Shown here: positions 1 through 64,000 of the stretch, one piece after another | Layout of the letters: every line of letters begins with the position of its first letter | How positions within the stretch are numbered: position 1 is the first letter of the stretch | From: Alphaproteobacteria bacterium | Lineage (GTDB): Bacteria > Pseudomonadota > Alphaproteobacteria > UBA828 | Length of the DNA: 64,000 bases | Assembly: GCA_965214705.1 (NCBI GenBank) | Contig: CBDCCI010000002.1 | Span: 480,001-544,000, forward strand | Direction of reading: 5' to 3' | Program-made: the position numbers and the translations under genes | The notes under the pieces: generated by a model | Told to the model about the DNA's origin: nothing | What the model saw: the letters and a program-made list of their open reading frames with translations, nothing else | Database searches by the model: none

Positions 1-172
1 AGAAGGAGAAGCCGAAGCGCAAGCGCGGTCGCCCGCGCAAGGGTGAGGAGCGGCCCAAGGAGCAGCGCCGCGTGGAGCGCCAGCTCGACATGACCCTGCC
101 GCAGATGCTCGACGATCTGCCCAGAGCCTGCGATGTCGGCACCAAGCGAAACGCCAAGGGCCACACCACGTC
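1..172 (+). pseudogene. IS5/IS1182-like DDE transposase, upstream part, interrupted by the 29-kb element
   Basis: Reads ...DLPRACDVGTKRNAKGHTTS and continues in frame as HTTSWIGYKLHID at 29264. Confidence 0.8.
161..172 (+). repeat. Left copy of 12-bp direct repeat CCACACCACGTC (attL-like)
   Basis: Identical to 29264-29275; removing the intervening DNA restores the transposase frame. Confidence 0.9.
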
Positions 173-291
173 ACGCACCTGCGGTGCTAACTATCTGACA
201 AAGGGTCGTTTTCTCTCCTCCACATTGTTGCATCCGGACGGATCCGTCAACTCCCGGTTCCCTGGCTGCAACCGAAACCGGGAGAGGGGAG

Positions 292-1416
292 ATGCCCAGA
301 ACCCACCTTACGGACGCCCGCGTCCGCGCGCTCAAGCCCCGCAAGACCGCATACGACATTCGCGACGGCAAGCTCAGGGGGGTCGGCCTCCGCGTGCTGC
401 CCTCAGGCGCCAAGCGCTTCTTCGTCCACTGCCAGCATCGTGGCGAGCGCGTCTGGAAGATCATAGGCGATGCCGCCACCATGGATGTCCGCGAGGCGCG
501 ATCGCGCGCGGTGGCCATGCTCGCCGCGATCCGTCTGGGCGAGGACCCGCCACGCGATCCCGCCGAGACTCGCTTCGAGGCCATCGCCGAGGCCGCGTTC
601 GAGCGCCGCAGCCGGCTTTGGAAGGCGGGAACGCTGGCGGTGAACCGGGGCTACCTGCGAAGACAGATACTCCCGCACTTCGCGGGACGGCAGATCGCCG
701 ACATCGACAGCCGGGACGTCGCCAACTGGTTCGCCTCGCTGCGCGCCACCCCGGTCGCCGCAGACCGGTCCATGCCGGTGCTCTCCGTCATCATGCGCGA
801 GGCCGAGGCGATGAGGCTCAGGCCCGAGGGCTCGAACCCGTGCAAGGGCATCCGGCGCTACCGCCGCAAGGGGCGCGAGCGCTTCCTGTCGGACGATGAG
901 ATCCGCCGCTTGTCGGCGGCACTCACGGCCCTTGAGGGGCTGCATCCAGAGCAGGTCGCGGTCGTGCGCCTCCTCCTGCTGACCGGATGCCGGAAGGGCG
1001 AAATCCTGACGCTGCGCTGGTCCGACTACCGAGAGGGGCGCCTGTTCCTCCGTGACTCGAAGACGGGCCCCCGAACCGTCTGGCTGTCCGAGCCGGCCAG
1101 GAACATTCTCGACGCCCTGGAGCGAAAGGACCGCTGGGTGTTTCCCTCGTGCCGGACGGCAGGCCCGCAGGGCAACAACTGGCTGGACCGGTTCTGGTGG
1201 AAGCTCCGCGCCGAGGCGGAGCTGGAGGACGTTCGTCTCCACGACCTCCGCCACACCCATGCCAGCATCGCCCTGCGCGAGGGAGAGACCGTGCTCGCCA
1301 TCGGCCGGCTGCTCGGCCATGCCAGCCCGGAGACGACCCTCAAGTACACGCACCTCAGCGACGCCATGACGATGGAAGCCGCCGAAATCGTCGGCGCCGT
1401 GCTGGAAGGAAACTGA
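292..1416 (+). CDS. Tyrosine recombinase A with N-terminal arm-binding (DUF4102-like) domain
   Basis: LTDARVRALKP...GLRVLPSGAK N-terminus; TGCRKGE, HDLRH, LLGH...TLKY catalytic motifs. Confidence 0.93.
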   Translation: MPRTHLTDARVRALKPRKTAYDIRDGKLRGVGLRVLPSGAKRFFVHCQHRGERVWKIIGDAATMDVREARSRAVAMLAAIRLGEDPPRDPAETRFEAIAEAAFERRSRLWKAGTLAVNRGYLRRQILPHFAGRQIADIDSRDVANWFASLRATPVAADRSMPVLSVIMREAEAMRLRPEGSNPCKGIRRYRRKGRERFLSDDEIRRLSAALTALEGLHPEQVAVVRLLLLTGCRKGEILTLRWSDYREGRLFLRDSKTGPRTVWLSEPARNILDALERKDRWVFPSCRTAGPQGNNWLDRFWWKLRAEAELEDVRLHDLRHTHASIALREGETVLAIGRLLGHASPETTLKYTHLSDAMTMEAAEIVGAVLEGN

Positions 1417-1419
1417 TCG

Positions 1420-2565
1420 ATGGCCGGCAGGGAACGCATGCGGCTGACCGACGCCTCCGTCGAACGCCTCCGTCCGCGAGAACGGGAATTCACCGTCTGG
1501 GACGACCGCACCCCCGGTCTCGGGGTCCGGGTCCGGCCCGGCGGCGGGAAGAGCTATGTGTGGTTGCAGCGATCCGGCGGGCGCTCGAAACGCATCTCCC
1601 TGGGTCCGGTGTCGCTCAGGACCGTCGCAGAGGCTCGCCGGGATTGCCTCGCGCGGCAGCTCGCCCCGGAGCCCGACAGGGAGAGCGTGCCCAGGCGCCG
1701 CGCCCCCTCGTTCCGGGAGTTCGTCGAGGGCGAGTGGAAGGACGCGCATTTCCAGCGCTACAAGCCCTCCACGAAAAAGGGGCACCGCTCACTCCTTGCG
1801 AGGCAGCTGTTGCCGAAGTTCGGGTCGATCCCGCTCGACCGCATTGCCTCCACGCGGGTCAGGCGGTGGTTCGAGGCGTATAGCCGGACCGCTCCCGGCA
1901 ATGCCAATCACAGCCTCGACGTCCTCCGCCAGATCATGAACTTCGCCATCGCGCGCGGCCATGCCGATGCCAACCCGACCGCAGGCATCCAGCCCAACCG
2001 CCGGCCGGAGCTCACACGCTTCCTCTCCCGCGAGGAGATCGCCCGTCTCCACAGGGCGCTCAACGGGCAAGCCGGACGGAGGAACCGCCAGCAGGCCGAC
2101 GTGATCCGGCTCCTGCTGCTGACCGGCTGCCGCAGGGGCGAGATCGTGCGCCTGCGCTGGTCCGAGGTCCAGGGCGACACGCTCATGTTGGCCGACAGCA
2201 AGACCGGTCCCCGGAAGGTCCCTCTCAATTCGCAGGCCCGGCGCATTCTCGAACGGCAGCCTCGGGGAGAGAGTCCGTTCGTGTTTCCGTCGCCGCGCGA
2301 TCCGTCCCGGCCGCGCCACCCCGACCTCAACCTTTGGTACCGGGTCCGGAAGGAAGCCGGCATCGACGATGTGCGCCTCCACGACCTCCGGCACACCGTG
2401 GCCAGCCAGGCGGTGATGAACGGCGTTCCGGTGCCGGTGGTGTCCCGGCTGCTCGGCCACTCCAATGTCCGAATGACCCTGCGCTACGCTCACCTCGGAG
2501 ACCGCGATATCGAACGGGCCGCCGAGAGGGTGGGTCAGGCCATCGCCAGGAGAATGGAGCGGTAG
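1420..2565 (+). CDS. Tyrosine recombinase B, paralog of A
   Basis: TGCRRGE, HDLRH, LLGHSNVRMTLRY; starts 3 bp after A. Confidence 0.93.
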   Translation: MAGRERMRLTDASVERLRPREREFTVWDDRTPGLGVRVRPGGGKSYVWLQRSGGRSKRISLGPVSLRTVAEARRDCLARQLAPEPDRESVPRRRAPSFREFVEGEWKDAHFQRYKPSTKKGHRSLLARQLLPKFGSIPLDRIASTRVRRWFEAYSRTAPGNANHSLDVLRQIMNFAIARGHADANPTAGIQPNRRPELTRFLSREEIARLHRALNGQAGRRNRQQADVIRLLLLTGCRRGEIVRLRWSEVQGDTLMLADSKTGPRKVPLNSQARRILERQPRGESPFVFPSPRDPSRPRHPDLNLWYRVRKEAGIDDVRLHDLRHTVASQAVMNGVPVPVVSRLLGHSNVRMTLRYAHLGDRDIERAAERVGQAIARRMER

Positions 2566-3791
2566 CCTCAGACCTCACGCCCGGCAAGATCGCGATCGGG
2601 ATCGGGCGCAGCGTAGATCCGTTCGCCGATCACGAACTCGTGCAAGTGGGGGAGCAACGGCAACGGTCGGACGTGGTGAAACATGTCCGAGGGAGGGAGT
2701 GCTCCGCGGCCGTTTTCTCCAGAGCCAGACGCCATCGGTGATGTCTGTGCGCGCACCGTGCATTGCCCGGCCTTCGCCACCGTGCAGGGCATGATCCGCC
2801 TCGCCGACGACCATGGTGGCGATCGCCTCGACGCACTCTGCGCCGAGGCCCTCGACCTCAACCGCCTCGCCTCGGGCTTCCTCAGGGAGCGCGTCAAGAA
2901 CGGCGGCGAGCCCGATCCGCCGCGCCCCGAGCACGACGAGACCATCCCCAGCCACGGCAACATCCGCGGTGGCGACTACTACGGCAACAACGGAGGAGCG
3001 ACACCATGACGCTGCGACAACCCAACATCGACCGCCTGCTGCAGCTCGGTCTCAGCGGCATGGCCGAGGCCCTGGAGGAACAGCGCGACATCGCCGACGT
3101 CGACCAGCTCGGCTTCAACGACCGCCTCGCCCTGATGATCGAGCGCGAGGCCGAACACCGCGATCACAAAAGCTATCTCGGCCACCTGCGCCAAGCCCAG
3201 TTGCGCATCCGCGCCGACATTCAGGACGTCGACTGCCGCGCGGGGCGCGGCATCGCCCGGACCACGCTCACCCAGCTCGCCGCCGGCGACTGGATCCGCC
3301 AGGGCCACAATCTGATTCTGGGTGGGCCAACCGGGTCGGGAAAGACGTTCGTCGCTTGCGCGCTCGCCCACCAGGCCTGCCGCCAGCACCAGTCCGTCCT
3401 CTATCGCCGCGTGCCTGAGCTGGTCGCCGCCCTCATCCGCGCCCGCGACAAGGGCACGCTCGAGCGCCTGATGGGCCGCCTGGGCAGGGTCTCCCTGCTG
3501 GTGCTCGACGACTGGGGCCTCCAGGGCTTCTCCGCCGAGGGCCGGCGCGACCTGCTGGAGATCGTCGAGCAGCGCCACGGACGCAAGTCCATCCTCATCG
3601 CCAGCCAGATCCCCGTAGACGGCTGGCCGAAGGTGATCGGCGAGCCGACGATCGCGGACGCGGTCCTCGACCGCATCGTCCACAGATACCATGAGCCGGT
3701 TGCTTCGACTCGACTTCGAGTGGTTCGAGGCACCCGGAGAGAAGGCCCCCACCTTCTCTCCGGGAGGAACCGTCAACAACGGAGTGGACGA

Positions 3792-4988
3792 ATGTCAGAC
3801 TATCCAAGCACGACCGCGCTGACAGGCGCGAGGCATAGCACGGTTTACGTTGCTGTGGAGATCAGTCTCAAATCGTGGATTGTGGGAATGCATTGCCCGG
3901 ACGCTTCGGGCGGCTGCATCAGCATCCACAAGCTGGCCACTGCGGACACGGCCGGACTGGTTGAGCTTGCTGGGTCGGTGCGGGAGCGGGTGGCGAGGGA
4001 GCTGGGTGCGCGTCCGCGAGTGATGCTGACCTACGAGGCGGGCTACGAGGGGTTCTGGCTGGCCCGGGACATCGAGCGCCGAGACGCGGAGATCGAAATC
4101 TTCATGAACGATCCGGCGAGCCTGCAGGTGAACCGCCGCGCCAAGAGGAAGAAGACCGATCGGATCGACACGAGGAAGATGCTTCGCGCCCTGAAGGCGT
4201 GGGACCAGGGCGATTCGGAGGCCATGTCCTGGGTACGAGTGCCGGCAGTGGACCGGGAGGACGACAAGCGCCTGCTGCGCGAGAGGGAGACGTTGATCGT
4301 TGAGCGCACGCGCCTCAACAATCGGATCAGGGGGCTGTTGATGCTGCACGGCATCTTCGACCTGGCGCCGCGCCGAGCGGACTTCCTGGATCGGCTTGCA
4401 GCCGCGCGGACCGGCTATGGAGCGCCTTTGCCGCCGCGGGCGCGGGCCGAGATCGAGAGGGCGGTCGCGGTGCTTCGTCTGGTTGAGGCTCATATCGACA
4501 CGATCGAGGCCGAGAAGAAGGCCCTGCTGAAGGCCGGCCGGAAAGCCGTGGACGCGCCGAACCGGGACGGGACGGCGGTGATCGCGGCGCTCACGCGGAT
4601 CCACGGCATCGGCCTCAACGATGCGACGCTGCTGGCCGGCGAGGTGTTTTATCGGGACTTCCGCAATCGGCGCGAGCTGGGCAGTTGGGCCGGCTTGACA
4701 TCGGTACCGTGGGCGAGCGGCGGGGTCGATCACGATCTCGGCATCAGCAAGGCCGGCCCCTCGCACATCAGGAAGCACATGATCCAGATGTCGTGGCGCT
4801 GGTTGAAGCTGCAACCGGAAAGCGGGATCACGAAGTGGTTCCATGCCTATGTCGCCAGAGCTGCCAATGGTGGCAGGGACAAGCGCGCCAGGAAGCGCGC
4901 GATCGTCGGCGTCGCGCGCAAGCTTCTGATCGCGCTGTGGCGCTACGCCACCCAGGGGCTGGTGCCGGAGGGCGCCATCGTCTCGTGA
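3792..4988 (+). CDS. IS110-family transposase/recombinase
   Basis: YEAGYEG, KKTDRID, FRNRRELGSWAGL, SGG...GISKAG, ARKL motifs. Confidence 0.93.
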   Translation: MSDYPSTTALTGARHSTVYVAVEISLKSWIVGMHCPDASGGCISIHKLATADTAGLVELAGSVRERVARELGARPRVMLTYEAGYEGFWLARDIERRDAEIEIFMNDPASLQVNRRAKRKKTDRIDTRKMLRALKAWDQGDSEAMSWVRVPAVDREDDKRLLRERETLIVERTRLNNRIRGLLMLHGIFDLAPRRADFLDRLAAARTGYGAPLPPRARAEIERAVAVLRLVEAHIDTIEAEKKALLKAGRKAVDAPNRDGTAVIAALTRIHGIGLNDATLLAGEVFYRDFRNRRELGSWAGLTSVPWASGGVDHDLGISKAGPSHIRKHMIQMSWRWLKLQPESGITKWFHAYVARAANGGRDKRARKRAIVGVARKLLIALWRYATQGLVPEGAIVS

Positions 4989-5330
4989 CGGCGTTGGCCG
5001 AACGAGAAGGAGACAACACGAGGTTCCGACGCGGTCGGACGCGACCGCGGAGGATGCCGGGCAAGGCGTGTGACCGAATAGGCGTTGGGTTGCCGAATGG
5101 CACCGTTCCATAGATGGGTCCCGCCTCCCGGAACGTCGCGACCGCCTGGATGCGGTATTGGGGTCGCGGAGCCGGCGAGAGCCGGAGCTCCGAACCGGAT
5201 AAGAGTTGAGCAGCGTGACGAGCCGCTGCGTGGAAAAGACGTTCTGCCTGGACATCGGCCGCGGATGCGAGTGGGGAGATCACGAATGCCATTCACGTAA
5301 ATGAAGTCGGGCCTTGCAGAGAGAGCTCAT
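4989..5330 (+). ncRNA. Putative bridge/seekRNA region of the IS110
   Basis: Structured 3' NCR; ATAGGCGT (5078-5085) is the reverse complement of the right target flank. Confidence 0.65.
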
Positions 5331-5835
5331 AAGACGCCTATCGCATCGAGCTCAAGGGAGAGTCCCAGCGCAAGCGCAACAAGCCCCCGCCACTCGACGG
5401 CGGCGGCAACAGAGCCCCGGCCTGACGGCCGGGGTCCATGGGCGCCTGCGGCGCCTTCCGGGTTGCGAGGCCGGTGGCGCGCGGCGGCATGCTGTGTGTG
5501 AGAGCTTGCCGCCGCGCCCCGCCGGCCGTTTGCATGCCCAAGAGGCCTCGCATACGCTCGGCTCGGGCTGGCCAAAGGCCAGCCCCCCGACATCACCAAG
5601 GGGAGGGTCACACCGCCAAATCCGGGAGAGACAGCGCGCTGGCGCGCGCCTGCGCCACGGTCAAGTGTTGCCAGAATCCCGGTCAAATAAAATCAGAATC
5701 GGCGGTCAAATAAACCGGAATCCGCAGGAGAATGCCGTTCGCTCTTCATGGCGTCTGATCCTGCCCGCCGGGGCTTGCTCTGGCGCCGGATTTCATGCAA
5801 TGGCTTGGAGCGGCAGAAGCGAAGGTAGGTTCGAA

Positions 5836-6450
5836 ATGGAAAAGGTGTTCATCTATTGGGACAATTCGAACATCTTCATCAGCGCTCAAGAAGTCGCGAG
5901 CGAACGGGAAGGGGTAGAGACCCGTTACAGAGTGCGCGTCCAATTCCGAAACCTGCTGGAACTGGCGCGGGCCGGCCGCGATGTCGAGCGGGCGATCGCC
6001 GTCGGTTCCATTCCCCCGGAGTTGCGGCACGTCTGGAACCGATTGGAAAATGAAGGTGTCACCGTTCAGTTGCTGGAACGCGGCGCGATGGAGCGCCGAG
6101 AGCAGGGCGTCGACCAAACCCTGCAAACTGCGATGCTGCGCGATGCGTTCGACTACAACGGATCGCCGGGAATCGCGGTCATGCTCACCGGCGACGGCAG
6201 CGGCTTTCATGACGGCGTCGGTTTTCATGCCGACCTGGAGCGCATGCACAGTCGAGGATGGCGCATCGAAGTGCTGTCGTGGCGACATAGCTGCAACCGC
6301 CGGATGCGGGAATGGGCGGAGCAGAATGGCCGGTTTGTCGCCCTGGATGACTATTACGAGAGCGTAACCTTCCTTGAACCGCCGCCGCCGGGCCAGCCCA
6401 TCGCCGACCCGCGCCATGCGGTTCCGGTCAACCTGGACGACCGCTTGTGA
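5836..6450 (+). CDS. NYN (PIN-like) domain nuclease
   Basis: VFIYWDNSNIF, EQGVDQTL, MLTGDG, FVALDDY motifs. Confidence 0.85.
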   Translation: MEKVFIYWDNSNIFISAQEVASEREGVETRYRVRVQFRNLLELARAGRDVERAIAVGSIPPELRHVWNRLENEGVTVQLLERGAMERREQGVDQTLQTAMLRDAFDYNGSPGIAVMLTGDGSGFHDGVGFHADLERMHSRGWRIEVLSWRHSCNRRMREWAEQNGRFVALDDYYESVTFLEPPPPGQPIADPRHAVPVNLDDRL

Positions 6451-6574
6451 TCCGGCCCTGCGTCTGCATGGCTCGCGCCGCGCGTTCGCGTCGGAGTTGG
6501 TGACGGGCGGCGAAACCGCGGGTGCTGAAGGGTGTCGGGGTTGATGAGCCGCCGGTTCGAGACCCAGCCGGCGG

Positions 6575-6760
6575 CGAAGCGGAGTTTGACCCTCCCGCCA
6601 ACGACCTCGACATAGCGCTCGAGCGTCTTCAGCGATGGCACATGACCGGGGCCACGGTGTGCTGGTTCATCTTCATCCCTTTGGCCACTTCGCTCTGGGT
6701 CAACCCAGCCGTGACACGCGCCTTGATGAGTTCCCGACGCCGGCTTGAACTCGGGTTTCG
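6575..6760 (-). pseudogene. Frameshifted XRE-family HTH regulator fragment
   Basis: ELIKARVTAGLTQSEVAKGM and PSLKTLERYVEVVG lie in different frames. Confidence 0.6.
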
Positions 6761-6836
6761 GAGCGTCGGTGCCGGTGGCATCATATTGCCGGAACCGGAC
6801 GGAGCGGCCGTCCGCCTGACGATAAAGGCCCATGGT

Positions 6837-7478
6837 ATGAACGGGACGCTCGATGTTTTCTTTCGCGTCATTGGCGCGGAAGCGCCTGCCGACCATGGCT
6901 ACGCGCTGTTCGGCGCGATCTCCCGCATTCTGGAGACGGAGGACGACCGCTGGATGCACGGCAACCCGCATGTCGGCCTCCACACTATCCGCGGCGCGAA
7001 TCTGGGGAACGGCCGGCGCTTGATTGGCTCCGGCGCGCGCTTCGGCCTGCGCCTGCCGTCAGAGCTGTTGCCCCGTTCTCTGAAGTTGGCCGGAAAATGC
7101 ATCGACCTTGATGGTTGCAAGCTGCGCGTCGGCGTCGGCGAGATCCGAGCCTTGGTCCCAGCGGCAACGCTGCACTGCCGAATAGCGACCACCAAGAACG
7201 GTGACGATCCCGCTCGCTTTGACGGCCAGATCGCCCGGCAGCGCGCCTCTCTCGGCATTCGCGGCAATGTCATGCGCGCGCCGGAGAGTGCCGCGCGAAG
7301 CGACAGACGCGACCCGAGTCGCCGCATCCTCCGCGTGAAGGGCAAGCGGATCGTCGGTCATGCCCTCCTCGCGACGGAACTGACGACCGAGGAGTCTATC
7401 CTGCTTCAGAAACGCGGCCTCGGTGGCCGGCGGCGGATGGGATGCGGGGTGTTCGTGCCGGTGACTGGGAGGCCTTGA
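6837..7478 (+). CDS. cas6: Cas6, Myxan subtype
   Basis: PADHGYALFGAIS N-terminus; C-terminal G-rich loop GLGGRRRMGCGVF. Confidence 0.92.
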   Translation: MNGTLDVFFRVIGAEAPADHGYALFGAISRILETEDDRWMHGNPHVGLHTIRGANLGNGRRLIGSGARFGLRLPSELLPRSLKLAGKCIDLDGCKLRVGVGEIRALVPAATLHCRIATTKNGDDPARFDGQIARQRASLGIRGNVMRAPESAARSDRRDPSRRILRVKGKRIVGHALLATELTTEESILLQKRGLGGRRRMGCGVFVPVTGRP

Positions 7479-7533
7479 CAATTGAGGCATCGGGCTGTAG
7501 TTGGTGGCTCGTCCATGCCACTAACACTATAAG
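7475..7533 (+). promoter_or_regulatory. Probable promoter region containing the mini-array target site (7513-7527) and ATA PAM
   Basis: TTGACA at 7475-7480 and TATAAG at 7528-7533 (not one canonical pair); 14/15 match to the mini-array spacer. Confidence 0.55.
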
Positions 7534-7541
7534 GGAACAAG

Positions 7542-7730
7542 ATGATGCTTGGACGCAGTTGGGTACAGGTGTCTCACCGGAAATGTGTCTATGAGGAGTG
7601 GTGCGAGGAGACGGTGAGGGAGTGGTCCGAGCAACCAGAATGGCGCGGGCCGCAGAGGCCAGTCAGGAAGGCCGACGCCCTGTTAACCGTAAGACCACGA
7701 GCACCTCATGATCTTGAGACTGAGGAGTGA
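7542..7730 (+). CDS. Small 62-aa ORF, candidate CRISPR-repressed toxin
   Basis: AAGGGA SD-like site before ATGATG; lies between the target site and pseudo-repeat 1; no recognisable family. Confidence 0.35.
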   Translation: MMLGRSWVQVSHRKCVYEEWCEETVREWSEQPEWRGPQRPVRKADALLTVRPRAPHDLETEE

Positions 7731-7820
7731 TGCCGAAAGGCGTTTTGCACGTGTTCGTGGCATGGGTGGTCTGATGTTGCCTGACTCCTTCAACCAGTGA
7801 TGCCGAAAGGCGTTCGCGAG
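7715..7820 (+). CRISPR. Degenerate mini-array (2 pseudo-repeats, about 34-nt spacer), CreA/CreR-like
   Basis: Two copies of AGTGATGCCGAAAGGCGTT versus array core AGTGATGCCGAGAGGCGTT, 70 bp apart. Confidence 0.85.
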
Positions 7821-7821
7821 C

Positions 7822-10242
7822 ATGAATCATGTGCTACTCGCCAAATCGCAGCGCGAAGAGGACGGCCAGATTGTCGAGCCGGTATCCTTACTGGATCACT
7901 CAAGGGCCGTCCTCGCAGCAGCCCATGCGATTCTCGACGAGATTGAAGACTTCCTTCCCCCGGAAATAGCCAAGCCCGATCTACGGAAACTGGTTCTCGC
8001 CGGAGCGGTCCTGCACGACATCGGCAAGGCCAACAACATGTTTCAGGGAATGCTTCGCCCGAAACGGGCGGAGTTCCCGGAGATCCGATGGCCCCAGAGG
8101 CAGCCGCTCCGCCATGAAGGGCTTAGCGCCCTGATTGTCGCAGGGTATATCGAGGAAGCCCGCGAGTTCTCCGACCATTTGGTCGATGAGTTCTTTGATG
8201 ATTGGAACGATCCGCACCAGGCCCTGTGGATGCTGGCTTGGCTGGTGGGTGGCCATCACCTCCAGATGCATCACGCTGAGGAAGCCGCGGTTGCCATGGT
8301 TCGCATCAGCGGCATTCCCGACGGAGCAATCCGGTTTCATGGCAATCTCTTGGGAGAAAGATGGCAACGAGAATTCGCCGACGTGTTGGGTGAGGCGCCT
8401 TGCGTTCCTGATTTTGTCGTTTCCACGGACATCGGCGACAGCGACGGACACCACGCCGCCCTCATGGATTATTTCGCCTGGGAGTCGGAAGAAAGAGCCG
8501 AATCTCTGTCAGCTGAGGAGTTGCGCTTGCTGGCGTTTGCGAAGGCGATTCTTATTGCCGCCGACGTCGCTGGCTCCGCGTTGTGGGACACGAAAGGCGG
8601 CAAGATGACCCGCTTGGAAAGCGGCGTAAGAATGTCGTTGCAGAACCATTGCCGGCGAGAAGATCTGACGGAAATTATGCGCACCCGTCTTGATGTGGGA
8701 GAAGACGGCGGCTACGAGCCCAAACTTTATCCCTTTCAGCGTCGAGTCCGCAACGCGCGTCAATCCCGTGTCGTTCTGGAGGCGGCTTGTGGCGGCGGCA
8801 AAACGCTCGCAGCCTATGGATGGGCGCTACAGCACGCGGAACAAGGACGCAAGTTGATCATCTGCTACCCGACCACGGGAACGGCGGCGGCGGGTTTCGA
8901 GGACTACCTGCTGATTCAGGGCGAGCTGGAACGCAAGCTGATGACGGGCCGCGCCGATGTTGACGTTCGCCGAATGCTGGCCAACGAGCCCGAGCCGGTC
9001 GACGGCAAAGAACGTAGTCTGCGTCACCCCAACCGCGACGAAGACCTGGAAAACCTATTGAAACAAGAGTCCCTGCAAGCCTGGGGCCAGCAAGCCATCG
9101 CCGCGACCGCTGATTTCGTCCTGGGATTGATGCAGAACCATCGCCGGGGACTCTTCAGCTTTCCGGCCATCATCAAGAGCGCAATCGTTTTCGACGAAGT
9201 CCACAGCTACGACACCAAGATGTTCGGCTCACTGGTTCGATTCTTGCGTGTATTCCCGAATGTCCCCGCGTTGCTGATGACAGCGTCGCTGCAACCGGCG
9301 CGGCGTGAAGCGTTGGATTCAGCTGGTATTGAATACGCACTTGTTCTCGGCGACGATGATAAGGAAAGAACTGGAAGGTATCGCCTGGAATGGTGCGAAA
9401 AGGATCCCCTTGTGTCGGTCGACGAAGTCCAAATCACGGCCCCGGACAAATGCTGGTCCGACGTTCAAAACGCGCTTGACAAAGGTGGTAAAGTGCTTTG
9501 GGTGTGTAACACTGTCGCGGACGCCGTACGCGTTTATGACGAGGCGGAGAAGCTGGACGGCCATGCGAAACGCATCCTGTTTCACAGCCGCTTCTGCTAT
9601 CGCCACCGCGTGGACCGTCAGAACGAGATACTGACAACCTTCAACGAAGACAAGATGCCGTGTCTGGCGGTCACGACTCAGGTGTGCGAGATGTCGCTGG
9701 ATATCAGTGCGGATATGCTGGTGACCGCCCTTTCGCCGTTTCCCGCTCTCGTGCAGCGGATGGGCCGGCTGAACCGCCGTTTGACAAACCCGGACGGCGC
9801 CCTTTGCTTGGTCTATGACTATGACGGCATGGATGGCCGGCCTTATCGTCGGGCGGATCTGAAGACGGCCCGCGATGCCGTCAGGATCCTCGCCGAAGCG
9901 CGCGGGCAGTTGTCCCAGCGCGATCTCAAGAACGAGCTGGACGGGATGCCCGAAGCGGTCGACGACATTAAGTTCCATTCCGCTTGGCTGGACGGCGGCT
10001 GGGAAAGCAGACAGGCGGCCCTGCGAGAGGGCGACGCGACCGTGCCGGTCTTGTTGGCGCAGCATGAGAGCGATATACGCGAGCGGATAAGGGAAGTCGG
10101 CAAGAACGCGGCCGTCAAAGCCGTCAAGGAGTGGTTGGTTCCGATTCTGCACGGAGCCAGGGAATTCCGCGTGGTCGGCCGAATAGGCGGCTATCCGGTC
10201 GTGTACGGCGTCGAATACGACGAAGAAAAAGGCGCGCGATGA
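7822..10242 (+). CDS. cas3: Cas3 HD nuclease-helicase
   Basis: LHDIGKAN, AACGGGKT, FDEVH, TQVCEMSLDI, QRMGRLNR. Confidence 0.96.
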   Translation: MNHVLLAKSQREEDGQIVEPVSLLDHSRAVLAAAHAILDEIEDFLPPEIAKPDLRKLVLAGAVLHDIGKANNMFQGMLRPKRAEFPEIRWPQRQPLRHEGLSALIVAGYIEEAREFSDHLVDEFFDDWNDPHQALWMLAWLVGGHHLQMHHAEEAAVAMVRISGIPDGAIRFHGNLLGERWQREFADVLGEAPCVPDFVVSTDIGDSDGHHAALMDYFAWESEERAESLSAEELRLLAFAKAILIAADVAGSALWDTKGGKMTRLESGVRMSLQNHCRREDLTEIMRTRLDVGEDGGYEPKLYPFQRRVRNARQSRVVLEAACGGGKTLAAYGWALQHAEQGRKLIICYPTTGTAAAGFEDYLLIQGELERKLMTGRADVDVRRMLANEPEPVDGKERSLRHPNRDEDLENLLKQESLQAWGQQAIAATADFVLGLMQNHRRGLFSFPAIIKSAIVFDEVHSYDTKMFGSLVRFLRVFPNVPALLMTASLQPARREALDSAGIEYALVLGDDDKERTGRYRLEWCEKDPLVSVDEVQITAPDKCWSDVQNALDKGGKVLWVCNTVADAVRVYDEAEKLDGHAKRILFHSRFCYRHRVDRQNEILTTFNEDKMPCLAVTTQVCEMSLDISADMLVTALSPFPALVQRMGRLNRRLTNPDGALCLVYDYDGMDGRPYRRADLKTARDAVRILAEARGQLSQRDLKNELDGMPEAVDDIKFHSAWLDGGWESRQAALREGDATVPVLLAQHESDIRERIREVGKNAAVKAVKEWLVPILHGAREFRVVGRIGGYPVVYGVEYDEEKGAR

Positions 10243-12149
10243 CCGGCCAAGTCAAGAAGGCGAAAAGCACCGGAACGATCTTCCGCCTGAACGAGCCCGG
10301 TATGGGTGAGCATGAACGCGCGGGCCTGGCGGGTTTGTGCTTGAGCCTGACTGCGGCAGCGGCGTGGGAAAATCAGCGGAAGGCGTGGCCGTTGCCCGGG
10401 GCCGTGGCAAAGAAGCTCGACGCGTTGTATGAAACGATAAGCAATTCGGACGCACTGGGCTTTCCCTTCTCGGAAAACGGTAGCGGCGTCCGTTTGGAGT
10501 GGCCGGCGGGCGGTGAAAAGGCCGCGTTGGAGGCTGCCGTCAAATGGGCGTGGCAGGTCCATGACGGCGTGCTGTTCCTCCCCGGTGTCCATCGAAAGCG
10601 CGAGCATCTGGACTGCTACTATTTGCGGTTGCATATCCATGACGGCCTGTTGGGAACCTTTTTCCAGTTCCCCCGAACGATCAAGAAAGTGAAAGATCCT
10701 GAGCGGAGGGTCGTGCGCTTCGACGAGGAGAAGACCTTCTCGGTATCTTATCGCCGTATCACGTCCCACACTTTGCCCCAGCATAAGGCCGTCCCCAAGA
10801 TGGGGGTTTGCGGCGATGCTCTGGTCCCGACCATGTCTTCGTGGATTTACCCCGGGTCGGAGCCACGTTTCAACAACAACATCCCACCGAAACTCCAGCG
10901 GGAGACCGGATGGCGCGGTCCGGCGCGGTTCGCCTATCTGATGTTGTTTGCGCCCATCGCCTGTCATTACATTAGGTTGCCGCGCTCGAATGCTCAAAAT
11001 TGGTCATACATGGTTCCAAGCGTCGAGAACCTGCCGAAGTTTCAGCGCGGATTCCTGCGCCGGAATATTGTCAATGCCGGGAATTGGCCATTCCACGGCG
11101 AGGTCGCGGGGCTGGAGGACGCCGCGTTGCGCTATGCGACGCGGGACAAGACGCACGGGCAGTCCGTGACGGTCGTCATGGGAAAAGCCGACTTCTACCA
11201 TCCGCAGCAGAAGACGCGCAAAAATCTGTGGCGAGATATCGCCGTGGCCGATGACATGCGAAGGGCATTTCGACGCTATGGCATTTTCAACCGCGTATTT
11301 CCGGCGAGCAACACGGTCCGGCCGACCCGCGAGGTCAAGTGCGAGGAAAGCGACGAGAAGGGTAACCATTTCGTTGTCCTGCCGAATTGCCGTGAGCGGA
11401 TCACCGCGAACATATTGCGCAACGATCCATGGTATGCCGATCTGGCCTATATTCCTTTCTGGCAGCGCGACCGCATCGAGAACGAGTGCCAGAATGCTCG
11501 GAAACGCGGTCTGCGGGCGGTAGGACTGAACGTGCCGTGGCGAAGTGACGATCAAGAGAAGGAAACTATCTCTCCAGCGAGGCTATGGTTCCTGAAATTG
11601 TACCACTTTGAGAGGAAGCACCTGATGTCACTTGCGGACGAAAGCGAAGTCTGGGATGACCCGCTGGAGAAGCACTTGCTCGACGCCTTTCGCGAAGCGT
11701 TCCGGCGGCTCTTGAATCGTGAGTACGCAGCCGTCCGGAAAAGGAGCGGAAGCCGCGACCTGCACAAACGCTGGGACAATACGGCGGACAAGTGGCACCG
11801 CCGCCTCCTCCATGCCAAGACCCGGCTCTTGCTGTCCACAGCGGTACACGAGTTGCTCGTCGAGGCGTCGAGAAGCCCGTCGTATTTCGTGGAGAAGGAT
11901 GGCACGCGGGTGGAACGCCCTCCTGGGCCGGCCTTTCTGCTTTCGAGAAAGGGCGGCGGCGAGGAGTCCCGTCGTGACCGCAACGATAGATTCCACGCCG
12001 AATTCCGCCGAATGGTAAATCATCGGAGCGACTGGAAGAAGATTCGCGATCTGGCGCTTCTGGCGCTGACGACATTTACGGACTCGCGTCTCCGACAGCC
12101 CAGAAACGACCAATCCTCCAGAGACCACGAAGAGGAAATCGACCAGTGA
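10239..12149 (+). CDS. cas8: Cas8 large subunit, Cmx8/Myxan type
   Basis: HERAGLAGL N-terminal motif, LFAPIAC, C-terminal RDLALLAL; sits between cas3 and cas7. Confidence 0.85.
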   Translation: MTGQVKKAKSTGTIFRLNEPGMGEHERAGLAGLCLSLTAAAAWENQRKAWPLPGAVAKKLDALYETISNSDALGFPFSENGSGVRLEWPAGGEKAALEAAVKWAWQVHDGVLFLPGVHRKREHLDCYYLRLHIHDGLLGTFFQFPRTIKKVKDPERRVVRFDEEKTFSVSYRRITSHTLPQHKAVPKMGVCGDALVPTMSSWIYPGSEPRFNNNIPPKLQRETGWRGPARFAYLMLFAPIACHYIRLPRSNAQNWSYMVPSVENLPKFQRGFLRRNIVNAGNWPFHGEVAGLEDAALRYATRDKTHGQSVTVVMGKADFYHPQQKTRKNLWRDIAVADDMRRAFRRYGIFNRVFPASNTVRPTREVKCEESDEKGNHFVVLPNCRERITANILRNDPWYADLAYIPFWQRDRIENECQNARKRGLRAVGLNVPWRSDDQEKETISPARLWFLKLYHFERKHLMSLADESEVWDDPLEKHLLDAFREAFRRLLNREYAAVRKRSGSRDLHKRWDNTADKWHRRLLHAKTRLLLSTAVHELLVEASRSPSYFVEKDGTRVERPPGPAFLLSRKGGGEESRRDRNDRFHAEFRRMVNHRSDWKKIRDLALLALTTFTDSRLRQPRNDQSSRDHEEEIDQ

Positions 12150-13090
12150 CCACGCACATCTTCGGTATGGCGCTCACGCACGAGGGTACCTTCTCCAACA
12201 ACCGGGGCGAAAACGAGGGCAACACCAACACGCTTCAGAAGGTCATACGCAACGGCGACATCTTCTCGACCGTTTCGGCGGAGGCGATTCGCTACGCCCT
12301 GCGCGACGGCTGGCAGCGTGATGGCGAAACCCTGAACCGGAGGACGCTCGACCATCGAGCAGTCGAATACAATGATCGGGACTTCAGTCCCGATCATTGG
12401 CCGTCCCGTCTGGATGACGATGTTCTCGGATTCATGCACGCACGGGAAGACACCGTGAGCCGCCGCGCGCCGCTGGAAGTGACCCGCGCCATTTCCGTCA
12501 CGCCATGGACCGGCGAGGTCATGCACAACTTTGCTGCTCCCGGCTCCAATCCGATAGAGAGACGCGATGACCCGAACCCAATCCCGTATTCGGTGGAAGT
12601 CCATCATACCCGCTATCAGTTCGGATTCGCCCTGACGCCGGATTCTCTGGGACGGGCAAGCAATGACGTCAACAGCGTACACAACGACGACGAGAAGATC
12701 AGGCGTGTTTCTGCAACACTGAACGGCCTCGCCGGCCTGCGGCGGGTCGGCGGCGCCCATGCCCGTTATTTCGCTGACTATTCGCCGGAAATCCTCATCC
12801 TTCGCGTTACCGCCGACCCCGCGCCGCGCATGCTATATTGCTTCGAGCAATCTGAGGGAAGCGGCTCCATCGGCGTCCGCACTCTTGAAAAGAAGCTCGG
12901 CAAAGATATCGCCCCCGAGGAACTGATCATCGGCGCGGCGATCGACATCTCCGAGTTGCGCGACTTGAAGTCGGACGATAGCGGACGCATCCTCGACGAC
13001 GGGGGCCCGTGGAAGGGAGCGACCTTGGCCGGCGGCGTGAAAGACGCAGTCGCAAGGTGCGTGGACCGCTTGAGCGGCCGGGTGTCGTGA
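12146..13090 (+). CDS. cas7: Cas7 (DevR-type)
   Basis: NNRGENEGNTNTLQK, TVSAEAIRYALR, DDDVLGFM. Confidence 0.93.
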   Translation: MTTHIFGMALTHEGTFSNNRGENEGNTNTLQKVIRNGDIFSTVSAEAIRYALRDGWQRDGETLNRRTLDHRAVEYNDRDFSPDHWPSRLDDDVLGFMHAREDTVSRRAPLEVTRAISVTPWTGEVMHNFAAPGSNPIERRDDPNPIPYSVEVHHTRYQFGFALTPDSLGRASNDVNSVHNDDEKIRRVSATLNGLAGLRRVGGAHARYFADYSPEILILRVTADPAPRMLYCFEQSEGSGSIGVRTLEKKLGKDIAPEELIIGAAIDISELRDLKSDDSGRILDDGGPWKGATLAGGVKDAVARCVDRLSGRVS

Positions 13091-13773
13091 CAGGCACGGT
13101 CCCCGACTCGAGCGATATCCTCACCCTGCGAGTGGATGTTCCGATGGCGGGACTGCGTCCTATGTGGGCGCGGGAGTATCAGGAGACTTATCCCGCGCCG
13201 CCGCCCTCCACAGTCTACGGCATGTTGCTGTCTCTCGTCGGCCTCGAACGCGAGGACAAAGACAGACACTCCGGTTTGCGAATCGTGCTCGCGCTCGCGG
13301 AACACACGGCGGAGTCACTCTGGCGAAGGCAGGAGAAAGGACGGGTGTTCCGCAAATTCCGCCGCGTGGCTCAGAGCAAGAGGGACGCCGATCCCCTTGC
13401 CGACCGCCGTCCCGATTACCAGGAACTATTGCTCGGTCTGGAATTCTGGACATGGGTGGACGACTCACAGACGAAATGTCCGCTGTCCGATAAAATCCGC
13501 ATGGCGCTCGATCCGGAACGACGCAGCGAAGTTGTCCGACACGGCGCGCTATGCCTTGGCGAGTCCTCGCATATGGTCAACGAAATTTCGCTGGATCGTC
13601 CACACGGGAAAGGACGCTTTGTGGCCCCGTGCGAAAACGGATTTCTTTCAATGCCGGTCTGGAGCAACTACGGTGCAACCGGTCGGCCGACATTGGTCAA
13701 CTTTGAAATCCGAGAACCGGAAGAATTGCCGAATGATCCGCCCGACGACTGCTGGATCATCATCGCTCCCTGA
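13087..13773 (+). CDS. cas5: Cas5 (DevS-type)
   Basis: AREYQETYPAPPPSTVYGMLLSLVG, RPDYQELL, LCLGESSH. Confidence 0.93.
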   Translation: MTGTVPDSSDILTLRVDVPMAGLRPMWAREYQETYPAPPPSTVYGMLLSLVGLEREDKDRHSGLRIVLALAEHTAESLWRRQEKGRVFRKFRRVAQSKRDADPLADRRPDYQELLLGLEFWTWVDDSQTKCPLSDKIRMALDPERRSEVVRHGALCLGESSHMVNEISLDRPHGKGRFVAPCENGFLSMPVWSNYGATGRPTLVNFEIREPEELPNDPPDDCWIIIAP

Positions 13774-15458
13774 TGACAGATGCCTCGACAGACGGTGCCC
13801 CGGCTACCCCGCCCCCCGAAGACGGAGACAACTCGCTCATCCGTGTCATGGCGTTGCACGCCTTGGCCTATTGCGAGCGGCTGTTCTATCTGGAAGAGGT
13901 CGAAGAACTTCGCGTTGCCGACCACCGCGTTCACGCCGGGCGCACACTGCACCAAGCGGAGGTGGATGGGAAGCGCGAGTGGCGGAGCTTGGAGCTTGCC
14001 AGCGACAACTGGGGCATTCGCGGCAAGGTGGATTTCGCCCGCTACCGCGATGGCCAACTTGTCGCCATAGAACACAAGAAGGGCCGCTCCAGGGGCGACG
14101 AAGCTTGGGAGACCGACAAGCTTCAAGTCACGGCCTATGCCGTTCTCCTGTCCGAACACTTCGAGAGACCGGTGGCGGAGGGGCGCGTGCGGTACCACGC
14201 CAGCAACAAGACGGTGCGCGTGGCCGTAGACGACGCGGCCCGCGAGCGTCTGCGGCGCGCCGTCGCTCGAGCGCGGAAGCTGTCGCTTTCGCTGGAGCGT
14301 CCGCCGGTGACGGACAATGAGAACCTGTGCGCCAAGTGCTCGCTCGCGCCGGTGTGTTTGCCCGAGGAGGCCCGCCTGGCCGCCGCGGTTGGCGAGGCCG
14401 ACGAACCGGCTTGTGCCGCGAAGCCACGCCGCCTGTTCCCGAAAGACGATGCGCGCCGCGTTCTGCATGTCGTGAATCCGGACGCGCAGGTGAGGCGTGC
14501 CGGCCTGCAATTCGTGGTGCGCGATTCCGATGGCGAGGAGAAGAAGTTTCCCGGCATGGATGTCGGCGCCGTGATCCTGCACGGCAACGCACAGATCACA
14601 TCGCAGGCAATCCGTTTCGCCGTCGCCAACGACATCGCCGTGCACTGGATCAGTGGCGGCGGCTGGTATGTAGGCGGCGTCGCGCCGCCCGCCGGTACGC
14701 ACCGGCGCCTGCGGCAATACCGGGCATTGCAGGACGAGGATTTTAGCCTGCGTCTCGCGCGTCGCTTGGCAGAAGCCAAGATGGAAAACCAAGTACGGTT
14801 CATCGTCCGTCAGTCGCGCGTGCGTGGCGTGCGCGCGAAAGCGGAGGCATTCTTGGCCGTCATGCGCGGCCAACTCCGGCAGGTTGAGCGATGCGCCGAC
14901 GCGGATGCCCTGCGCGGCCACGAGGGGATCGCGGCCCGTAACTACTTTTCGGCGCTCGCCCTACTTCTCGATGCCCGGGAGAAGACGATGGTGTTCTCCG
15001 GGCGAACCCGCCGACCGCCGCGCGACGGCTTCAACGCGGCCCTGTCCTTCGGCTACGGCCTGTTGTACCGCGAGGTCATGGCCGCGATCATCGCAGTGGG
15101 ACTGGACTCCGCGGTGGGATTCTTTCACGCGCCACGCACCGCGGCTCATCCGTTGGCGCTGGATCTGATGGAACTGTTTCGTACCACCCTGTGGGACATG
15201 CCGCTGGCGGCGTCGGTCAACCGGCGACAATGGACCGCTGAACATCTCGCAGTGAACAAGAAGAGGGTTTGGCTTTCCGACGCGGGCAAGCGCTTGGCGA
15301 TCAGCCTGTTCGAGCAACGCAAGCAGGAGACCTGGAAGCACCCAGTGCTCGATTATTCCCTGAGCTATGCGCGGACGATAGAACTGGAGGCGCGGCTTCT
15401 GGAAAAGGAATGGAGCGGCGAGGAAGGGCTGTTCGCCCGCATGCGCCTGCGCGGATGA
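13773..15458 (+). CDS. cas1: Cas4-Cas1 fusion
   Basis: YCERLFYL and CAKCSLAPVC Cas4 cysteines; GHEGIAARNYF, FNAALSFGY, LALDLMELFR Cas1 motifs. Confidence 0.95.
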   Translation: MTDASTDGAPATPPPEDGDNSLIRVMALHALAYCERLFYLEEVEELRVADHRVHAGRTLHQAEVDGKREWRSLELASDNWGIRGKVDFARYRDGQLVAIEHKKGRSRGDEAWETDKLQVTAYAVLLSEHFERPVAEGRVRYHASNKTVRVAVDDAARERLRRAVARARKLSLSLERPPVTDNENLCAKCSLAPVCLPEEARLAAAVGEADEPACAAKPRRLFPKDDARRVLHVVNPDAQVRRAGLQFVVRDSDGEEKKFPGMDVGAVILHGNAQITSQAIRFAVANDIAVHWISGGGWYVGGVAPPAGTHRRLRQYRALQDEDFSLRLARRLAEAKMENQVRFIVRQSRVRGVRAKAEAFLAVMRGQLRQVERCADADALRGHEGIAARNYFSALALLLDAREKTMVFSGRTRRPPRDGFNAALSFGYGLLYREVMAAIIAVGLDSAVGFFHAPRTAAHPLALDLMELFRTTLWDMPLAASVNRRQWTAEHLAVNKKRVWLSDAGKRLAISLFEQRKQETWKHPVLDYSLSYARTIELEARLLEKEWSGEEGLFARMRLRG

Positions 15459-15739
15459 GTGGCCGGCACTGGTATATTTTCAGCTACGACATCCGGGACC
15501 CAAAACGGTGGCGCCTAGTGTATAAGATCGTCAACGGTTATGGGGAGCGGTTGCAGTACTCCCTGTTTCGATGCCACCTGACGCGGACGCAGATGGAACA
15601 AGCCCGGCACGAATTGGAAAAGGTGCTGGGGGAAGAAGACGACCTGCTCGTGATTCGGCTGTCGCCGCGCTCTCAGGTCATAGAGCGGACCAACGGAAAA
15701 CAGTGGGCCGATCCACCGCCGCGCTTCGATATCGTGTAG
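15455..15739 (+). CDS. cas2: Cas2
   Basis: YIFSYDIRDPKRW...YGERLQYSLF. Confidence 0.95.
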   Translation: MSGRHWYIFSYDIRDPKRWRLVYKIVNGYGERLQYSLFRCHLTRTQMEQARHELEKVLGEEDDLLVIRLSPRSQVIERTNGKQWADPPPRFDIV

Positions 15740-15987
15740 CGCCGCGCGCGGCGGCAAGCGCCACCGGGTGGACTAGACCGCACGCGGCAAAGAAGTGGAA
15801 ATCCTGCACGATTTCAATACCTTTGATGGGCGGGTTCGCCATGTCGTGCTTGCCGGCGCCTGACAACTGAAGTTCCGTCATTTTCCTGCCGGACGACAAG
15901 CACCGGACCGGCACATGTGACGAACCGGTTGAGGTGCATGATTAGTCAGGCTATTATCCCCGCAAAACAGTGTGTTATACGAATAGA
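15740..15987 (+). promoter_or_regulatory. CRISPR leader
   Basis: Non-coding stretch between cas2 and the first repeat, more AT-rich near the repeat. Confidence 0.75.
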
Positions 15988-17392
15988 GTGAAATTGTCAG
16001 TGATGCCGAGAGGCGTTGAGCACCCGATACCGATACCGTCCGCGTGCTCGCGGAGTGGGTGAAATTGTCAGTGATGCCGAGAGGCGTTGAGCACAGTGTG
16101 AGTGAGACGATCCACCCAGTCAATCGAGTGGGTGAAATTGTCAGTGATGCCGAGAGGCGTTGAGCACAAACAGGGTGTGCACGATATTTCCCTCGCCGAC
16201 TAGTGAAATTGTCAGTGATGCCGAGAGGCGTTGAGCACAGAAAGACCCCAAAGAGAGAGATCAAGCACTGCGGTGAAATTGTCAGTGATGCCGAGAGGCG
16301 TTGAGCACATGCAATTCGACAACCGCATGCGCATCCTCATGCACCGTGAAATTGTCAGTGATGCCGAGAGGCGTTGAGCACCACACAAACCAAAAGTTGC
16401 GTGTCATCCGAATTCGGTGAAATTGTCAGTGATGCCGAGAGGCGTTGAGCACCTCAGACGAGAGTGCACCCAGAACTACAAGATCAGAGTGAAATTGTCA
16501 GTGATGCCGAGAGGCGTTGAGCACACCGCCGAGGAATCGACCCTCCAGCCGCTCCGCGAGTGTGAAATTGTCAGTGATGCCGAGAGGCGTTGAGCACTGC
16601 GACGATAGCGGCACTGGGCAATCCTGCCCGTGCAGTGAAATTGTCAGTGATGCCGAGAGGCGTTGAGCACCTCGCGAATCTCGCCAAGGTATACGACCTG
16701 GACGAAGGTGAAATTGTCAGTGATGCCGAGAGGCGTTGAGCACGTGATGGTGCGCGGAGTTGAAGCCTGATTTCGTCGCGTGAAATTGTCAGTGATGCCG
16801 AGAGGCGTTGAGCACTACAACCGGGTCCTCCTGCCGAACGCGCGGTTCAAGCGAAATTGTCAGTGATGCCGAGAGGCGTTGAGCACCGCAATGCCCGGGC
16901 AGGAACGTAACCGCCACGCACGGGCGAAATTGTCAGTGATGCCGAGAGGCGTTGAGCACTAGATGTGGTTGGCGGTCGCCGACCGGTGGAGGGTGAGCGA
17001 AATTGTCAGTGATGCCGAGAGGCGTTGAGCACATTGTCGTCACGTCGCCTGGCGCGGCTCGCAACGGCGAAATTGTCAGTGATGCCGAGAGGCGTTGAGC
17101 ACATGAGCAGGTGGTCGAGCGCATCCGCCGCCATGTCTGCGAAATTGTCAGTGATGCCGAGAGGCGTTGAGCACCCGCTGCACGCTCCCGGTGGTGACGT
17201 CGGTGGGGTCGAACGGCGAAATTGTCAGTGATGCCGAGAGGCGTTGAGCACACCGAGACGCTCGAGATTAGCCACCGCGCCACCGGGCGAAATTGTCAGT
17301 GATGCCGAGAGGCGTTGAGCACATCGTGGCGATCAAGAGCCGCGAGGTTTGGGAAATGGGCGAAATTGTCAGTGATGCCGAGAGGCGTTGAG
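15988..17392 (+). CRISPR. CRISPR array, 20 repeats (36 bp, last truncated) and 19 spacers of 34-41 bp
   Basis: Repeat GTGAAATTGTCAGTGATGCCGAGAGGCGTTGAGCAC; repeats 13-20 begin GCG. Confidence 0.98.
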
Positions 17393-19387
17393 GCGCAGGG
17401 CTGGTGTAGCGCAGCGCGAAGCTGGGCGGCCCTGTACGATTGCCTCCCCGGCGAACTCGAAGAAACGATGGACGGACGCGATCTCGCCGCTCACGCCGAG
17501 GAGGCGGGATCGACGGACGCGTTGCAAGCCCAGATCGAAGAGGCTGACGCGACGAGTTGGCTGGACGAGCTGCACGGCTTCCTGTCGGCTCATGGCTTCG
17601 GCGACGCGCTGCGAGGTCTGAAGATCGTCCCGGACCAGAACGGCAGGTTCGGCTCGCTCCCACAACTGCATCGCGACCGAGACATCCCCGGTGAGTTGAA
17701 GGAGATCGCGCAACTCGTCGGTTGGGATCTTCGTGCACAGTTGCGTGATACGCATTTCTGTACGCTTGCCGACGAACCCGGAGCGGGAGACATCGACAGC
17801 GACTTGGTCATCCCCAAGCTGATCGAGCGCCTACGCGAACGTATGGAGAGGCCGCTCGACGACGATTCGAGGAGCGCCAATGTCCGGCTCTTCGGCTGGC
17901 TCGCGACGCACGATCAGTGGCGCCATCTCGAAGGATTCCCGGCGTTCTCGGACGAGGACGATTCAAGCTCCCCTATCAAGCTACGACAGCACGAGGACGA
18001 CGCCTCCGAGCGGCCCCTCGCGCCTGTGTGGACATGGCCGGAACCACTCCGGCAATATGCGGACCTGTTCCCCCAACGCCGCATACTGGCTGACGACTTC
18101 GCTGTTCGACTTGACGATCCCTCTGTGTGGTCCGCTCTCGACGGGCGCGGCTTCCTCCGCACGAGTGTCCTGTATACCCGAGCGGTACAGTTCGACGAGT
18201 TTCTTCTGGACGAACCCCTGTCCGAAGCCGACGAGGGAGAGGTCGAGCACAAGGTAGACGGCACAGTCGAGGTCACGAACGTCGCCTTCCTGTCAACGAG
18301 GGATATCGGGATCCTGTCCAGGGTCCGTCAGAGCCGGAACCAGGGACAACTCTTCTGGGATTTTCTCACTCGATGGCTTGCAGTCGAGGATACCCAAGGA
18401 CTAGAGGCCCGAGAGTCGATGTGTGTATGTGGAGAGGCTCACCGCTACTACCCGGCCGCGTGGCTTGTTCCCGTCGCACACAACAAATGGGTTCCGCTGG
18501 AACGCAAGCGCACCGACCGGGCAACCGCACACTCCCTCGCGAACCTCATCCGCGACAGCCAATGGCCATCGGATCTCCTGCAGACGAGTCCGCAGGTCGT
18601 CGCTCTCCTGAAGGCGCTCCGGGTCGGCGTTCCCGAGCTCATCATGGAGCTCGTCACGACGGATGACGACGAACGGGCTGCTCTGGGCGAGACGCTCGCA
18701 CAGCTTCTGACGTCGGTCGGCAACGACTGGGACCGTTTGCAGGTGCTCGCCGAGGACATACAGGAGGACGGGGGACTGTTCGACCACCTTGAAGAACGCC
18801 GGCAGCGCCGTCGCATGGTGCGCGAGAATCAGAGGTTAGGTGCCCTCGTCGAGGATCTGGTCAGGGAGAGCCTGGAGGGCGAAGGCTTCGAGGTCCGTCG
18901 TACTGGCGTCGGCTCGGACTTCGCCATACAGCCCCGCCCGAATGCGGAAGACGAACAAATCCAGCTCGAATTGATCCGACGCGGCCGGACTTGGCTCGTC
19001 GAGATCAAGTCCGCCCGCGACCACAGCGTGAGGATGACGTCTGTCCAGGCACGAACCTCCGTCAAACACGAGCCAGACTACCTGCTTTGCGTGGTGCCGA
19101 TCAGCTCTGGCCCAGAGGATCCGGACATCGAAGCCGTTCGCAGAAGTATGCGTTTCGTCGATGGAATTGGTGCGCGCCTTGCAGACATCTGCACCGCTCT
19201 GGACCGTTTCGAGAGCTTGCGCGACAGCGTCACCGTCGAAGACCCGGCGGGCCTCCGCCTGGAACTCGATTCGGGCTCGCCGCGTATCCGCATCGAGAAC
19301 ACGGTGTGGGAGGCCGGATTCGGACTTGAGAACCTGCTCTCCCGGCTGACCGCACCGGACGACGGTGGCGGCAGTGCCGCCCCGTAA
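17393..19387 (+). pseudogene. 5'-truncated large protein with C-terminal PD-(D/E)xK (DUF3883-like) nuclease domain
   Basis: Open frame begins at the truncated last repeat; GFEVRRTGVGSDF...WLVEIKS motif. Confidence 0.6.
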
Positions 19388-19394
19388 GCAAGCC

Positions 19395-19565
19395 ACCCCT
19401 TGCATGAGGGGGACCCGCGTTCCCGCTCATGACCTTGCCGAGATGCTGGCCAGCGGCGATAAGATTGAGGCGATCCACGACGCTTGGCCGATCCTCTCTG
19501 TGGAGCAAATCGAGGCAGCAGCCCTCTACGCGCGCGCTTATCCCAGGCGGGGCAGACCGCGAAGT
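19395..19565 (+). pseudogene. DUF433-type antitoxin C-terminal fragment
   Basis: PCMRGTRVPAHDLAEML...WPILSVEQIEAAALYA. Confidence 0.65.
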
Positions 19566-19627
19566 GCAGCGGCCGCGGCTGCTCTTCCAGAGGCGCCACC
19601 GCAAACGGCATGACGGGGTCCTGGAAG

Positions 19628-19966
19628 ATGAACGCATCCGAATGCTCCATCGAACGCGGCAGCGGCAACGTATTCGCCGATCTCGATCTTCCCGACGCCG
19701 ATACCCACCTTGTGAAGGCGGGGCTCGTGAGCTGTATTGATGACATCATCCGACAACGCGGCATCACCCACGCGGAGGCTGCACGCGTGCTCGGCTTGTC
19801 GCGGTCCGACCTGTCCGGTTTGCTTCGGGGCGACGTTCGCGAGTATTCGCTGGAGCGCCTGTTGCGCTTCCTGACTGCCCTCGGCCGCGATATCGACATC
19901 GTCATCCGACCGTCGGGTTCGGACTCCGAAGGAACGCTGCGCATCGCCGCGAACGAACAGGGTTGA
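19628..19966 (+). CDS. XRE-family HTH protein (HigA-like antitoxin)
   Basis: GSGNVFADL..., ITHAEAARVLGL, YSLERLLRFLTALG. Confidence 0.85.
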   Translation: MNASECSIERGSGNVFADLDLPDADTHLVKAGLVSCIDDIIRQRGITHAEAARVLGLSRSDLSGLLRGDVREYSLERLLRFLTALGRDIDIVIRPSGSDSEGTLRIAANEQG

Positions 19967-20239
19967 TGCCGCTGTCGTGTCGCCGAAAGCCACATGACGA
20001 AGAAGGGCGAGAACGAGATGCGCGGTGCGTTCGTGAACGGCGCGCTCGTGGTTGACGAGGGCTCGCCCGGCACCGCCGTCTAGGCCCGCGACCCGCTCCG
20101 GATCGCCGATCCGCTTCGCATTCCATGCGTGGTGCCGGTCGGCGACGAGAAGCAGCTCGATTGCGGCCGTGACCCCGGCATCGTGTGACTCTAGCGGTGA
20201 GGCAGGCGAGCTTTCCCGCAGAACCGGGAAGCAGGCTTG

Positions 20240-20640
20240 ACATCCTCGGCGCCACCTGGCAGCGCTGCCGCGTGCACTTCATGCGCAACCTGCTGGCCCA
20301 TGCCGGCAAGCAGGGCCGGCGCGTCGTCTCAGCCTTCGTCGCCTCCGCCTTCGCCCAGGACGACGCCGAGGCCGCTGCCGGCCAGTGGCGCCTGGTTGCC
20401 GACCAACTCAAGCCCAAGGCACCCAAGCTGGCGGCCCTCATGGACGAGGCCCAGCACGACGTCCTCGCCTACATGAGCTTCCCCAAGGAGCACCGCGCCA
20501 AGCTCCACTCGACCAACCCGCTCGAACGCGTCAACGGCGAGATCAAGCGACGCACCAACGTCGTCGGCATCTTCCCCAACGAGGACGCCATCACCCGCCT
20601 CGTCGGCGCCGTTCTGCTCGAGCAGAACGACTGTTGGTGA
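20240..20640 (+). pseudogene. IS256-family transposase C-terminal fragment
   Basis: WQRCRVHFMRN, STNPLERVNGEIKRRT, GIFPNEDA. Confidence 0.88.
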
Positions 20641-21283
20641 CGGCGCAAAAGCGCGCGTATTCGCTCTTATGGGGCTGTCTGGGTCAAGTCAGAAGGCTAG
20701 GGCTGGCTATCACATGCCTCGCCTCCTCCGAGTTGGCAGGATCGCTAGCCCGACTTCCGCAACTCGGCTGACTGCGTGGTAGCCGCCGGTTCTGCGTCGC
20801 CCATGCGACTTGCCATCGCTCAGCAGGTTGCGAGAATCTGCGCTGCCGGTTTGCACGGGGTCCGACTGCGGCCGCCGACGGACATGCGCCCCGAGCTCGA
20901 CGGAATGCGTGGGAGCCGGCCGAGACAGGGATTGCCGGGTTCCCACGCTCTCCTCGCGGAGACCCGTCCGGGCGACCCGAGGCTACATCCCGGTGTGGCG
21001 CTCCGGCAAGGCGCCGGCCACCCAGGCGGAAGACTCCTCTGGCCTTTGCTGCAGCTGCGTGCGCCTGCCGAACTCTCTCCACAGGGCATCGCTCCTTCGC
21101 GGCGCCTGGCCGTTCATCTCGTGCACCCGCTTCTGATGCAATTGCCTGGAACCGTCTTGGTCTGTGGGTGTTATTCTGTCGGCGGATGGCCGTTTCGCGG
21201 TCCGCGTCACGCGGACCGGGGAGGCGCGTGGCGGCCGGCATTGCTGACGTGCCCTTCGCATGTCGGCATGAGAGGAGCGCGCC

Positions 21284-22426
21284 ATGAGTTCCACCGACAA
21301 CAATGGAAACCAGTCCCCGCCGCCGGACGATGAGGATCGCAGTCTTCTGTTCGGCCCCACGAAGGCCGCAGCGGAGCGGGCTGGTGACAGGCAGAAGCCG
21401 CGCCGACCACATGCGGGTGCCGCGTCGCCACCACCCCCTAATTCCCCGCCCGCGGCGGAGGCGGCCACGGACCCTGCGGGCCGGGCCAGGCCGGGCCCGT
21501 CATCGGACGTTGCGCCGACCGAGGTCGCGTCGTCCGACGCGGTTCTGCGTCGGATGCTCGCCCTGTTGGAGGATATGGACAAGAAGGTCGCGGTCTTGTC
21601 GGCTGGCGAGACCGATCTTGCAGCGGCAGCCCGGACCATCGCCGGGCAAACGGAGCAGGTCGGCGCGGCGACCGAGTGGGTCAACGACATCAAGGCGGCG
21701 ATTTCGGAGATCCTGGCGTCGACCGGCAAGCAGATCGAAGGGCTGAAGAGCGGGAACAGGGATCTCGACGCGGCGCTGGCGCAGCTGAATGTGCTGAAGG
21801 AGGGGCTGGACAAGGTCGTGGCGTCGCTCGACGCCACGGCGAAGGGCCTCGGCAAGAGATCGTCGGAGTTGGGGGCGGTCAAGCAGGAACTCGCCGGGTA
21901 CTACCGGGAGTGGATCGCCGAGGCCAGGACCAGCCTGGGCGAGATGAGGGCGCTGTCGAAGCGTCTCGACGCGGGCGATCACATGGTGACCCGTCTGGAG
22001 ACGTCGATCGGCCCCTGGACCGAGCGCATGGAGGAGAGCATCGGGGCGAACAGCGCGGCGCAGCGCGATGCTGCGGCGAAGACCGCCGACAACGTGGACA
22101 AGCTCGCCATGACGGGCTTCAGGTTCCTGCAGGAATTCGGCACGGCCAGGGGGGACGCGCTGAAGGAGGCCCGGCAGGAGTGGACGCGCATTCGGCGCTG
22201 GACGCTTCCGGCTCTGGCAATCGCGCTGGTGATCGCCGCGCCGCTGTTCGTGTTTGCGGGCGCGCTTGGGCAGAGCGAGTTCGGCGTATTCGCCCCCTAC
22301 GACGACACCGGGGGCTGGAAGCAGGGGGTGTGGGAGCGTCACGGCCAAAAGGTCAAGGACTGCATGCTCAAGTCCTGGCGGGCGGGCGAAGTCGTCACAT
22401 GCAGCTTCGACATCCGGCACCCGTGA
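21284..22426 (+). CDS. Hypothetical coiled-coil protein with C-terminal membrane anchor
   Basis: Heptad-rich helical sequence, hydrophobic LAIALVIAAPLFVF; directly upstream of the relaxase. Confidence 0.65.
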   Translation: MSSTDNNGNQSPPPDDEDRSLLFGPTKAAAERAGDRQKPRRPHAGAASPPPPNSPPAAEAATDPAGRARPGPSSDVAPTEVASSDAVLRRMLALLEDMDKKVAVLSAGETDLAAAARTIAGQTEQVGAATEWVNDIKAAISEILASTGKQIEGLKSGNRDLDAALAQLNVLKEGLDKVVASLDATAKGLGKRSSELGAVKQELAGYYREWIAEARTSLGEMRALSKRLDAGDHMVTRLETSIGPWTERMEESIGANSAAQRDAAAKTADNVDKLAMTGFRFLQEFGTARGDALKEARQEWTRIRRWTLPALAIALVIAAPLFVFAGALGQSEFGVFAPYDDTGGWKQGVWERHGQKVKDCMLKSWRAGEVVTCSFDIRHP

Positions 22427-22472
22427 TCGGCGCGGCGAACGCGGCAGCTCTTGCCGCCAAGGGCCGAGAGGC

Positions 22473-25400
22473 ATGGTCGCGAGCCTGAGCGATCTCGGCT
22501 CGAGCGCGATGACGGTCGCGTATTTCGAGCGCGAGGGCTACTACGCGAAGAACGATCTCCGGCACCGGCGTGCGAGCTTCTGGCACGGCGGGGGGGCGGC
22601 GGCGCTGGGCATGCCCAGGAATATCTCGCCCAGGACCTTCGAGCGCGTTCTTGCCGGCTACGTGCCGGGAACGGAGATCCGGCTCGGCCGGGCGCGCGGC
22701 GGGGAGCACGAGCACCGGCCTGGGCTCGACCTCACGCTGTCCGCGCCGAAGTCGGTGTCTCTGGAGGCGCTGCTCTACGGCAACCGGCAAGTGCTGAGCG
22801 CCCACGACGCGGCGGTCAGGTCGACGCTGGCCTGGGTCGAGGCCGAGCTTCTGCAGACGCGCGGCTATGACCCGGCGACAGGGCGGCGCCCGCGGGAGGC
22901 GGCGGACGGCCTGGTGGCGGCGGGGTTCCGGCACCTGACGAGCCGGGACCAGGACCCGCAGCTGCACACGCACTGCGTCATCGCCAACATGACGCGCAAC
23001 CGGGCCGGGGAGTGGCGGAGCGTGGAGCCCACGGAGATCCGCCGCAACGTGAAGCTGATCGGCGCCTGTTACCGCCACGAGCTGGCGCGGCGGCTGATCG
23101 ATCTGGGCTACCGCACGGAGACGACGATGATCGGCGGGGTCCCGGGCTTCGAGATCGCGGGCTACCCGCGCGCGCTGCTGGACACGTTCTCGTCGCGGCG
23201 CCGCGAGATCCTTGCCTGGCTGGACGAGCACGGTCTGCCCTACAGCGCGGCGCTGACGCAGCAGGCGGCGCTGATCACGCGCAAGCACAAGGTCGACAAG
23301 GATATCGACGCGCTGAAGACGGAGTGGAAGGGGCGGGCCGAGGGGATATCTCATGACCGCAGCCTCTCCCGGCAGGATCGCGCGCAGGACAGGCGCCAGT
23401 CGCGAGAGACCCACAAGGGCCGGCCCTATGTAAGGACGGAACAGGAGCTGCGGCCCGACCACCAGGGTCTCAGCCCCCGCGAGATCGTCTGGCGGGCGGT
23501 GGAGCATCTTGCTGAGCGCGCGTCGGTGCTGCGGGAGAGCGATATCCGGGCGATCGCGCTGAGCCATGCGCCTGGCCGGCACGAGCTCGGCGAGATCGAC
23601 GCGGCGGTGACGGGGCTGCTGGCTGACGGCCACCTGGTGGAGGCCAGGGTGCGGAGCGGCCGCTCCTTCGTGACGGGCGAGGCGCTGCGGTCCGAGCGCG
23701 AGATCGTGGTCCGCATGCGCGATGGCGTAGGTGCTGGGGACGCGCTGGCGGAGGAAGCGCGCGTATCGCATCGAATGGAACAGACCACCCTCACCGAGGG
23801 TCAGAGGGAGGCGGTGCGCACGATCCTGCTGTCGCGCGACCGGATCGTCGCGGTGCAGGGCGCGGCGGGGACGGGCAAGACGACGATGCTGCGCGAGGCG
23901 CTGGACCTTATCGGCGAGCGCAAGGCGATCCTGCTCGCGCCGTCGTCCGCCGCGGCGCGGGTGCTGGCGGACGAGACCGGCGCCAGGGCGCGCACGCTGC
24001 AATGGTTCCTGACGCGCTACGGCGACATCGGCAATGCGCAGAAGATGGCCAGTGCAAGGCGCGAGCACGAGGGCTCGGTGCTGGTGCTGGACGAGTCGTC
24101 GATGACGTCGACGGCGCAGATGCAGCTCCTGATGCGGATCTCGGAGCGGCTGCGCGTCGCCCGGCTGGTGCTGGTGGGCGACCGCGGCCAGCTGCGCGCG
24201 GCCGGTGCGGGCGAGCCCTTCCGCGCCCTGCAGGATGCGGGCATCGCGATGGCGGAGATGGACGAGATCCTGCGCCAGCGCGATCCGGGCCTCAAACGCG
24301 CCGTGGAGGCCCTGCAGCAGGGCCGGGCGGCGGAGGCGGCGCGGGAACTCGAAGTGCGCGAGGTGGCGCACGAGGAGCTGGGGGCGGAGGCGGCCCGGCT
24401 CTGGCTCGCGCTCGACGGGGAGCAGCGCGAAGGAACGGCGATCCTCGCGCCCACCCACTTCCTCCGCGCCGAGATCCACCGCGTGGTGCGCGAGGGGCTC
24501 GCCCGGGAGGGAGTCCTGCACGGCCGCGAGATCGAGATCGAGCGCTACGTGAACCGTCACCTGACGGCGGCCCAGAGGGCGGACGTGCGCAACCACGAGC
24601 CGGGCGACGTGGTGATCTTCCACTCGCGGGTGCCGCCGCTCAGGGTGGACGAGGGGGACGCCTGCCGGATCGCCCGCGCCGAAGGCGGGCTGGTCTTCCT
24701 CGAGCACCCCTCGGGGCGCACGGTCCACATCCGGCCGGACGACCACTGGGTGCGCTACCGTTTCGGGATCTACGAGACGGCGCGCATCCGCATCCGTGCG
24801 GGCGACCGGGTCCGCTGGACCAGGAACGACAGGCGGCACGGCCTCTTGAACGGCGGGGAGGCGGTGGTGGTGGGGATCGACTCCCGCCGGGTGAAGTTCG
24901 ACCTCGGCGGCGGAACGCGGCTGTCGCTTTCCCGCGACGACCCGCAGCTTCGCCATATCGACCACGCCTGGAGCACGACGGTGCACGGGGCGCAGGGCAT
25001 GACGCGGGATGCGGCGATCGGGGTGCTGGATACCGGGCACGGCCGTCTGACCGGCCAGGCGGGGCTCTACGTGGAGGCGAGCCGGGCGCGGGACCGCTTC
25101 GTGCTGGTGACCGACAACCGGGAGAGCCTGGAGGAGGCGCTGGAGGAGAACGCGGGTATCCGCATGACGGCGCTGGAGGCAGTGGGGGACGACGATGCGC
25201 CCCCCGGCCCGGCTGATGCAACCATCGGGATGCTGCGCGAGCTGAGGGACGACTGGCGTGCCCTCGTGGCGCGGGCCGGGGCCGAGCGTACCGCGCTCGA
25301 CCGGATTGACGGCTACGCCCGGATCGTGACCGGCGTACATGCCCTTGCGGCCGGCCCGGATCTGCCGCCGGAGATGCAGGGCTTCGTCGACGAGGTGCGT

Positions 25401-27632
25401 GAGCGGGACGCCGGGATCGTGGAACGGCGGCGCGACGCGCTGGCCTTCGTGCACGAGGCGGAGATGCACTGCCGCCGGCAGCCTCTCCTCAAGTGGGCGG
25501 CGGAGGAGCGCGGCGTGGCGGTATCCGCGCTGCCGGAGCATGCGGCGTGGCGGGCCGAGGGCGCGGCGCTGGAGGAGACCGGTAGGCGGATGCAGGAGAC
25601 CCCGGGCTTCTTCGGGCGGATCGCGGCCGCTCTGGGGCGGATCGCGCAGGGCTTCCGGCTCGACGAGGGAGAACGGTTTTGCGAAGCGGCCGCCCGCCAT
25701 GAGGCGGAGGCGCAGAGACTGGGGATCGACCCCGGCGGGATGGCGGGGGCGGCGGGGCTCGTGCAACGGGCGGAGGCGCTGGGGCGCCACGAGCTCCCCG
25801 AAGCCGTGCGCCGGACGGTCGCGGCGTGGGTCCCGATCGCCGAGCCGTCTTCTCGGGAAACGGTGCAACGACTCACTCCGGACGACCTTGAGGCCGGGCG
25901 CCGCATCGAGGCGTTCCTGCGCGACTGCCGGCAGTGCCTGGAGGCAGCCGTGCCTGCGGCGCAGGATCTGGACCCGCGGATCGACGCGGCTGAACAACTT
26001 CGCCGCGAGGGACTTCGGCTGCTCGGCGAGGGCGAGGGAGCGAAGCTCGACGATCCGGCGCGTGCACGCCTGTCCCGCGCAGCCGACGAACGCGAACAAG
26101 TGCGCGAGGCCGTACACGCGCTGGCGGCTGAGGTGCAGGCGCTCCGTTCGCGGGCGTTCATGGAACTCAGTGGGAACGTCACCCGGCAGGGCCTCGAGGC
26201 GCACTGCGATCCGGTCGACTTGCCGGCATGGGCGGACTTGCGGGATCGCGCCGAGGCGCTCCGGGGCCAGGCGGGCCTCGCGCCGGACGCGCGGGAGGCG
26301 GTCGATGCGGTGCTCGCCCGTGCCGCCCGCGTGGAGGCCGAGATCGCCCCCGTCAAGGCTCTCATCGAAGACGGCGCCCGGCACCTGGATCGGCGCGCGG
26401 CGCTGGACGAAGGGCGCGGCATCGTCGAGCCTCCATCCCCGGATGCGGTCCCGGTCTGGCGGGAACGCTCGCGGGAGCTTCGCGAGACCGCCCTTCATCT
26501 TCTGGGAGAGTCGCCGGCCGACACCCGGGAGATGCTGGCCGCAGCCAGGCTTGCCGACATGCCGCGGCTTCAGGGCGGCGTCCGGGAGGTGCTGAACCGG
26601 TTGGAGACCCTGGAGCTGCGCGACGAGGTCGCGGAGTTCCAAAAGCTTGCGGCTACGGTCGAGCGGCGAGCCAGGCGGCAGGAAACGCTGCCACTGCACG
26701 CCGAGGGCTACGGCCAGGTGACCGCGATGGCGCAATCCCTCTCCAGCAACGCGGTCTTGCCGGAAGCAGAACGCCATCAGGCGGCGGCGTGGCTCGACCG
26801 CGATCAGGGCTGGAACGAGGAGCTCGCCTCGGCGCGGAAGCTCACCGCGACGCAAGAGCAGGATGTCGACACGACGGGCCTTGCCGAGGCCCTCCGCGAG
26901 GCCGCGCACCTGCCCGCCGTGAGGTCGGCCATCAGGCAGGAAACGGCCCTGCTCGCCCGCTCGCCGATGCCGGAGCAATGGACGGCGTGGACCGGCGACG
27001 AGCCCTTGGTCGCAGGCGACCGCATCGCCTGGCGCGCTGGCGGCACGGTGCACCGGGCGGCGGTGTCGTTCCCGGGGGAGACCGGCGGCATGCGCGCGAA
27101 CGACACGCTGTTGGTGAGAATCGTGCAGCCGGCGGACGGGCCCGCTCTTGACGACGCAGGCCGGATCGTAGAGATCCATGCTCAGGCCCTTCGGGACGTC
27201 AGATGCGTCCGCGCCGAATGGTCCGACGAGGGGCTCAGGCAGCTGGAAACCGCCCTGCAGTACTCCGTGCCCAGCGCCGCCTGCCCGCTCGCCTGTCCTG
27301 AGCCCGTCGCGGGCGACCGCATCGCCTGGACCGAGGCCGCCGGCCGGAGCGAAGAGGTGCGCACGGTCGAGGCCGTGGTCGCCACACGGACCGAAGTCTC
27401 CGACGAGCACGAGTTGGGGCTGCGGGTGATCCACGCCTCAGGTCCCGACGCGCCGGAGCCCGGCGCCTCGATCCGGCGCACCGCAGACGAGGTCACCGCG
27501 CGCGGCTGCTACCGCGCCGCGTGGTCCGACGAGACCCGGCGCGAGGCCGAACTCGACCCGCAGAAGGAGGTGCGGGAGCAGACCCTGAAACAGGGCCTCG
27601 AGCACTCCCGCGGCGGGGGGATCGGCATGTGA
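22473..27632 (+). CDS. MobF (TrwC/TraI-like) relaxase-helicase with long C-terminal extension
   Basis: YFEREGYY, DLTLSAPKSVS, HLTSRDQDPQLHTH, QGAAGTGKTT, TTVHGAQGMT. Confidence 0.93.
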   Translation: MVASLSDLGSSAMTVAYFEREGYYAKNDLRHRRASFWHGGGAAALGMPRNISPRTFERVLAGYVPGTEIRLGRARGGEHEHRPGLDLTLSAPKSVSLEALLYGNRQVLSAHDAAVRSTLAWVEAELLQTRGYDPATGRRPREAADGLVAAGFRHLTSRDQDPQLHTHCVIANMTRNRAGEWRSVEPTEIRRNVKLIGACYRHELARRLIDLGYRTETTMIGGVPGFEIAGYPRALLDTFSSRRREILAWLDEHGLPYSAALTQQAALITRKHKVDKDIDALKTEWKGRAEGISHDRSLSRQDRAQDRRQSRETHKGRPYVRTEQELRPDHQGLSPREIVWRAVEHLAERASVLRESDIRAIALSHAPGRHELGEIDAAVTGLLADGHLVEARVRSGRSFVTGEALRSEREIVVRMRDGVGAGDALAEEARVSHRMEQTTLTEGQREAVRTILLSRDRIVAVQGAAGTGKTTMLREALDLIGERKAILLAPSSAAARVLADETGARARTLQWFLTRYGDIGNAQKMASARREHEGSVLVLDESSMTSTAQMQLLMRISERLRVARLVLVGDRGQLRAAGAGEPFRALQDAGIAMAEMDEILRQRDPGLKRAVEALQQGRAAEAARELEVREVAHEELGAEAARLWLALDGEQREGTAILAPTHFLRAEIHRVVREGLAREGVLHGREIEIERYVNRHLTAAQRADVRNHEPGDVVIFHSRVPPLRVDEGDACRIARAEGGLVFLEHPSGRTVHIRPDDHWVRYRFGIYETARIRIRAGDRVRWTRNDRRHGLLNGGEAVVVGIDSRRVKFDLGGGTRLSLSRDDPQLRHIDHAWSTTVHGAQGMTRDAAIGVLDTGHGRLTGQAGLYVEASRARDRFVLVTDNRESLEEALEENAGIRMTALEAVGDDDAPPGPADATIGMLRELRDDWRALVARAGAERTALDRIDGYARIVTGVHALAAGPDLPPEMQGFVDEVRERDAGIVERRRDALAFVHEAEMHCRRQPLLKWAAEERGVAVSALPEHAAWRAEGAALEETGRRMQETPGFFGRIAAALGRIAQGFRLDEGERFCEAAARHEAEAQRLGIDPGGMAGAAGLVQRAEALGRHELPEAVRRTVAAWVPIAEPSSRETVQRLTPDDLEAGRRIEAFLRDCRQCLEAAVPAAQDLDPRIDAAEQLRREGLRLLGEGEGAKLDDPARARLSRAADEREQVREAVHALAAEVQALRSRAFMELSGNVTRQGLEAHCDPVDLPAWADLRDRAEALRGQAGLAPDAREAVDAVLARAARVEAEIAPVKALIEDGARHLDRRAALDEGRGIVEPPSPDAVPVWRERSRELRETALHLLGESPADTREMLAAARLADMPRLQGGVREVLNRLETLELRDEVAEFQKLAATVERRARRQETLPLHAEGYGQVTAMAQSLSSNAVLPEAERHQAAAWLDRDQGWNEELASARKLTATQEQDVDTTGLAEALREAAHLPAVRSAIRQETALLARSPMPEQWTAWTGDEPLVAGDRIAWRAGGTVHRAAVSFPGETGGMRANDTLLVRIVQPADGPALDDAGRIVEIHAQALRDVRCVRAEWSDEGLRQLETALQYSVPSAACPLACPEPVAGDRIAWTEAAGRSEEVRTVEAVVATRTEVSDEHELGLRVIHASGPDAPEPGASIRRTADEVTARGCYRAAWSDETRREAELDPQKEVREQTLKQGLEHSRGGGIGM

Positions 27633-27731
27633 GCCAGCCAGGCCTGCACCGCTGCCTCCAGAGAGAGCATGTTCGGATATCCCGTTCAAGCTGCTTGCCG
27701 GGGACGCGTCCGAGGACGATCGCAGCGTCGC

Positions 27732-28178
27732 TCAACCGAGCGGCGGCGGCTTGCGCGCCATCCAGTCCCGGAACTGCCGCTCGACCACCGGCCCGGCGTC
27801 CGGGCCGAACACCGCCACGAGCAGCGGCCCGAGCTCGTGCTCCCGGCTCTGCAGTACGAGGTCGTCCAACGTCGTCATGAGCAGCAGCTCGACCGACTGC
27901 CGCAGCCGTTCGATCGACCCTCCGGAGGCCGCCGACAGCATGCTCTCGGCCAGGCGGTCCACACGGTCGAGCAGCCGGCGCTGTTCCGCCTCGCTCAGCG
28001 CCAGAGCCGGCGCGTTCGCCTGCGCGGGGTCTAGCTGCACGTTCAGCCCCGCCGAGATCACGTGGTCGTTGATGGACACGTCCCGGCTCTCCGCGACCTC
28101 GCGGATCCGTTCCCACTCCGATTCCAGGCACGAGATCGCAATCCGCGCTCGGGGCGTCGCGGGCCGCTCCGCTATCAC
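27732..28178 (-). CDS. RHH/MobC-like protein 3
   Basis: RIAISCLESEWERIREVAESRDVSINDHVI; GTG start overlaps the upstream stop. Confidence 0.65.
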   Translation of the reverse strand: MIAERPATPRARIAISCLESEWERIREVAESRDVSINDHVISAGLNVQLDPAQANAPALALSEAEQRRLLDRVDRLAESMLSAASGGSIERLRQSVELLLMTTLDDLVLQSREHELGPLLVAVFGPDAGPVVERQFRDWMARKPPPLG

Positions 28179-28495
28179 GGGCCGCTCCGGCGCGACTGGA
28201 TCGCGCGCTGTATGAAGGCGATCGCGCCGAACACGGAAAGGTCGGTGCCCGACAGCGACTCCCCCAGCGCGCGGCGCACCCGGTCCATCTCCTCCACCCG
28301 CTCGTACAGGGTCCGCTGCTGTTCTTCCGACAATACCAGCCGCTGCTCGTCCTGGCGCGGCCCGCCCGCGTCCTCGTGCAGCGCGCAGGCGACCAGGTAT
28401 CCCGAGACCGGCATGCCGAGCGCGGTCGCGCGTTCCCTGATCTCGGCCCTCTCGGCCCGGCTGCAGCGCAGCGTGCGGCGCACCACGTTCCCCAT
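28175..28495 (-). CDS. RHH/MobC-like protein 2
   Basis: TLRCSRAERAEIRERATALGMPVSGYLVACAL. Confidence 0.72.
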   Translation of the reverse strand: MGNVVRRTLRCSRAERAEIRERATALGMPVSGYLVACALHEDAGGPRQDEQRLVLSEEQQRTLYERVEEMDRVRRALGESLSGTDLSVFGAIAFIQRAIQSRRSGP

Positions 28496-28498
28496 CGC

Positions 28499-28882
28499 TC
28501 ATGGCTGCGGCACGGGGCCGCCCTCGGGATCGGCGCTCACCGAGACCGCGCGCCAGCGTTCGGCGGCGCCCGGATCGGTCAGCCGGTCGAGCTCCGCCTC
28601 CCGGTCGAGCCACGCATCGACGGCATCGCCGAGCGCCTTCCAGCGCTCCTCCAGCCCCATGTCAGCCATGCGCCGTTCCTCGATCTTCGCGAGCAGCAGA
28701 AGCTCGCGTACCGCGCGGCGCAGAACGGTATCGGGCAGCGGGTCTGCCACGGTCGCCCTGTGCACGATGTAGCGCGATATATCCATGCCCGCGTCGGCCG
28801 CGAGTTCGCGGATGCGTGCCCATTCGCTCGCGGTCGCCATCACCGCGTGCTGTGTGCGGCGCTCCGCCGGCCTGCGCCTCAT
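28499..28882 (-). CDS. RHH/MobC-like protein 1
   Basis: VMATASEWARIRELAADAGMDISRYIVHRA. Confidence 0.68.
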   Translation of the reverse strand: MRRRPAERRTQHAVMATASEWARIRELAADAGMDISRYIVHRATVADPLPDTVLRRAVRELLLLAKIEERRMADMGLEERWKALGDAVDAWLDREAELDRLTDPGAAERWRAVSVSADPEGGPVPQP

Positions 28883-29263
28883 GAGAGCGCCCCGGAGGCA
28901 GTGCGACACCGTGTGGAACCCCTCCCCAAGCCCGCATTCCGGCCACAACCACCTGTATTTCTCCATATAATGTAGATGAGACGCTGCCATCCCGATACGC
29001 CGCGGCACGCCATCGCCTTATCGCCTCCACATAAGCGTGTTTCCACCGCAACTCCTCCGCAACGACAGATCCATCTGCCCAGACATACGCCTTTAGTTCC
29101 CAGATTGCAACTGATCGGTTCGAAGCCTAAAATTTTATATCAGATAAAAAACCGCCACAATCCTCTTGTGAAACGACCCAATCACCTGTAATGTAATACA
29201 TATGCAGGAGAGAAAACGATCCAGTCCACCCCCTGACGCACTCCAGCTATATCGAATTCAGGA

Positions 29264-29275
29264 CCACACCACGTC
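29264..29275 (+). repeat. Right copy of 12-bp direct repeat (attR-like)
   Basis: CCACACCACGTC identical to 161-172. Confidence 0.9.
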
Positions 29276-29747
29276 GTGGATCGGCTACAAGCTGCACATC
29301 GATGCCGCCGATGGCGGCATCCCGGTCAGTTGCATCCTGACGTCTGCCTCGCTGCACGACAGTCAGGTCGCGATCCCGCTGGCGACCATGAGCGCCGAAC
29401 GCGTGACCAATCTGTACGATCTCATGGACTCAGCCTACGACGCGCCTGAGATCGGCTGGCACAGCTATCTGTTGGGCCACGTTCCAATCATCGACATCAA
29501 TCCCCGGGACAGGGGCTTCAAAGAGGACTTGGCGCGGGAGGCCAAGGCGCGGCGCCGTATCGGCCACAGCCACCCGGCGGACGACCGTTACAGCGAACGC
29601 TCGAACGTCGAGCGCATCAATGGCGGGCTGAAGGACAACTGCGGTGGACGCCATGTCCGCGTGCGCGGCCATGCCAAAGTCTACTGCCACGCGATGTTCG
29701 GCATCCTGGCGCTGACGGTAGACCAATTGGTGCGCCTTCTGACTTGA
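29264..29747 (+). pseudogene. IS5/IS1182-like transposase, downstream part
   Basis: SWIGYKLHID, SASLHDSQ, LMDSAYD, RSNVERINGGLK; probable IS end GAGTTTTGCAAGTGGCTC near 30010. Confidence 0.82.
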
Positions 29748-30010
29748 ACCTCACTTTCGGTTCTGTCCCTGTCATGCCGGAACACGCCTCCCTCGATGGG
29801 GGCACGGAGAGCCGCGCCCGCATCCCGGCGCCGGGCCACGAATGTGACCGCAACGGCCCTCGCTCGCGACAAATCGGCTCCCCGACGGTGGCCATGCGGC
29901 ATGTCGAACCGTCGATTCGACCGATCGTTCGCGTTACGTTCGACCAACCGCTGCCCTCATATCGAACTCCCGGGATGAACGCACCGTGCCCGAGAGTTTT
30001 GCAAGTGGCT

Positions 30011-30168
30011 CCCTCTGGCTCCGGTTCCCCAACATGTTGTACCGATCACCTCGGCGGCGGTATCCGACACGGTCGCAGTTCCTTCCGTGTCTCAATGGGT
30101 TGCCCGTAAAGTGCCCAGCGATCCGGCACCCCACATATGGAGAAGCCGGATGTAAGGGGATAAGCCTT
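30011..30168. mobile_element. MITE-A copy, left end truncated
   Basis: Near-identical to 59809-59965, ends GGGATAAGCCTT. Confidence 0.8.
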
Positions 30169-30363
30169 TGGCTCAATTCGTGATTCGTAGGCATGGGCTG
30201 CCAGTGCTCGCGGGCACGAGCCTCTCGGGGCATCTGGTCGGCAAATTGAAGCCAAAGACGGCCTCTCGCGAGAGAATTCAACCGCGTCCTCGCACTAATC
30301 GGCTGAATTCCGGCTGCCACAGCGCGATGTTTGGGCCATGCCTACGGATCACGAATTGAGCCA
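30169..30363. mobile_element. MITE-T, 195 bp
   Basis: Terminal IR TGGCTCAATTCGTGATyCGTAGGCATGG at both ends. Confidence 0.8.
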
Positions 30364-30583
30364 ACCGCTTATGCACAATGCTCCGGTGAAACCCACATGC
30401 AGCGTCTGGCGGGCCTGAAATAGCCGACATTGGGGGCAACATCATGTGGCACCGGAGCCAAGTGCATAAGCGGTTTGAGCCAAATGAATACTAACCCGAC
30501 ATTGAGGCGTGTGCGCGTTTTCATTCTACGGGGTGGCCGAGCCGCCGGCCATGAAAGTTTTCGACAGCGCGCCGCTGATCCAG

Positions 30584-31735
30584 CTAAAGCCCCATGATCG
30601 TGGCGACGGCCTTTCCGACCCTCTCGGCGGCGGCTTCGATGTCGCGGTCGCCGAGGTGGGCGTAGCGGAGCGTCATGCGCGAATTGGAGTGGCCAAGCAG
30701 CCGGGAGACGACAGGGACCGGCACGCCGTTCATCACGGCGTGGCTCGCCACGGTATGGCGCAGGTCGTGAAGGCGCGCGTCCTCGATGCCGGCCTTGCGG
30801 CGGACCCGGTACCAGAGAGAGAGTTCGGACCCGCGCGGCCGCGACGGATCGCGCGGCGAAGGGAACACGAACCGGCTTTCTCCCCGCTTCTGGCGGTCCA
30901 GGATGCTCCTGGCCTGGGCGTTGAGGGGAACCTTTCTCGGCCCGGTCTTGCTGTCGGCCAGCATCAGCGCGCCGCCCTGGACCTCGGACCAGCGGAGCCC
31001 GGCGATTTCTCCCCTGCGGCATCCGGTGAGAAGCAGCAGGCGGACGATGTCGGCCTGCGGCCTGAACCGCTCTCCCCGCTTGGCCTCTTCGTCGAGGACG
31101 GCGTGAAGACGCGCGATCTCCTCGCGCGACAGGAAGCGCGTCATCGGCGACCGGCGGTTGGGGGCGATGCCCTGCGCGGGGTTGCTGTCGAGGAGGCCGC
31201 GGGCGATGGCGAGGTTGAGGATCGAGCGAAGCAGCTTGAGCGCGTTGTTGGCGTTGCCGGGCGCGGCGCAGCTGAATGCGTCGAACCAGCGCCTGACCTG
31301 CGCAGGCGTTATGCGCTCGAGCGGGGTCGCGCCGAAGGCGGGGAGGAGGCGGGTATCGAGCAGGCAGGCATAGGACTTCCCGGTCGCGGGCTTGCAGCGC
31401 CCGAAAATCGCCTCCTTCCATGGACCCTCCACGAACTCGCGGAACAGGGGGGCGGCGGGCGCCGGACGGACGGGCTTGTCCGTCTCCGGGCTTGCCCGGC
31501 GCTGATGGCACTCCCGCCGCGCCTGCTCCACGGTCCTCGTCGAGACCGGGCCGAGGGAGACGCGCCTGGAGCGCCCCCCGGCGTGCTCCAGCAGAACCCA
31601 GGTCTTTGCGCCGCTCGGACGGACCCGGACCCCGAGGCCGGGCACGCTCTTGTCCCAGACGGCATACTCCCGCGCGCGGGGGCGGAGACCGGCGACGGCG
31701 TCGTCGGTGAGCTTCCTGCGTTCCCTTGCCGGCAC
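30584..31735 (-). CDS. Tyrosine recombinase B, second module
   Basis: Close homolog of 1420-2565; TGCRRGE, HDLRH, LLGH..LRY. Confidence 0.92.
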   Translation of the reverse strand: MPARERRKLTDDAVAGLRPRAREYAVWDKSVPGLGVRVRPSGAKTWVLLEHAGGRSRRVSLGPVSTRTVEQARRECHQRRASPETDKPVRPAPAAPLFREFVEGPWKEAIFGRCKPATGKSYACLLDTRLLPAFGATPLERITPAQVRRWFDAFSCAAPGNANNALKLLRSILNLAIARGLLDSNPAQGIAPNRRSPMTRFLSREEIARLHAVLDEEAKRGERFRPQADIVRLLLLTGCRRGEIAGLRWSEVQGGALMLADSKTGPRKVPLNAQARSILDRQKRGESRFVFPSPRDPSRPRGSELSLWYRVRRKAGIEDARLHDLRHTVASHAVMNGVPVPVVSRLLGHSNSRMTLRYAHLGDRDIEAAAERVGKAVATIMGL

Positions 31736-31738
31736 GGC

Positions 31739-32860
31739 TCAGCTCCCCAGCACGGCGCCGATGGTCTCGGCGGCCTGCCGCGTCATCGCGTCGGCCGGGT
31801 GGGCATACTTGAGGGTGGTCCCCGGATCGGCATGTCCGAGCAGTCTGCCGATGGCGAGCACGGTCTCGCCCTCGCGCAGCGCGATGCTGGCATGGGTATG
31901 GCGGAGATCGTGAAGACGGGCGTCGCCGAGGTCGGCCTCCGCCCGGATGCGCCACCAGAAGCTGTCCAGCCAGTGTTCGCAGTGCGCGCGTCCGGTATGG
32001 GGCGACGGAAAGACCCAACGGCCGGTCCGCGCGATGCCGTCGAGGACGGCCCGCGCGGGCGCGGACAGCCAGACGGTCCTCGGTCCGGTCTTGGAGTCGC
32101 GCAGGAACAGGCGGCCCTCGCGGTAGTCGGACCAGCGGAGCGTCAGGATCTCGCTCTTGCGGCATCCGGTCAAAAGGAGCAGGCGGATCGCGGCGACCTG
32201 CCCCGGACACGCCTCGGCGTGCGCCGACAGCACCCGGGAGAGCCTCCGGATCTCGTCGTCCGACAGGACCCGCTCGCGCCCCTTGCGGCGGTATCGCCGG
32301 ATGCCCCGGCAGGGGTTGGAGCCCTCGGGCCGCAGCCCCATCCGTTCCGCCCCCTTCATGACGACGGAGAGGATCGGCATGGACCTGTCGGCGGCGGCCG
32401 GCGTGGCGGCCAGCGAGGCGAACCAGTCGCGCACCGCGCGCCGGTCGATATCGGCGACATTGCGCCCCGCGAAATGGGGCATGATCTGCTTGCGGAGGTA
32501 GCCCCGGTTGACAGCGAGCGTGCGCGGCTTCCATGTCCGCTCGTACTGCCGGAATACGGTCTCCGCGACGGCCTCGAAGAGCGCCTCCTCGGGACGGGGC
32601 GGCGCGGTGTCGCCCCGCCCGATCGCGGCCAGCATCCCGCTCGCGCGCGAGCGCGCCTCGATCACGCCGACCGCCTCGGCGTCGCCTATGATCTTCCACA
32701 CTCGTTTGCCGCGATGCTGGCAGTGGACGAAGAAGCGCTTGCGGCCCGAGGGCAGCACCCGGACGCCGAAGCCCTTGAGCTTGCCGTCGCGGACGTCGTA
32801 GGCGGCCTTGCGGGGCTTCAGCGCCCCGATGCGGGCGTCGGTGAGGTTGGTTTTGGGCAT
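31739..32860 (-). CDS. Tyrosine recombinase A, second module
   Basis: Close homolog of 292-1416. Confidence 0.92.
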   Translation of the reverse strand: MPKTNLTDARIGALKPRKAAYDVRDGKLKGFGVRVLPSGRKRFFVHCQHRGKRVWKIIGDAEAVGVIEARSRASGMLAAIGRGDTAPPRPEEALFEAVAETVFRQYERTWKPRTLAVNRGYLRKQIMPHFAGRNVADIDRRAVRDWFASLAATPAAADRSMPILSVVMKGAERMGLRPEGSNPCRGIRRYRRKGRERVLSDDEIRRLSRVLSAHAEACPGQVAAIRLLLLTGCRKSEILTLRWSDYREGRLFLRDSKTGPRTVWLSAPARAVLDGIARTGRWVFPSPHTGRAHCEHWLDSFWWRIRAEADLGDARLHDLRHTHASIALREGETVLAIGRLLGHADPGTTLKYAHPADAMTRQAAETIGAVLGS

Positions 32861-32978
32861 ATCCTCTCTCCCGGTTGCGATTGCAGCCGGGGAACCGGGC
32901 GTTGACCGATCCGTCCGGATGCAACAAGATGCGGAAGAAAAAGCGACCCTTAGTCAGATAGTTAGCACCGCAGGTGCG
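32861..32978 (-). promoter_or_regulatory. Conserved left terminus of the tandem-recombinase element
   Basis: Reverse complement matches 174-291, beginning CGCACCTGCGGTGCTAACTATCTGAC. Confidence 0.85.
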
Positions 32979-33798
32979 CCGTCAGGTGTGCGTGGCCGAC
33001 CGGGGGATGCTGAGCGCCGACAACCTCGACGCCATGGACGCGATGGACAACGAGTACGTCGTGGGCGCGCGGCTGCGCAAGCTGCCGGCTGCACTGAAGA
33101 AGCAGGTTCTCGACCTGGACGCCTATGGCCCGCTGGAGGGCTCGCAGAGCCGCCAGGTCGGCGAATGGGAGCACAAGGGCCGGCGCCTGATCGTCGTCTG
33201 GTGCCCCGAGCGGGCGCGCAAGGACGCACACGAGCGCCGCAAAGCGGTGGAGCGCCTGCTCGACAAGCTCGAGCGCAGCGACAATCCGAAGGAGCTGCTC
33301 TCCAATCATGGCGCCAAGCGCTTCATCGCCGTCGAGGGCGACGCGCGGCTCACCGTCAACCCGGAGAAGATCGCCGAAGCGGAACGGTGGGACGGGTTGG
33401 CCGGCGTCATCACCAATCTGCGCGACGCGAGCGTCACCGAAGTGCTGTCGCACTACCATGGGCTGTGGCAGGTCGAGGAGAGCTTCCGCATCACCAAGCA
33501 CGATCTCCGGGTACGACCGATCTGGCACTGGACCCCGGCTCGGATCCGCGCCCACATCGCCATCTCCTTCATGGCCTTCGCCTGCGTCCGCCACCTTGCC
33601 TACCGCGTCGCCGTCCAGAAGCGCCGGATGTCCCCGGAAGTCATCCGCTCCGCGCTCGTTCACCGGCAATGTTCGATCCTGCGCTGCCAGCAGACAGGCA
33701 ACCGCTACGTCATCCCATCGAAGCCAACGCCGAAGGCGGAAATGATCTACGCAACCATGGGGCTGCCCCTGACGACCACCCCGTACCAGCTCGCCTGA
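32979..33798 (+). pseudogene. IS1634-family transposase C-terminal half (IS end at about 33909)
   Basis: VADRGMLS, LWQVEESFRITKHDLRVRPIWHW, RIRAHI; terminal GTCGAAGTCAGG. Confidence 0.85.
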
Positions 33799-33909
33799 GC
33801 GCCCGACGAACCCCGGCACGGCGTCGCAGCTCCATCAAATGTTGTGCCTAGCCAGAAATGAGAACCGGGGAATATCAACTACTTACGAAAACAAACCGTC
33901 GAAGTCAGG

Positions 33910-34212
33910 AAAGAATTCCTCGCTGGCGACGAAGTCCCGATTTGCAGCCAGTGTTCCAGCACTGCCGAGCAGAGCGGGCTCGTAGCTCAGCCGAACCGCC
34001 GGCGGCCGACGTCGGCGCGCCACATGCGCCTCGACCTGATCGGCGAGGTGGTGAAGGTTGACGAGAACATCGCTGACTCCGGCACGGAGCATTGCATCGA
34101 GCCAAATGTCGACCATCGCGATGCCGCCGATCGTCAGGAGACACTTGGGGGTTTGGTCGGTCAGCGGACGCATCCTGGTGCCGAGCCCCGCCGCCAGAAG
34201 AAATGCCTTCAT
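33910..34212 (-). pseudogene. Sugar-phosphate nucleotidyltransferase N-terminal fragment
   Basis: MKAFLLAAGLGTRMRPLTDQTPKCL; cut by the IS1634 end. Confidence 0.85.
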
Positions 34213-34782
34213 GACCTAACCCTCTTGCGCAGGAAATATTGGTAGAGAATCTCACGCAACTTCTCGGCAGCGGAAAAGCCGAGCGGTGCACGGAATGCGA
34301 ATGCGGTGATCGCCGGCACGCTGCCCACGTACGCCAGCCGCCGGGCATTGAGCCTCAATATCGCGACCTCGGCCAGGAACCAGTCTCTCCCCCCGCGGCG
34401 CGCGGCCAAGGACCGGGCATCGGCTCTCAGCAGAGGCGCCCGGGAACCGAAAATACGCTTGCCGTGGATGAGCATCTTGATCCACAAGCAATAATCCTCC
34501 ATCTCCGCCATTCTCGTCGGATAGCCGCCGACAGCCAGAACGTCGTCAATTCGGAACGCGCAGCAATTGCCGTTTACAGGGTTGCGGAAAAAACTGTAGA
34601 GATTCCAGGGTCCAATAGTCCCGCTAGGCACGCGCTTGAGCAACTCCAATCCGTCCTCCTTGATTTCCAGAACCGGGGCGGACGTGGCCGAGATCGCGCG
34701 ATCCTCCAGGATCCGGGCCTGCTCGGCAAACCGCTCCGGCAAGCTGACATCGTCGGTATCGGCCCGAAACACGATCTCACCT

Positions 34783-36116
34783 CACTAGTGTCCCAACGTT
34801 TTCGAAGCTGGTGCGGTTAACAGATTGATATTCGTTCGAGAAATCCTGTTCAAGGGAGTCACCGACTTGAGACCGTAGCGCCGGTTCGGCACGCTTTTCC
34901 TGTCCAACATGTATCAGGAGAGGATGGCGGATGTATTCTGGCAAGCTGGTCTTCGCGCAAATCGTGGATCACCTACCCTGGCACAGTTTCCGTCGCTGCG
35001 TGGCCCGTTACAACGGAAACCGCAAGATCAAGTCGTTCACCTGCGCGGATCAGTACCGATGCATGGCCTTCGCTCAGCTCACTTATCGGGCCAGCTTGCG
35101 CGACATCGAGACCTGCCTGCGCGTTCAACCCACAAAGCTCTATCACATGGGGATCCGTGGCAGGGTCTCGCGCAACACCCTCGCCAATGCCAACGCCGTT
35201 CGCGAATGGCAGATCTACGCCGACTTCGCTCAACATCTCATCCACATCGCCCGAAACCTCTACGCCGACGACAATACGCTCGGCCTTGATCTTGATAACA
35301 CCGTCTATGCCCTCGACTCCTCGACAATCGACCTCTGCCTGTCGCTGTTCCCGTGGGCTCCGTTCCGCAAGACAAAGGGCGCCGTCAAGCTCCACACCCT
35401 GCTCGACCTGCACGGCCACATCCCCGCCTTCATCCACATCTCCGACGGAAAACTCCACGACGTCAATGTGATGGACATGCTGCTGCCGGAGGCCGGAGCC
35501 TTCTATATCATGGACCGGGCCTACCTCGACTTCAGCCGTCTCCATCACCTGCATCACAGTGGCAGCTTCTTTGTCCTGCGCGCGAAATCCAACACCAAGC
35601 TCCGCCGCCTCTACTCCCGCCCTGTCGATCGCACCCGCGGTCTCATCTGCGATCAGGTCGTACGGCCAAGCGGCGTCAACAGCGCGACCGATTATCCCGA
35701 CAAGCTACGGCGGATCCGGTACCGAGATGCCGAGCGCGACAAAACCCTCGTCTTCCTCACCAACAACTTTGTTCTGCCGGCTCTGACGATCGCCGAACTC
35801 TACCGTGCCCGCTGGCACATCGAGTTGTTCTTCAAATGGATCAAGCAGCACCTCCGGATCAAGTCCTTCTTCGGCACCTCGGAGAACGCGGTGAAGACCC
35901 AGATCTGGATCGCGGTGTCGGTCTATGTCCTGGTCGCCATCATCCGCAAGCGGCTGAAGCTGGAGCAGAGCCTCTACACAATTCTACAGATCCTGAGCCT
36001 TACGGTGTTCGAGAAAACGCCTCTCTATCAACTGTTTGACCCAGAGGGCCTGCAAATCGGCCAACTAGACCACCCTAACCAATTGAACTTATTCCGCTAA
36101 CGTTGGGACACTAGTG
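34783..36116 (+). mobile_element. IS4-family element
   Basis: 18-bp IR CACTAGTGTCCCAACGTT; 9-bp TSD ATCTCACCT. Confidence 0.93.
34931..36100 (+). CDS. IS4-family transposase (DUF4372 plus DDE)
   Basis: ALDSSTIDL, MDRAYLD, YRARWHIELFFKWIKQHL. Confidence 0.94.
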   Translation: MYSGKLVFAQIVDHLPWHSFRRCVARYNGNRKIKSFTCADQYRCMAFAQLTYRASLRDIETCLRVQPTKLYHMGIRGRVSRNTLANANAVREWQIYADFAQHLIHIARNLYADDNTLGLDLDNTVYALDSSTIDLCLSLFPWAPFRKTKGAVKLHTLLDLHGHIPAFIHISDGKLHDVNVMDMLLPEAGAFYIMDRAYLDFSRLHHLHHSGSFFVLRAKSNTKLRRLYSRPVDRTRGLICDQVVRPSGVNSATDYPDKLRRIRYRDAERDKTLVFLTNNFVLPALTIAELYRARWHIELFFKWIKQHLRIKSFFGTSENAVKTQIWIAVSVYVLVAIIRKRLKLEQSLYTILQILSLTVFEKTPLYQLFDPEGLQIGQLDHPNQLNLFR

Positions 36117-36164
36117 ATCTCACCTGTGAAGTGGATCAGTCCGTCATTCAGATCGAGGCCAACA

Positions 36165-36191
36165 TTCTTCTTCTTCTTCTTCTTCTTCTTC
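36165..36191. repeat. (TTC)9 microsatellite encoding K8
   Basis: Direct reading. Confidence 0.9.
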
Positions 36192-36509
36192 TGAATTACC
36201 TTCAACGGAAGACGCTGCTTCCAGTGATCGATGACTCTATGCAGTTCCGCTCGGACCTCGCCATCCAAAACCAGAACAATCTCGTCGGCCGGACGGGTTT
36301 GTGCCGCCAACGACGCAAAGTAGGCGTCCAGCCTGTCCGGTCTTTCACCGTCATACGTGACAGACAGAACGGATGTCTTCACCGAACCTCACCCATCTCC
36401 ACAGACCGCATCGCCCGCCCCACCGCCTCCACAGTCTCCAATATCCAAGGTTAGATTTCCTGACCTCGTGGCACAAGCGGCTTTGCCCATGCGGTTCGAG
36501 CCGCTTGCA

Positions 36510-37805
36510 AAATTCCGCATCTGGATCGTGCCGACCATCAAGGCTTCGTTGAGAATCAGCACCGAGCCGCCCAAGGCCTTGCGCGCTTCCCCCGTCTTCT
36601 CCGGCGGGGCGATGCCGTCGCTCACGTCGCGGTAGCGCGTGAGGAACCATTGCAACGTGCGGGCCGGGATATCGGCTTCGCCTTCGAGCACGCGCGCGGC
36701 GCTGGCCGAGGGAGCCAGTCCGACGATTTGCCGCTCGCCCGCCAATTCTGCCAGTCGCGCAACATGGTGGGGTCTTGCCGGAGCCCGCATGGCCTTGCAC
36801 CCCGACCGTGACATGAGGCGAGAGCAGGATTCCGCGTACGGCATCGCGCTGGCCGGGATTCAGCCCTGCCGCGTCCAGCCTGGCCTCGACCGCCTCTGCC
36901 GGCGCCAGGCTTCGTCCGGCGTCAAGCCCCTCGCGCATGCCGGCGATAATCTCGCGCTCGGCGTTGCGTGCCCGGTCGGTGACGAAGGCGAGGTCGCCCC
37001 TCCGCGCCGTCGCTTCGATCAGGTGTCCGTCGCGCCGGAGCTGGGCGATACCGGCGTCCAGCGCTTCGAGCGAGTGCCGCCCGCCCCCGTGCGCCAGCGC
37101 CCAGGCGCGCAGGTCGTTGGCCGGGATCACCGTGCGCCGCTCCTCCAGGTGCTCGACCGCCTGCCGCGCCACCGACAGCGCCGACGGAGGCGCTCGCGCC
37201 TCGCTCGGGGGAAAGGCCGATGCGCTGACCCCGTTGCGGCCCCTAGCGATGTCCCGGTCGAGCGCCGGGCCGAGCTCCTGCGCCCGTTCCTTCCATGTCT
37301 GGTGCAGAACCTGCCGAACCGGCTCCGCCTTGCGCCGCCGCGTGTAGAGCGCTGCCTGCTGCGTCCTGGCGGGGGTGTTCTCCCAGCCTCGTTCAAGCAT
37401 GTAGTCCAGAAGCTCCCGGCGTCGGGTCGAGAACGCGTCCAGCATCGGCTTGCCGCAGCCCGCGATCTCGGACCCCGGCATCCGGCCCACAAGCGTCGGC
37501 ACCGTGGCGTAGCCGATCTTCTCCAGCCCCGTGCGCAACTCGTTGCGGTAGTAGGCGCCGATCAAGCGCTTCGAGCGTTCCACGGCGGTGAACTCGGCGC
37601 TACTCCACTCCACTCCCCGTTCCGGCCGCGCGTCATGTTGGCGAGCACCGCGTGCGTGTGCAGTTGCGGGTCGAGGTTGCGGCTGGCCAGGTGGCGGAAG
37701 GTCGCCGCCGCCATGCCCTGCGCCTGCACCCGAGGCCTTCGCCCGGTCGCCGGATCGAAGCTCCGGGTCTGGAGCAGCTCGTTCTCGATGAAGCCCAGCG
37801 TCCTC
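36510..37805 (-). pseudogene. Second MobF relaxase, frameshifted fragment
   Basis: RHLASRNLDPQLHTH, QGHAGSGKT, RTLQWFLTRY in shifting frames. Confidence 0.85.
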
Positions 37806-37814
37806 GCGCTCCTC

Positions 37815-37877
37815 GACCGAATTCTGGCTGCCACAGCGGCTTGTCTGTGCCGGGCCTACGGTTCACGAATTGAGCCA
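37815..37877. repeat. Isolated MITE-T end
   Basis: Homologous to 30305-30363, ends CACGAATTGAGCCA. Confidence 0.7.
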
Positions 37878-38025
37878 TAACAAGTAGAGCAGGCCGTCAC
37901 CATATGCTTGACCGGCTAGCCGCGCGGGCCGATGCCCGAGCCGGCAGCATCCGGACGTGTCTGCTTCCCCTGCGCGGCCAAAGCGGATATCGTCGATGCG
38001 TTGGATGCAGCGGGGAGGACTGTCG

Positions 38026-38751
38026 ATGGGCCGTCAAGTTCAGACGAGAGGCGACTGCGTCTACTGTGGCAGAGAGATGACGGCCAACAGATCGACACGC
38101 CATATGCAGAGCTGTGCCGAGCGGCGCAAGGCCATTGAACAGGCGGACGGTGCCGGTGAAACGGCCCAGGTCATGTTCCACCTCAAGGTGCAGGACTCGG
38201 ATGGATTGGGGTACTGGCTCCATCTTGAAATGTGCGGCAGCGCGATTTTGGACGATCTGGACCATTACTTGCGCAAGATCTGGCTGGATTGCTGCGGTCA
38301 TCTGAGCGCGTTCAGCATTCAGGGAGCGCAATACAGGCAGCTCTTTGTCGATTCAGTCTACTTCGAGGACGAACCCGCAATGGATGTCAGCGCTGACTAG
38401 GTATTCACGACGGGGCTGGAGATGTCCCACAAGTATGACTTCGGGTCGACCACCGAACTGGTGATTAGGGTGGTCGGCCAGCGCCGGGGCAAACCGACTA
38501 CGGAGCATCCCATCGCATTGATGGCCCGCAACAAACACGAGCCATTTCAGTGCGAGATCTGCAAAAGACCCGCGCAATTCATGTGCCTTGATTGCCACTA
38601 CGAGGGCGATGGAAAATCGGCGGGTTACATATGCGGGAACGACGCCGTTGCGCACGAGGGCCACGAAGACCACGGCGGCCTGATGCCGATCTTCAATTCA
38701 CCGAGAACCGGGATCTGCGCCTATAGCGGTCCGGCGGAACCACCCTATTGA
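38026..38751 (+). pseudogene. Cys-rich pRiA4b ORF3-like protein with in-frame TAG at 38398-38400
   Basis: LDDLDHYLRKIWLDCCGHLSAF, YDFGSTT, NSPRTGICAY in one frame. Confidence 0.7.
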
Positions 38752-38948
38752 ACCGGGTGTCGGCGCTCGCGGAACGTCCCGCTATCGCGACAACTTAGAT
38801 TGATATCCGTTCCGGGCATTCGGACCGAAGTCGAATCGTCCCAAGGGTCAACGACATTCGCAGTTACATGAGCTTATCGCGGATTATATAGCGGCATGCC
38901 ACGCTAAGAACACAATCCAGCAATCCCCCTGACTTCGACGGTTTGTTT

Positions 38949-39110
38949 TGGCTCAATTCGTGATCTGTAGGCATGAGCGGCCAGTTCACCAGCTTTGCCT
39001 TCACCGGGCGCCTGCAGGCGGCCGGCATCCGCATTTCGATGGACGGCCGGGGCCGATGCATGGACAACGTCTTCATCGAGCGGCTGTGGCGCTCGATGAA
39101 GTACGAGGTC
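38949..39110 (+). pseudogene. MITE-T end fused to an IS3-family transposase fragment
   Basis: TGGCTCAATTCGTGA followed by GQFTS...SMDGRGRCMDNVFIERLWRSMKYE. Confidence 0.75.
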
Positions 39111-39734
39111 GGAGCGACGTCTGCGACCGTGTTCTCGTCCACGCCGTGCAGGCGGACCAGGGGTCGAGGACCACGAGGCGCGGTACGATGCGCTCCACGG
39201 TCTCCATTCCTGCGACGCCGCGATCCGCGGCCACGTCTTCTGCTCGTTTCTGGGTGTTGTCTCCCGCACTACTTAACGCTGGATTTCCCGGATTATTTGA
39301 CGTGATCGCTGCCCGGATTTCGCAGATTGTTCGGTCTTTTCCGGATCGATGCGTAGGTGCTCATAGTGTCTGCGGGCGGTTCGGGCTCGCTGTCTGATTG
39401 AGTTGATGCGCCTTCTGACCTGACCGCCCCCCCCCTTCGGGTCCATCCCTGTCATGCCCGCACGCCCCTCGACGACGGGGGCGCGGAGAGCCACGTTCTC
39501 GTCGCGACGCAGGCGCCGAAATGCACCCGCAACGCTCATGCTTCGTGGAAAAGTACCCCGCCCGCGGCGCTCATGCGCGAGTCGACATGCACGCTCGCCC
39601 GATAGTTCACGCTATATTCGTGCCGTGCCCCTCCTCCTTTCCACCCCAGCCTCCCAACACAAACAGCCCGCGCACAGGACTTTGCAAGGGGCTCTCTTGA
39701 ACACTGAAAGAAGTGATCGTGCATAGACGGCCGC

Positions 39735-40853
39735 TCAGATGCTTGAGTACAATGCTTGATAGCGCTGTGACATTCTTTCCGCCGAGTACTTCTCTATGGT
39801 TCGTTTCCTGATTTGGTCCCTCGGCAGATTCACGATAGTTGCCAAATAGTCCGTCAATCTACTTGCAACTGCATCGGGGGAATCGGACAAGGAGAAAATC
39901 TCTACGCTTCCGGGCGGCATTTCATCCTTTAATTCGAGATGCGGCTCTATGTCAATGTCGGAAAGCACACAAGGAAGTCCCATTGACAACGCCTCCAATA
40001 CGGAACTTGGCAATCCTTCTCCTAAGGACGCACTCATGAAAAACTCGGAGTCACGCAAGTACTTGTATTCATCGTCTTCACCCAGATGCCCGACAAACGA
40101 TATTTCGCTGCCTTCGTAACTTGCAAGATCACTGTATTCCGGCCCGTCCCCAACAACGGTCAGTCGTGCAATGCCGTTATCCAGTCCCTTGAAAACCTCG
40201 CATAAATACCGAACATTCTTCCGAGGAATCAGCCGACCTACCGTCACGCCTCTGAAGTTGGCAACTTCTCTTACACGCGCGTTGACGATATTTGGGGGCA
40301 GTTTTACTCCAGTCGGGATTACCAAAGCATCCTTCATGCCATAGCGTTGTTCATAGTCAAACTTCATTGAATTTGAACAGCATACTACGTTATCGCATTT
40401 TCTCAGAGCTCGTACATGGCTTCTTGCCATGTACGTCCCAAGATACCTCCCGAACTCCAGGGGATAGTCTATATCGGGAATGTTATGGCAGGTTGTAATC
40501 CAGTTGGCAGGCTGGTGTAATTTCGATACAAGTGAGTCGCTTCGCCAGCCGGAACTGTGCATCAGGTCTGGTTGGGCTAATTTAATTACGTCTCGAAAGC
40601 GTTTCATCAGTAGGAATAGACCGAGCGTTCTACTCAGATTAATCGGGTATACCTTAACTGGTAGACGTTTAACTTGACCAACGAGAGAGTCATCGTTCCT
40701 TTCAGGAGAAAGAGTTATTATGGACACGTCGAATTTTGCATAATCGATATACCTCAAGATATTTGCTAGCTGAATAGATGGACCGCATCTCCAAAGTGTC
40801 GACAGCACATAAGCAACTTTGATTTTTCTGAGAGTATTGGAACGGGCTGTCAT
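39735..40853 (-). CDS. GT4 glycosyltransferase, low GC
   Basis: VGRLIPRKN, EGLPSSVLEALSMGLPCVLSDI. Confidence 0.88.
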   Translation of the reverse strand: MTARSNTLRKIKVAYVLSTLWRCGPSIQLANILRYIDYAKFDVSIITLSPERNDDSLVGQVKRLPVKVYPINLSRTLGLFLLMKRFRDVIKLAQPDLMHSSGWRSDSLVSKLHQPANWITTCHNIPDIDYPLEFGRYLGTYMARSHVRALRKCDNVVCCSNSMKFDYEQRYGMKDALVIPTGVKLPPNIVNARVREVANFRGVTVGRLIPRKNVRYLCEVFKGLDNGIARLTVVGDGPEYSDLASYEGSEISFVGHLGEDDEYKYLRDSEFFMSASLGEGLPSSVLEALSMGLPCVLSDIDIEPHLELKDEMPPGSVEIFSLSDSPDAVASRLTDYLATIVNLPRDQIRKRTIEKYSAERMSQRYQALYSSI

Positions 40854-40990
40854 GGGCCTTACTGTCCGTTCTATGGTATAGGTGGCAATGCCGGCTGCTG
40901 GGTGGGGATTGTCTGTCGCGCTGCGGCGCGGAACGAGCGAAGCTGATTTGAGCGGCCACGCATGGCGAACCTGACACACCCTGACAGACT

Positions 40991-43570
40991 CAGACTTCCT
41001 GACCTCTTGATGACAGCTGTCCCGGCCCGCGCGCCGGGAACTCCCTGAATTTCGTTATTTTTCGGCTGTTTCAGGCGGGTTTTCGGTGGCCGTCGCGTTG
41101 AACGTCTGGTATTTTAAGTTGACACCATATACGCGGTCTCAGCCATGCCCATTACCCTCCCAATGTGCCCCCCAGAGACGGTTCCAATCGGCAACAGCTG
41201 CTTCGCCGTCCTGATCTCGGACGACAGCTTCACCTACTTTTCCAACCTCAATCCCTTTGACAGCCACGCTGCGGATGACCGCGCGGCCATGCTCTTGCGG
41301 ATCGGCCGCCTCGCGGCGATCGGCGCGGTCTCGCCGCTGGATCTGGCCGACGCTTTCGGTGTCTCGCGGGCAACGGTGCAGCGCGCACGACGGCGCTACC
41401 TTGCCGAGGGCGAAGCGGCGTTTCTGAAGCCCCGGCGCGGTCGCGGACCGTCGGTGTTCACGCCGGAGTTGGCGGCGAAGGCGACGGCGTTGCTGGAAGG
41501 GGGCCTGAGCGGCTCTGCGGTGGCCCGGGTTCTCGGCGTGTCGGCGCCGTCGGTCAACAAGTGGCGCCGCCAGGGGCTGATCGGCAATGCGGAGGCGGAT
41601 CGGGCGCCCGGAAGCTCAGCGGTGCCTGTGCCGCCTGACGCGGGTGCGGCGCCTGAAGGCCGTGTCGATGAAGGGAGTGCCGGTGCCCTCGGGCCGGGGA
41701 CGGGGCTGGAAGCGCAGCCGCCGACGGATCGCAGCGCGCGCGACCGGCGGGACCGGCAGGCGCCGATGGGCCGTGCGGCCTGCGATGTCCCGGCGCGGGT
41801 ATTGGCCAGCTGCGGGCAGACGGGGCCGGTCGAACCGCAGTTCACCGCCGCCGCCTGCGGTGTCCGCTTCGGCGGCGTTCTCGCCGCCCTGCCGACCCTG
41901 CTGAAGGAAGGCCTGCTTTCCGAGACCGGCCTCCTGCCGTTGCTGCCGAAGGGCTATTACGGGCTGAACACGATCCTGCTCTTCCTGGCCTTCATGACCC
42001 TGGCGCGGGTGCGCAACCCCGAGAGCCTGCGCTACCAGGCGCCGGGCGAATGGGGCGCCGTTCTCGGCCTCGACCGCTGCCCCGAGGTCAAGACGCTGCG
42101 GCGCAAGATCGCGCTCATGGCCGACGACGAGGCCGGCGTGCGGGCCTGGCAGCTCGCCCTTGCCAGGCGCTGGCAGGCCGACGAGCCGGCGCTCTGGGCG
42201 ACGCTGGCCGTCGACGGGCACGTCAAGGTCTACACCGGGCGCAAGGGCCGCCTGCCCAAACACTTCGTCTCGCGCGAGAAGCTCTGCCTGCCGGCGAGCG
42301 CGAGCTACTGGGTCAACGCCCTGGGCGGCAAACCCCTGCTCTGCGTGCACAAGCCGCTGGACCCGAAGATGGTCGCCGCCATCGAAGCCGACGTGGTGCC
42401 GGCACTGCAGGCGCTCGGGATCGTCGGCGCCGGGGCGCCCGACCTGAGCGCTGAGCAGCCCGGCCGGCCCGCGCTCACCCTGGTCTTCGACCGCGAGGGC
42501 TGGAGCCCGGATCTGTTCCGCCGGCTGGCCAGGCGCGGCATTGCCTGCCTGACCTGGCACAAGAACTTCGGCGGCGAGGACTGGCCGGCCTCAGACTTCA
42601 GCGCGATGACCGTTCCCATTTATGGACCGGCGGCGAACGGCAGCGCCACCATGCGGCTGGCCGAGAAGCCGGTGACACTGACGAACGGCCTCAGGGTGCG
42701 CCAGATCCGCCGCCTGCTCGACAATGGCCGTCAGGTTCCGCTGATCACCACCGACCCGCACAAGCCGATGACCGAGGCCGCAGGTGCCATGGTCTCGCGC
42801 TGGTCGCAGGAAAACTTCTTCAAGTACAGGCGCGACGAGTTCAATCTCGACGCCCTGCCGACCCGCGAGCTTGAGCCGCTCGATCCCGACACCATGGTCG
42901 TCAACCCGCTGCGGCGGGCCTATGACAAGGCAGTCCGCAACCTGGACCGCCAGCTTGGCCGCCTGCGCAACCGCATCGCCGATGCGGCCCGGAAAAAGCG
43001 GCCCACGGCGGACCTCAGAAAGGAACTCAGGGACCTCGAGGGCGGCCGCGAGATCGTCAGGTCCAGCCGCAGGGAGGTGCCCACGCACTGCCGGGCCGGC
43101 GACCTCGACGAAGCCGAGCAGCTCGATGCCTTGCCCGCGCGCGAGCGCCTCCTCCTCGACGTCATCCGGGTGATCGCCTACCGCGCCGAAACCCGCATGA
43201 TGCTTCCCGTCATGCAGGCGCAGGGCCGCAAGCCCCATCCCCGGAAACTGCTTCGCGCGCTGCTCACCGCCGATGCCGACATCCTGCCGGACCCTGCCAA
43301 CGGCGTCCTGAGGGTCCGCATTCTCGGCCTCGCAAATGACGCCTGCGACCGCCAGCTCGATCCTCTGCTGGCCGAGCTCAACGCCACCGAAACACTCTTT
43401 CCCGGGACCCAACTGCGCATGGTCTATGACGTCGACGGAGCCCCGGAATCCGCGCGGCTCGTGTCACCCAAAATCAGCAGAGGTCAGGAAGTCTGGGTCT
43501 ATGACGTCGACGGAGCCCCGGAATCCGCGCGGCTCGTGTCACCCAAAATCAGCAGAGGTCAGGAAGTCTG
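40991..43570 (+). mobile_element. Unclassified IS with large transposase
   Basis: 17-bp IR CAGACTTCCTGACCTCT; last 75 bp tandemly duplicated. Confidence 0.8.
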
Positions 43571-43571
43571 A
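41145..43571 (+). CDS. Putative DDE transposase with two N-terminal HTH motifs
   Basis: VDGHVKVY, VFDREGWS, RWSQENFFKY; fills the IR-bounded unit. Confidence 0.8.
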   Translation: MPITLPMCPPETVPIGNSCFAVLISDDSFTYFSNLNPFDSHAADDRAAMLLRIGRLAAIGAVSPLDLADAFGVSRATVQRARRRYLAEGEAAFLKPRRGRGPSVFTPELAAKATALLEGGLSGSAVARVLGVSAPSVNKWRRQGLIGNAEADRAPGSSAVPVPPDAGAAPEGRVDEGSAGALGPGTGLEAQPPTDRSARDRRDRQAPMGRAACDVPARVLASCGQTGPVEPQFTAAACGVRFGGVLAALPTLLKEGLLSETGLLPLLPKGYYGLNTILLFLAFMTLARVRNPESLRYQAPGEWGAVLGLDRCPEVKTLRRKIALMADDEAGVRAWQLALARRWQADEPALWATLAVDGHVKVYTGRKGRLPKHFVSREKLCLPASASYWVNALGGKPLLCVHKPLDPKMVAAIEADVVPALQALGIVGAGAPDLSAEQPGRPALTLVFDREGWSPDLFRRLARRGIACLTWHKNFGGEDWPASDFSAMTVPIYGPAANGSATMRLAEKPVTLTNGLRVRQIRRLLDNGRQVPLITTDPHKPMTEAAGAMVSRWSQENFFKYRRDEFNLDALPTRELEPLDPDTMVVNPLRRAYDKAVRNLDRQLGRLRNRIADAARKKRPTADLRKELRDLEGGREIVRSSRREVPTHCRAGDLDEAEQLDALPARERLLLDVIRVIAYRAETRMMLPVMQAQGRKPHPRKLLRALLTADADILPDPANGVLRVRILGLANDACDRQLDPLLAELNATETLFPGTQLRMVYDVDGAPESARLVSPKISRGQEVWVYDVDGAPESARLVSPKISRGQEV
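43421..43570 (+). repeat. 75-bp tandem duplication of the IS right end
   Basis: 43421-43495 equals 43496-43570. Confidence 0.92.
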
Positions 43572-43646
43572 GGTTCAGAACGAAGCGCTCCGCTCCGCCG
43601 CCGGCCAGACTGGTTATCATGACGCAGACATGGAATTTATCCGATC

Positions 43647-44897
43647 TCACCGTGCTCGCTCCCTCACCAGCTTTCGGAATAGTGCCTCGTAGGCGTCAGC
43701 GGCCTTCTCGGGTGAGAAGTCGGCGGCGCGAGCGCGCAGCGCTTCCTCCGTCGGCCGCGCGCCGCGCAGCGTCGCGATCAGCGCCCGCGCCAGCGCTGGC
43801 GCATCGCCCACCGGCGGCAGCTCGCCCCAACCCCCGAGGATCTCCCGCGGACCGTAGGGCGCGTCGGTGCTCACTACCGGCGTGCCGCAGGCCAGCGCCT
43901 CGAGGACCACTGTCGGCAGACCCTCCCAGCGCGAGGACAGCGCAAGCAGCCCCGCCCGGCCCATGTAGCGGTACGGGTTCTCGTCGAAGTCCACGAAGCC
44001 GAGGTCTCCCTCCACACCGTGGCCCTGCGCCAGGGACTTGAGCCTTGCCCGGTACGGCGCCGAGAGCCGGCCGAGGATGACCAGCCGCGCGTCCACCTCG
44101 CGCCTCGCCAGCCCGAACGCCTTCACCAAGGTGGGGTGGTCCTTCTGGGGCGCCTCGCGCCCGACGCTCAGGACCACCGGCGGCTCGCCGTCCGCGAACC
44201 AGGGGTGTGTGACTTCCTCCTGCGCCAGCCGCCGTATGCTGTCGGCGGGAATGGGGTTGTAGATGGCGTGAATGCGCTCGGCGTCCACCCCCAACGATCG
44301 CCGCACAGACTCGCCCACGCCCCTGGACACCGCCACCACCGCGTCGGCCAGCGGATAGAGCGTCCGGGCAGCGGCCAGCCACTCCGGCGCATAGCCCGCG
44401 GTGAGGTTAATGCGTACCGTGACCACCGTCGGAACGGCCCGGTCCGTCAACTGCGCGGCGCAGACCGCGGCGGCGTCGGCGACCCGCAGCGCCGAAACCA
44501 GCACATCGGGACGCGCCTCGCGGAGGTAACGGGTCAGAATGTGGATGGAAGCATAGAGAGAGCGCTTGCGCCGGACCCGTATGCCAGGGTGCAGCCGGCC
44601 GAGAACCAGCCCGGTCCACGCGACCTTGACCGGGTTCACGCAGAGCGCTGTTACTTCCGCGCCCGAACTTTGGACTGCCCGCAAGAACCTCCTGTCGGTG
44701 TGAGGAAGCCGTCCCCGGTACAATCGCAGGCCACGGGGAATTGCGGCCCGGTAGTCGCCCGCGAAGCAGGGAATCACCAAGTCAACCCGGTGCTCGCGCT
44801 TGATGAGCGCCCGCGTCAGACGAAGAATATTGTGCTGCGCACCGCCCCCTTCCAGGTTGGGCAGCACGAACCCGACATGGAGTCTGCCGTCGGCCAA
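43647..44897 (-). CDS. GT4 glycosyltransferase
   Basis: PNLEGGGAQ, SSRWEGLPTVVLEALACGTPVVSTD. Confidence 0.9.
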   Translation of the reverse strand: MADGRLHVGFVLPNLEGGGAQHNILRLTRALIKREHRVDLVIPCFAGDYRAAIPRGLRLYRGRLPHTDRRFLRAVQSSGAEVTALCVNPVKVAWTGLVLGRLHPGIRVRRKRSLYASIHILTRYLREARPDVLVSALRVADAAAVCAAQLTDRAVPTVVTVRINLTAGYAPEWLAAARTLYPLADAVVAVSRGVGESVRRSLGVDAERIHAIYNPIPADSIRRLAQEEVTHPWFADGEPPVVLSVGREAPQKDHPTLVKAFGLARREVDARLVILGRLSAPYRARLKSLAQGHGVEGDLGFVDFDENPYRYMGRAGLLALSSRWEGLPTVVLEALACGTPVVSTDAPYGPREILGGWGELPPVGDAPALARALIATLRGARPTEEALRARAADFSPEKAADAYEALFRKLVRERAR

Positions 44898-44900
44898 CGG

Positions 44901-45456
44901 TCACGCCTTCGCAGGGCGTCGGTCACCGGCGCCGCGCACCGCCCCTATCCCGACGCTCAACCCGGCGAGAAACATGAACGCTTCCTCGCCGAGCAGATGC
45001 GCGAAGGTCATGCAGTACGGGACGATGACGATGACCCAGGCCACGGTCGCATCCCGAGCGAGCGACTTTGGCGCGCCCCATTGCGCGCGCAGCAGCAGGA
45101 AAATGGCGCACAGAAACAGAAGCAGAGGGACGATACCGGCCTCTCCCAGCAACATAATGAACAGATTGTGAGGGTCGGGCAGGTCGCCGCTATGTGTGAC
45201 GGGGGCGCCCTCCAGGTATTTCAGCGCCCTCAGACCGTGACCGAAGACGGGCGCCTCCATGGCCTTCTCGAATCCCAGCCTCCAAAGCAGCGGTCTGTCC
45301 TTCGCCAGGGCGGCGCAGATGAAGCCGTCATCGATATCGTGGCGGCGCAGACCGTACAGCTCCCACGGCATGCAGCCCTGGAAGTCGTTATCGGCGACAG
45401 CCAGCGAGAGACCCTTGATTCCGGCCAATTCGGGCGGGACGGAACCGGTGAGACGG
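44901..45456 (-). pseudogene. O-antigen ligase/polymerase-like C-terminal fragment with an LRR-like segment
   Basis: PVFGHG, PHNLFIMLLGEAGIV; cut by an ISAs1 end. Confidence 0.65.
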
Positions 45457-46010
45457 CACGGCAAATTCGTTCTGATTTTCGCCGCTGGCTGACGGCACTG
45501 AATCATGCTCCATCCGCTTTCGTTTGGGACCTTGCGGGGGCTGGGCACGGGATTTGGCCGCCATCGCGCCGCCGCATAGCGATGCCCTTGGCCGCGAGAG
45601 TCGAGCACGGCTTCATCTGAACATGACCGCTCGCCCCCAGCGTTCCGAGGGTTGGCGTCGCGGCGAGGGGCACGGCTGGGAGGGGGTCAGTCCGGCGCTG
45701 GCCGCGGAGCGACGTTGTCGGTCATTTTCAGGAAGTCGAGAACCCGCCTCGGTTTCCTGGCCAGATTGCGCATGGTCTCGGCGACAGCGAGCCCGCGCCC
45801 CTTGATGACGCCGATGGCGAAGCGCCGCAGCAGGGTCATGTTCTCCGGACCGTAGCCCGAGCGGATACGGCATCGGTCCTCGTCGAAGCTCCAGTCGAGG
45901 ATGTGATGGGCCGCCTCGATGGTCCAGTGCCCGCGATTGAGGGTGAGCAGGCGTTCCGGCGATGCGGCCTGCGCACTCAGGCTGGTGACGCCGTAAGCCG
46001 TCTCGCAGCT
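45457..46010 (-). mobile_element. ISAs1-family remnant (3' transposase and right end)
   Basis: ETAYGVTSL...NRGHWTIE...LDWSFDEDRCRIR; end CACGGCAAATTCG. Confidence 0.8.
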
Positions 46011-46016
46011 CCTTTT

Positions 46017-46345
46017 ATGAGGCTGTGGAAGTCAAGGAACGAAGCCTCTGTCTACCTCATGTGGAGCCCTCCCTGGGTTGGCAGTATCTTCGGCCGCTTT
46101 CGCCGGGTCGAAACGCTTCTTGCATCGGTCGCGCCTCAAGTACGCATACCCACCTTTTATCCGGGCGGTTGTCGGCAAGGGTGTGCCGAATCCGTCCCCC
46201 CAATCCCGCTTGCTGCGGGCGCAGCGTTCCGGAGGCGGGACCCATCTCTTGCCCGGCGTATTTCAGCCCGCGAGCAACCCGGCCACACGCCACCCGGCCC
46301 AGCGCCTGCCGCGTCCGGCCGGGCTGGAACAGTGCGGTCTCGGTG
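46017..46345 (-). ncRNA. Putative bridge/seekRNA region
   Basis: Shares AGATGGGTCCCGCCTCC core with 5112-5128. Confidence 0.55.
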
Positions 46346-47521
46346 TCAGGCGAGCTTGGCGCCCGTCGGCACGAGACCGGTCCCGGAGAACCGCCACAGC
46401 GCGATGAGTAGCTTGCGGGCGAGCGCCACGATCATCACTCGGCGAATGCGGCCCCGAGCTCCGGCGGTGCGTTCCTCGAACCACTTGCTGAGCGCGCTGT
46501 CGGGTTGATGGCGCAACCAGCGCCACGCCATTTGGATGAGGAGGGCACGGATCCAGGCCGGACCGTCGCGGCCGATCCCCTGATCGCGTTGCACGTCCCC
46601 GCTTGCCCACGGAGCCGGCGTCAACCCGACCCAACTCGCGAGCTCACGGCGGTTGTGGAAGTCGCGGTAGAAGATCTCGTGCTCAAGCAGCGTCACGTCG
46701 TTCGCGCCGATCCCCTTCAGTTGGGTCAACGTCGCGATCTTGGCCGCCGCCTTCTCCTGGCTTCCCTCCGGGGCGACCGGCGCCGGGATAGCCTCGCCCT
46801 GGCGGGCAACCGCATCTCGCTCCGCCTCGACTTCCGCGATCTGCCGCTGCACGAGCGACAGCCGCTCCACAAGCCGAAGGATCTCCTGGCGAGCCCGCGG
46901 CGGGAACGGCGATCCATATGCGGTCACCGTGTCCGCGAACGTCTCCTCGAACCCTTTGGCGCGGGGGTCCAGGTCGAAGATGCCGTGCAGCTTCAGCAGC
47001 CCCTTGATCGAGTTGGTCAGCGAGGTCCGCTCCTTCACCAGGCGCCGGCGCTCGCGAATCAGCCGCTTGCGATCCTCCTCCTCGACGCTCGGAACCCGCA
47101 CACGGCTCAGCACTGCGGCGTCACCCCGGTCATGGGCGAGAAGGGCGCGCACCATCTTCTTCGCATCGATCCGATCCGTCTTGCGCTGCTTCGCCTTCCG
47201 GTTCACCAACAGGCTCGCCGGATCGAGCACCACCGTCTCGATGGACATCTCCCGCTCCAGCCAGCGCTCCAGCCAGAAGCCCTCGTAGCCCGCCTCGTAG
47301 CAGCACAGGACGCGCACCTCTCGGTCGAGAGCCCGTTCAGCCTTGGCCCGCTGCTTCTCGATCAGATCCCTGAGGCCTTCCGTGTCCGCCGGCCCGAGCG
47401 AGTGCAGGCCGATCTTTTCGCTGGTCGGGCTCTTGACCCCAACCACCCAGCTCTTCCGGCTGACCTCAATCGCCACGTACAGCGTGTTGAACTGAGCCGC
47501 GTTCCGCGGCGGGGTGTCTTG
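46346..47521 (-). pseudogene. IS110 transposase separated from its start codon
   Basis: YEAGYEG, KTDRIDA, ARKLL motifs. Confidence 0.85.
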
Positions 47522-48510
47522 CCCGCCGGGTAATCGGAGTGACCTCCCCACAGCAGGCAAGTTGATCGGGGCCGTCCGCCTCAGCGCGACGGCGCAGGGT
47601 CTCAACCCGTTTCTCTCTCGTTGATCGATGGTCGTCGACCGCCTGGCCCGCAAGCAAGAGCATGGGCGTGTCTTCGTGACAGATCAGACCAAGAGGGAGA
47701 CGCCCCATGACGCCGCTTCGTCAGCGCATGATCAACGACATGACCGTTCGCGGCTTCGCCGAGAACACCAGGAAGTCCTACCTCAACTCGGTCTCCAGGC
47801 TCGCGGTTCACTACGGCCGCAGCCCCGAGTTGATCTCGGCGGAGGAAGTCCAGGAGTACCTCATCTTCCTTCACGAAGAGCGGGGGCTGGCCTGGCAGAG
47901 CTGCAACAGCGCTCGCCAGGGGATCCGCTTCTTCTATCGCATCACGCTGGGCTTGCCCGAGCCGCACTTCTATCTGCCCTTCGCCAAGACGCCTTCCACC
48001 CTGCCCGTGCTGCTCAACCAAGAGGAACTGGTGCGGCTGTTCAGCGTCACCATCAACCGCAAGCACCGGGCCTTGCTGATGACGGCCTATGCAGCGGGGC
48101 TTCGGGCGAGCGAGCTCGGCCGGTTGCAGGTCGGCGACATCGACTCACAGCGCATGTTGCTGCGCATCGACCAGGGCAAGGGCAACAAGGACCGCTACGT
48201 CCCGCTTTCGCCCCGGCTGCTGGAGGAGCTGCGCGAGTACTGGCGGCGGGTACGGCCCGAGCACTGGCTGTTCCCCAGTCGGATTCTCGGCCGGCCGATG
48301 ACGCGCAGTGGGGCCTCACGCGTTTACAATGGAGCCAAGGACAAGGCCGGGATCGACAAGCCCGGCGGGATCCACACGCTGCGCCATTGCTACGCCACCG
48401 GGCTCCTCGAGGCGGGCGTCGAGTTGCACGGTAAGCGGTACGCAGACCCCATACCGGAATCTGGCTTGACTACGACGGGGATTTCTTGAGGAGCGCCGTG
48501 AGCGCGCGAG

Positions 48511-50253
48511 TCATTTTGCCTCGGGCTGGAAGTTCCACGGCAGAAGCTCCTGGATGCCCGACTGCGGGTGGCCCTTGGCGATCTTCTCGAGCGTGCTCCG
48601 CATCCAGGCGTAGGGCTCGACGCCGTTCATCTTGCAGGTCTCGATCAGCGAGGCGATGCGGGCCCAGGCTTGCGCACCCTCGTCGTTGCCGGCGAAGAGC
48701 GCGTTCTTGGCGGTGAGCTTCAGCGGCCGGATTCGGTTTTCCACCAGGTTCGAGTCGATCTCGACACGACCGTCGTGCAGGAACTCCAGCAGCCCGTCCC
48801 ACTGGTTGGCGATATAGGTCAGCTTCTCGCCGAGACGCGAGCGCGGTGAGACGCGCGAGCGCTGCTCGTCGAGCCAGACACCGAAGGTGTTCACGATCGG
48901 CGCCGACTCCTCCCAACGGATCGCGCGGCGCTCCGCCGGCGGCTTGCCCCGGATCTTCTTCTCGATCGCATAGAGCTTCGCGATCCGATTCAGACCGGCC
49001 AGCGCGATCGGCGATGCGCTCGAGTCGTATACCTCTTTCAGCTTCCGTCTTACATGCGCCCAACAGAGGGCCCGCGTCACAGGGCCTTCCGCCCGGTCCG
49101 GCCGCGCCAGGATGTTGTGGCCCGAGTAGCCGTCGAGCTGCACCGTCCCCGAAAAGCCCTCCATAAGCTCGGCGCCATACTTGCCGCCGCGGCCGGGCGC
49201 ATAGCGATAGACGACGCCCGGCGGGTCCGTGCCGCTCCAGTGGCGCTCGTCACGCACAAGGGTCCACATGTAGCCCGTCTTCGTCTTGCCCCGGCCCGGG
49301 TCGAGAACGCGGATCGTGGTCTCGTCCAGACCCAGGTGATCCGACTTCTTCAGCTCATCCTCCAGGCAAGCGACCACGGGGCGCAGGTGAAACGACGCCT
49401 GGCCCACCCACGTCGCCAGCGTCGCACGGTGAACCTCGATCCCCGAGCGCTCGTAGATCTGCGACTGGCGATAGAGCGGGCAATGATCGCCGTACTTCGC
49501 GATCAGCACCTGCGCCAGAAGAGCCTCGGTGGGAAGGCCGCCCTCGACCAGAGCGGCCGGCGCCGGCGACTGCACCACCCCGCCCCCCTTGCACTTGTTG
49601 CAGGCGTAGCGGGGGCGCACGGTCTCGATGACGGTGAACTTCGCCGGCTCATAGTCCAGCCGCTCGCTGCGGTCCTCGCCGATCTTCGTCATCTCGCCGC
49701 AGCCGCAGGGGCACATGATCGTGTCCGGCTCGATCACCTCCTCGCGCCGGTCGACCTGGGGCCCGAAGCGCACCCCGCTGCGCGACCCCCGGGAAGAGCG
49801 CCGCCGGCGCTTGCCGCCAGCCCCCTCGTCCTGCTCCTGGTCATCTGCCTCGGGCCGACCGCCGGCTTCAGCGATCGCCGCCCAAAACTCCTCGAACGTA
49901 AGCTGGCGCTCGTCCTCGCCGAGCTTCTCGGAGCGCGGACCGAACAGCGCCTTCCTGAGCTCCTTGTTGAGATGCTCAAGCCGGCTGATCTGCTCCGCGC
50001 TCTGCGCGTTCTCGGCCTCCAGCCGTGCCGCCCGCGCTTCCGCCGTCTGCCTCGCCGCCTCCGCCGCGCCGCGTGCCTGCTCCGCTTCGCATAGGGCTGC
50101 TTCCGTCGCCCGGCGCGCCGCGCGCTCGTCGTCAAGCTCCGCATGCAGGGCCGCCAGCGCCGCCGAAACCACCGCAGGCGACGGCGAACCGGCGCTGCTG
50201 AGGGGTGAGGGCGTGACCTTCGGCATGGGCCACCCCTTAATCCGATTCGCCAA
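48511..50253 (-). CDS. tnpC: IS66 transposase TnpC
   Basis: CPLYRQ, LDETT, DGYSG, CWAHVRRK, DSNLVENRIR. Confidence 0.93.
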   Translation of the reverse strand: MANRIKGWPMPKVTPSPLSSAGSPSPAVVSAALAALHAELDDERAARRATEAALCEAEQARGAAEAARQTAEARAARLEAENAQSAEQISRLEHLNKELRKALFGPRSEKLGEDERQLTFEEFWAAIAEAGGRPEADDQEQDEGAGGKRRRRSSRGSRSGVRFGPQVDRREEVIEPDTIMCPCGCGEMTKIGEDRSERLDYEPAKFTVIETVRPRYACNKCKGGGVVQSPAPAALVEGGLPTEALLAQVLIAKYGDHCPLYRQSQIYERSGIEVHRATLATWVGQASFHLRPVVACLEDELKKSDHLGLDETTIRVLDPGRGKTKTGYMWTLVRDERHWSGTDPPGVVYRYAPGRGGKYGAELMEGFSGTVQLDGYSGHNILARPDRAEGPVTRALCWAHVRRKLKEVYDSSASPIALAGLNRIAKLYAIEKKIRGKPPAERRAIRWEESAPIVNTFGVWLDEQRSRVSPRSRLGEKLTYIANQWDGLLEFLHDGRVEIDSNLVENRIRPLKLTAKNALFAGNDEGAQAWARIASLIETCKMNGVEPYAWMRSTLEKIAKGHPQSGIQELLPWNFQPEAK

Positions 50254-50319
50254 TGCATGACCAGGGAAAAGTGCAGGCGGGACCGCGACCGAAATCTGCG
50301 GCCCCGCCTGCGTGCCGCC

Positions 50320-50670
50320 TCACTCCGCCGCCAGCGGGCGGCGAACCGGGCGGGCCTTCACCCGGCGCCAGTCCAGACCCTCGAAGAGGGCCTCGAACTG
50401 GCCCTTCGTAAGGCGCATCACACCATCCTCGATCCGAGGCCAGGCGAAGCGGCCCTGCTCCAGACGCTTGTAGGTCATCACCAGACCGCTGCCGTCCCAC
50501 GCAAGGAGCTTGAGCCTGTCGCCGCGGCGCGAGCGGAAGATCACGATCACCCCGGAATAGATATCGAGGTCCAGCTCCCCCGCCGCCGTCGCCGCAAGCG
50601 CGTCGTGGCCGCGACGAAAATCAACCGGCCGCGTCGCCAACACGATGCGAAGCGAGGGGGCCGCGATCAT
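50320..50670 (-). CDS. tnpB: IS66 accessory protein TnpB
   Basis: PVDFRRGHDAL, LKLLAWDGSG...KRLEQGRFAWP. Confidence 0.93.
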   Translation of the reverse strand: MIAAPSLRIVLATRPVDFRRGHDALAATAAGELDLDIYSGVIVIFRSRRGDRLKLLAWDGSGLVMTYKRLEQGRFAWPRIEDGVMRLTKGQFEALFEGLDWRRVKARPVRRPLAAE

Positions 50671-51092
50671 GACGACGCCCGGCCCAGGCCCGAGGCCACC
50701 GCAACAATCCGATCGACCGCGCTCTCCACCGGAAGGCGAACGACCACGCCTAGCGCCTCGATCGCCACCGTCCGCTCGGACGTCACGCTATCAACCACCA
50801 CGGGAACAAATGGCGGTGCAGAGCCACCAATCCGAGCGCCCGGAAGAGTTCCCTCCCGCGCGCGCCGCCGCCACTTGGTCAGGGTCGTATCGCTGACGCC
50901 ATGGCGGCGCGCGACCGCCGCAACCGAAGAGCCCGGCTCAAAGCTCTCCGAGACAATCCGCGCCTTCTCATCGTCCGGCCAGCGTCGCATGGGGGCCGGC
51001 TCAGACGGAGCCGGGGCGGCTCCCTCAGAAGCTGGGATCTCAACCGAAGCAACAGCGACACCGTCGCCAGATGCCAAAATCGAATCTGTCAT
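50667..51092 (-). CDS. tnpA: IS66 accessory protein TnpA
   Basis: RRWPDDEKARIVSESFEPGSSVAAVARRHGV. Confidence 0.88.
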   Translation of the reverse strand: MTDSILASGDGVAVASVEIPASEGAAPAPSEPAPMRRWPDDEKARIVSESFEPGSSVAAVARRHGVSDTTLTKWRRRAREGTLPGARIGGSAPPFVPVVVDSVTSERTVAIEALGVVVRLPVESAVDRIVAVASGLGRASS

Positions 51093-51324
51093 CGCGATCT
51101 CTCCTGTGTGGCTCGTGGTCAAGGCGGAGAGTCAGCCCCGAAATCAGATCCGCTGGAAGTATGGGGGCCCGATACCGCTTACGTTGCACGTTATCCAACG
51201 CCGCCTCGGGCACACCTCCATCCGCTCCACCATGCGCTACCTGCACCTGGCCCACGACAAGACGTCGGCCACACCGTCTCCTCTGGACCTGCTGGAGTTC
51301 CCGCGTCCCGCCCAGGCATGACCG

Positions 51325-52542
51325 GTGGCCTGCCACCCTCCAGCGCCGGCCAAACGGCCGGCGCTGGAGGTTGCGGACATCCTGCGCGAGCGCGGAGATG
51401 CCTACGGTGAGACCCATCGGCTCTCGGCCCAGCAGCAGAGGGTCATCGACGCGCTGGTGAACTGCCGCACCGCCGCGCTCGGAGGATTCAAGGCGGAATG
51501 CGATCACTGCGGGGCGGTGAGGATCCAGTACGCCTCGTGCCGCAACCGTCACTGCCCCAAGTGCCAGACCCTCTCGCAGACCAGATGGGTCGAGCGTCAG
51601 TGCGCCGACCTGCTCGACATCGACTACTGGCATGTCGTCTTCACATTGCCCCACGAACTCAACCCCGTGGCCCAGGGCAACCCCGCGCTCATCTACAGCC
51701 TGCTCTTCAAGGCCGCCTCCCGGACCTTGCTGGAGTTCGGCCGCAATCCCCGCTGGCTCGGCGGCGAACTGGGGATCACCATGGTGCTGCACACCTGGGG
51801 GCAGAACCTGGGACAGCACATCCATGTCCACTGCATCGTCACCGACGGCGGCCTGAGCCCGGACGGACAACGCTGGCTCAGCCCTGCGCGCAAGGGCTTC
51901 CTGTTCCCCACGGCCGCGCTCTCGAAGGTCTTCCGCGGCAAGTATCTCGACTTCCTCGACACCGCGCACCGCGACGGCGAACTGCGGCTGCAGGTCGCCG
52001 GCGGCGGCGACGACAGCCGCGAGTTCGAGTGTCTGAAGACCGCGCTGCGCTCGCACGACTGGGTGGTCTACACCAAGGCCCCGTTCGCCGGCGCCGAGCA
52101 CGTTCTGGCCTACCTCGGGCGCTACACCCACAAGAGCGCCATCGCCAACCACCGCCTCGTCGACTACGACGGCGAGCATGTGCGCTTCCGCTGGCGCGAC
52201 TACGCCGACGGCAACAAGGTCAAGGTGATGCGTCTCGACGCCGACGAGTTCATCCGCCGCTTCCTCCTGCATGTCCTCCCGCGCGGCTTCACCCGCCTGC
52301 GCCACTACGGCTTGCTCGCCAACCGCTGCCGGGCTCGCAAGCTCGCCCTGTGCCGGGACCTGCTCGGCCAGCCCGCCCCCGAACCGCGAGAGCCGGAAAC
52401 GACGCAGGAGATGATGCTGCGACTGACGGGGATCGACATCACCGTGTGCCGGCAGTGCGGCGAGGGAACGCTACGGCAGATCCTCATTCTCGAGCCGCAG
52501 CCCCAAGCAGCGATGCAGGCGACGAAGACCCGACCGCCATGA
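51325..52542 (+). CDS. IS91-family transposase with zinc-binding domain
   Basis: SCRNRHCPKCQ, HVVFTLP, LHTWG..HIHVH, YLGRY. Confidence 0.93.
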   Translation: MACHPPAPAKRPALEVADILRERGDAYGETHRLSAQQQRVIDALVNCRTAALGGFKAECDHCGAVRIQYASCRNRHCPKCQTLSQTRWVERQCADLLDIDYWHVVFTLPHELNPVAQGNPALIYSLLFKAASRTLLEFGRNPRWLGGELGITMVLHTWGQNLGQHIHVHCIVTDGGLSPDGQRWLSPARKGFLFPTAALSKVFRGKYLDFLDTAHRDGELRLQVAGGGDDSREFECLKTALRSHDWVVYTKAPFAGAEHVLAYLGRYTHKSAIANHRLVDYDGEHVRFRWRDYADGNKVKVMRLDADEFIRRFLLHVLPRGFTRLRHYGLLANRCRARKLALCRDLLGQPAPEPREPETTQEMMLRLTGIDITVCRQCGEGTLRQILILEPQPQAAMQATKTRPP

Positions 52543-53379
52543 CGATGCGCCAGAGCCGAACAAGGTCCGATGACAGCCCGCCGGTCACCGCGCTGCGGTC
52601 GCTGCCGAGCACGCTTCGTGCCGTGCAGCGGCGGAACATCGTCGTGAGCTGCTGCACAGACGCGTCGCATTCTGCCGAGTTGAGATTCAGAGTGCCGGCG
52701 CCTCCAGGGAGACCAAAAAGCTGTACCGCTTCGGTCTGATTGACTTCCAAGCAGCGGTTACTTTCCCCATAGCCCGGCACCACGGCCGTGCCGCGCGGCT
52801 CAGCTCAATGCCTTTATCGGTCATGCTGCGCACGACCGATAAAGGCCAATTCATCATGCTCCGCCTCGGCCGGCGCAGCGGTCTCGTTCAATGAGGACAT
52901 ATCGTGTCTCCTTATGAGGATTGGTCAGAACGGCACCGTAGCGCCGGTCTTCGAGTCGCCTCATAGGATCTCTTGGGGTGCGTGACGCCGCGCCGGACAT
53001 GAATGGCCGGGCAAACGCATCGGCTTTGTTCGTGAGGTCCCGCACCTTTTATGAGGCTGTGGAAGTCAAGGAACGAAGCCTCTGTCTACCTCATGTGGAG
53101 CCCTCCCTGGGTTGGCAGTATCTTCGGCCGCTTTCGCCGGGTCGAAACGCTTCTTGCATCGGTCGCGCCTCAAGTACGCATACCCACCTTTTATCCGGGC
53201 GGTTGTCGGCAAGGGTGTGCCGAATCCGTCCCCCCAATCCCGCTTGCTGCGGGCGCAGCGTTCCGGAGGCGGGACCCATCTCTTGCCCGGCGTATTTCAG
53301 CCCGCGAGCAACCCGGCCACACGCCACCCGGCCCAGCGCCTGCCGCGTCCGGCCGGGCTGGAACAGTGCGGTCTCGGTG

Positions 53380-54555
53380 TCAGGCGAGCTTGGCGCCCGT
53401 CGGCACGAGACCGGTCCCGGAGAACCGCCACAGCGCGATGAGTAGCTTGCGGGCGAGCGCCACGATCATCACTCGGCGAATGCGGCCCCGAGCTCCGGCG
53501 GTGCGTTCCTCGAACCACTTGCTGAGCGCGCTGTCGGGTTGATGGCGCAACCAGCGCCACGCCATTTGGATGAGGAGGGCACGGATCCAGGCCGGACCGT
53601 CGCGGCCGATCCCCTGATCGCGTTGCACGTCCCCGCTTGCCCACGGAGCCGGCGTCAACCCGACCCAACTCGCGAGCTCACGGCGGTTGTGGAAGTCGCG
53701 GTAGAAGATCTCGTGCTCAAGCAGCGTCGCGTCGTTCGCGCCGATCCCCTTCAGTTGGGTCAACGTCGCGATCTTGGCCGCCGCCTTCTCCTGGCTTCCC
53801 TCCGGGGCGACCGGCGCCGGGATAGCCTCGCCCTGGCGGGCAACCGCATCTCGCTCCGCCTCGACTTCCGCGATCTGCCGCTGCACGAGCGACAGCCGCT
53901 CCACAAGCCGAAGGATCTCCTGGCGAGCCCGCGGCGGGAACGGCGATCCATATGCGGTCACCGTGTCCGCGAACGTCTCCTCGAACCCTTTGGCGCGGGG
54001 GTCCAGGTCGAAGATGCCGTGCAGCTTCAGCAGCCCCTTGATCGAGTTGGTCAGCGAGGTCCGCTCCTTCACCAGGCGCCGGCGCTCGCGAATCAGCCGC
54101 TTGCGATCCTCCTCCTCGACGCTCGGAACCCGCACACGGCTCAGCACTGCGGCGTCACCCCGGTCATGGGCGAGAAGGGCGCGCACCATCTTCTTCGCAT
54201 CGATCCGATCCGTCTTGCGCTGCTTCGCCTTCCGGTTCACCAACAGGCTCGCCGGATCGAGCACCACCGTCTCGATGGACATCTCCCGCTCCAGCCAGCG
54301 CTCCAGCCAGAAGCCCTCGTAGCCCGCCTCGTAGCAGCACAGGACGCGCACCTCTCGGTCGAGAGCCCGTTCAGCCTTGGCCCGCTGCTTCTCGATCAGA
54401 TCCCTGAGGCCTTCCGTGTCCGCCGGCCCGAGCGAGTGCAGGCCGATCTTTTCGCTGGTCGGGCTCTTGACCCCAACCACCCAGCTCTTCCGGCTGACCT
54501 CAATCGCCACGTACAGCGTGTTGAACTGAGCCGCGTTCCGCGGCGGGGTGTCTTG
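53380..54555 (-). pseudogene. IS110 transposase copy B lacking its native start
   Basis: Matches copy A except ANDA versus ANDV. Confidence 0.85.
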
Positions 54556-54932
54556 CCCGCCGGGTAATCGGAGTGACCTCCCCACAGCAGGCAAGTTGAT
54601 CGGGGCCGTCCGCCTCAGCGCGACGGCGCAGGGTCTCAACCCGTTTCTCTCTCGTTGATCGATGGTCGTCGACCGCCTGGCCCGCAAGCAAGAGCATGGG
54701 CGTGTCTTCGTGACAGATCAGACCAAGAGGGAGACGCCCCATGACGCCGCTTCGTCAGCGCATGATCAACGACATGACCGTTCGCGGCTTCGCCGAGAAC
54801 ACCAGGAAGTCCTACCTCAACTCGGTCTCCAGGCTCGCGGTTCACTACGGCCGCAGCCCCGAGTTGATCTCGGCGGAGGAAGTCCAGGAGTACCTCATCT
54901 TCCTTCACGAAGAGCGGGGGCTGGCCTGGCAG

Positions 54933-57134
54933 CAGGGCGAATTTGTCCAAGCCTGATTTTTGAGTTCTGCGCTACGAGTTGACCTTGGGTCTGGTCAGCG
55001 CGCGCCAACCCTGCTATGGATTGAGGCGACTGGATTCGCGGTGTTCTGCTGCGGATCGGCTTCGAGCAGGGGGACGGTTTCTACGGTGGATCTTTCCGAG
55101 GTCGATGTCGCTGCTGTCCGGCCGGAGGACGAGGCCCGGTTCCGCGCGCTGATGGAGGGGCATCACTACCTGGGTGCGTCTGCGAAGGTGGGGGCGACGG
55201 CGTGGTACGTCGCCCATCGGCGCGGCGAGTGGCTGGCGCTGGCCGTGTTTTCGGCTGCGGCGCGCAAGTGCCGGGCGCGGGACGAGTGGATCGGCTGGGA
55301 CTTCCGCACGCAGCACGGGCGGCTGCATCTGATCGCGAACAACGCGCGCTTCCTGATCCTGCCGGGACGGGGTGTTCCGAACCTCGGCTCGCGGGTGCTG
55401 GGGCTTTGCGCGCGGCGCTTGGCGCGCGACTGGCCGGCCCGCTTCGGCCACCCCGTGCTGATGCTGGAAACATTCGTGGACGCGGCGAGGTTCCGGGGCA
55501 CGGTCTACCGGGCGGCTGGATGGCTGGCGGTCGGCCAGACCCGCGGCTTCCGGCGCCACCGCTCGGGCTATGTCGCCGGCTCGACGCCGAAGCTTGTGCT
55601 GCTGCGCCCCCTGGTTCCCGACGCCTGCCGCCGGCTGTCCGCTGCCGGGCTGGATCGGGAGTTGTGGAAGAAAGGAGTTCCGAGAACCATGATCAGCGCC
55701 GCTCAGCAAGAGTCGCTCTACGCCTACTTCAAGGACATCGACGACCCCCGCACGCGCAAGGGACGGCGGCATTCGCTGCCCAGCGTGCTCGCGCTTGCGA
55801 GTGGCGCGACGCTCTGCGGCATGCGAGGCTGGAAGGCCATGTCCGAGTGGGTCGACGATCTCGGCGAGAAGGCGCTGGCCCGCTTCGGCGTGCGGCTGCG
55901 CGACGGGGTGCGCCGGCCGCCTTCGATGTCGACCATCCGCAATGTGGTGATCCGGGTGGACCCGGACCAGTTGGACGAGGCGTTGCGCAAGTGGCAGGAG
56001 GCCCACGGCTCAGGCGACGCGGCGCTTGCCATCGACGGCAAGACCCTGAGGGGGGCCATCGACGAGGACGGGACCCAGGCTCATGTCATGAGCGCGGTCG
56101 GGCACGAGACCAAGGCCACGCTCGCCCAAAAAAACTTCTCCTGAAAGTCGGGGCCGACGAGGAGACAAAGCGCACCAACGAGATCGGCACCGTGACGGCG
56201 CTGGTGGACCTGATCCCGAACATCGCGGGCAAGACGGTCACGACGGACGCGCTGCTAACCCAGCGCAAGTTCGCCCGCTACCTGCTCGACCGGGGCGCGC
56301 ACTTCATGTTCATCGTGAAAGGGAACCAGAAGACCATGCGGGACGATGTGACGCTGCTCTTCGAAGAGGCGCCGGAGCGTGAGCCTGACTTCGAGGAGGA
56401 GGCCGCGCTGTCGCACGGACGCATCGAGCAGCGGGCAATCTGGACGAGCACGGAGTTGAACGGCTTTCTCGACTTCCCGGGCGTCGGCCAGGTCTTCATG
56501 ATCGAGCGCTCCCGCCAGGACAAGAAGACCGGCGAGACCGGCACCGAGACCGCCTACGGGATCTCCAGCCACACGCCCGGCACGGCCAACGCGCAGAGCC
56601 TGCTCGCCCTCAACCGCGGCCACTGGTGCATCGAGAACAGCTCGCACCACTGCCTCGACTGGACCTGGGACGAGGACCGCAGCCGCATACGCACAGGCTT
56701 CGGCCCCGAGAACATGACCCGCCTGCGGCGCTTCGCCATCGGCCTGATCAAGGGCCGGGGGCTCGAGGTCGCCTCGACCGTGCGCAGGCTCGCCCGCAAC
56801 GTCCGCGCCGTCCTCGACTTCCTGAAAATGACCGGGAACACCCAGCCGAGGACCGCAAAGCGCGCCGCGCCGGCCTGAACCCCGGCGCCCGGCAAGCCGG
56901 GCGCAAAGATCGTACCTGCCTCGCTCCCGACCACGCCGGTGGCGCGATCCATCATGTCGGGGCACCGCCAAATCGCGACGGCACCGCCCGCACCGCCCAC
57001 ACGGTAATGCCAGAACCCTCTGACCGAACCGGATGCTCGGCCAGACCCCGCCGCAAACCCCGCAACAAAGCCGATCCGCACAACCCGTGGCCAGAACTCA
57101 ACTGCCTACCAGCCGCTTGGACAAATTTGCCCTG
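54933..57134 (+). mobile_element. ISAs1-family element
   Basis: IR CAGGGCRAATTTGTCCAAGC; 10-bp TSD GGCCTGGCAG. Confidence 0.93.
55087..56878 (+). CDS. DUF4338-like domain fused to ISAs1 transposase, with -1 frameshift at 56128-56135 (start uncertain)
   Basis: HHYLG, NNARFLILP, ETFVD, GTVYRAAGW; then IDDPR, IDGKTLRG; KGNQ, HGRIEQR, RGHWCIEN in the -1 frame after AAAAAAAC. Confidence 0.8.
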
Positions 57135-57658
57135 GGCCTGGCAGAGCTGCAACAGCGCTCGCCAGGGGATCCGCTTCTTCTATCGCATCACGCTGGGCTT
57201 GCCCGAGCCGCACTTCTATCTGCCCTTCGCCAAGACGCCTTCCACCCTGCCCGTGCTGCTCAACCAAGAGGAACTGGTGCGGCTGTTCAGCGTCACCATC
57301 AACCGCAAGCACCGGGCCTTGCTGATGACGGCCTATGCAGCGGGGCTTCGGGCGAGCGAGCTCGGCCGGTTGCAGGTCGGCGACATCGACTCACAGCGCA
57401 TGTTGCTGCGCATCGACCAGGGCAAGGGCAACAAGGACCGCTACGTCCCGCTTTCGCCCCGGCTGCTGGAGGAGCTGCGCGAGTACTGGCGGCGGGTACG
57501 GCCCGAGCACTGGCTGTTCCCCAGTCGGATTCTCGGCCGGCCGATGACGCGCAGTGGGGCCTCACGCGTTTACAATGGAGCCAAGGACAAGGCCGGGATC
57601 GACAAGCCCGGCGGGATCCACACGCTGCGCCATTGCTACGCCACCGGGCTCCTCGAGG

Positions 57659-57730
57659 AAATACACACACATGTCCGACCTCACAGTGCTCGAGGCCGTC
57701 GATACCGTCGGCGCCGTCCTGGAGGGTTGA
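57659..57730 (+). pseudogene. 3' tip of tyrosine recombinase A, third module
   Basis: KYTHMSDLTVLEAVDTVGAVLEG matches the end of 292-1416. Confidence 0.75.
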
Positions 57731-57733
57731 GAC

Positions 57734-58894
57734 ATGGCCGCGAAGAGGCGGCGTCTGACCGACGCCAACGTCGCGAGGCTGGCGCCGATGGCCCGCGAGC
57801 ACACCGTCTGGGACACGCGCCAGGCGGGTCTCGGCGTGCGGGTTCGGTCGTCGGGGCACCGGAGCTATGTCTATTGCCGGAAGGGCGAGGGCGGCGCGCG
57901 CAGGATCACGCTCGGGTCTGCCGCGTTGATGACGGTGGAGGAGGCGCGCGCCAAGTGCCTCGCCGTCGAGACCGACGCGCGGTCCGGCAGGCCGAGAAGA
58001 GGAGCTGTCCCGACCTTCGCGGAATTCGCCGCAGGTCCGGCGCGGGCGCGTCTCGACAGATGCAAACCATCGACACGAAAGACCGCAACCTGGATCCTGA
58101 GAGCACACTTGCTTCCAGCGTTCGGGGCCTTGCCCCTGGACCGGATCACCCGGGCCGGCGTGACCCGCTGGTTCGACGAGTATAGCCGGTCCGCGCCCGG
58201 CGCGGCCAATCGCGCGCTGAGCCTGCTTCGCCAGATCCTGAACCATGCGGCCGGTTACGGCCATCTCCAGACGAACCCGGCGCGTGGCATCAAGCGCAAC
58301 CCCCGCCCGAAACTCACACGTTTTCTGTCGCGCGAGGAGATCCGCCGCCTTCACCGCGTGCTGGACCGCTACGCCGGCGCGCGGGCCTCACACGCTCGAC
58401 AGGCGGACATCATCCGCTTTCTCCTGCTGACCGGCTGCCGGAAGAGCGAGATCCGGACCCTTCGCTGGCAGGATGTGGACGAGGACACGCTCAACTTGAG
58501 CGACGCCAAGACCGGGCCGAGACGGGTCTTCCTGAACGCGCCGGCCCGCGCCGTCCTGGAACGGCAACCACGATCCGGGTGCGCGTATGTCTTCCCCTCG
58601 CCGTCGAACCCCGGGCGGCCGTTCTCGTGCGATCTGAGGCTCTGGTACTCGGTGCGCGGGGAAGCGGGGATCGAGGACGTGCGCCTGCATGACCTTCGCC
58701 ATACGTTCGCCAGCCACGCCGTGCTACAAGGCATCCCTCTACCGGTCGTCTCCCGGCTGCTTGGCCATAAGTGCCCGAGCATGACGCTGCGCTATGCTCA
58801 CGTCGGCGATAGGGAGACCGAGGCGGCGGCGGAGCGCATAGGTGCAGCAATCGCGCGGGCATTGGCCGGCACGGCCAACTCCACCACCAGTTGA
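57734..58894 (+). CDS. Tyrosine recombinase B, third module
   Basis: TGCRKSE, HDLRHTFAS, LLGH..LRY; homolog of 1420-2565. Confidence 0.92.
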   Translation: MAAKRRRLTDANVARLAPMAREHTVWDTRQAGLGVRVRSSGHRSYVYCRKGEGGARRITLGSAALMTVEEARAKCLAVETDARSGRPRRGAVPTFAEFAAGPARARLDRCKPSTRKTATWILRAHLLPAFGALPLDRITRAGVTRWFDEYSRSAPGAANRALSLLRQILNHAAGYGHLQTNPARGIKRNPRPKLTRFLSREEIRRLHRVLDRYAGARASHARQADIIRFLLLTGCRKSEIRTLRWQDVDEDTLNLSDAKTGPRRVFLNAPARAVLERQPRSGCAYVFPSPSNPGRPFSCDLRLWYSVRGEAGIEDVRLHDLRHTFASHAVLQGIPLPVVSRLLGHKCPSMTLRYAHVGDRETEAAAERIGAAIARALAGTANSTTS

Positions 58895-59019
58895 CCGCGC
58901 GCCTATAGCCGGATTGATGCGCTAAAGTTGGATGACAAACACTTCGGATGAGATTCACCGGCTACATTGGTGAGATTGGGCAAGAGAATCTGTTTCACGG
59001 CAATTCCGCCCTGTGGAGG

Positions 59020-59080
59020 CCCATTGGGCGCGTGGCCGCGAGTACTGGCAGCCCATACCTGCGGATCACGAATTGAGCCA
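59020..59080. repeat. MITE-T end
   Basis: Reverse-complement homolog of 30169-30230. Confidence 0.7.
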
Positions 59081-59247
59081 AAGGCTTATCCCTTTGGTTC
59101 CGGCTTCCCAAGATGCTGTACCGGCCGCGTCGGCAAAATCATTCGTCATGGTCCCGGTTCTTTCCCTGTTTCAAGGATTTACCCGCCGAATGGCGGGTGA
59201 CCCGGTGCCCCACATATTGAGAAGCCGTGCTCAACGGGATAAGCCTT
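59081..59247. mobile_element. MITE-A, 167 bp
   Basis: IR AAGGCTTATCCC; 8-bp TSD TTGAGCCA. Confidence 0.88.
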
Positions 59248-59287
59248 TTGAGCCATTCTGAAAGCCAATTGACACCCTCAGCCGCGG

Positions 59288-60345
59288 TTAAGAATTGTTC
59301 CCGCGTCCGCCCGGCAGTTTCAAGCTGGCAAATGGCGCCCGTAAGATCGCGGCCAACCGTTCCTGAACCCTCTGAGCTAGCAATAGTTCCAAAGAATAGA
59401 AAAGACAGACGAGCCCGAACAGATACTCCTGCACCTCGATTATGTCCTCGTTTCGGAACATCTCAACATTCTTGTGGATATACGACGAAGCAAAAACGAG
59501 GGTCGCGGTTGCAGCGGCGACAATGAACAACTTGGTTTGCCTTGAAAACAAAGCATAGATGACAAAAAGAAGAAGAAATCCATTCCCACGATATGTAATG
59601 TAAATTGGGTCAAAAAAGAAAGCTATATTTCCACGATCACTGTATTGCCCATAATGGGATAACACCAGCAGGAAACCGAACATCACGGGTATCGACGGTA
59701 GCGGAATTCCGAGGACAGTGTCTTTCCGACAAAAGAAGGCGGCGCAGGTTACGGCGCACAACAACAGCATTCCGATCCAAACGAAACGTTTAACGTCAAA
59801 GGCTTATCCCTCTGGCTCCGGTTCCCCAACATATTGTACCGGCCACCTCGGCGGCGGTATCCGACACGGTCGCAGTTCCTTCCGTGTCTCAATGGGTTGC
59901 CCGTAAAGTGCCCAACGATCCGGCACCCCACATATGGAGAAGCCGGATGTAAGGGGATAAGCCTTTAACGTCAATACCCAGAAAGATTATATTATGAACG
60001 TTGAATTTGTCCTTGTAATTCAACCCGCTCAAGACTTCAGGTGTGGCAAATCCGAATAGACGCTGCGCCCAACTGATTTCCTCTCCCGCGCCGATAATTA
60101 GTGCAATACCGCCGAGAATATAGACGCAGCGCTGGAACGAACGTTGCTCCGCCGAAGCCGTAACGAACAGCAAGAGACCAGTCAAGAGAAGCAAAACCGC
60201 CGTGAGGTACTCCACCCAAAAGTCCTCTCGAGTCAATGCATTGTAGCCTGACGGGTCGATAACGGCGAGACAGTCGAAGAAAATTACGTTGAGGCACACG
60301 CAGAGGTAACCGAAGACGGCTATTCTGCTGCCGAGGCCGTTTCGC
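59288..60345 (-). pseudogene. Multi-pass membrane protein interrupted by MITE-A and 5'-truncated
   Basis: TREDFWVEYLT, GEEISWAQR, NVHN; GIDVK continues as RFVWIGMLL across the MITE. Confidence 0.7.
59799..59965. mobile_element. MITE-A, 167 bp
   Basis: IR AAGGCTTATCCC; 8-bp TSD TAACGTCA. Confidence 0.9.
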
Positions 60346-60355
60346 GGGGGGGGGG

Positions 60356-61707
60356 CATAAGCGCTAACTTGTTTGTCATGTCGGCGATCCGTATCGTGGG
60401 TTGGTGCGCGATGCGGGGAGGCTTGACGGATGGTTGAGGACTGGAACGTGGTGTTGTCGTTTCTGCCCGAGGACTGGCGGGAGTTGGCGCAGGAGACCGG
60501 GGCCTTGAAGGGTCTGCGCAAGGACAAGTCGGTCGACGCTCTGCTGCGCACGCTGTTGCTGCATCTGGCCTGCGGACACTCGCTGCGCGAGACCGTGGTG
60601 CGGGCCAGGAAGGCGAACCTGGCCGATTTGTCCGACGTGGCCTTGTTGAAGCGTCTGAGGAAGTCGGGGGGCTGGCTGCACGCGTTGTGCGTCGCGCTGT
60701 TTCGCGAACAGGGGATCGCGATGTCGGCCGATGGTGGGTTCCAGGTCAGGGCGTTCGACGCGACGACGGTGAAGGAGCCGGGCAGGACCGGGGCGCTGTG
60801 GCGCCTGCACTAGAGCGTGCGTCTTCCATCGCTGGCGTGCGACTTCTTCAAGCTCACGCCGACCGAGGGATGGGGCACGGGCGAGGCGTTCGCGCAGTTT
60901 CCGATCGGCGACGGCGACTTCGTGCTCGCCGACCGGGCCTACTCGACCGCTGCGGGCCTCCGCCATGTGGTGTCCGCGGGCGGTCATGTCACCGTGCGCG
61001 TGAACACCGGGTCGCTGCCGCTTCGAACCCGCGACGGCGCGCCGTTCGACCTGCTTGCGCACGTCACGGCGCTGAAGCGGGTCGGCAGCGTGCGATCCTG
61101 GCCCGTGCTGGCGGTCGGGGACGGCATCGCGGTGCCGGGGCGCGTGTGCGCGATCAGAAAGACGCAGGAAGCCATCAAGCTCGCGCAGCGCAAGCTGCGC
61201 AAGGAGGCCGCGCGAAAAGGCAAACAGGTTCAGCCGCGAACCCTGGAGTTCGCGCGCTACGTCATCGTGTTCACGACCTTTCCCGAAGCGGCCTTCAGCG
61301 CGGCGCAGGTCCTGGAGTGGTATCGCACCCGCTGGCAAGTCGAACTGGTCTTCAAGCGCTTCAAGTCTCTGGCGCAGTTGGGGCATCTGCCCAAATACGA
61401 CGACGAGAGCGCCAAGGCGTGGCTCTACGGCAAACTTCTGGTGGCGCTGCTGGTGGAAAAGCTGATCCGTCATGCCAGCGCGGCTTCCCCCTGGGGATAC
61501 AGCCTGGAGGCGCTGCCGGCCGCACAGCGCCTGGCGTGACTTCAGGTTCATGCTCAACCAGGTCGTGCGAGCCATCGAACCCCATCTGCCCCTCGTCCGG
61601 GTGATCGAATGGAACCAGATCTCCAAGGCTCTCTCCGAACCACCCCGACGGCGCCTGCCCCAGATCGCGAAACGCTTCATCGACGCCCAAACAAGTTAGC
61701 GCTTATG
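60356..61707 (+). mobile_element. IS186/IS421-like IS4-family element
   Basis: IR CATAAGCGCTAACTT; flanked by G10 and C15 tracts. Confidence 0.85.
60430..61539 (+). pseudogene. IS4 transposase with in-frame TAG at 60811-60813
   Basis: FDATTV, LADRAY, YRTRWQVELVFKRFKS in one frame. Confidence 0.85.
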
Positions 61708-62699
61708 CCCCCCCCCCCCCCCGCGTGCGGAAGAAAGAATCCGGCTCCCCAACTCAAGTGCATGGTTGCTAGGATCACCGGGAGAATGAACGCGGTGTAG
61801 GAACGGCGACGGATCCCGACCGTCAGGGACCCCATCATCAGGACGAAGAGGTAAGCGAGCGGCAACGCTACTGCCGCCTCCCAAGGGGCTCCAGCCGGAG
61901 CCAGGAGAGCCGAGACAGCCAGCCCCGACACCAGCAGCGGGGCGGCGAGATGCCGAATCCGCAGCGACGCGGGGTGCTGCCGCAGCATCGATATCTTCAT
62001 CCGGCCATAGTTGAAATATTGCTTGGCCAAGGCGCGCAGCGTGCCGCGGGGCCGGTATTCGACCGCGAGCTCGGGATCGAACCACACCGTCTCCCCTCGT
62101 TGCCGCAACCGGTAGTTGACCTCGTAGTCTTCGTTGCCATGCAGGGAGCGGTTGAAACTGCCCGCCGCTTCCAATGCTTCGCGTCGAAAGACGCCCAGGT
62201 AGACGGTGTCGGTCGGCCCCGCAGGGCCGCCAAGCCGATAACGCGCGTCGCCTGCCCCAAGTGGGGTGGTCATCGCGGTCGCTACCGCCCGCTCGAAGAA
62301 CGTGGTCCCGACCGCCCGTTGCCGGCCGCCCACATTCGCGGCCCCCGTTCTCTGAAGCGTCTCGACCGCGCCGCGCAGATATCCGGGCAGGAAAAACGCA
62401 TGGGCGTCGCAACGCACGATCACACACCCCGTCGCGACCTGCAGCGCTGCGAGGATGCCGGGGACGTGCAACTGGTCGGGGTTGGGGATCAGTCGCACCG
62501 ACGGGAAGAGTCGTCGAATCAGCTCCGCGGTAGCAGGGGTGTCGGAACCGTCGGAGACAATCACCTCTACCGGGCCCGGGTAATCCTGGGATATCACCGA
62601 ATCGAGACACTCCGCGATGGTCGCTTCAGCGTTGCGGGTCGGTATGATAACCGACACTGCGGGAAGGCGATTGGCGACGGCTGCTACTGGCTGCTTCAT
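61708..62699 (-). CDS. GT2 glycosyltransferase (ExoA-like), extreme C-terminus cut by the IS
   Basis: VSVIIPTRN, VRCDAHA, NEDYEVNYRLR, KQYFNYG. Confidence 0.87.
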
Positions 62700-62858
62700 G
62701 GGATGATCTTGGACATGCCCCTTGCGCTCAGAAGGCGATCAAAATACTCGATCACCTTCTCGAGTCCAGTTTCCAAAGGCGTGGCCGGCGTCCAATCGAG
62801 GTCATTCTTGGCTTTCGTGATGTCGGGCTGCCGCCGTCGCGGATCGTCTTGCGGCAAT
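62696..62858 (-). pseudogene. UDP-glucuronate decarboxylase/NAD-dependent epimerase C-terminal fragment
   Basis: LPQDDPRRRQPDITKAK...LETGLEKVIEYF. Confidence 0.75.
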
Positions 62859-62863
62859 CTTTA

Positions 62864-62901
62864 GGGTTGAGCAGGTTCGCGAGAGCGATCCTGCTCAACC
62901 C
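62864..62901. other. Hairpin at the end of an IS91-like element
   Basis: GGGTTGAGCAGG...CCTGCTCAACCC next to a GCTTCGTTCAA motif on the minus strand. Confidence 0.6.
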
Positions 62902-63160
62902 GTTTGAACGAAGCCGCGGGCCCCGAGACTGGACGTTGGATATGTGGAAAGTGCGCCGGTGGCGCGCTTAGGAAGGGATGACTGGCGGGATGCCTGTTGT
63001 CGCGGCTGCTGTTTCAGTCCGGGCTGGGCCGGCCTTCGGCACGTGAATCGGGGAGATCGATCGGGTCGAGCGGCGCGCCTGCGTGCATGATCGGGATCGA
63101 GCACGAGTTGCCCGGCTTGCCGGCGAGACGGCGCGGACGCACGAAGCTGAAGCGAAGGGA

Positions 63161-64000
63161 TTACCCACGGCTGCGACCCGTGTTCGGGCACCCGTCGGGT
63201 GGCGCCCGGCTCGCGTGGGCGGGACGCTGGCGAGGGATCTGGCGGACGAGGCGCAGCGGCGCTCCGCAATCGGGACAGGCCACGGGAGCGGTTCCGGGGT
63301 CCGCTATTTCGTCGCGCTCGCGCTCGCCTTTGGGCGCATCGTCATCGACACACTCGTCGTCGGGACAGCCGATAGGGCCGAGGGCTTCGCGCGCGCGCTC
63401 CAGCGTCCTGGCGCGGCATCCGTTGGCGAGGATGCCGAAGTGACGGATGCGGTGCATCCCGTCGGGCAGGACATGGAGCAGGAAGCGGCGGATGAACTCG
63501 TCGACGCTGACGGTCATGGTGCCGTAGCGGGGCTTGCTCTGCCCTGGCCCCTTGGGCTTTCGGTGCCGGAAGGAGACGGTCTCGCCGTCGAAGGCCGTGA
63601 TGCGGCTGTCGGAGATTGCGATCCGGTGGGTGTAGCGGGCGAGGTATCGGAACACCTGCCCAGGCCCGCGGAAGGGCCGCTTGGCGTAGACCACCCAGTC
63701 CCTGCTGCGTGCGGCGGCGAGTGTGGCGTGGAACTCGCCGGGGTTGGCGAGATGGGCGACGGTGCCGTGGAACTCCAGCTCGCCGCGGCCATGGGCGAGA
63801 GCCAACTCTTCGAGGAAGCGGCGGCGAAAGAAGCTGGCCAGGACCTTGACGGGGGCGAAGAAGGTGCCGCTCCCGGTCTTCCACTCGCCGCTCTCGACAT
63901 CGAAGCCCGCGTTGGGCACCACCACGTGCAGATGGGGATGGAAGCGGAGCTTCTGGTCCCAGGTATGGAGAACCGCGGTTCCGCCGATGCGCATGCCCCC
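63161..64000 (-). CDS. IS91-family transposase (partial, runs off the window)
   Basis: LHTWDQ..HPHLH, YLARYTHR, FIRRFLLHVLP. Confidence 0.9.
   Translation of the reverse strand, partial: GGMRIGGTAVLHTWDQKLRFHPHLHVVVPNAGFDVESGEWKTGSGTFFAPVKVLASFFRRRFLEELALAHGRGELEFHGTVAHLANPGEFHATLAAARSRDWVVYAKRPFRGPGQVFRYLARYTHRIAISDSRITAFDGETVSFRHRKPKGPGQSKPRYGTMTVSVDEFIRRFLLHVLPDGMHRIRHFGILANGCRARTLERAREALGPIGCPDDECVDDDAPKGERERDEIADPGTAPVACPDCGAPLRLVRQIPRQRPAHASRAPPDGCPNTGRSRG

Follow-up and report, generated by a model that had tools for sequence, protein, structure and literature searches.

A 29-kb segment carrying a complete CRISPR–Cas system lies between two parts of an insertion sequence (IS) transposase gene in the 64-kb window (the whole stretch of DNA that was analysed), which raises the question of what kind of element it is and whether the IS served as its landing site. 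Genes, att copies, the CRISPR array and the non-coding ends described here are on the plus strand unless stated otherwise.

The 12-bp direct repeat CCACACCACGTC occurs at exactly two sites in the 64 kb, also when one mismatch is allowed (expected number of matches, 0.34). The attL copy (161–172), which consists of 2 nt, an ACACC box and a 5-nt overlap, is identical at 12 of 12 positions to the attR copy (29264–29275), and 29,091 bp (173–29263) separate the two. The flanks hold an N-terminal piece of an IS1182/IS5-like transposase (3–173; 57 aa in the window, the gene being already open at the window start) and a C-terminal piece of the same gene (29265–29747; 160 aa; Pfam DDE_Tnp_1 and DDE_Tnp_1_6, tblastn). 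The left flank, translated in frame 3, ends in ...NAKGHTTS and the right flank reads HTTSWIGYKLH... in phase with it, so that the frame is kept when the insert and one repeat copy are removed. In tblastn, the 57-aa piece matches nine plasmid records annotated as IS1182-family transposases, all of which are also matched by the 160-aa piece at 45–59% identity. The two matches adjoin with a 12-nt (HTTS) overlap in 9/9 records, for example at 7284–7385 and 7374–7811 of NZ_CP059559.1, while in NC_021077.1 the C-piece alignment opens at residue 3 and the visible overlap is consequently 6 nt. An intact 376-aa transposase paralogue, P0123, is 99% identical to the C-terminal piece, differs by one residue from the N-terminal piece around residues 164–220 and carries DVGTKRNAKGHTTSWIGYKLHIDAADGG without interruption. 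The original prediction of a direct repeat at both ends, whose removal restores the transposase, was thereby borne out; the search that it proposed for intact copies of the host IS led to P0123, and the two halves belong to one gene and not to different IS families. The 29-kb element sits precisely within one IS transposase gene. Since P0123 scores 115.9 bits against the IS1182 model (curated cut-off 270) and likewise falls under the cut-offs of the IS5 models, the interrupted IS is best called IS1182/IS5-like, judging from its DUF772 and DDE_Tnp_1 domains.

The left end (174–291) is non-coding and contains family-conserved DNA boxes. These include CGCACC-N3-4-GGTGCTAAC at 174–191 and a box, CCCGGCTGCAACCG..CCGGGAGA, immediately 5′ of the first integrase gene; one arm of a subterminal inverted repeat, TCGTTTTCTCTCCT, lies at 206–219, and no RNA fold in the left end was supported by a 47-sequence alignment. 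Two P4-type tyrosine recombinases follow in tandem, in line with the expectation of recombinases at one end. The first, int1 (292–1416), has arm-binding, SAM-like and catalytic domains (Pfam PF00589, 1.4e-20; PF13356, 1.7e-11) and 6,893 homologues, the best 120 of which are all at least 72% identical. Its paralogue int2 (1420–2565; Pfam, BLASTP) is 41% identical to int1 by BLASTP, with PDB matches to integrases, XerD and a CP4-like arm domain. Both integrases retain the Arg, Lys, HxLRH, His and Tyr motifs. Among relatives, int2 lies no more than 200 nt downstream of int1 in 73 of 76 cases, and this co-occurrence suggests that Int1 and Int2 most likely act as a pair.

Relatives of the module were confirmed by tblastn at 499 loci of species-representative genomes, and 78 loci were kept. 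Six family loci occur on one chromosome and 8–9 in single MAGs. Across the ~73 loci compared, only the first ~2.4 kb is common, with conservation ending at the int2 stop codon, and the cargo is unrelated between copies. The window itself holds a second member, copy B (174–2566 versus 32978–30583, 75.6% identity), in which homology opens 2 nt past the repeat and which interrupts another IS, in its IS1634 transposase gene. These comparisons point to the left end and int1–int2 (~2.4 kb) as the sole conserved part of a huge, multi-copy island family that is newly found here.

The opposite end carries the mobilization genes, where a relaxase and ribbon-helix-helix (RHH) genes had been predicted. 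A coiled-coil protein (21284–22426; weak coiled-coil matches only), absent from the 78 related loci, is encoded 5′ of a MobF (TrwC-type) relaxase-helicase of 1,719 aa (22473–27632) with a long helical C-terminal extension. This protein scores 252.2 bits against NF041492 MobF (cut-off 100), matches Pfam TrwC (PF08751, 1.4e-74) and AAA_30, and fits the MOBF layout of an N-terminal TrwC relaxase domain followed by an SF1B helicase. Its translation shows YFEREGYY and HLTSRDQDPQLHTH, which we take to be the relaxase catalytic motifs (the tyrosines and the histidine triad). The GC3 of the ORF is at least 0.81 from end to end, and homologues among the 120 matches listed are mostly 1,700–1,750 aa long (coverage 99–100%, identity 60–89%), relative to which the relaxase appears intact and of full length. 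Three tandem NikA-like RHH genes on the minus strand (27735–28172, 28178–28495 and 28502–29008; Pfam NikA-like 0.0098, 3.5e-8 and 6.5e-5, with a weak MobA match in the region) point inward from the right end. The same trio, at 59–70% amino acid identity, is found at the right end of L023, a delimited relative of ~10.1 kb. The terminal non-coding stretch (29009–29263) is AT-rich (GC down to 0.60 in 29001–30000) and holds two AAACGAYCC repeats and the other inverted-repeat arm, AGGAGAGAAAACGA (29206–29219). The two arms form a perfect 14-nt subterminal inverted repeat, set back from the border by 33 nt on the left and by 44 nt on the right; in two delimited relatives a weaker form is located 44–52 nt inward of the right border. 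Apart from this inverted motif and the RHH genes, the right end shares little sequence with other family members, and a motif search for more family right ends found none.

The expected lack of a T4SS and coupling protein also held. Pfam, NCBIfam and PADLOC scans revealed no T4SS or T4CP domain in any GC3-supported ORF of the insert, every insert ORF longer than 300 aa was assigned to other functions, and no helper T4SS lies within the window. Neither an excisionase nor an arm-type site was identified with confidence in the element. The insert is thus discrete, with its own integrases at one end and att direct repeats, has its own relaxase (MobF) with no confidently located oriT, and lacks mating-pore and coupling-protein genes, as in integrative mobilizable elements (IMEs).

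Between the two ends lies the CRISPR–Cas cargo. A gene for an NYN-domain protein (5314–6450; Pfam PF01936, 2e-08), which has no PADLOC match, is located 5′ of cas6 (Cmx6; 6522–7478; TIGR02807, 152.2 bits, cut-off 98.85). It is followed by cas3 with HD nuclease and helicase (7822–10242; Pfam Cas3_HD, DEAD and Cas3-like_C_2; TIGR01587 and TIGR01596 above cut-offs) and by cas8, encoding the Cas8a1/Cmx1 large subunit (10131–12149; TIGR03485, 102.4 bits, cut-off 80.85; TIGR03486, 52.8 bits, cut-off 47.4; PADLOC Cas8a/Cas8b), whose real start is probably downstream of 10242. Next come cas7 (DevR/Cst2; 12146–13090; TIGR02585, 138.9 bits, cut-off 72.75), cas5 (Cmx5/DevS; 13009–13773; TIGR02586, 117.6 bits, cut-off 111.5), a cas4-cas1 fusion (13773–15458; TIGR03983 cas1_MYXAN, 458.9 bits, cut-off 358.05; Cas4 domain at residues 23–197) and cas2 (15470–15739; Pfam PF09827, 6e-17, and TIGR01573; start approximate, the ORF being open from 15269). 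The array (15988–17394) comprises 20 repeats (36 nt each) and 19 spacers (34–41 nt), has its leader next to cas2, and is polar, as repeats 1–12 begin with GTG, the final eight with GCG, and the terminal repeat is degenerate. With seven cas models above curated cut-offs, a complete effector set (Cas3, Cas8(Cmx1), Cas7(DevR), Cas5(DevS) and Cas6(Cmx6)) and an adaptation module (Cas4-Cas1 fusion, Cas2 and the repeat-spacer array), the predicted interference-plus-adaptation type I-B system is present in full, as the MYXAN variant. The gene set is that of type I-MYXAN as defined by the NCBIfam models (cas6-cas3-cas8-cas7-cas5-cas4/cas1-cas2 with an adjoining array), whereas the system in the window is cargo of an integrative mobilizable island, has the NYN-domain gene upstream and yielded no spacer target in the window, the 78 related loci or the phage and plasmid collections. 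As no spacer matched in the collections searched, CRISPR activity is a prediction from the intact genes.

IS remnants bracket this block. Upstream, one ORF (2763–4988) fuses an IS21 IstB helper (NCBIfam IS21_help_AAA, 9.2e-66), whose istA partner is absent, to a 5′-truncated IS110 transposase (2.2e-47, profile 29–341 of 343). Downstream lies a C-terminal fragment of an IS256-family transposase (20173–20640; NCBIfam IS256 profile 208–337 of 338), which at the DNA level is 75–87% identical to plasmid-borne IS256 copies and to those of related loci. A Tiamat (TmtA) gene (17393–19387) opens inside the last CRISPR repeat and is 5′-truncated, with the PADLOC TmtA match (9.6e-71) covering profile positions 451–1056 of 1063 only and no Pfam match; an XRE-type HTH protein (19469–19966; Pfam HTH_37, 2.6e-20) is encoded after it. 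The GC content is 58–62% in the cas block versus 68–73% on both sides. The island is an IS-scarred mosaic that may be old and immobile. Taken further, these scars could mean that only the ends and int1–int2 are original, and that the cas block, the relaxase module and the remainder were added once the island had integrated, either through IS-mediated insertion or because another element fused with it, leaving a fossil that no longer moves as a unit. The bracketing remnants, the GC step and the cutting of tmtA where the array ends are all compatible with such accretion, as are the lack of cas genes in the visible cargo of all 78 relatives and a neighbourhood littered with IS remains, among them truncated copies of elements of these kinds. 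However, the att copies have stayed identical and the subterminal inverted repeats perfect, and int1, int2, the relaxase gene and every cas gene have kept an intact ORF. Same-type relaxases also adjoin other family members (L072, L060 and, in the window, 36351–37862), the RHH trio belongs to the right end in L023, and stepwise gain of cargo fits continued mobility of the whole element. We regard an immobile fossil as rather unlikely.

The junctions of the relatives define the target. Exact ACACC lies 5–7 nt before CGCACC in 70 of 84 unique junctions, no further flank position is conserved, and the family rule reads ACACC-N5-7-CGCACC. Four sets of empty sites agree with it: the flank of L023 is 98% identical in L045, and empty sites were found for L019 in L077 and L005 (99%), for L015b/L045 in L020 and for L032 in L036 (89%). 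Modules identical across 2,390 nt occupy two different sites, both with ACACCACGGC, and the members of a 99.7%-identical module pair occupy sites with two differences in the 6-nt overlap. Of 70 relatives, at least 41 have their junction in an ordinary gene, many of which are cut at the junction, with targets including catalase, TauD, hydrolases, dehydrogenases, a porin and a tRNA synthetase; 16 of 70 junctions were unassigned.

The original prediction took the IS as a landing site, which would imply that the family specifically seeks IS or transposase DNA as a safe place to insert. Both members in the window do cut a transposase gene, one IS1182/IS5-like and the other of the IS1634 family, L023 likewise sits in a DUF772/DDE transposase, and 13 of 70 junctions fall in IS elements or integrase genes, five of which hit terminal inverted repeats of a single IS256-like element. 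Such a preference is nevertheless improbable, given the predominance of ordinary genes and ACACC as the sole conserved flank feature; the IS excess is explained by survival bias, since a multi-copy IS provides numerous neutral targets of identical sequence. This part of the prediction did not stand, as the family follows ACACC and a short overlap. The rule, the mostly ordinary-gene targets and the different IS struck by copy B together argue that the host IS is an incidental, tolerated target and not a dedicated landing site. It is very improbable that the 12-bp repeat is a target-site duplication of a DDE transposase, a chance repeat or an assembly artefact, although the region is crowded with transposases, the genome appears assembled as a large contig and 3 of 100 shuffles give at least two copies of a 12-mer (at most one mismatch) in 64 kb, because the repeat restores the frame and exact residue order of intact P0123, neither end has a complete DDE transposase, the junction obeys the rule of the 70 junctions and the four empty-site sets, and the ends bear family motifs.

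The reading that we favour, with a probability of roughly 0.8, is that 173–29263 is one integrated, IME-like copy, with stepwise-acquired CRISPR cargo, from a large island family that inserts at ACACC. Int1 and Int2 would recombine the element site (right end, AC(A/G)CC box, 5–7-nt overlap and CGCACC...GGTGCTAAC) with any chromosomal site that has ACACC and a compatible 5–6-nt overlap, after which box and overlap together remain as a short direct repeat (12 bp for the copy described here). The present copy would have struck an IS1182/IS5-like transposase gene as a harmless target, and its cargo, comprising the I-B (MYXAN) CRISPR–Cas system, a dead Tiamat gene and a regulator, would have gathered stepwise, with IS scars at its bounds. 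We infer that the element can excise, possesses an oriT, and could be mobilized and thereby deliver its CRISPR system. Because it encodes a MobF relaxase and NikA-like proteins but no mating-pore genes, an excised circle would move only with a T4SS and coupling protein borrowed from a conjugative element, as IMEs do.

Like tyrosine-integrase IMEs, the island combines integrases and att repeats with relaxase and RHH genes, adaptive or defence cargo and no T4SS or T4CP; unlike them, it has a recombinase pair of low target specificity and no tRNA or single-gene attB target. Tn554 encodes the tyrosine recombinases TnpA and TnpB plus TnpC. By description, not by sequence, the island resembles it in having two element-encoded tyrosine recombinases, and is set apart by its arm-binding P4-type integrases and lack of a TnpC-like third gene. 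Tn916 and CTnDOT are heterology-tolerant tyrosine-recombinase transposons, in which a short core or coupling sequence varies by insertion and travels with the element, a trait shared with the island. In contrast to all three, the island targets share ACACC and are neither AT-rich nor a single preferred site. Complete CRISPR–Cas loci on conjugative or mobilizable DNA, borne by plasmids or ICEs, have reportedly been described by Pinilla-Redondo et al., whereas here the CRISPR–Cas locus rides on a chromosomal IME that has two integrases and lies within an IS. A survey of 400 Streptococcus suis genomes reported IMEs with arrays only, never with cas genes (PMC12479173). GInt islands (ginABCD; Bardaji et al. 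2017, PMC5385486) begin with a conserved operon of several integrases, continue with highly variable cargo and close with a short 3′ end that is AT-rich; they require three integrases and a small GinD protein. Their flanking repeats are imperfect, 10–11 nt long and combine element with target sequence; the cuts were inferred to be staggered by 6–7 nt, attachment-site variants shift target choice, and Tn554 comes up in the discussion (PMC5385486). The two-integrase islands share the tripartite layout with short imperfect flanking repeats, but they have two integrases with P4/CP4-type arm-binding domains and nothing conserved past int2, are anchored at a defined 5-bp motif (ACACC) and occur in many copies within a genome, and the member in the window also carries a relaxase.

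We tentatively propose, at somewhat less than even odds, that the int1–int2 pair represents an undescribed, highly prolific class of two-recombinase 'island transposons'. If so, two arm-type tyrosine recombinases, working as a heteromer, would use the 5-bp ACACC box as their anchor and tolerate or rewrite a 5–6-nt overlap. The platform could then choose among hundreds of sites in each genome, such as the ends of IS elements and the HDLRHT codons in sister integrases, so that copies would nest within one another. It would transport cargo of any type, in the present case a complete CRISPR–Cas system and a relaxase. Among uncultivated Alphaproteobacteria, such a class would be a major but overlooked force behind genome plasticity and the flow of defence genes.

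The 12-mer CCACACCACGTC occurs only twice in the 64-kb window when up to one mismatch is permitted, at positions 161–172 and 29264–29275, and these two copies (attL and attR) enclose the 29-kb element. By chance 0.34 matches would be expected, and two or more copies were found in 3 of 100 shuffles. Translation of the left flank in frame 3 terminates with ...NAKGHTTS, and the right flank reads in phase as HTTSWIGYKLH... up to a stop at 29747. The 57-aa left piece has matches in nine plasmid records, each annotated as an IS1182-family transposase, and the 160-aa right piece matched 23 records, including the same nine, the remaining 14 being archaeal IS5-like genes with no more than 35% identity. 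In all nine plasmid records the left and right matches adjoin, with an overlap equal to the 12 nt predicted from the duplicated HTTS codons. A search for longer proteins recovered P0123, a 376-aa transposase paralogue that shares 99% identity with the right piece and whose sequence reads ...DVGTKRNAKGHTTSWIGYKLHIDAADGG... unbroken. Since the pieces adjoin in all nine records and P0123 is unbroken, the two transposase halves derive from one gene, contrary to the origin from different IS families that the original prediction had named as grounds for refutation. An uninterrupted paralogue of the transposase is very probably present in the same genome as the window. By NCBIfam the interrupted transposase is IS1182/IS5-like, with a score under both curated cut-offs. 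The left border is fixed independently by the homology to copy B, a second family member in the window, which begins 2 bases past the direct repeat. The 12-bp repeat itself is composed of CC, ACACC and ACGTC, and the two copies differ in the sixth overlap base, attL having A and attR having G.

At the left end of the element lie two intact tyrosine recombinase genes, int1 (292–1416) and int2 (1420–2565), each encoding P4/CP4-type arm-binding, SAM-like and catalytic domains; the two proteins share 41% identity, and the Arg, Lys, HxLRH, His and Tyr motifs are visible in both. They are followed by a single ORF of IS debris (2763–4988), in which a near-complete IS21 IstB without IstA is joined to a 5′-truncated IS110 transposase, and by an NYN-domain gene (5314–6450). 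The genes cas6, cas3, cas8 (Cmx1), cas7 (DevR), cas5 (DevS), a cas4-cas1 fusion and cas2 occupy positions 6522–15739, and all of the diagnostic type I-MYXAN/I-B models scored above their curated cut-offs, confirming that the element carries a full interference and adaptation type I-B system. The CRISPR array (15988–17394) consists of 20 repeats of 36 nt and 19 spacers, with the first 12 repeats starting with GTG, the last 8 with GCG and the terminal repeat degenerate, a polarity that places the leader in the 250 nt proximal to cas2. A partial TmtA (Tiamat) ORF (17393–19387) opens within the terminal repeat and covers only profile positions 451–1056 of 1063 (E = 9.6e-71); the first ~450 positions are missing, as if the 5′ part of tmtA had been replaced by the cas-array block. 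A recent preprint characterises Tiamat as a GHL ATPase and DNase. Further to the right are an XRE-type HTH gene (19469–19966), an IS256 transposase fragment (20173–20640) and a coiled-coil ORF (21284–22426). The GC content is 58–62% across the cas block compared to 68–73% on both sides, and this step, together with the IS scars and the truncated Tiamat gene, demonstrates a stepwise build-up of the cargo; the element may be old. A megablast search of positions 1–25000 against plasmid DNA recovered nothing but fragments of IS256 and IS110, spread over 18 records, and no Rfam family was detected in the whole window at gathering thresholds.

The opposite end carries the mobilization genes, an arrangement that the original prediction had recognised. 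A MobF relaxase-helicase of 1719 aa (22473–27632), with a GC3 of at least 0.81 throughout its long C-terminal extension, is followed by three NikA-like RHH genes (27735–29008, minus strand) and an AT-rich non-coding right end of 255 nt (29009–29263). Among the 120 MobF homologues listed, most are 1700–1750 aa long and align over 99–100% with 60–89% identity; because these are of similar length and align almost completely, MobF is intact. No T4SS or coupling-protein domain was found in any ORF of the insert, in which all ORFs of more than 300 aa were otherwise assigned, and the claim that these functions are missing therefore stands. Relaxases of the same type occur in two relatives (L072 and L060), and the RHH trio is also found at the right end of the relative L023 (59–70% aa identity) and partly in L007 and L010. 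A truncated TrwC/MobF relaxase (36351–37862, minus strand) with 42–62% aa identity to the intact MobF adjoins an intact IS4-family element (34871–36100) elsewhere in the window; it probably represents the remains of a further island.

A perfect 14-nt inverted repeat is located near the two ends, with TCGTTTTCTCTCCT at 206–219, 33 nt within the left border, and its complement at 29206–29219, 44 nt within the right border. Two delimited relatives carry weaker versions 44–52 nt within their right borders, and the left arm is one of three conserved boxes in an alignment of 47 left ends. The 119-nt leader that precedes int1 was also considered as a conserved RNA structure, which was rejected because RNAalifold predicted 2 pairs at −0.2 kcal/mol for the 47 sequences; the conservation is thus taken to reflect DNA sites. 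Among the 78 retained loci of family relatives, a search for the subterminal motif combined with an AC(A/G)CC repeat returned only the right end of the window element, and a simple direct-repeat search gave plausible right ends within 10 kb in few loci only (the repeat in L031 matches at 10 of 12 positions), that of L023 being confirmed separately by an empty site. The family-typical right end argues that the whole 29 kb is, or was, one excisable unit.

Self-comparison of the window aligned positions 174–2566 with 32978–30583 on the opposite strand at 75.6% identity. This second integrase pair, copy B, adjoins an IS1634-family transposase gene (32980–33798, plus strand) to which it is antisense and whose profile match sets in at position 209 of 483, precisely where the two meet, so that copy B interrupts a different IS from that hosting the 29-kb element. 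The window contains no second ACACCTGACG-type junction for copy B, nor does it include the cargo and right end of that copy. The IS hosting the 29-kb element starts ~700 nt downstream of the int2 homologue of copy B, and could itself lie within the cargo of copy B. A lone int2-like integrase (57731–58894, plus strand) has ~68% DNA identity to both int2 copies; in place of its upstream partner stands a 524-bp segment with 100% identity to 47889–48412.

Int1 has 6893 database homologues, the best 120 clusters of which all show at least 72% identity. A scan of one genome per species yielded at least 499 confirmed relatives, and the 78 loci kept are mostly from alphaproteobacterial MAGs, with many per genome (six on one chromosome and eight to nine in two other MAGs). 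Comparison of ~73 loci revealed that only the first 2.4 kb, comprising the left end, int1 and int2, is common; at the int2 stop the depth of shared sequence collapses from ~70 to almost zero. For 73 of 76 int1 genes, int2 comes no more than 200 nt later; of the exceptions, int2 is 3.4 kb away in one and absent in two. At two loci (L013 and L046), pairs of family members are arranged head to head, their left ends ~460–1300 nt apart and their int genes diverging. Literature searches on paired or tandem tyrosine recombinases in islands led to GInts, Xer systems and an ICEMh1 paper with the phrase 'pair of tyrosine recombinases', but to no account of a two-integrase family that targets ACACC, and the family may, tentatively, be undescribed.

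The conserved end of these elements reads CGCACC-N3-4-GGTGCTAAC, and the flanks upstream are unrelated save for one box. An exact ACACC was present in 70 of 84 unique junctions, the 14 misses including a few spurious sites that the search pattern also catches, and no other flank position was conserved. The box is spaced from the element by 6 nt in 55 junctions, 5 nt in 22 and 7 nt in 4, and attL of copy B conforms to the same rule (ACACC-N6-CGCACC). Empty sites confirmed the rule. In L023, an element of ~10.1 kb, attL ends ...CCACACCGCGCC and attR ends ...ACGCCGCGCC, and a paralogous flank in L045 that is 98% identical runs from ...CCACACCGCGCC directly into the right-flank sequence. The comparison indicates that the target and the right end of the element each contribute one copy of the box with a 5-nt overlap, and that these copies finally flank the insert. 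The A/G difference within the box locates the exchange in the overlap. Further empty counterparts were found for L019 (L077 and L005, 99% identical), for L015b/L045 (L020) and for L032 (L036, 89%). Two modules identical over 2390 nt lie at an IS5-type and an IS256-type site, both with ACACCACGGC; the sites of a 99.7%-identical pair of modules show 2 mismatches among the 6 overlap positions, and L001, the nearest relative of the window element (93.7%), has a different overlap again. The overlap is thus not fixed within a lineage: integration either tolerates a degree of heterology or rewrites the overlap whenever the element moves, the latter having been reported for GInts (PMC5385486).

The landing site within an IS had been taken as the use of another mobile element as a target. 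To assess this, we scanned the left flank of each of 70 junctions (67 loci), one spurious junction having been dropped, using 139 ORFs picked by GC3 at two per junction. Pfam identified transposases or integrases at 12 of the 70 junctions (IS1595, 2; IS256/Mutator, 4; IS5-type DUF4096, 2; DDE_Tnp_1, 1; transposase-like HTH, 1; integrase genes of other family members, 2), and one further junction was recognised by DNA homology to an IS256 end. At least 41 of the 70 flanks are ordinary genes, many of them cut at the junction, and 16 gave no hit. A single IS256-like element has received five independent insertions at TACACCACG in its terminal inverted repeats, with L007, L019 and L022 at one end and L005 and L028 at the other; a fragment of this kind of IS is also present within the 29-kb element (20173–20640). 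Two insertions (L026:543 and L072:10219) are located in the conserved HDLRHT box of sister integrase genes, at its CAC-ACC codons, such that the family's own catalytic motif provides its target motif. The 29-kb element does cut an IS1182/IS5-like transposase, but given the ACACC rule and the ordinary genes at so many flanks, the IS is probably not a dedicated target and IS-seeking behaviour is not needed to explain the targets. A short DNA motif, combined with the survival of insertions in dispensable multi-copy DNA, is the simplest explanation. Both family members in the window are in IS genes, consistent with the extreme IS density of the region.

Other mobile DNA in the window includes two copies of an IS110-family element (46008–47898 and 53042–54932), 99.9% identical over 1891 bp, and, in the right half, IS66, two IS91/Y2 transposases, Transposase_29 and a DruA-like/DDE-associated gene amid glycosyltransferase genes. 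The 3′ end of the Transposase_29 ORF contains a perfect 75-bp tandem duplication (43421–43570). Short, partly inverted repeated segments at 30010–30372, 59027–59248 and 59807–59966 (30010–30169 and 59807–59966 share 97.5% identity) look like MITE or IS-end remnants. GC troughs of 0.48 (40001–41000) and 0.52 (59001–60000) compare to a genome value of ~0.67.

The 29-kb element may resemble Tn554 and the heterology-tolerant tyrosine-recombinase transposons. GInts are closest in architecture, having an integrase operon, variable cargo, an AT-rich 3′ end, 10–11-nt imperfect repeats and attachment-site variants; they are defined by three integrases plus GinD, a combination that the 29-kb element does not have. 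In functional terms the element fits the definition of an IME at the sequence level. Int1 and Int2 would act jointly on the ACACC-overlap site, as their co-occurrence suggests, and the element would excise as a circle, the relaxase would nick a putative oriT and a helper element would provide the mating pore.

CRISPR-Cas systems are well known on plasmids and ICEs. Complete systems seem uncommon on IMEs, and a survey of 400 S. suis genomes reports arrays on IMEs only without cas genes (PMC12479173). No cas genes were found in the cargo of the relatives, ~10 kb of which is visible in each of the 78 loci. The CRISPR system of the 29-kb element may be active. Its spacers had no targets in the window and none in the 78 loci (best match 17/17 nt, E = 0.002), and searches of 50,697 phage records and 72,556 plasmid records were likewise negative.

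Taken together, the finding is real and the original interpretation, a mobilizable CRISPR-carrying defence island, is essentially right; the family context and the target rule recast its landing in another mobile element as landing at ACACC and persistence where harmless. The individual object is recognisable in kind, as an IME carrying a defence system. A complete adaptation and interference CRISPR-Cas system on a relaxase-bearing chromosomal island represents a concrete horizontal route for adaptive immunity. The family to which it belongs numbers hundreds of copies and follows a simple target rule that can be tested, ACACC plus a short overlap, which is an aid for delimiting islands in MAGs, and its integrases are a candidate low-specificity pair. 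Its nested islands, in ISs and in the integrase genes of other islands, show mobile DNA accumulating in tolerated targets.

Follow-up and report, generated by a model that had tools for sequence, protein, structure and literature searches.

In the stretch of alphaproteobacterial DNA that we analyzed (64,000 nucleotides, hereafter the window), a degenerate mini-CRISPR lies between the cas6 and cas3 genes of a type I-B (Myxan) CRISPR-Cas system, and its sequence makes it likely that the element supplies a guide of the CreR/CreA type with which Cascade represses its own promoter unit. The case is built on the anatomy of the mini-array, the non-randomness of its match to a nearby site, its conservation, the cognate pairing of spacers and targets, the PAM, and a 6-nt periodicity that recurs across the family. 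A guide for non-cutting Cascade binding near a promoter had been proposed from the window itself; the pairing in orthologous loci, the scan of related systems, and the PAMs published for relatives all back this proposal and point to such a role.

By its gene content, the locus is a complete type I-B (Myxan) system (Table 1). The signature set of cmx6, cmx1 (csx13), cas7 (Cst2/DevR), cmx5 (DevS), cas3, cas4-cas1, and cas2 is present together with an array, and the NCBIfam models TIGR02807, TIGR03485/03486, TIGR02585, TIGR02586, TIGR03983, and TIGR01573 match above their curated cut-offs. The first-pass annotation had drawn on Cmx8/Cas8b3 systems; the large subunit here falls in the Cas8a1/Cmx1/Csx13 family and is not Cmx8. 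The closest solved structures are those of PmcCAST Cas5 (8fcj_A, E 1.3e-24) and Cas8 (8fcj_I, E 1.2e-5). Relatives of the cas6 product align over residues ~100–318, and since the homology begins only near residue 100–110, the true start of cas6 is probably later than 6522. The canonical array, with the repeat GTGAAATTGTCAGTGATGCCGAGAGGCGTTGAGCAC and spacers of 34–41 nt, has an AT-richer leader upstream and a last repeat that is degenerate at its 3′ end. When protospacers of its 19 spacers were sought, the organism's own genome gave short chance matches only, and the only match to phage records was a 31-nt stretch with 90% identity to a Microbacterium phage (E 0.4). Elsewhere in the window, the segment at ~31.9–33.2 kb is a multi-copy element.

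Table 1. Features of the mini-array, its putative target, and the surrounding CRISPR-Cas locus, in window coordinates
Feature	Position	Strand	Description
cas6 (Cmx6)	6522..7478	+	NCBIfam TIGR02807, E 1.7e-44; Pfam Cas6
Putative promoter	7475..7503	+	−35 TTGACA 7475-7480, 17 nt, −10 TAGTTG 7498-7503
Partial protospacer	7513..7527	-	Reads GTGTTAGTGGCATGG; 14/15 to spacer, mismatch at position 6
PAM-side flank	7528..7530	-	5′-ATA-3′ on the protospacer strand
62-codon ORF	7542..7730	+	Preceded by AAGGGA 7531-7536; stop TGA inside the psiR1 stem
psiR1 degenerate repeat	7715..7750	+	Stem-loop GATGCC-GAAA-GGCGTT at 7729-7744, handle TTTTGCAC at 7743-7750
psiS spacer-like guide segment	7751..7784	+	34 nt; homologous spacers in L009 and L180
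psiR2 degenerate repeat	7785..7820	+	Stem-loop retained, 7799-7814
cas3 (HD nuclease + helicase)	7822..10242	+	TIGR01587, TIGR01596
cas8a1/cmx1	10131-12149	+	Cascade gene; TIGR03485/03486
cas7	12146-13090	+	Cascade gene; TIGR02585
cas5/cmx5	13009-13773	+	Cascade gene; TIGR02586
cas4-cas1 fusion	13773-15458	+	TIGR03983 (MYXAN type)
cas2	within 15269-15739	+	TIGR01573
Canonical CRISPR array	15988..17395	+	20 repeats, 19 spacers

The mini-array sits 8 kb from the main array and contains an exact 19-nt direct repeat, AGTGATGCCGAAAGGCGTT, at 7726–7744 and 7796–7814, the two copies being spaced 70 nt. The array repeat of the locus has this sequence as its core. In the 7.92-Mb genome, the core (allowing a GARA loop) occurs 22 times, 20 of them in the array and the other two in the mini-array. 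The first-pass annotation had described two degenerate repeats that keep the hairpin, at 7715–7750 and 7785–7820; we find them there, and the predicted folds of psiR1, psiR2, and the canonical repeat agree in having an identical 6-bp stem and tetraloop. Compared with the canonical repeat, psiR1 is identical at 24 of 36 positions and retains the stem-loop and a handle, while psiR2 is identical at 21 of 36 and retains the stem-loop alone. The psiR1 handle shares 6 of 8 nt with the array handle TTGAGCAC and differs at the other two; this variant handle is also present in L180, one of two orthologous loci, and the canonical handle in the other, L009. In Rfam, both copies are weak CRISPR-DR33 matches under the gathering score (22 bits for psiR1). 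Between the psiR2 stem and the cas3 start codon there are 7 nt, and the two are likewise adjacent in L009 and L180. On this sequence evidence, the element is a two-repeat degenerate mini-CRISPR built from the system's own repeat.

The first 15 nt of the spacer pair with 7513–7527 at 14 positions, whereas the whole spacer matches at only 18 of 34. All details noted earlier for this match, namely 14 of 15 positions, a sole mismatch at position 6, a 5′-ATA flank, and an end of pairing after position 15, were reproduced. Over both strands of the genome, two non-self sites match spacer nt 1–15 at 14 or more positions. One is the cis site, 224 nt from the spacer; the other (C1:729206) has its mismatch at position 7 and the flank CCG. 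The chance of finding such a site within 300 nt is ~1.5e-4 (2 × 1200 / 15.8 million). If a PAM (AYG or ATA) and the seed (positions 1–5 and 7–11) are demanded instead, three genomic sites remain, the cis site among them. A second partial match of 9 nt at 7449–7457 on the plus strand, in the conserved GVFVP codons of cas6, was rejected as a target because its flank, GGG, is no PAM and because it is absent in L009.

The orthologous cassettes come from relatives in which cas6 is 82% identical to that of the window (L009) or Cas4-Cas1 is 83% identical (L180). Both have the same order as in the window: a TTGAC[AC] box, the target, a 64-codon ORF, psiR1-psiS-psiR2, and the start of cas3. Across the three genomes the mini-array is the most conserved part of the cassette, with hairpins, handle, and spacer seed outdoing the flanks. 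The spacer seeds differ among the three loci, and each has its best match in the nearby target of its own locus: cognate pairs match at 13, 12, and 13 of 15 informative positions (window, L009, and L180, respectively), compared with 8–11 for non-cognate pairs, and the cognate pair leads each row and each column of the matrix. Between the window and L009, the spacer changes at positions 1 and 9, and the target mirrors both changes. Spacer-target covariation in homologous loci, which the first-pass annotation had named as a check on the circuit, is thereby seen across three orthologues, in L009 by the small margin of 12 versus 11.

Both orthologous targets are ATG-flanked. That of L180 is on the opposite strand at the same location, right after the putative −10 element, with mismatches in the first 22 positions at 6, 10, 12, 13, and 18. 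The L009 target pairs at positions 1–5, 7–9, 11, and 14 only, and by a simple count 31 sites in that genome equal or beat it on the spacer's first 15 nt. Further orthologues were sought in 60 related genomes and in plasmids, with none found in either, and metagenome contigs contained no Cas6 closer than 65% identity. A pattern of handle plus seed returned the L009 genome only, plus four unrelated coding-sequence matches, among genome contigs and nothing among viral contigs.

Is the arrangement peculiar to these three loci? We scanned 328 sources from related systems for mini-arrays and took the best seed-anchored match within 1 kb of each. The search made no use of the PAM; the scoring rule, which skips every sixth base, was chosen after the window had been seen. 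The scan yielded 23 distinct mini-arrays, and in 16 of them (two being ties) the best match was flanked by ATG (15) or ATA (1). A best match with such a flank was found for 58 of 2300 shuffled spacers and such a match for 7 of 648 foreign array spacers. In the remaining 7 of the 23 mini-arrays, a PAM-flanked match was not found. Among the 16, positions 7, 8, 10, and 11 match in 13–16 cases, whereas positions 6, 12, and 18 match in 2, 3, and 3, which is background. These dips are as expected for Cascade and agree, family-wide, with the unpaired sixth base of type I Cascade that had been invoked to account for the mismatch in the window.

For the Myxan Cascade of Synechocystis 6714, AYG is described as the best PAM and ATA as a close second (PMC11096372), and the PAM given for RoCAST and PmcCAST is ATG (bioRxiv 2021.10.18.464778). 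By this comparison, the ATA flank fits the PAMs published for relatives but is not the optimal PAM. It also accords with the ATG flanks at the 15 analogous sites.

A promoter appears to adjoin the target where cas6 ends. The candidate −35 box is a perfect TTGACA that overlaps the cas6 stop codon and begins 38 nt upstream of the target; the putative −10 box, ~10 nt upstream of the target, is weak (2 of 6 consensus positions), and a consensus promoter scan returned no promoters. TTGAC[AC] boxes adjoin the target sites in the window, L009, L180, L022, L036, and L058, and the sequence upstream of the L009 target reads TTGACC-18-TATGAT. A further candidate promoter in the window, TTAACC (7683) and CATGAT (7707) spaced by 18 nt, would place a second start near 7719. 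A search of listed sequencing runs returned no RNA run for 7300–8300, and four runs compared with the window gave only identical contigs, free of variants and of contig ends.

How might such a circuit operate? From the features described above, we infer transcription and processing of the guide, binding by Cascade, and repression. The mini-array would be transcribed on the plus strand, and Cas6 would cleave both conserved hairpins to yield a crRNA-like RNA in which psiS (34 nt) is preceded by the handle TTTTGCAC and followed by the psiR2 hairpin. Cascade (Cas8a1, Cas7, Cas5, and Cas6) would take up this RNA and recognize the ATA-flanked site at 7527–7513. Pairing would involve the first 15 nt only, with position 6 flipped out, and the resulting R-loop would be partial. 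A partial R-loop would leave Cas3 unlicensed, and Cascade would remain in place as a roadblock. The repressed unit would start with the promoter and the 62-codon ORF, take in the guide, and, no terminator having been detected, extend through cas3-cas8-cas7-cas5 and beyond. Levels of both effector and guide would be held in check by negative feedback. This autorepression reading is weakened by the weak promoter, the non-optimal ATA, the two changes among the eight handle nucleotides, and the absence of the cassette from L010 and L176. Further points against it are the sparse pairing of the L009 target and the many equal matches in that genome, the seven mini-arrays that lack a PAM-flanked match, the post hoc scoring rule, and the negative search for protospacers of the array spacers in the genome and in phage records. 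Since these two close relatives do without it, the cassette is, as judged from their genomes, dispensable.

If Cascade represses this unit, what is the repression for? One possibility is that the locus is an addiction or alarm module resembling CreTA or CrePA, in which the ORF, as a toxic or regulatory protein or a rare-codon RNA, is the selected target and the guide is its antitoxin. The ORF would then be released if Cascade were lost or inhibited. The binding mechanism would be shared with autorepression, and the purpose of repression would differ. There are precedents in CreP (bioRxiv 10.1101/2024.01.05.574328) and CreT, and the ORF, with an SD-like AAGGGA in front, comes immediately after the site of the proposed repression. 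The window, L009, and L180 have open frames of 62, 64, and 64 codons whose starts and stops align, in DNA that is only about half identical. The window's ORF protein matches that of L180 (BLASTP E 9e-7) but gives no BLASTP alignment with that of L009. An unrelated cassette (L185) has a 77-codon ORF at the same position, and in L158, L058, and L069 the target is followed by small ORFs that are unrelated; in L187 and L247, the cassette runs from target to guide with no ORF of this kind. The window's ORF contains many codons that are rare for the genome, such as TTA, AGA, GTA, and CCA near its end; its codon adaptation (−1.48), however, is hardly above that of the off-frames (−1.57 and −1.70). 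Its predicted product is hydrophilic and charged, matches no Pfam or NCBIfam family, has no Atlas match, finds no relative by tblastn in the 160 loci compared, and has a poor AlphaFold model (mean pLDDT 63; the other four models 37–40). We consider an addiction or alarm role fairly unlikely, and regard the conserved small ORF as a candidate Cascade-controlled cargo gene.

It is also conceivable, though in our view unlikely, that the cassette is a three-part device consisting of a Cascade-gated promoter, a fast-evolving small protein, and a guide fused to the start of cas3. In all three orthologues, the psiR1 stem contains the ORF stop codon, and the psiR2 stem ends 1–8 nt before the cas3 start. 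In such a device, the Cas6 cut would free the cas3-cas8-cas7-cas5 mRNA as a nearly leaderless message, and psiR1 would have to fold and be processed in competition with ORF translation. Output of Cas3 and the effector would be set by the supply of Cas6, the occupancy of Cascade, and a DevI-like small protein. If true, the DevTRS-DevI autoregulation of Myxococcus xanthus could have the same basis, a hidden guide and a young ORF at the head of a Myxan effector operon.

Very unlikely is a reading in which the two segments act at the RNA level, with 7513–7527 pairing with 7751–7765 on one transcript and steering ORF translation or guide processing without Cascade. In the window, both segments are downstream of the putative promoter and are complementary on the same strand (14 of 15). 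In L180, L036, L058, L069, L278, L318, and L266, however, the matching site has the spacer's sense, so that the RNAs could not pair. RNA pairing also leaves unexplained both the ATG/ATA flanks in 16 of 23 mini-arrays and the loss of matches at positions 6, 12, and 18, and 7715–7830, folded by itself, does not exceed shuffled sequences in stability (z = −0.19). An RNA-level role is already disfavored. We give almost no credence to a decayed, functionless array remnant with a chance match: the repeats are degenerate, L010 and L176 do without the cassette, and a 12-nt periodic tract in the ORF (7593–7631), similar to the beginning of psiR1, may be left over from older repeats, but the rarity of the match in the genome, the conservation of hairpins, handle, and seed beyond that of the flanks, the cognate pairing, and the family-wide PAM and periodicity signal all argue against it.

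With autorepression by a crRNA-like guide as the preferred reading, the locus makes a clean in-silico case, with strong statistics, that I-B systems of the Myxan type, which include relatives of the I-B transposon-associated Cascades, may regulate themselves in this way. The family scan gives an independent readout of the PAM (ATG, here ATA) and of the 6-nt pairing periodicity from genome sequence alone. For annotation, such cassettes would account for long intergenic regions between cas6 and cas3 or ahead of cas6, and the partial match should not be labeled self-targeting immunity.

The kind of circuit is already known, and this locus adds a probable case in Myxan-type I-B. CreTA, as Li and colleagues are said to have described it in 2021, combines a Cascade-repressed RNA toxin with a CreA guide. 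CrePA is described as a Cascade-repressed protein toxin with a CreA guide (bioRxiv 10.1101/2024.01.05.574328). The cassette resembles both in having a CreA-like guide and a small gene under the presumed repressed promoter, between cas genes. It differs from them in that the 62-codon ORF has no similarity to any family, and from CreT, as described, in that rare codons right after the start codon are not seen in the ORF.

In the survey of Shmakov et al., mini-arrays are reported in ~19% of bacterial I-B loci and are enriched around cas6, where intergenic regions are long, and promoter regions are targeted with a proper PAM (PMC10120712). I-B examples given there sit on the other side of cas6, upstream, and are aimed at its promoter, whereas the present element lies between cas6 and cas3. 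The word "Myxan" does not occur in the main text of that survey; its supplementary lists may already include this locus or its relatives.

The dev operon of M. xanthus, the archetypal Myxan system, offers another parallel. Its Cas8a1, Cas7, and Cas5 homologues are described as repressing their own operon ~10-fold, and its first gene, devI, as small (40 residues) and evolutionarily young (PMC8616872, PMC8730458, bioRxiv 10.1101/2023.07.26.550624). The mechanism is described as unknown, and the activity of Cas3 and Cas6 is said not to be required (PMC8616872). Both systems would share self-repression by Cas8a1, Cas7, and Cas5 and a small young ORF that leads the operon. The M. xanthus dev locus was absent among the best 80 matches of three protein scans. 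Of 401 sampled Myxococcota genomes, 12 had a DevS match, and a regular expression for a two-hairpin mini-array found none in eight of these regions. Standalone degenerate repeats followed in two of the eight, L350 and L348, had no PAM-flanked target. Among nine Sorangium/Polyangium-type loci, the scan detected a mini-array in L266 only (Myxococcota), where it has an ATG-flanked match.

The closest known counterparts are the CreR (Cas-regulating RNA) mini-CRISPRs, which have been described in type I-B, I-E, and V-A systems (Liu et al., bioRxiv 10.1101/2023.03.10.532045). As in the CreR cases described, a degenerate two-repeat mini-CRISPR lies inside the cas locus, its spacer pairs in part, beginning at the PAM side, with a promoter region of cas genes (a putative one here), and autorepression of effector genes is predicted; the Haloarcula element also directly follows cas6. 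Unlike those cases, the circuit described here is a prediction from sequence, a position-conserved ORF separates target from guide, and the first repressed cas gene would be cas3, whose start codon psiR2 reaches, rather than cas8. The guide also differs in being downstream of its target, apparently within the repressed transcript. Such a guide, fused to the start of cas3, suggests a feedback tighter than that of the CreR cases described.

Family profile matches identify a complete type I-B (Myxan) CRISPR-Cas locus on the + strand of the window, with the gene order cas6/cmx6, cas3, cas8a1/cmx1, cas7, cas5/cmx5, cas4-cas1 fusion and cas2. A leader and then an array of 20 repeats (GTGAAATTGTCAGTGATGCCGAGAGGCGTTGAGCAC) lie 3′ of cas2; the last repeat is degenerate at its 3′ end. 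The stem GAUGCC/GGCGUU depends on G-U pairing, which is possible only when the + strand is read, and this orients the array on that strand, stem-loop then handle. Elsewhere the window contains a probable insertion sequence, a multi-copy element whose 35-nt slices match many sites on contigs C1 and C3 of the same genome at 90–100% identity.

Coordinates of features in the window and, where named, in its genome (contigs C1 and C3) and related Myxan loci (L-numbers)
Feature	Position	Strand	Remarks
IstB/IS110 frame	2763-4988		5′ of cas6; single long frame matching both IS21 IstB and IS110 transposase
NYN-domain protein	5314-6450		After IstB/IS110 frame; 378 aa
Sense copy of spacer start	7449-7457	+	cas6 3′ end
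cas6 end	7478	+	
Target (cis site)	7513-7527	-	Flank 7528-7530
62-codon ORF	7542-7730	+	
Periodic tract	7593-7631		Within 62-codon ORF
Possible internal promoter	7683; 7707		TTAACC; CATGAT
psiR1 (first degenerate repeat)	7715-7750		
Spacer (guide)	7751-7784		
psiR2 (second degenerate repeat)	7785-7820		
cas3 start	7822	+	
Array	15988-17395	+	
690-aa ORF	17315-19387		Begins within last repeats of array; no NCBIfam family
Multi-copy element	~31900-33200		
Tandem duplication	43421-43570		75-nt unit, perfect
AYG-flanked seed site	C1:3668246	+	Flank ATG; 11-nt seed; within long ORF
AYG-flanked seed site	C3:1644822	-	Flank ACG; 13/15 match
psiR2-like stretch	L010 4645-4735		Just 5′ of cas3 start; resembles psiR2 3′ half
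L270 spacer	L270 7843	-	
WYL regulator	L158 343-1311		Pfam WYL, WCX, HTH_11
WYL regulator	L022 2399-3385		Pfam WYL, WCX, HTH_11
WYL regulator	L187 2169-3137		Similar N-terminal sequence only

Within the 343 nt between cas6 and cas3 the repeat core recurs twice, as 19-nt exact copies spaced 70 nt apart; elsewhere in the 7.92-Mb genome it is confined to the array. Both copies keep the stem-loop, as the first-pass annotation had proposed for two degenerate repeats here; psiR1 also retains the handle TTTTGCAC, psiR2 has none, and the 34 nt separating them equal a spacer in length. The first 15 nt of this spacer are complementary to the cis site at 14 positions, the sole mismatch being at position 6; the flank on the protospacer strand is ATA, and pairing decays past position 15. 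Alignment thus bore out every element of the match described earlier. Judged from sequence, the element is probably a regulatory mini-CRISPR that guides Cascade, an interpretation that the first-pass annotation had offered and that our analysis supports. The intervening ORF includes a 12-nt periodic tract of about three copies (GAGGAGTGGTGC), one of them 12/13 identical to the start of psiR1, which may be debris of older repeats.

The spacer-target match is far from chance. Genome-wide, two non-self sites reach 14/15, the cis site and one that is CCG-flanked and mismatched at position 7; demanding a PAM (AYG or ATA) together with the seed leaves three sites, including the cis site. The remaining pair, on C1 and C3, are the only other genomic sites with an AYG flank and the full spacer seed, about 0.7 of which are expected by chance, and could be trans sites or chance matches. 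Conserved GVFVP codons of cas6 contain, in sense orientation, a second copy of spacer nt 1–9; we rejected this copy as a target, as its flank, GGG, is no PAM and it has no counterpart in the related locus L009.

The closest solved structures to the Cas5 and Cas8 of the window are 8fcj_A (E 1.3e-24) and 8fcj_I (E 1.2e-5), from the Cascade of an I-B2 transposon of a Peltigera cyanobiont. An ATG PAM tolerating single changes is given for that system and for RoCAST (bioRxiv 2021.10.18.464778), and the Myxan Cascade of Synechocystis 6714 is described as binding AYG best, with ATA "a close second" (PMC11096372). The earlier statement that Cmx8 systems use PAMs beginning with AT was therefore right in substance; the large subunit is Cmx1/Csx13, not Cmx8.

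Searches of genome collections with Cas6 and Cas4-Cas1 queries recovered the same cassette in two genomes, an alphaproteobacterial MAG (L009; cas6 82% identical to that of the window) and a Candidatus Versatilivorator MAG (L180; Cas4-Cas1 83% identical). The close relatives L010 and L176 have a short cas6-cas3 spacer that lacks the cassette; the L010 sequence suggests loss rather than original absence. When the window, L009 and L180 are aligned, the mini-array is the conserved part, and the region from target to guide is about half identical. The three spacers are homologous with differing seeds, and each has a partial match with an ATG or ATA flank. In each locus a promoter-like element (TTGAC[AC]) sits at the end of cas6, its -10 a few to ~25 nt upstream of the match. 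Spacer-target covariation, which the first-pass annotation had put forward as a check, is present: of 15 informative positions, cognate pairs match at 13, 12 and 13, and non-cognate pairs from these three loci at 8–11. The L180 target lies on the opposite strand, which disfavors a mere inherited inverted repeat. The weakest of the three pairs is that of L009; 31 sites in its genome match equally or better by simple count, and its target is distinguished by contiguous seed, flank and position alone.

We also scanned 328 sources (327 Myxan-type loci, some overlapping the same genomes, and the initial 20 kb of the window) for mini-arrays with a handle, a second hairpin at spacer distance and at most two hairpins nearby. 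Using a detection regex and scoring rule devised after inspection of the window, we obtained 23 distinct mini-arrays. For each, we searched both strands within 1 kb and chose the site whose run of matches from spacer position 1 was longest, skipping every sixth base and leaving the flank out of the choice. The best site had a run of at least 6 and an ATG (15) or ATA (the window's) flank in 16 of 23, including two ties; the same result was obtained in 58 of 2300 trials with shuffled spacers and for 7 of 648 foreign array spacers (an earlier run with 8 mini-arrays). Among the 16 pairs, positions 6, 12 and 18 match in 2, 3 and 3, positions 7, 8, 10 and 11 in 13–16 and positions 13–17 in 10–13, and matching is at background from about position 25. 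In type I Cascade, each sixth base is flipped out, and since the search neither rewarded nor penalized positions 12 and 18, the 6-nt periodicity is an independent Cascade-type signature.

As in the window, the target is upstream of the guide in L185, L187, L247 and L022; the guide comes first, with the target between guide and cas6, in L158, L058, L036, L069 and L311. The L270 mini-array has a 22-nt match 147 nt upstream, mismatched only at positions 6, 12 and 18, with the flank GTG, not ATG. WYL-domain HTH regulator genes lie directly 5′ of the cassettes in several Myxan loci; the window has none.

By analogy, the mechanism is most likely that of the CreR/CreA RNAs described by Liu et al. (bioRxiv 10.1101/2023.03.10.532045) and Shmakov et al. 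(PMC10120712). The mini-array RNA would be processed by Cas6 and loaded into Cascade, which would bind the PAM-flanked partial target and block RNA polymerase without licensing Cas3. Since the guide is downstream of its own target and no terminator was detected between them, the loop would limit guide synthesis too. A possible internal promoter, whose two elements are 18 nt apart and which aligns with a TTGACC in L009, could change this limitation. The cas3 start codon follows the end of the psiR2 stem by 7 nt in the window and by 1–8 nt in L009 and L180.

The 62-codon frame runs from an ATG after AAGGGA to a TGA within psiR1, and L009 and L180 have 64-codon frames with aligned ends. The protein encoded in the window shows weak similarity to that of L180 (E 9e-7) and none to that of L009, and searches gave no family, Atlas neighbor or other homolog. 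Codon usage is poor and the structure model unreliable. We think that the ORF is translated because, by a rough estimate, three diverged sequences would stay open over ~62 codons with p roughly 6e-4 at the given base composition. It is a candidate toxin, regulator or leader peptide. As a lead only, it may parallel devI, the small first gene of the M. xanthus dev operon, which is described as autorepressed (PMC8616872, PMC8730458, bioRxiv 10.1101/2023.07.26.550624); Cas6 is said to be dispensable for that autorepression (PMC8616872).

Our literature search returned no paper combining Myxococcus and CreR; published supplementary lists may already include these loci. Promoter-targeting mini-arrays are reported in about 19% of bacterial I-B loci, enriched around cas6 (PMC10120712), and CreR autorepression is described as experimentally demonstrated for I-B, I-E and V-A systems (bioRxiv 10.1101/2023.03.10.532045). 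The kind of element found in the window is therefore already known, and some of its wiring is unusual: particular to this locus are a guide 3′ of its own target and a psiR2 stem that abuts the cas3 start.

Follow-up and report, generated by a model that had tools for sequence, protein, structure and literature searches.

At three places in the 64,000-nt stretch of alphaproteobacterial DNA analyzed here (the window, to which all coordinates refer) there are genes for two related tyrosine recombinases, A and B, and a sequence-only reading had taken the pair to be a two-gene transposon that needs only a short CACACC half-site followed by a variable stretch. The locus thus raises the question of what unit such a pair moves, and by what rule its target is chosen. 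The recombinase genes of the window are the following.

292-1416, + strand: integrase A of element 1, 374 aa, an arm-type tyrosine recombinase (PF00589 74 bits, PF13356 44.5 bits)
1420-2565, + strand: integrase B of element 1, 381 aa, a paralogue of A (PF00589 84.6 bits, PF13356 32.7 bits)
31739-32860, - strand: integrase A of element 2, 373 aa
30584-31735, - strand: integrase B of element 2, 383 aa
57659-57730, + strand: final 72 nt of an A gene in remnant 3, cut at 57658/57659
57734-58894, + strand: the B gene of remnant 3 (386 aa); by tblastn its product shares 56% identity with the B of copy 2

All five window genes match PF00589 (Phage_integrase) at 64-85 bits (cut-off 27.1) and PF13356 (Arm-DNA-bind_3) at 33-45 bits (cut-off 27), and the A and B of copy 2 are paralogues with 38% identity. 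Of the three pairs counted earlier two are full A+B pairs, whereas the third (57659-58894) consists of B plus only the last 72 nt of A; a spacing of 3 nt between the stop of A and the start of B was indeed found at every one (1417-1419, 31736-31738 and 57731-57733). Across the family the spacing is 3 nt in 48/70 members, with an overlap of 1 or 4 nt in 9/70, which suggests co-translation, and a B gene or B fragment directly follows A in 77/79 loci. The claim that both genes retain their catalytic motifs holds for the whole family: the hexad R-K-H-R-H-Y is intact in 70/70 A and 70/70 B proteins, so that two paralogues with intact active sites are kept together. The pair is also retained in relatives of at most 42% identity in Gammaproteobacteria and Sphingomonadales. 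For the A of element 2 a public protein is 96% identical and more than 100 relatives are at least 73% identical, and one MAG holds at least 15 A+B copies.

Element 1 can be followed from one end to the other (window 174-29263, 29.1 kb), as its target gene is found on both sides.

3-173, + strand: 5' part of an IS5-family transposase gene, the target of element 1, running off the window start; 98% (56/57 residues) to residues 164-220 of an intact 376-aa homologue, P0122
161-172, + strand: left direct repeat CCACACCACGTC, read directly from the sequence, with the attL core ACACC + N5
174-291, + strand: left-end non-coding arm, with a CGCACC-TGC-GGTGC palindrome, TAAC, and then the 16-nt motif GGGTCGTTTTCTCTCC at 203-218
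2567-29206: cargo, assigned by Pfam matches, including the next nine entries
6522-7478: cas6
7822-10242: cas3
12146-13090: cas7
13009-13773: cas5
13773-15458: cas4-cas1
15269-15739: cas2
15988-17392: CRISPR array, repeat of about 37 nt
22254-27632: TrwC relaxase-helicase
28175-29017, - strand: two NikA-like genes
29207-29263, + strand: right-end arm, with GGAGAGAAAACGATCC (the left-end motif, inverted); the direct repeat follows after 41 nt and its ACACC after 43 nt
29264-29275, + strand: right direct repeat CCACACCACGTC, the attR core, located by a repeat search
29265-29747, + strand: 3' part of the IS5-family transposase gene; 29265-29744 matches P0122 residues 217-376, 99% (159/160)

The target is split exactly, as expected of an integrative element: both halves match the same 376-aa protein, whose residues 217-220 (HTTS) are encoded at both junctions. 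The 12-bp repeat CCACACCACGTC, CC-ACACC-ACGTC, occurs exactly twice in the window, both times on the + strand, and the outside left flank reads CCACACC-ACGTCA (161-173); both this flank and its position in a transposase gene had been read correctly. The two-gene block as the mobile unit, however, does not survive this comparison, since the rest of the split transposase gene is 29 kb distant and not beside B. Between the ends the cargo includes a complete type I CRISPR-Cas locus, together with IS21 IstB, an IS110-type transposase, an NYN protein, an HTH protein and a Mutator transposase fragment. With its type I CRISPR-Cas, TrwC relaxase and NikA-like genes, element 1 looks like an integrative mobilizable element.

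Element 2 runs leftwards from 32978; its left end and target are as follows.

32861-32978, - strand: left-end arm of element 2, with the same palindrome as element 1 and the 16-nt motif at 32934-32949
32979-32990, - strand: left junction CACACC-TGACGG, unique on that strand within the window
32971-33795, + strand: 3' part of the IS1634-like DDE_Tnp_1 transposase gene (PF01609) hit by element 2, residues 277-551 of a 551-aa homologue from locus L049 (tblastn 84.7%)

Copies 1 and 2 align over 174-2566 and 32978-30583 with 75.6% identity, so that the shared left end, which begins CGCACCTGCGGTGC, comprises 118 nt before the ATG of A, in agreement with the length of about 118 bp given earlier. The flank CACACC-TGACGG (minus strand, 32990-32979) likewise reads as claimed and lies in a transposase gene unrelated to the IS5-family target of copy 1. 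The 5' half of the IS1634-like gene is absent from the window, and neither a second repeat nor a right-end motif of element 2 was found there. Element 2 and remnant 3 are left-end pieces, the right ends of both being lost or located beyond the window. Repeats 3' of the B of copy 2 were considered as a right end and rejected (30010-30372 recurs near 59027-59966 and is unlike the right end of element 1); these repeats look like small inverted-repeat elements. The sequence immediately before remnant 3, 57135-57658, duplicates with 100% identity a stretch of another integrase (47889-48412; PF13495 and PF00589); a cut of remnant 3 at a CACACC site was rejected, the junction being CTCGAGG/AAATAC.

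The left junction of the window copies proved to be a property of the family. An exact ACACC stands 6-8 nt before the GCACC of the element in 64/70 distinct left flanks (7 nt in 46, 6 nt in 14 and 8 nt in 4), as against 0.3% of 3456 control windows, so that the expectation that other copies keep CACACC six bases from the end was borne out. In a logo of 41 left flanks ACACC is near-invariant (its last three bases being the selection criterion; the second position is C in 39/41), no constraint is seen at N1-N5, N6 is mostly G (30, with 8 A and 3 C), and N7 is C in 41/41. The element itself starts (R)CGCACC, and copy 2 and nearly all of 79 related loci share the layout of the left arm of element 1. 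Insertions lie in protein genes, in IS elements and in group II introns, at dozens of unrelated sites in all, and not in tRNA-Leu genes. One recurrent target (GCTCYTACACCACGYCC...) was considered as an RNA gene and rejected, as it is not tRNA-like and the sole Rfam match is to a nearby group II intron domain, in L059.

Four relatives are, like element 1, complete, with these direct repeats at their ends.

L006, 4.35 kb: ACACCAGGTC
Novosphingobium pP6W1, 10.3 kb: GCACACCGAACACG
Shewanella oneidensis MR-1 megaplasmid, 11 kb: CCACACCCCACGC
Polymorphobacter p29334-2, 20.7 kb: CACACCCTACGCA

In these four the repeats consist of ACACC + 5-7 variable bases. The five complete elements thus span 4.4-29.1 kb and are bounded by direct repeats of 10-14 bp, as an att core would be, with N5 identical at both ends in 5/5. 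The proposed short half-site plus variable stretch therefore stands as to the conserved CACACC, the variable bases and the many unrelated sites, but it is not merely an outside half-site, since the core is directly repeated at both ends of the five complete elements. The right-end motif GGAGAGAAAACGAYCC is the inverted left-end motif; it occurs in this orientation in only 2/80 sources (the window and L006), where ACACC follows 43 nt and 42 nt downstream, respectively, and the two right ends align. A search with nhmmer using the right end matched only the window and L006; a right end is thus seen in only 2/80 close-family sources, and about 70 left ends have no assigned element size. A direct-repeat scan of 77 left ends gave 6 matches against 4.15 expected by chance, of which only L006 and perhaps L069 look real; the latter is a possible 5.9-kb element with a 10/11 repeat and a weak motif match. 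Paracoccus versutus pTAV1, which has an A+B pair with an upstream CACACC, showed no repeat within 20 kb. The cargo and flank ORFs of L006 gave no Pfam matches. Among relatives the cargo includes genes for DRT3, type I restriction, HipA and bacteriocins. No excisionase was identified, and megablast matched no plasmid with DNA like window 1-4000 and 30000-34000.

These observations are best explained, with a probability of roughly 72%, if a family of integrative elements that differ in size and cargo carries A+B at the left end as its integration module, acting at an ACACC-N5 core; a heteromeric A+B recombinase is the most likely agent at this core. In such a system A and B may form a XerC/XerD-like heterotetramer, in which one paralogue would recognize the ACACC arm, invariant and common to attP and attB, and the other the element-side (R)CGCACC arm, while the N-terminal arm domains of both would bind the 16-nt sub-terminal motifs. 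Strand exchange would take place inside ACACC-N5, with an overlap of 6-7 bp that includes the variable N5, and excision between the two repeat copies would give a circle with one ACACC-N5. Because N5 differs between insertions the overlap must be reset, which could occur by integration at partly mismatched sites followed by excision, generating new attP variants as reported for GInts, or by exchange of only one strand pair with completion by replication.

Another explanation is that each insertion copies the ACACC-N5 of the target by a route that is strand-biased and depends on replication, like the one proposed for SE and Tn554, so that any ACACC is usable whatever its N5 and the repeats are not a core shared by attP and attB. 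In most empty-site comparisons the N5 at attL is that of the target: all five bases agree in L019, L044, L062 and L046, for which the paralogue at the empty site is at least 97% identical, and in L059, L030, L077, L027 and L045 the agreement is 5, 5, 4, 4 and 3 of 5, respectively. For copy 2, whose N5 is TGACG, only 2/5 bases match the intact homologous IS in L049 (ATGCG). The lack of any composition constraint on N1-N5 is also in keeping with copying, as is the fact that L070 and L071, near-identical elements, differ at N1-N3, which is hard to square with strict overlap identity, though in each of the five complete elements the N5 is identical at the two ends. On the other hand, L023b and L045, identical elements inserted at separate sites, do not differ in N5, and duplication of 10-14 bp is not known from tyrosine recombinases. 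As described in PMC10214605, SEs retain the target (attB) spacer at attL and the element spacer at attR, which supports copying at the left end, but by the same rule the old spacer is kept at attR and the two ends should differ, whereas N5 is the same at both in every complete element. N5 is shared by 7 pairs of unrelated flanks, the mean under the null being 3.2 (P ~0.05; the pairs are not all independent), an excess that does not clearly surpass chance. N5 as a trait of the element lineage was rejected; nine close pairs match at N4 and N5 (0.89 against a background of about 0.25), but they are few and not independent. No single simple mechanism accounts for all of the N5 observations, and copying of N5 is regarded as a possible but distinctly less probable account than an integration module acting at a shared core.

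Island integration normally needs just one P4-type arm integrase. Thus only A or B might be the integrase, the other having an auxiliary role, as directionality factor, as back-up or as a resolvase of dimers of the circular form, with no obligate heteromer. This would also accommodate the complex prediction, which gives weak support for A-B contact: its median was 0.51 (runs 0.48, 0.56 and 0.51; best of three controls 0.00), with at least 67% of contacts agreeing between runs and partner pLDDT of at least 76. The mark applied is reached by 58/80 solved complexes and 2/110 mismatched pairs, but at values up to 0.60 by only 7/80 solved complexes plus both of the passing mismatches; moreover, solved tyrosine-recombinase assemblies exist, so the pass may mirror likeness alone. 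Against a lone integrase stand the full hexad kept in both proteins, the strict adjacency and tight spacing of their genes, the retention of the pair in distant relatives, and the different sides of the core, ACACC and CGCACC, as two specificities would predict; division of the pair into integrase and helper is accordingly rather improbable.

The remaining alternative is that the 2.4-kb A+B block moves autonomously as a transposon, which needs only the CACACC half-site and ends at or just past the stop codon of B; larger bracketed segments would then be secondary, flanking DNA being taken along through readthrough of a weak right end. Related copies usually cease to match within about 12 nt of the stop codon of B, even when the modules are 94-97% identical; L034, L036 and L039 share left flank and A+B and differ right after B, as do L019 and L048; the second base past the stop codon is often C, faintly like ACACC; and the copy number per genome is high. 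Mosaic identity profiles show that copies recombine with each other, but the stop of homology at B is explained more simply by a 2.4-kb unit than by such recombination. Nevertheless no conserved right-end sequence or repeat lies beside B, the longest string common to left core and right flank (4.64) being close to that of controls (4.53 ± 0.11). At eight sites with empty-site paralogues, blastn-short was used to look for the rest of the target both after B and throughout the remainder of the locus, and matched only the source copy itself, known paralogous copies and chance stretches of 12-22 nt. Left flanks cut ordinary genes mid-domain, and in 11 loci scanned the missing half was not in the approximately 5 kb downstream. 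In L044, by eye, about 11/19 nt of the target continuation recur 10 nt past the stop codon of B, which may be chance. A Pfam scan of the flanking ORFs yielded no gene split around the block, and two candidates were rejected: L032 has an SBP_bac_5 fragment on the left but a full SBP_bac_5 gene on the right, and in L001 an Eco57I-type methylase piece lies to the left and MmeI TRD and C-terminal domains to the right, an order that does not fit a single split gene. L043, L070 and L071 have at least 7.2 kb in common from the left junction and different left flanks, which indicates that larger units move. As all five complete elements end kilobases past B at a repeat of their own ACACC-N5, a self-contained 2.4-kb transposon is the least probable of the explanations and is very doubtful.

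The integration module at the left end of a larger island has partial counterparts in several known systems. P4-type islands and integrative mobilizable elements likewise have an integrase at one end, short direct repeats at both ends, variable cargo (defense systems, relaxase) and the same Pfam domain set; they differ in having one integrase rather than two paralogous ones, and in using a tRNA or tmRNA gene rather than any ACACC + variable 5-mer, which opens dozens of unrelated sites to the A+B family, with repeats of only 10-14 bp. XerC and XerD are two paralogous active recombinases that each bind their own half-site at dif, and share with A and B the intact catalytic residues, but the NCBIfam XerC and XerD models score A and B at only 31-74 bits, far under the cut-offs of 330-335, which places them outside XerC/XerD. 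In CTnDOT a short conserved sequence beside a variable overlap allows IntDOT to use many sites, as proposed here for A+B, but there is a single integrase and the coupling sequences differ between the two ends.

In elements of the ICEPmu1/ICEMh1 type a pair of tyrosine recombinases is thought to cooperate and the direct repeats are 11-13 bp (PMC6861422), in which they resemble the A+B family; as described there they use only tRNA-Leu(UUG), with a fixed repeat and full conjugation genes, a distinction drawn from the description. SE, GInt and Tn554 have more than one tyrosine recombinase at the left end and a variable spacer of about 6 bp by the termini, and SE keeps the target spacer at attL, while GInt excision is described as making att variants that shift target choice (PMC5385486). 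According to these accounts, SE (PMC10214605) and GInt need a four-gene core (intA-tfp-intB-srap and ginABCD, respectively), made up of two recombinases, a protein with the recombinase fold and a small additional gene, whereas A and B are separated by 3 nt, with no gene between them and none conserved after; SE, GInt and Tn554 combine one ordinary and one large enzyme, whereas A and B are of equal size and both arm-type, and the A+B repeats are perfect through N5. Tn554 needs three products, TnpA, TnpB and TnpC, by a title cited in PMC8138268, whereas A+B has no conserved third gene, homology ending at the stop codon of B. RIT elements, also with tandem tyrosine recombinase genes, have three recombinases of the 'simple' group, RitA, RitB and RitC, described as lacking arm domains (PMC8138268); the earlier separation of the pair from RIT trios is thus upheld, as there are two genes, both arm-type, with no third recombinase after B. 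Nor could the pair be assigned to any named class, as had been surmised: no NCBIfam profile scored A or B above its cut-off, and twin arm-type integrases with an ACACC core were not described in any paper that the literature search turned up.

The A+B island family is widespread, and no prior description of it was found. If A and B are an obligate pair at ACACC-N5, they would constitute a simple two-protein system with a fixed requirement of five bases and a changeable crossover sequence, standing between classical site-specific integrases and transposases. It is a more tentative proposal, and an unlikely one in its full form, that an obligate heteromeric arm-type pair in Alpha- and Gammaproteobacteria reads only ACACC and takes its five-base crossover from each new site; this would join site-specific chemistry to transposon-like promiscuity, with perfect 10-14 bp repeats at any ACACC, and would account for the proliferation of the family in sponge-symbiont genomes as well as for its carriage of CRISPR-Cas, DRT3, restriction and toxin-antitoxin genes. 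The presence of a member on the Shewanella oneidensis MR-1 megaplasmid makes the mechanism directly testable. For annotation, islands of this kind can be delimited by a left end ACACC-N5-(R)CGCACC and a right end that repeats ACACC-N5. The family moves defense cargo, as illustrated by the type I CRISPR-Cas and relaxase of element 1 and by the defense genes of its relatives, and in sponge-symbiont genomes insertion of these elements, with recombination from copy to copy, appears to rank among the major causes of disrupted genes and rearrangements.

The window is rich in G+C (59–73%) and, as judged by Pfam, crowded with mobile-element genes. It contains two complete pairs of adjacent tyrosine recombinase (integrase) genes, A and B, each an ORF with Phage_integrase, Arm-DNA-bind_3 and central SAM-like domains:

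292-1416, + strand: A, copy 1
1420-2565, + strand: B, copy 1
32860-31739, - strand: A, copy 2
31735-30584, - strand: B, copy 2

The copies are 75.6% identical (174-2566 aligned with 32978-30583), and the limits of that alignment place the start of homology 118 nt 5' of the ATG of A, at CGCACCTGCGGTGC, and its end at the B stop codon; the outside flanks read CCACACC-ACGTCA for copy 1 and CACACC-TGACGG for copy 2. In copy 2 the paralogues A and B share 38% identity, and no NCBIfam model reached its cut-off with A or B. Of the three A+B pairs counted in the sequence-only reading, each with a 3-nt gap, the gap stands in all three places, but the third pair (remnant 3) consists of B (57734-58894) with only the last 72 nt of A. 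Remnant 3 is joined at 57658/57659 to a 524-bp fragment of another integrase (PF13495 + PF00589; 57135-57658) that is an exact duplicate of 47889-48412. The duplicated fragment borders on an IS110-family element as well as on what is left of A in remnant 3; the 1891-bp IS110-family element itself occurs twice, at 46008-47898 and 53042-54932 (99.9% identical). The arrangement suggests that remnant 3 was severed by a recent IS-linked rearrangement. A further exact duplication, 75 bp in tandem (43421-43495 and 43496-43570), lies at the 3' end of a Transposase_29-type gene (41118-43571).

The left flank of copy 1 is part of a split transposase gene and ends ...NAKGHTTS, and a motif search for the expected continuation found ...HTTSWIGYKLH encoded from 29265. 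In alignment with an intact 376-aa IS5-family transposase (P0122), window 3-173 matches residues 164-220 (98%) and window 29265-29744 matches residues 217-376 (99%); CCACACCACGTC, a 12-mer, is present at just two places in the window, 161-172 and 29264-29275. The two transposase halves and the pair of 12-mers thus delimit element 1, an island of 29.1 kb (174-29263) headed by copy 1, with the following cargo in order:

IS21 IstB and IS110-type transposase (Pfam)
NYN protein (Pfam)
6522-17392: type I CRISPR-Cas (cas6, cas3, large gene, cas7, cas5, cas4-cas1 fusion, cas2, array)
HTH protein and Mutator transposase fragment (Pfam)
TrwC relaxase-helicase, 1792 aa (Pfam)
two NikA-like genes (Pfam)

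The CRISPR-Cas locus, which is complete and lies next to the TrwC relaxase, has a cas3 with HD plus helicase, an unassigned 672-aa gene between cas3 and cas7, and an array of ~20 copies of a ~37-nt repeat, GTGAAATTGTCAGTGATGCCGAGAGGCGTTGAGCAC. A second, truncated TrwC relaxase gene (36351-37862, - strand) lies outside element 1 and is 73% identical in DNA to part of the element 1 relaxase (22823-23207).

At the right end of element 1, GGAGAGAAAACGATCC, which is the left-end motif inverted, lies 43 nt before ACACC. In the window and 79 related loci, the motif in this orientation (of the form GGAGARAAAACGAYSC, ~42 nt, ACACC) is confined to element 1 and locus L006, which has its ACACC 42 nt further on. 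The right ends of these two can be aligned, and a search with an HMM made from the pair returned no further right ends. L006 is bracketed by copies of ACACCAGGTC, which makes it an element of 4.35 kb. Four distant relatives on complete plasmids (A identity at most 42%) were also examined, and three carry a repeat.

Table. Distant plasmid relatives: length, terminal repeat and cargo
Novosphingobium pP6W1 (L081/L082): 10.3 kb; GCACACCGAACACG; DRT3, HEPN-NTase, HNH
Shewanella oneidensis MR-1 megaplasmid (L083): 11 kb; CCACACCCCACGC; bacteriocin peptides and exporter
Polymorphobacter p29334-2 (L085): 20.7 kb; CACACCCTACGCA; HipA, type I restriction, DUF262/DUF3696

The fourth, Paracoccus pTAV1 (L084), has the pair and an upstream CACACC, yet no repeat was found within 20 kb; its genes include BrnT/BrnA and type I-E Cascade. 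Three of the four plasmid relatives and two members of the close family are thus complete elements, bracketed by ACACC plus 5–7 bases. The cargo of the distant islands, pTAV1 included, is mostly devoted to defence or competition.

Copy-2 A has more than 100 public relatives of at least 73% identity, those with names being mostly labelled Defluviicoccus or Rhodospirillales. A scan of species-representative genomes gave 366 encoding stretches, of which 79 loci were analysed with 6-kb flanks; they come mostly from alphaproteobacterial MAGs, often many from one genome. A B-type gene or fragment stands directly 3' of A in 77/79 loci; in L031 it lies 3.4 kb beyond A, and L073 is without B. None of the aligned proteins (70 A and 70 B) has lost R-K-H-R-H-Y. 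A and B are separated by a 3-nt gap in 48/70 and overlap by 1 or 4 nt in 9/70, the remaining 13 spacings being artefacts of the start-codon rule used.

Some loci carry additional sequences around B. In L020, L028, L055 and L077 a common ~140-bp sequence (76–83% identical between loci) follows B codon ~375 and lengthens the ORF by ~16 codons; the B tail of L061 is similarly extended, and in L031 the sequence lies directly after A (7120-7290), where B is displaced. It may represent one end of a different small mobile element targeting these genes. A conserved non-coding segment of ~150 nt (L005 8272-8419, L011 8275-8422, L037 5812-5948, L035 8413-8520) is 89–96% identical among the first three, where it lies 3' of the B stop codon in elements otherwise only 76–80% identical, and 75–78% identical for L035, where it lies away from B; in L037 and L035 similar ATG-initiated sequence follows. 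The segment may be a leader or regulatory RNA. In L079 a perfect inverted duplication of 1127 nt (7425-8551 and 11987-13113) takes in the end of B plus the following 280 nt, with the two copies tail to tail; it reflects a recent inversion-duplication or else an artefact of assembly.

Almost all loci have GCACC-N3-5-GGTGC-TAAC upstream of A, followed by a conserved leader in which GGGTCGTTTTCTCTCC occurs. In the set of 70 distinct left flanks, exact ACACC precedes GCACC at 7 nt in 46, at 6 nt in 14 and at 8 nt in 4; the CACACC-N6 junction rule proposed from the sequence alone is therefore borne out in 64/70 flanks, compared with 0.3% of 3456 displaced control windows. Three of the six flanks without exact ACACC have ACC at 7 nt, one of them also CACC. 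Forty-one flanks have xxACC at the 7-nt spacing; all of them have A at positions 1 and 3, and 39 have C at position 2. Of the positions that follow ACACC, N1–N5 show no constraint, N6 is mostly G (30, with 8 A and 3 C), and N7 is always C (41/41). The rule can be sharpened to ACACC-N5 followed by an element starting (R)CGCACC.

For several targets the same data contain uninterrupted paralogues. The near-identical ones (three empty copies for L019, and those for L044, L062 and L046) have ACACC and all N5 bases in the empty site, and divergence starts at the element's first bases; the more diverged ones match N5 at 5, 5, 4, 4 and 3 of 5 positions (L059, L030, L077, L027 and L045, respectively). 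The exception is copy 2, with ACACC-TGACG against ACACC-ATGCG in the intact homologous IS of L049. The same IS1634-like site (window 32985, L049 9483) recurs in L063 (~12877, reverse strand), where the transposase homologue is cut exactly at the ACACC-plus-6 position occupied by element 2, the left-end piece headed by copy 2; the truncated gene is fused to an RTX-repeat gene with no element there, and the junction may be the scar of a recombinase-mediated rearrangement.

Left flanks cut ordinary genes mid-domain (luciferase-like, FAA hydrolase, catalase, HMGL, multicopper oxidase, porin, IS1595 and others). One target, GCTCYTACACC-ACGYCC-CGGGRCACGA, is used by different elements: it is occupied at the left junctions of L029, L030, L045 and L059, and empty copies lie in L029 (~4440-4545), L045 (~4420-4515) and L059 (~3050-3145). 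In L059 the same strand matches group II intron D1-D4 ~350 nt further downstream, so this target probably lies within multicopy group II introns. CACACC also encodes the His-Thr of the integrases' own HDLRHT catalytic motif (window 1246-1263), and the elements of L056 (left flank 3-542) and L026 interrupt that motif in a further integrase gene. The family is thus able to target itself, which may explain the nested, truncated copies in L024, L026, L056, L068 and L077.

A and B most likely act as a XerC/XerD-like heterotetramer. One paralogue would read ACACC, present in both partners, and the other the element-side (R)CGCACC; sub-terminal 16-nt motifs would be the binding sites of the arm domains, and strand exchange would occur inside ACACC-N5. 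Prediction of the A-B complex gave a median score of 0.51 (best of three controls, 0.00), with runs agreeing in at least 67% of contacts and partner pLDDT of at least 76. Of 80 solved complexes 58 pass the mark applied, as do 2 of 110 mismatched pairs, and scores of 0.60 or less at the mark belong to only seven of the 80 and to both passing mismatches. The predicted contact lends weak support to A-B pairing, and its pass may be explained by solved recombinase assemblies.

N5 is the same at both ends in 5/5 complete elements, which suggests that overlap identity is required. However, near-identical L070 and L071 differ in N1–N3, and overall these five positions vary freely. According to PMC5385486, GInt excision makes att variants that redirect targeting, and according to PMC10214605, the target spacer of SE elements is kept at attL (the left junction) by a strand-biased route. 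Both are precedents for how N5 might change, and the data favour neither over the other.

In their working the twin-integrase islands resemble P4-type-integrase genomic islands, from which they differ in having a second integrase and a fixed target of five bases. They differ from RIT, Tn554, SE and GInt in gene content and from Xer in XerC/XerD model scores. ICEPmu1/ICEMh1, for which passages of PMC6861422 describe a recombinase pair, 11–13 bp repeats and a fixed tRNA-Leu site, are alike in the pair and repeats and are set apart, on that description, by the fixed site. Searches of the main text of openly accessible articles turned up no account of paired arm-type integrases that have an ACACC core.

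The sequence-only reading had taken the A+B pair itself as a transposon of ~2.4 kb. No repeat of the left core was found next to B. At eight sites with empty-site paralogues, blastn-short detected no continuation of the target inside the locus, although inspection by eye shows a short, partial likeness in L044, and the missing half of the cut target genes was not found in the ~5 kb downstream within the loci scanned. L043, L070 and L071 have at least 7.2 kb in common from the left junction (A+B, a Slam-like gene, an unknown gene and a porin), preceded by three different left flanks. L036 and L039 are near-identical through A and half of B, then show 8–17 mismatches per 150 nt, and the modules of L034 and L036 are 99% identical, their flanks 81%; related A+B modules are mosaics, which may be why homology between copies ends at B. 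The 2.4-kb unit is weakened by the common 7.2 kb and by the mosaic modules but not abolished; for ~70 left ends no right end was seen. Mosaic modules imply that recombination among many copies can reshuffle both flanks and cargo.
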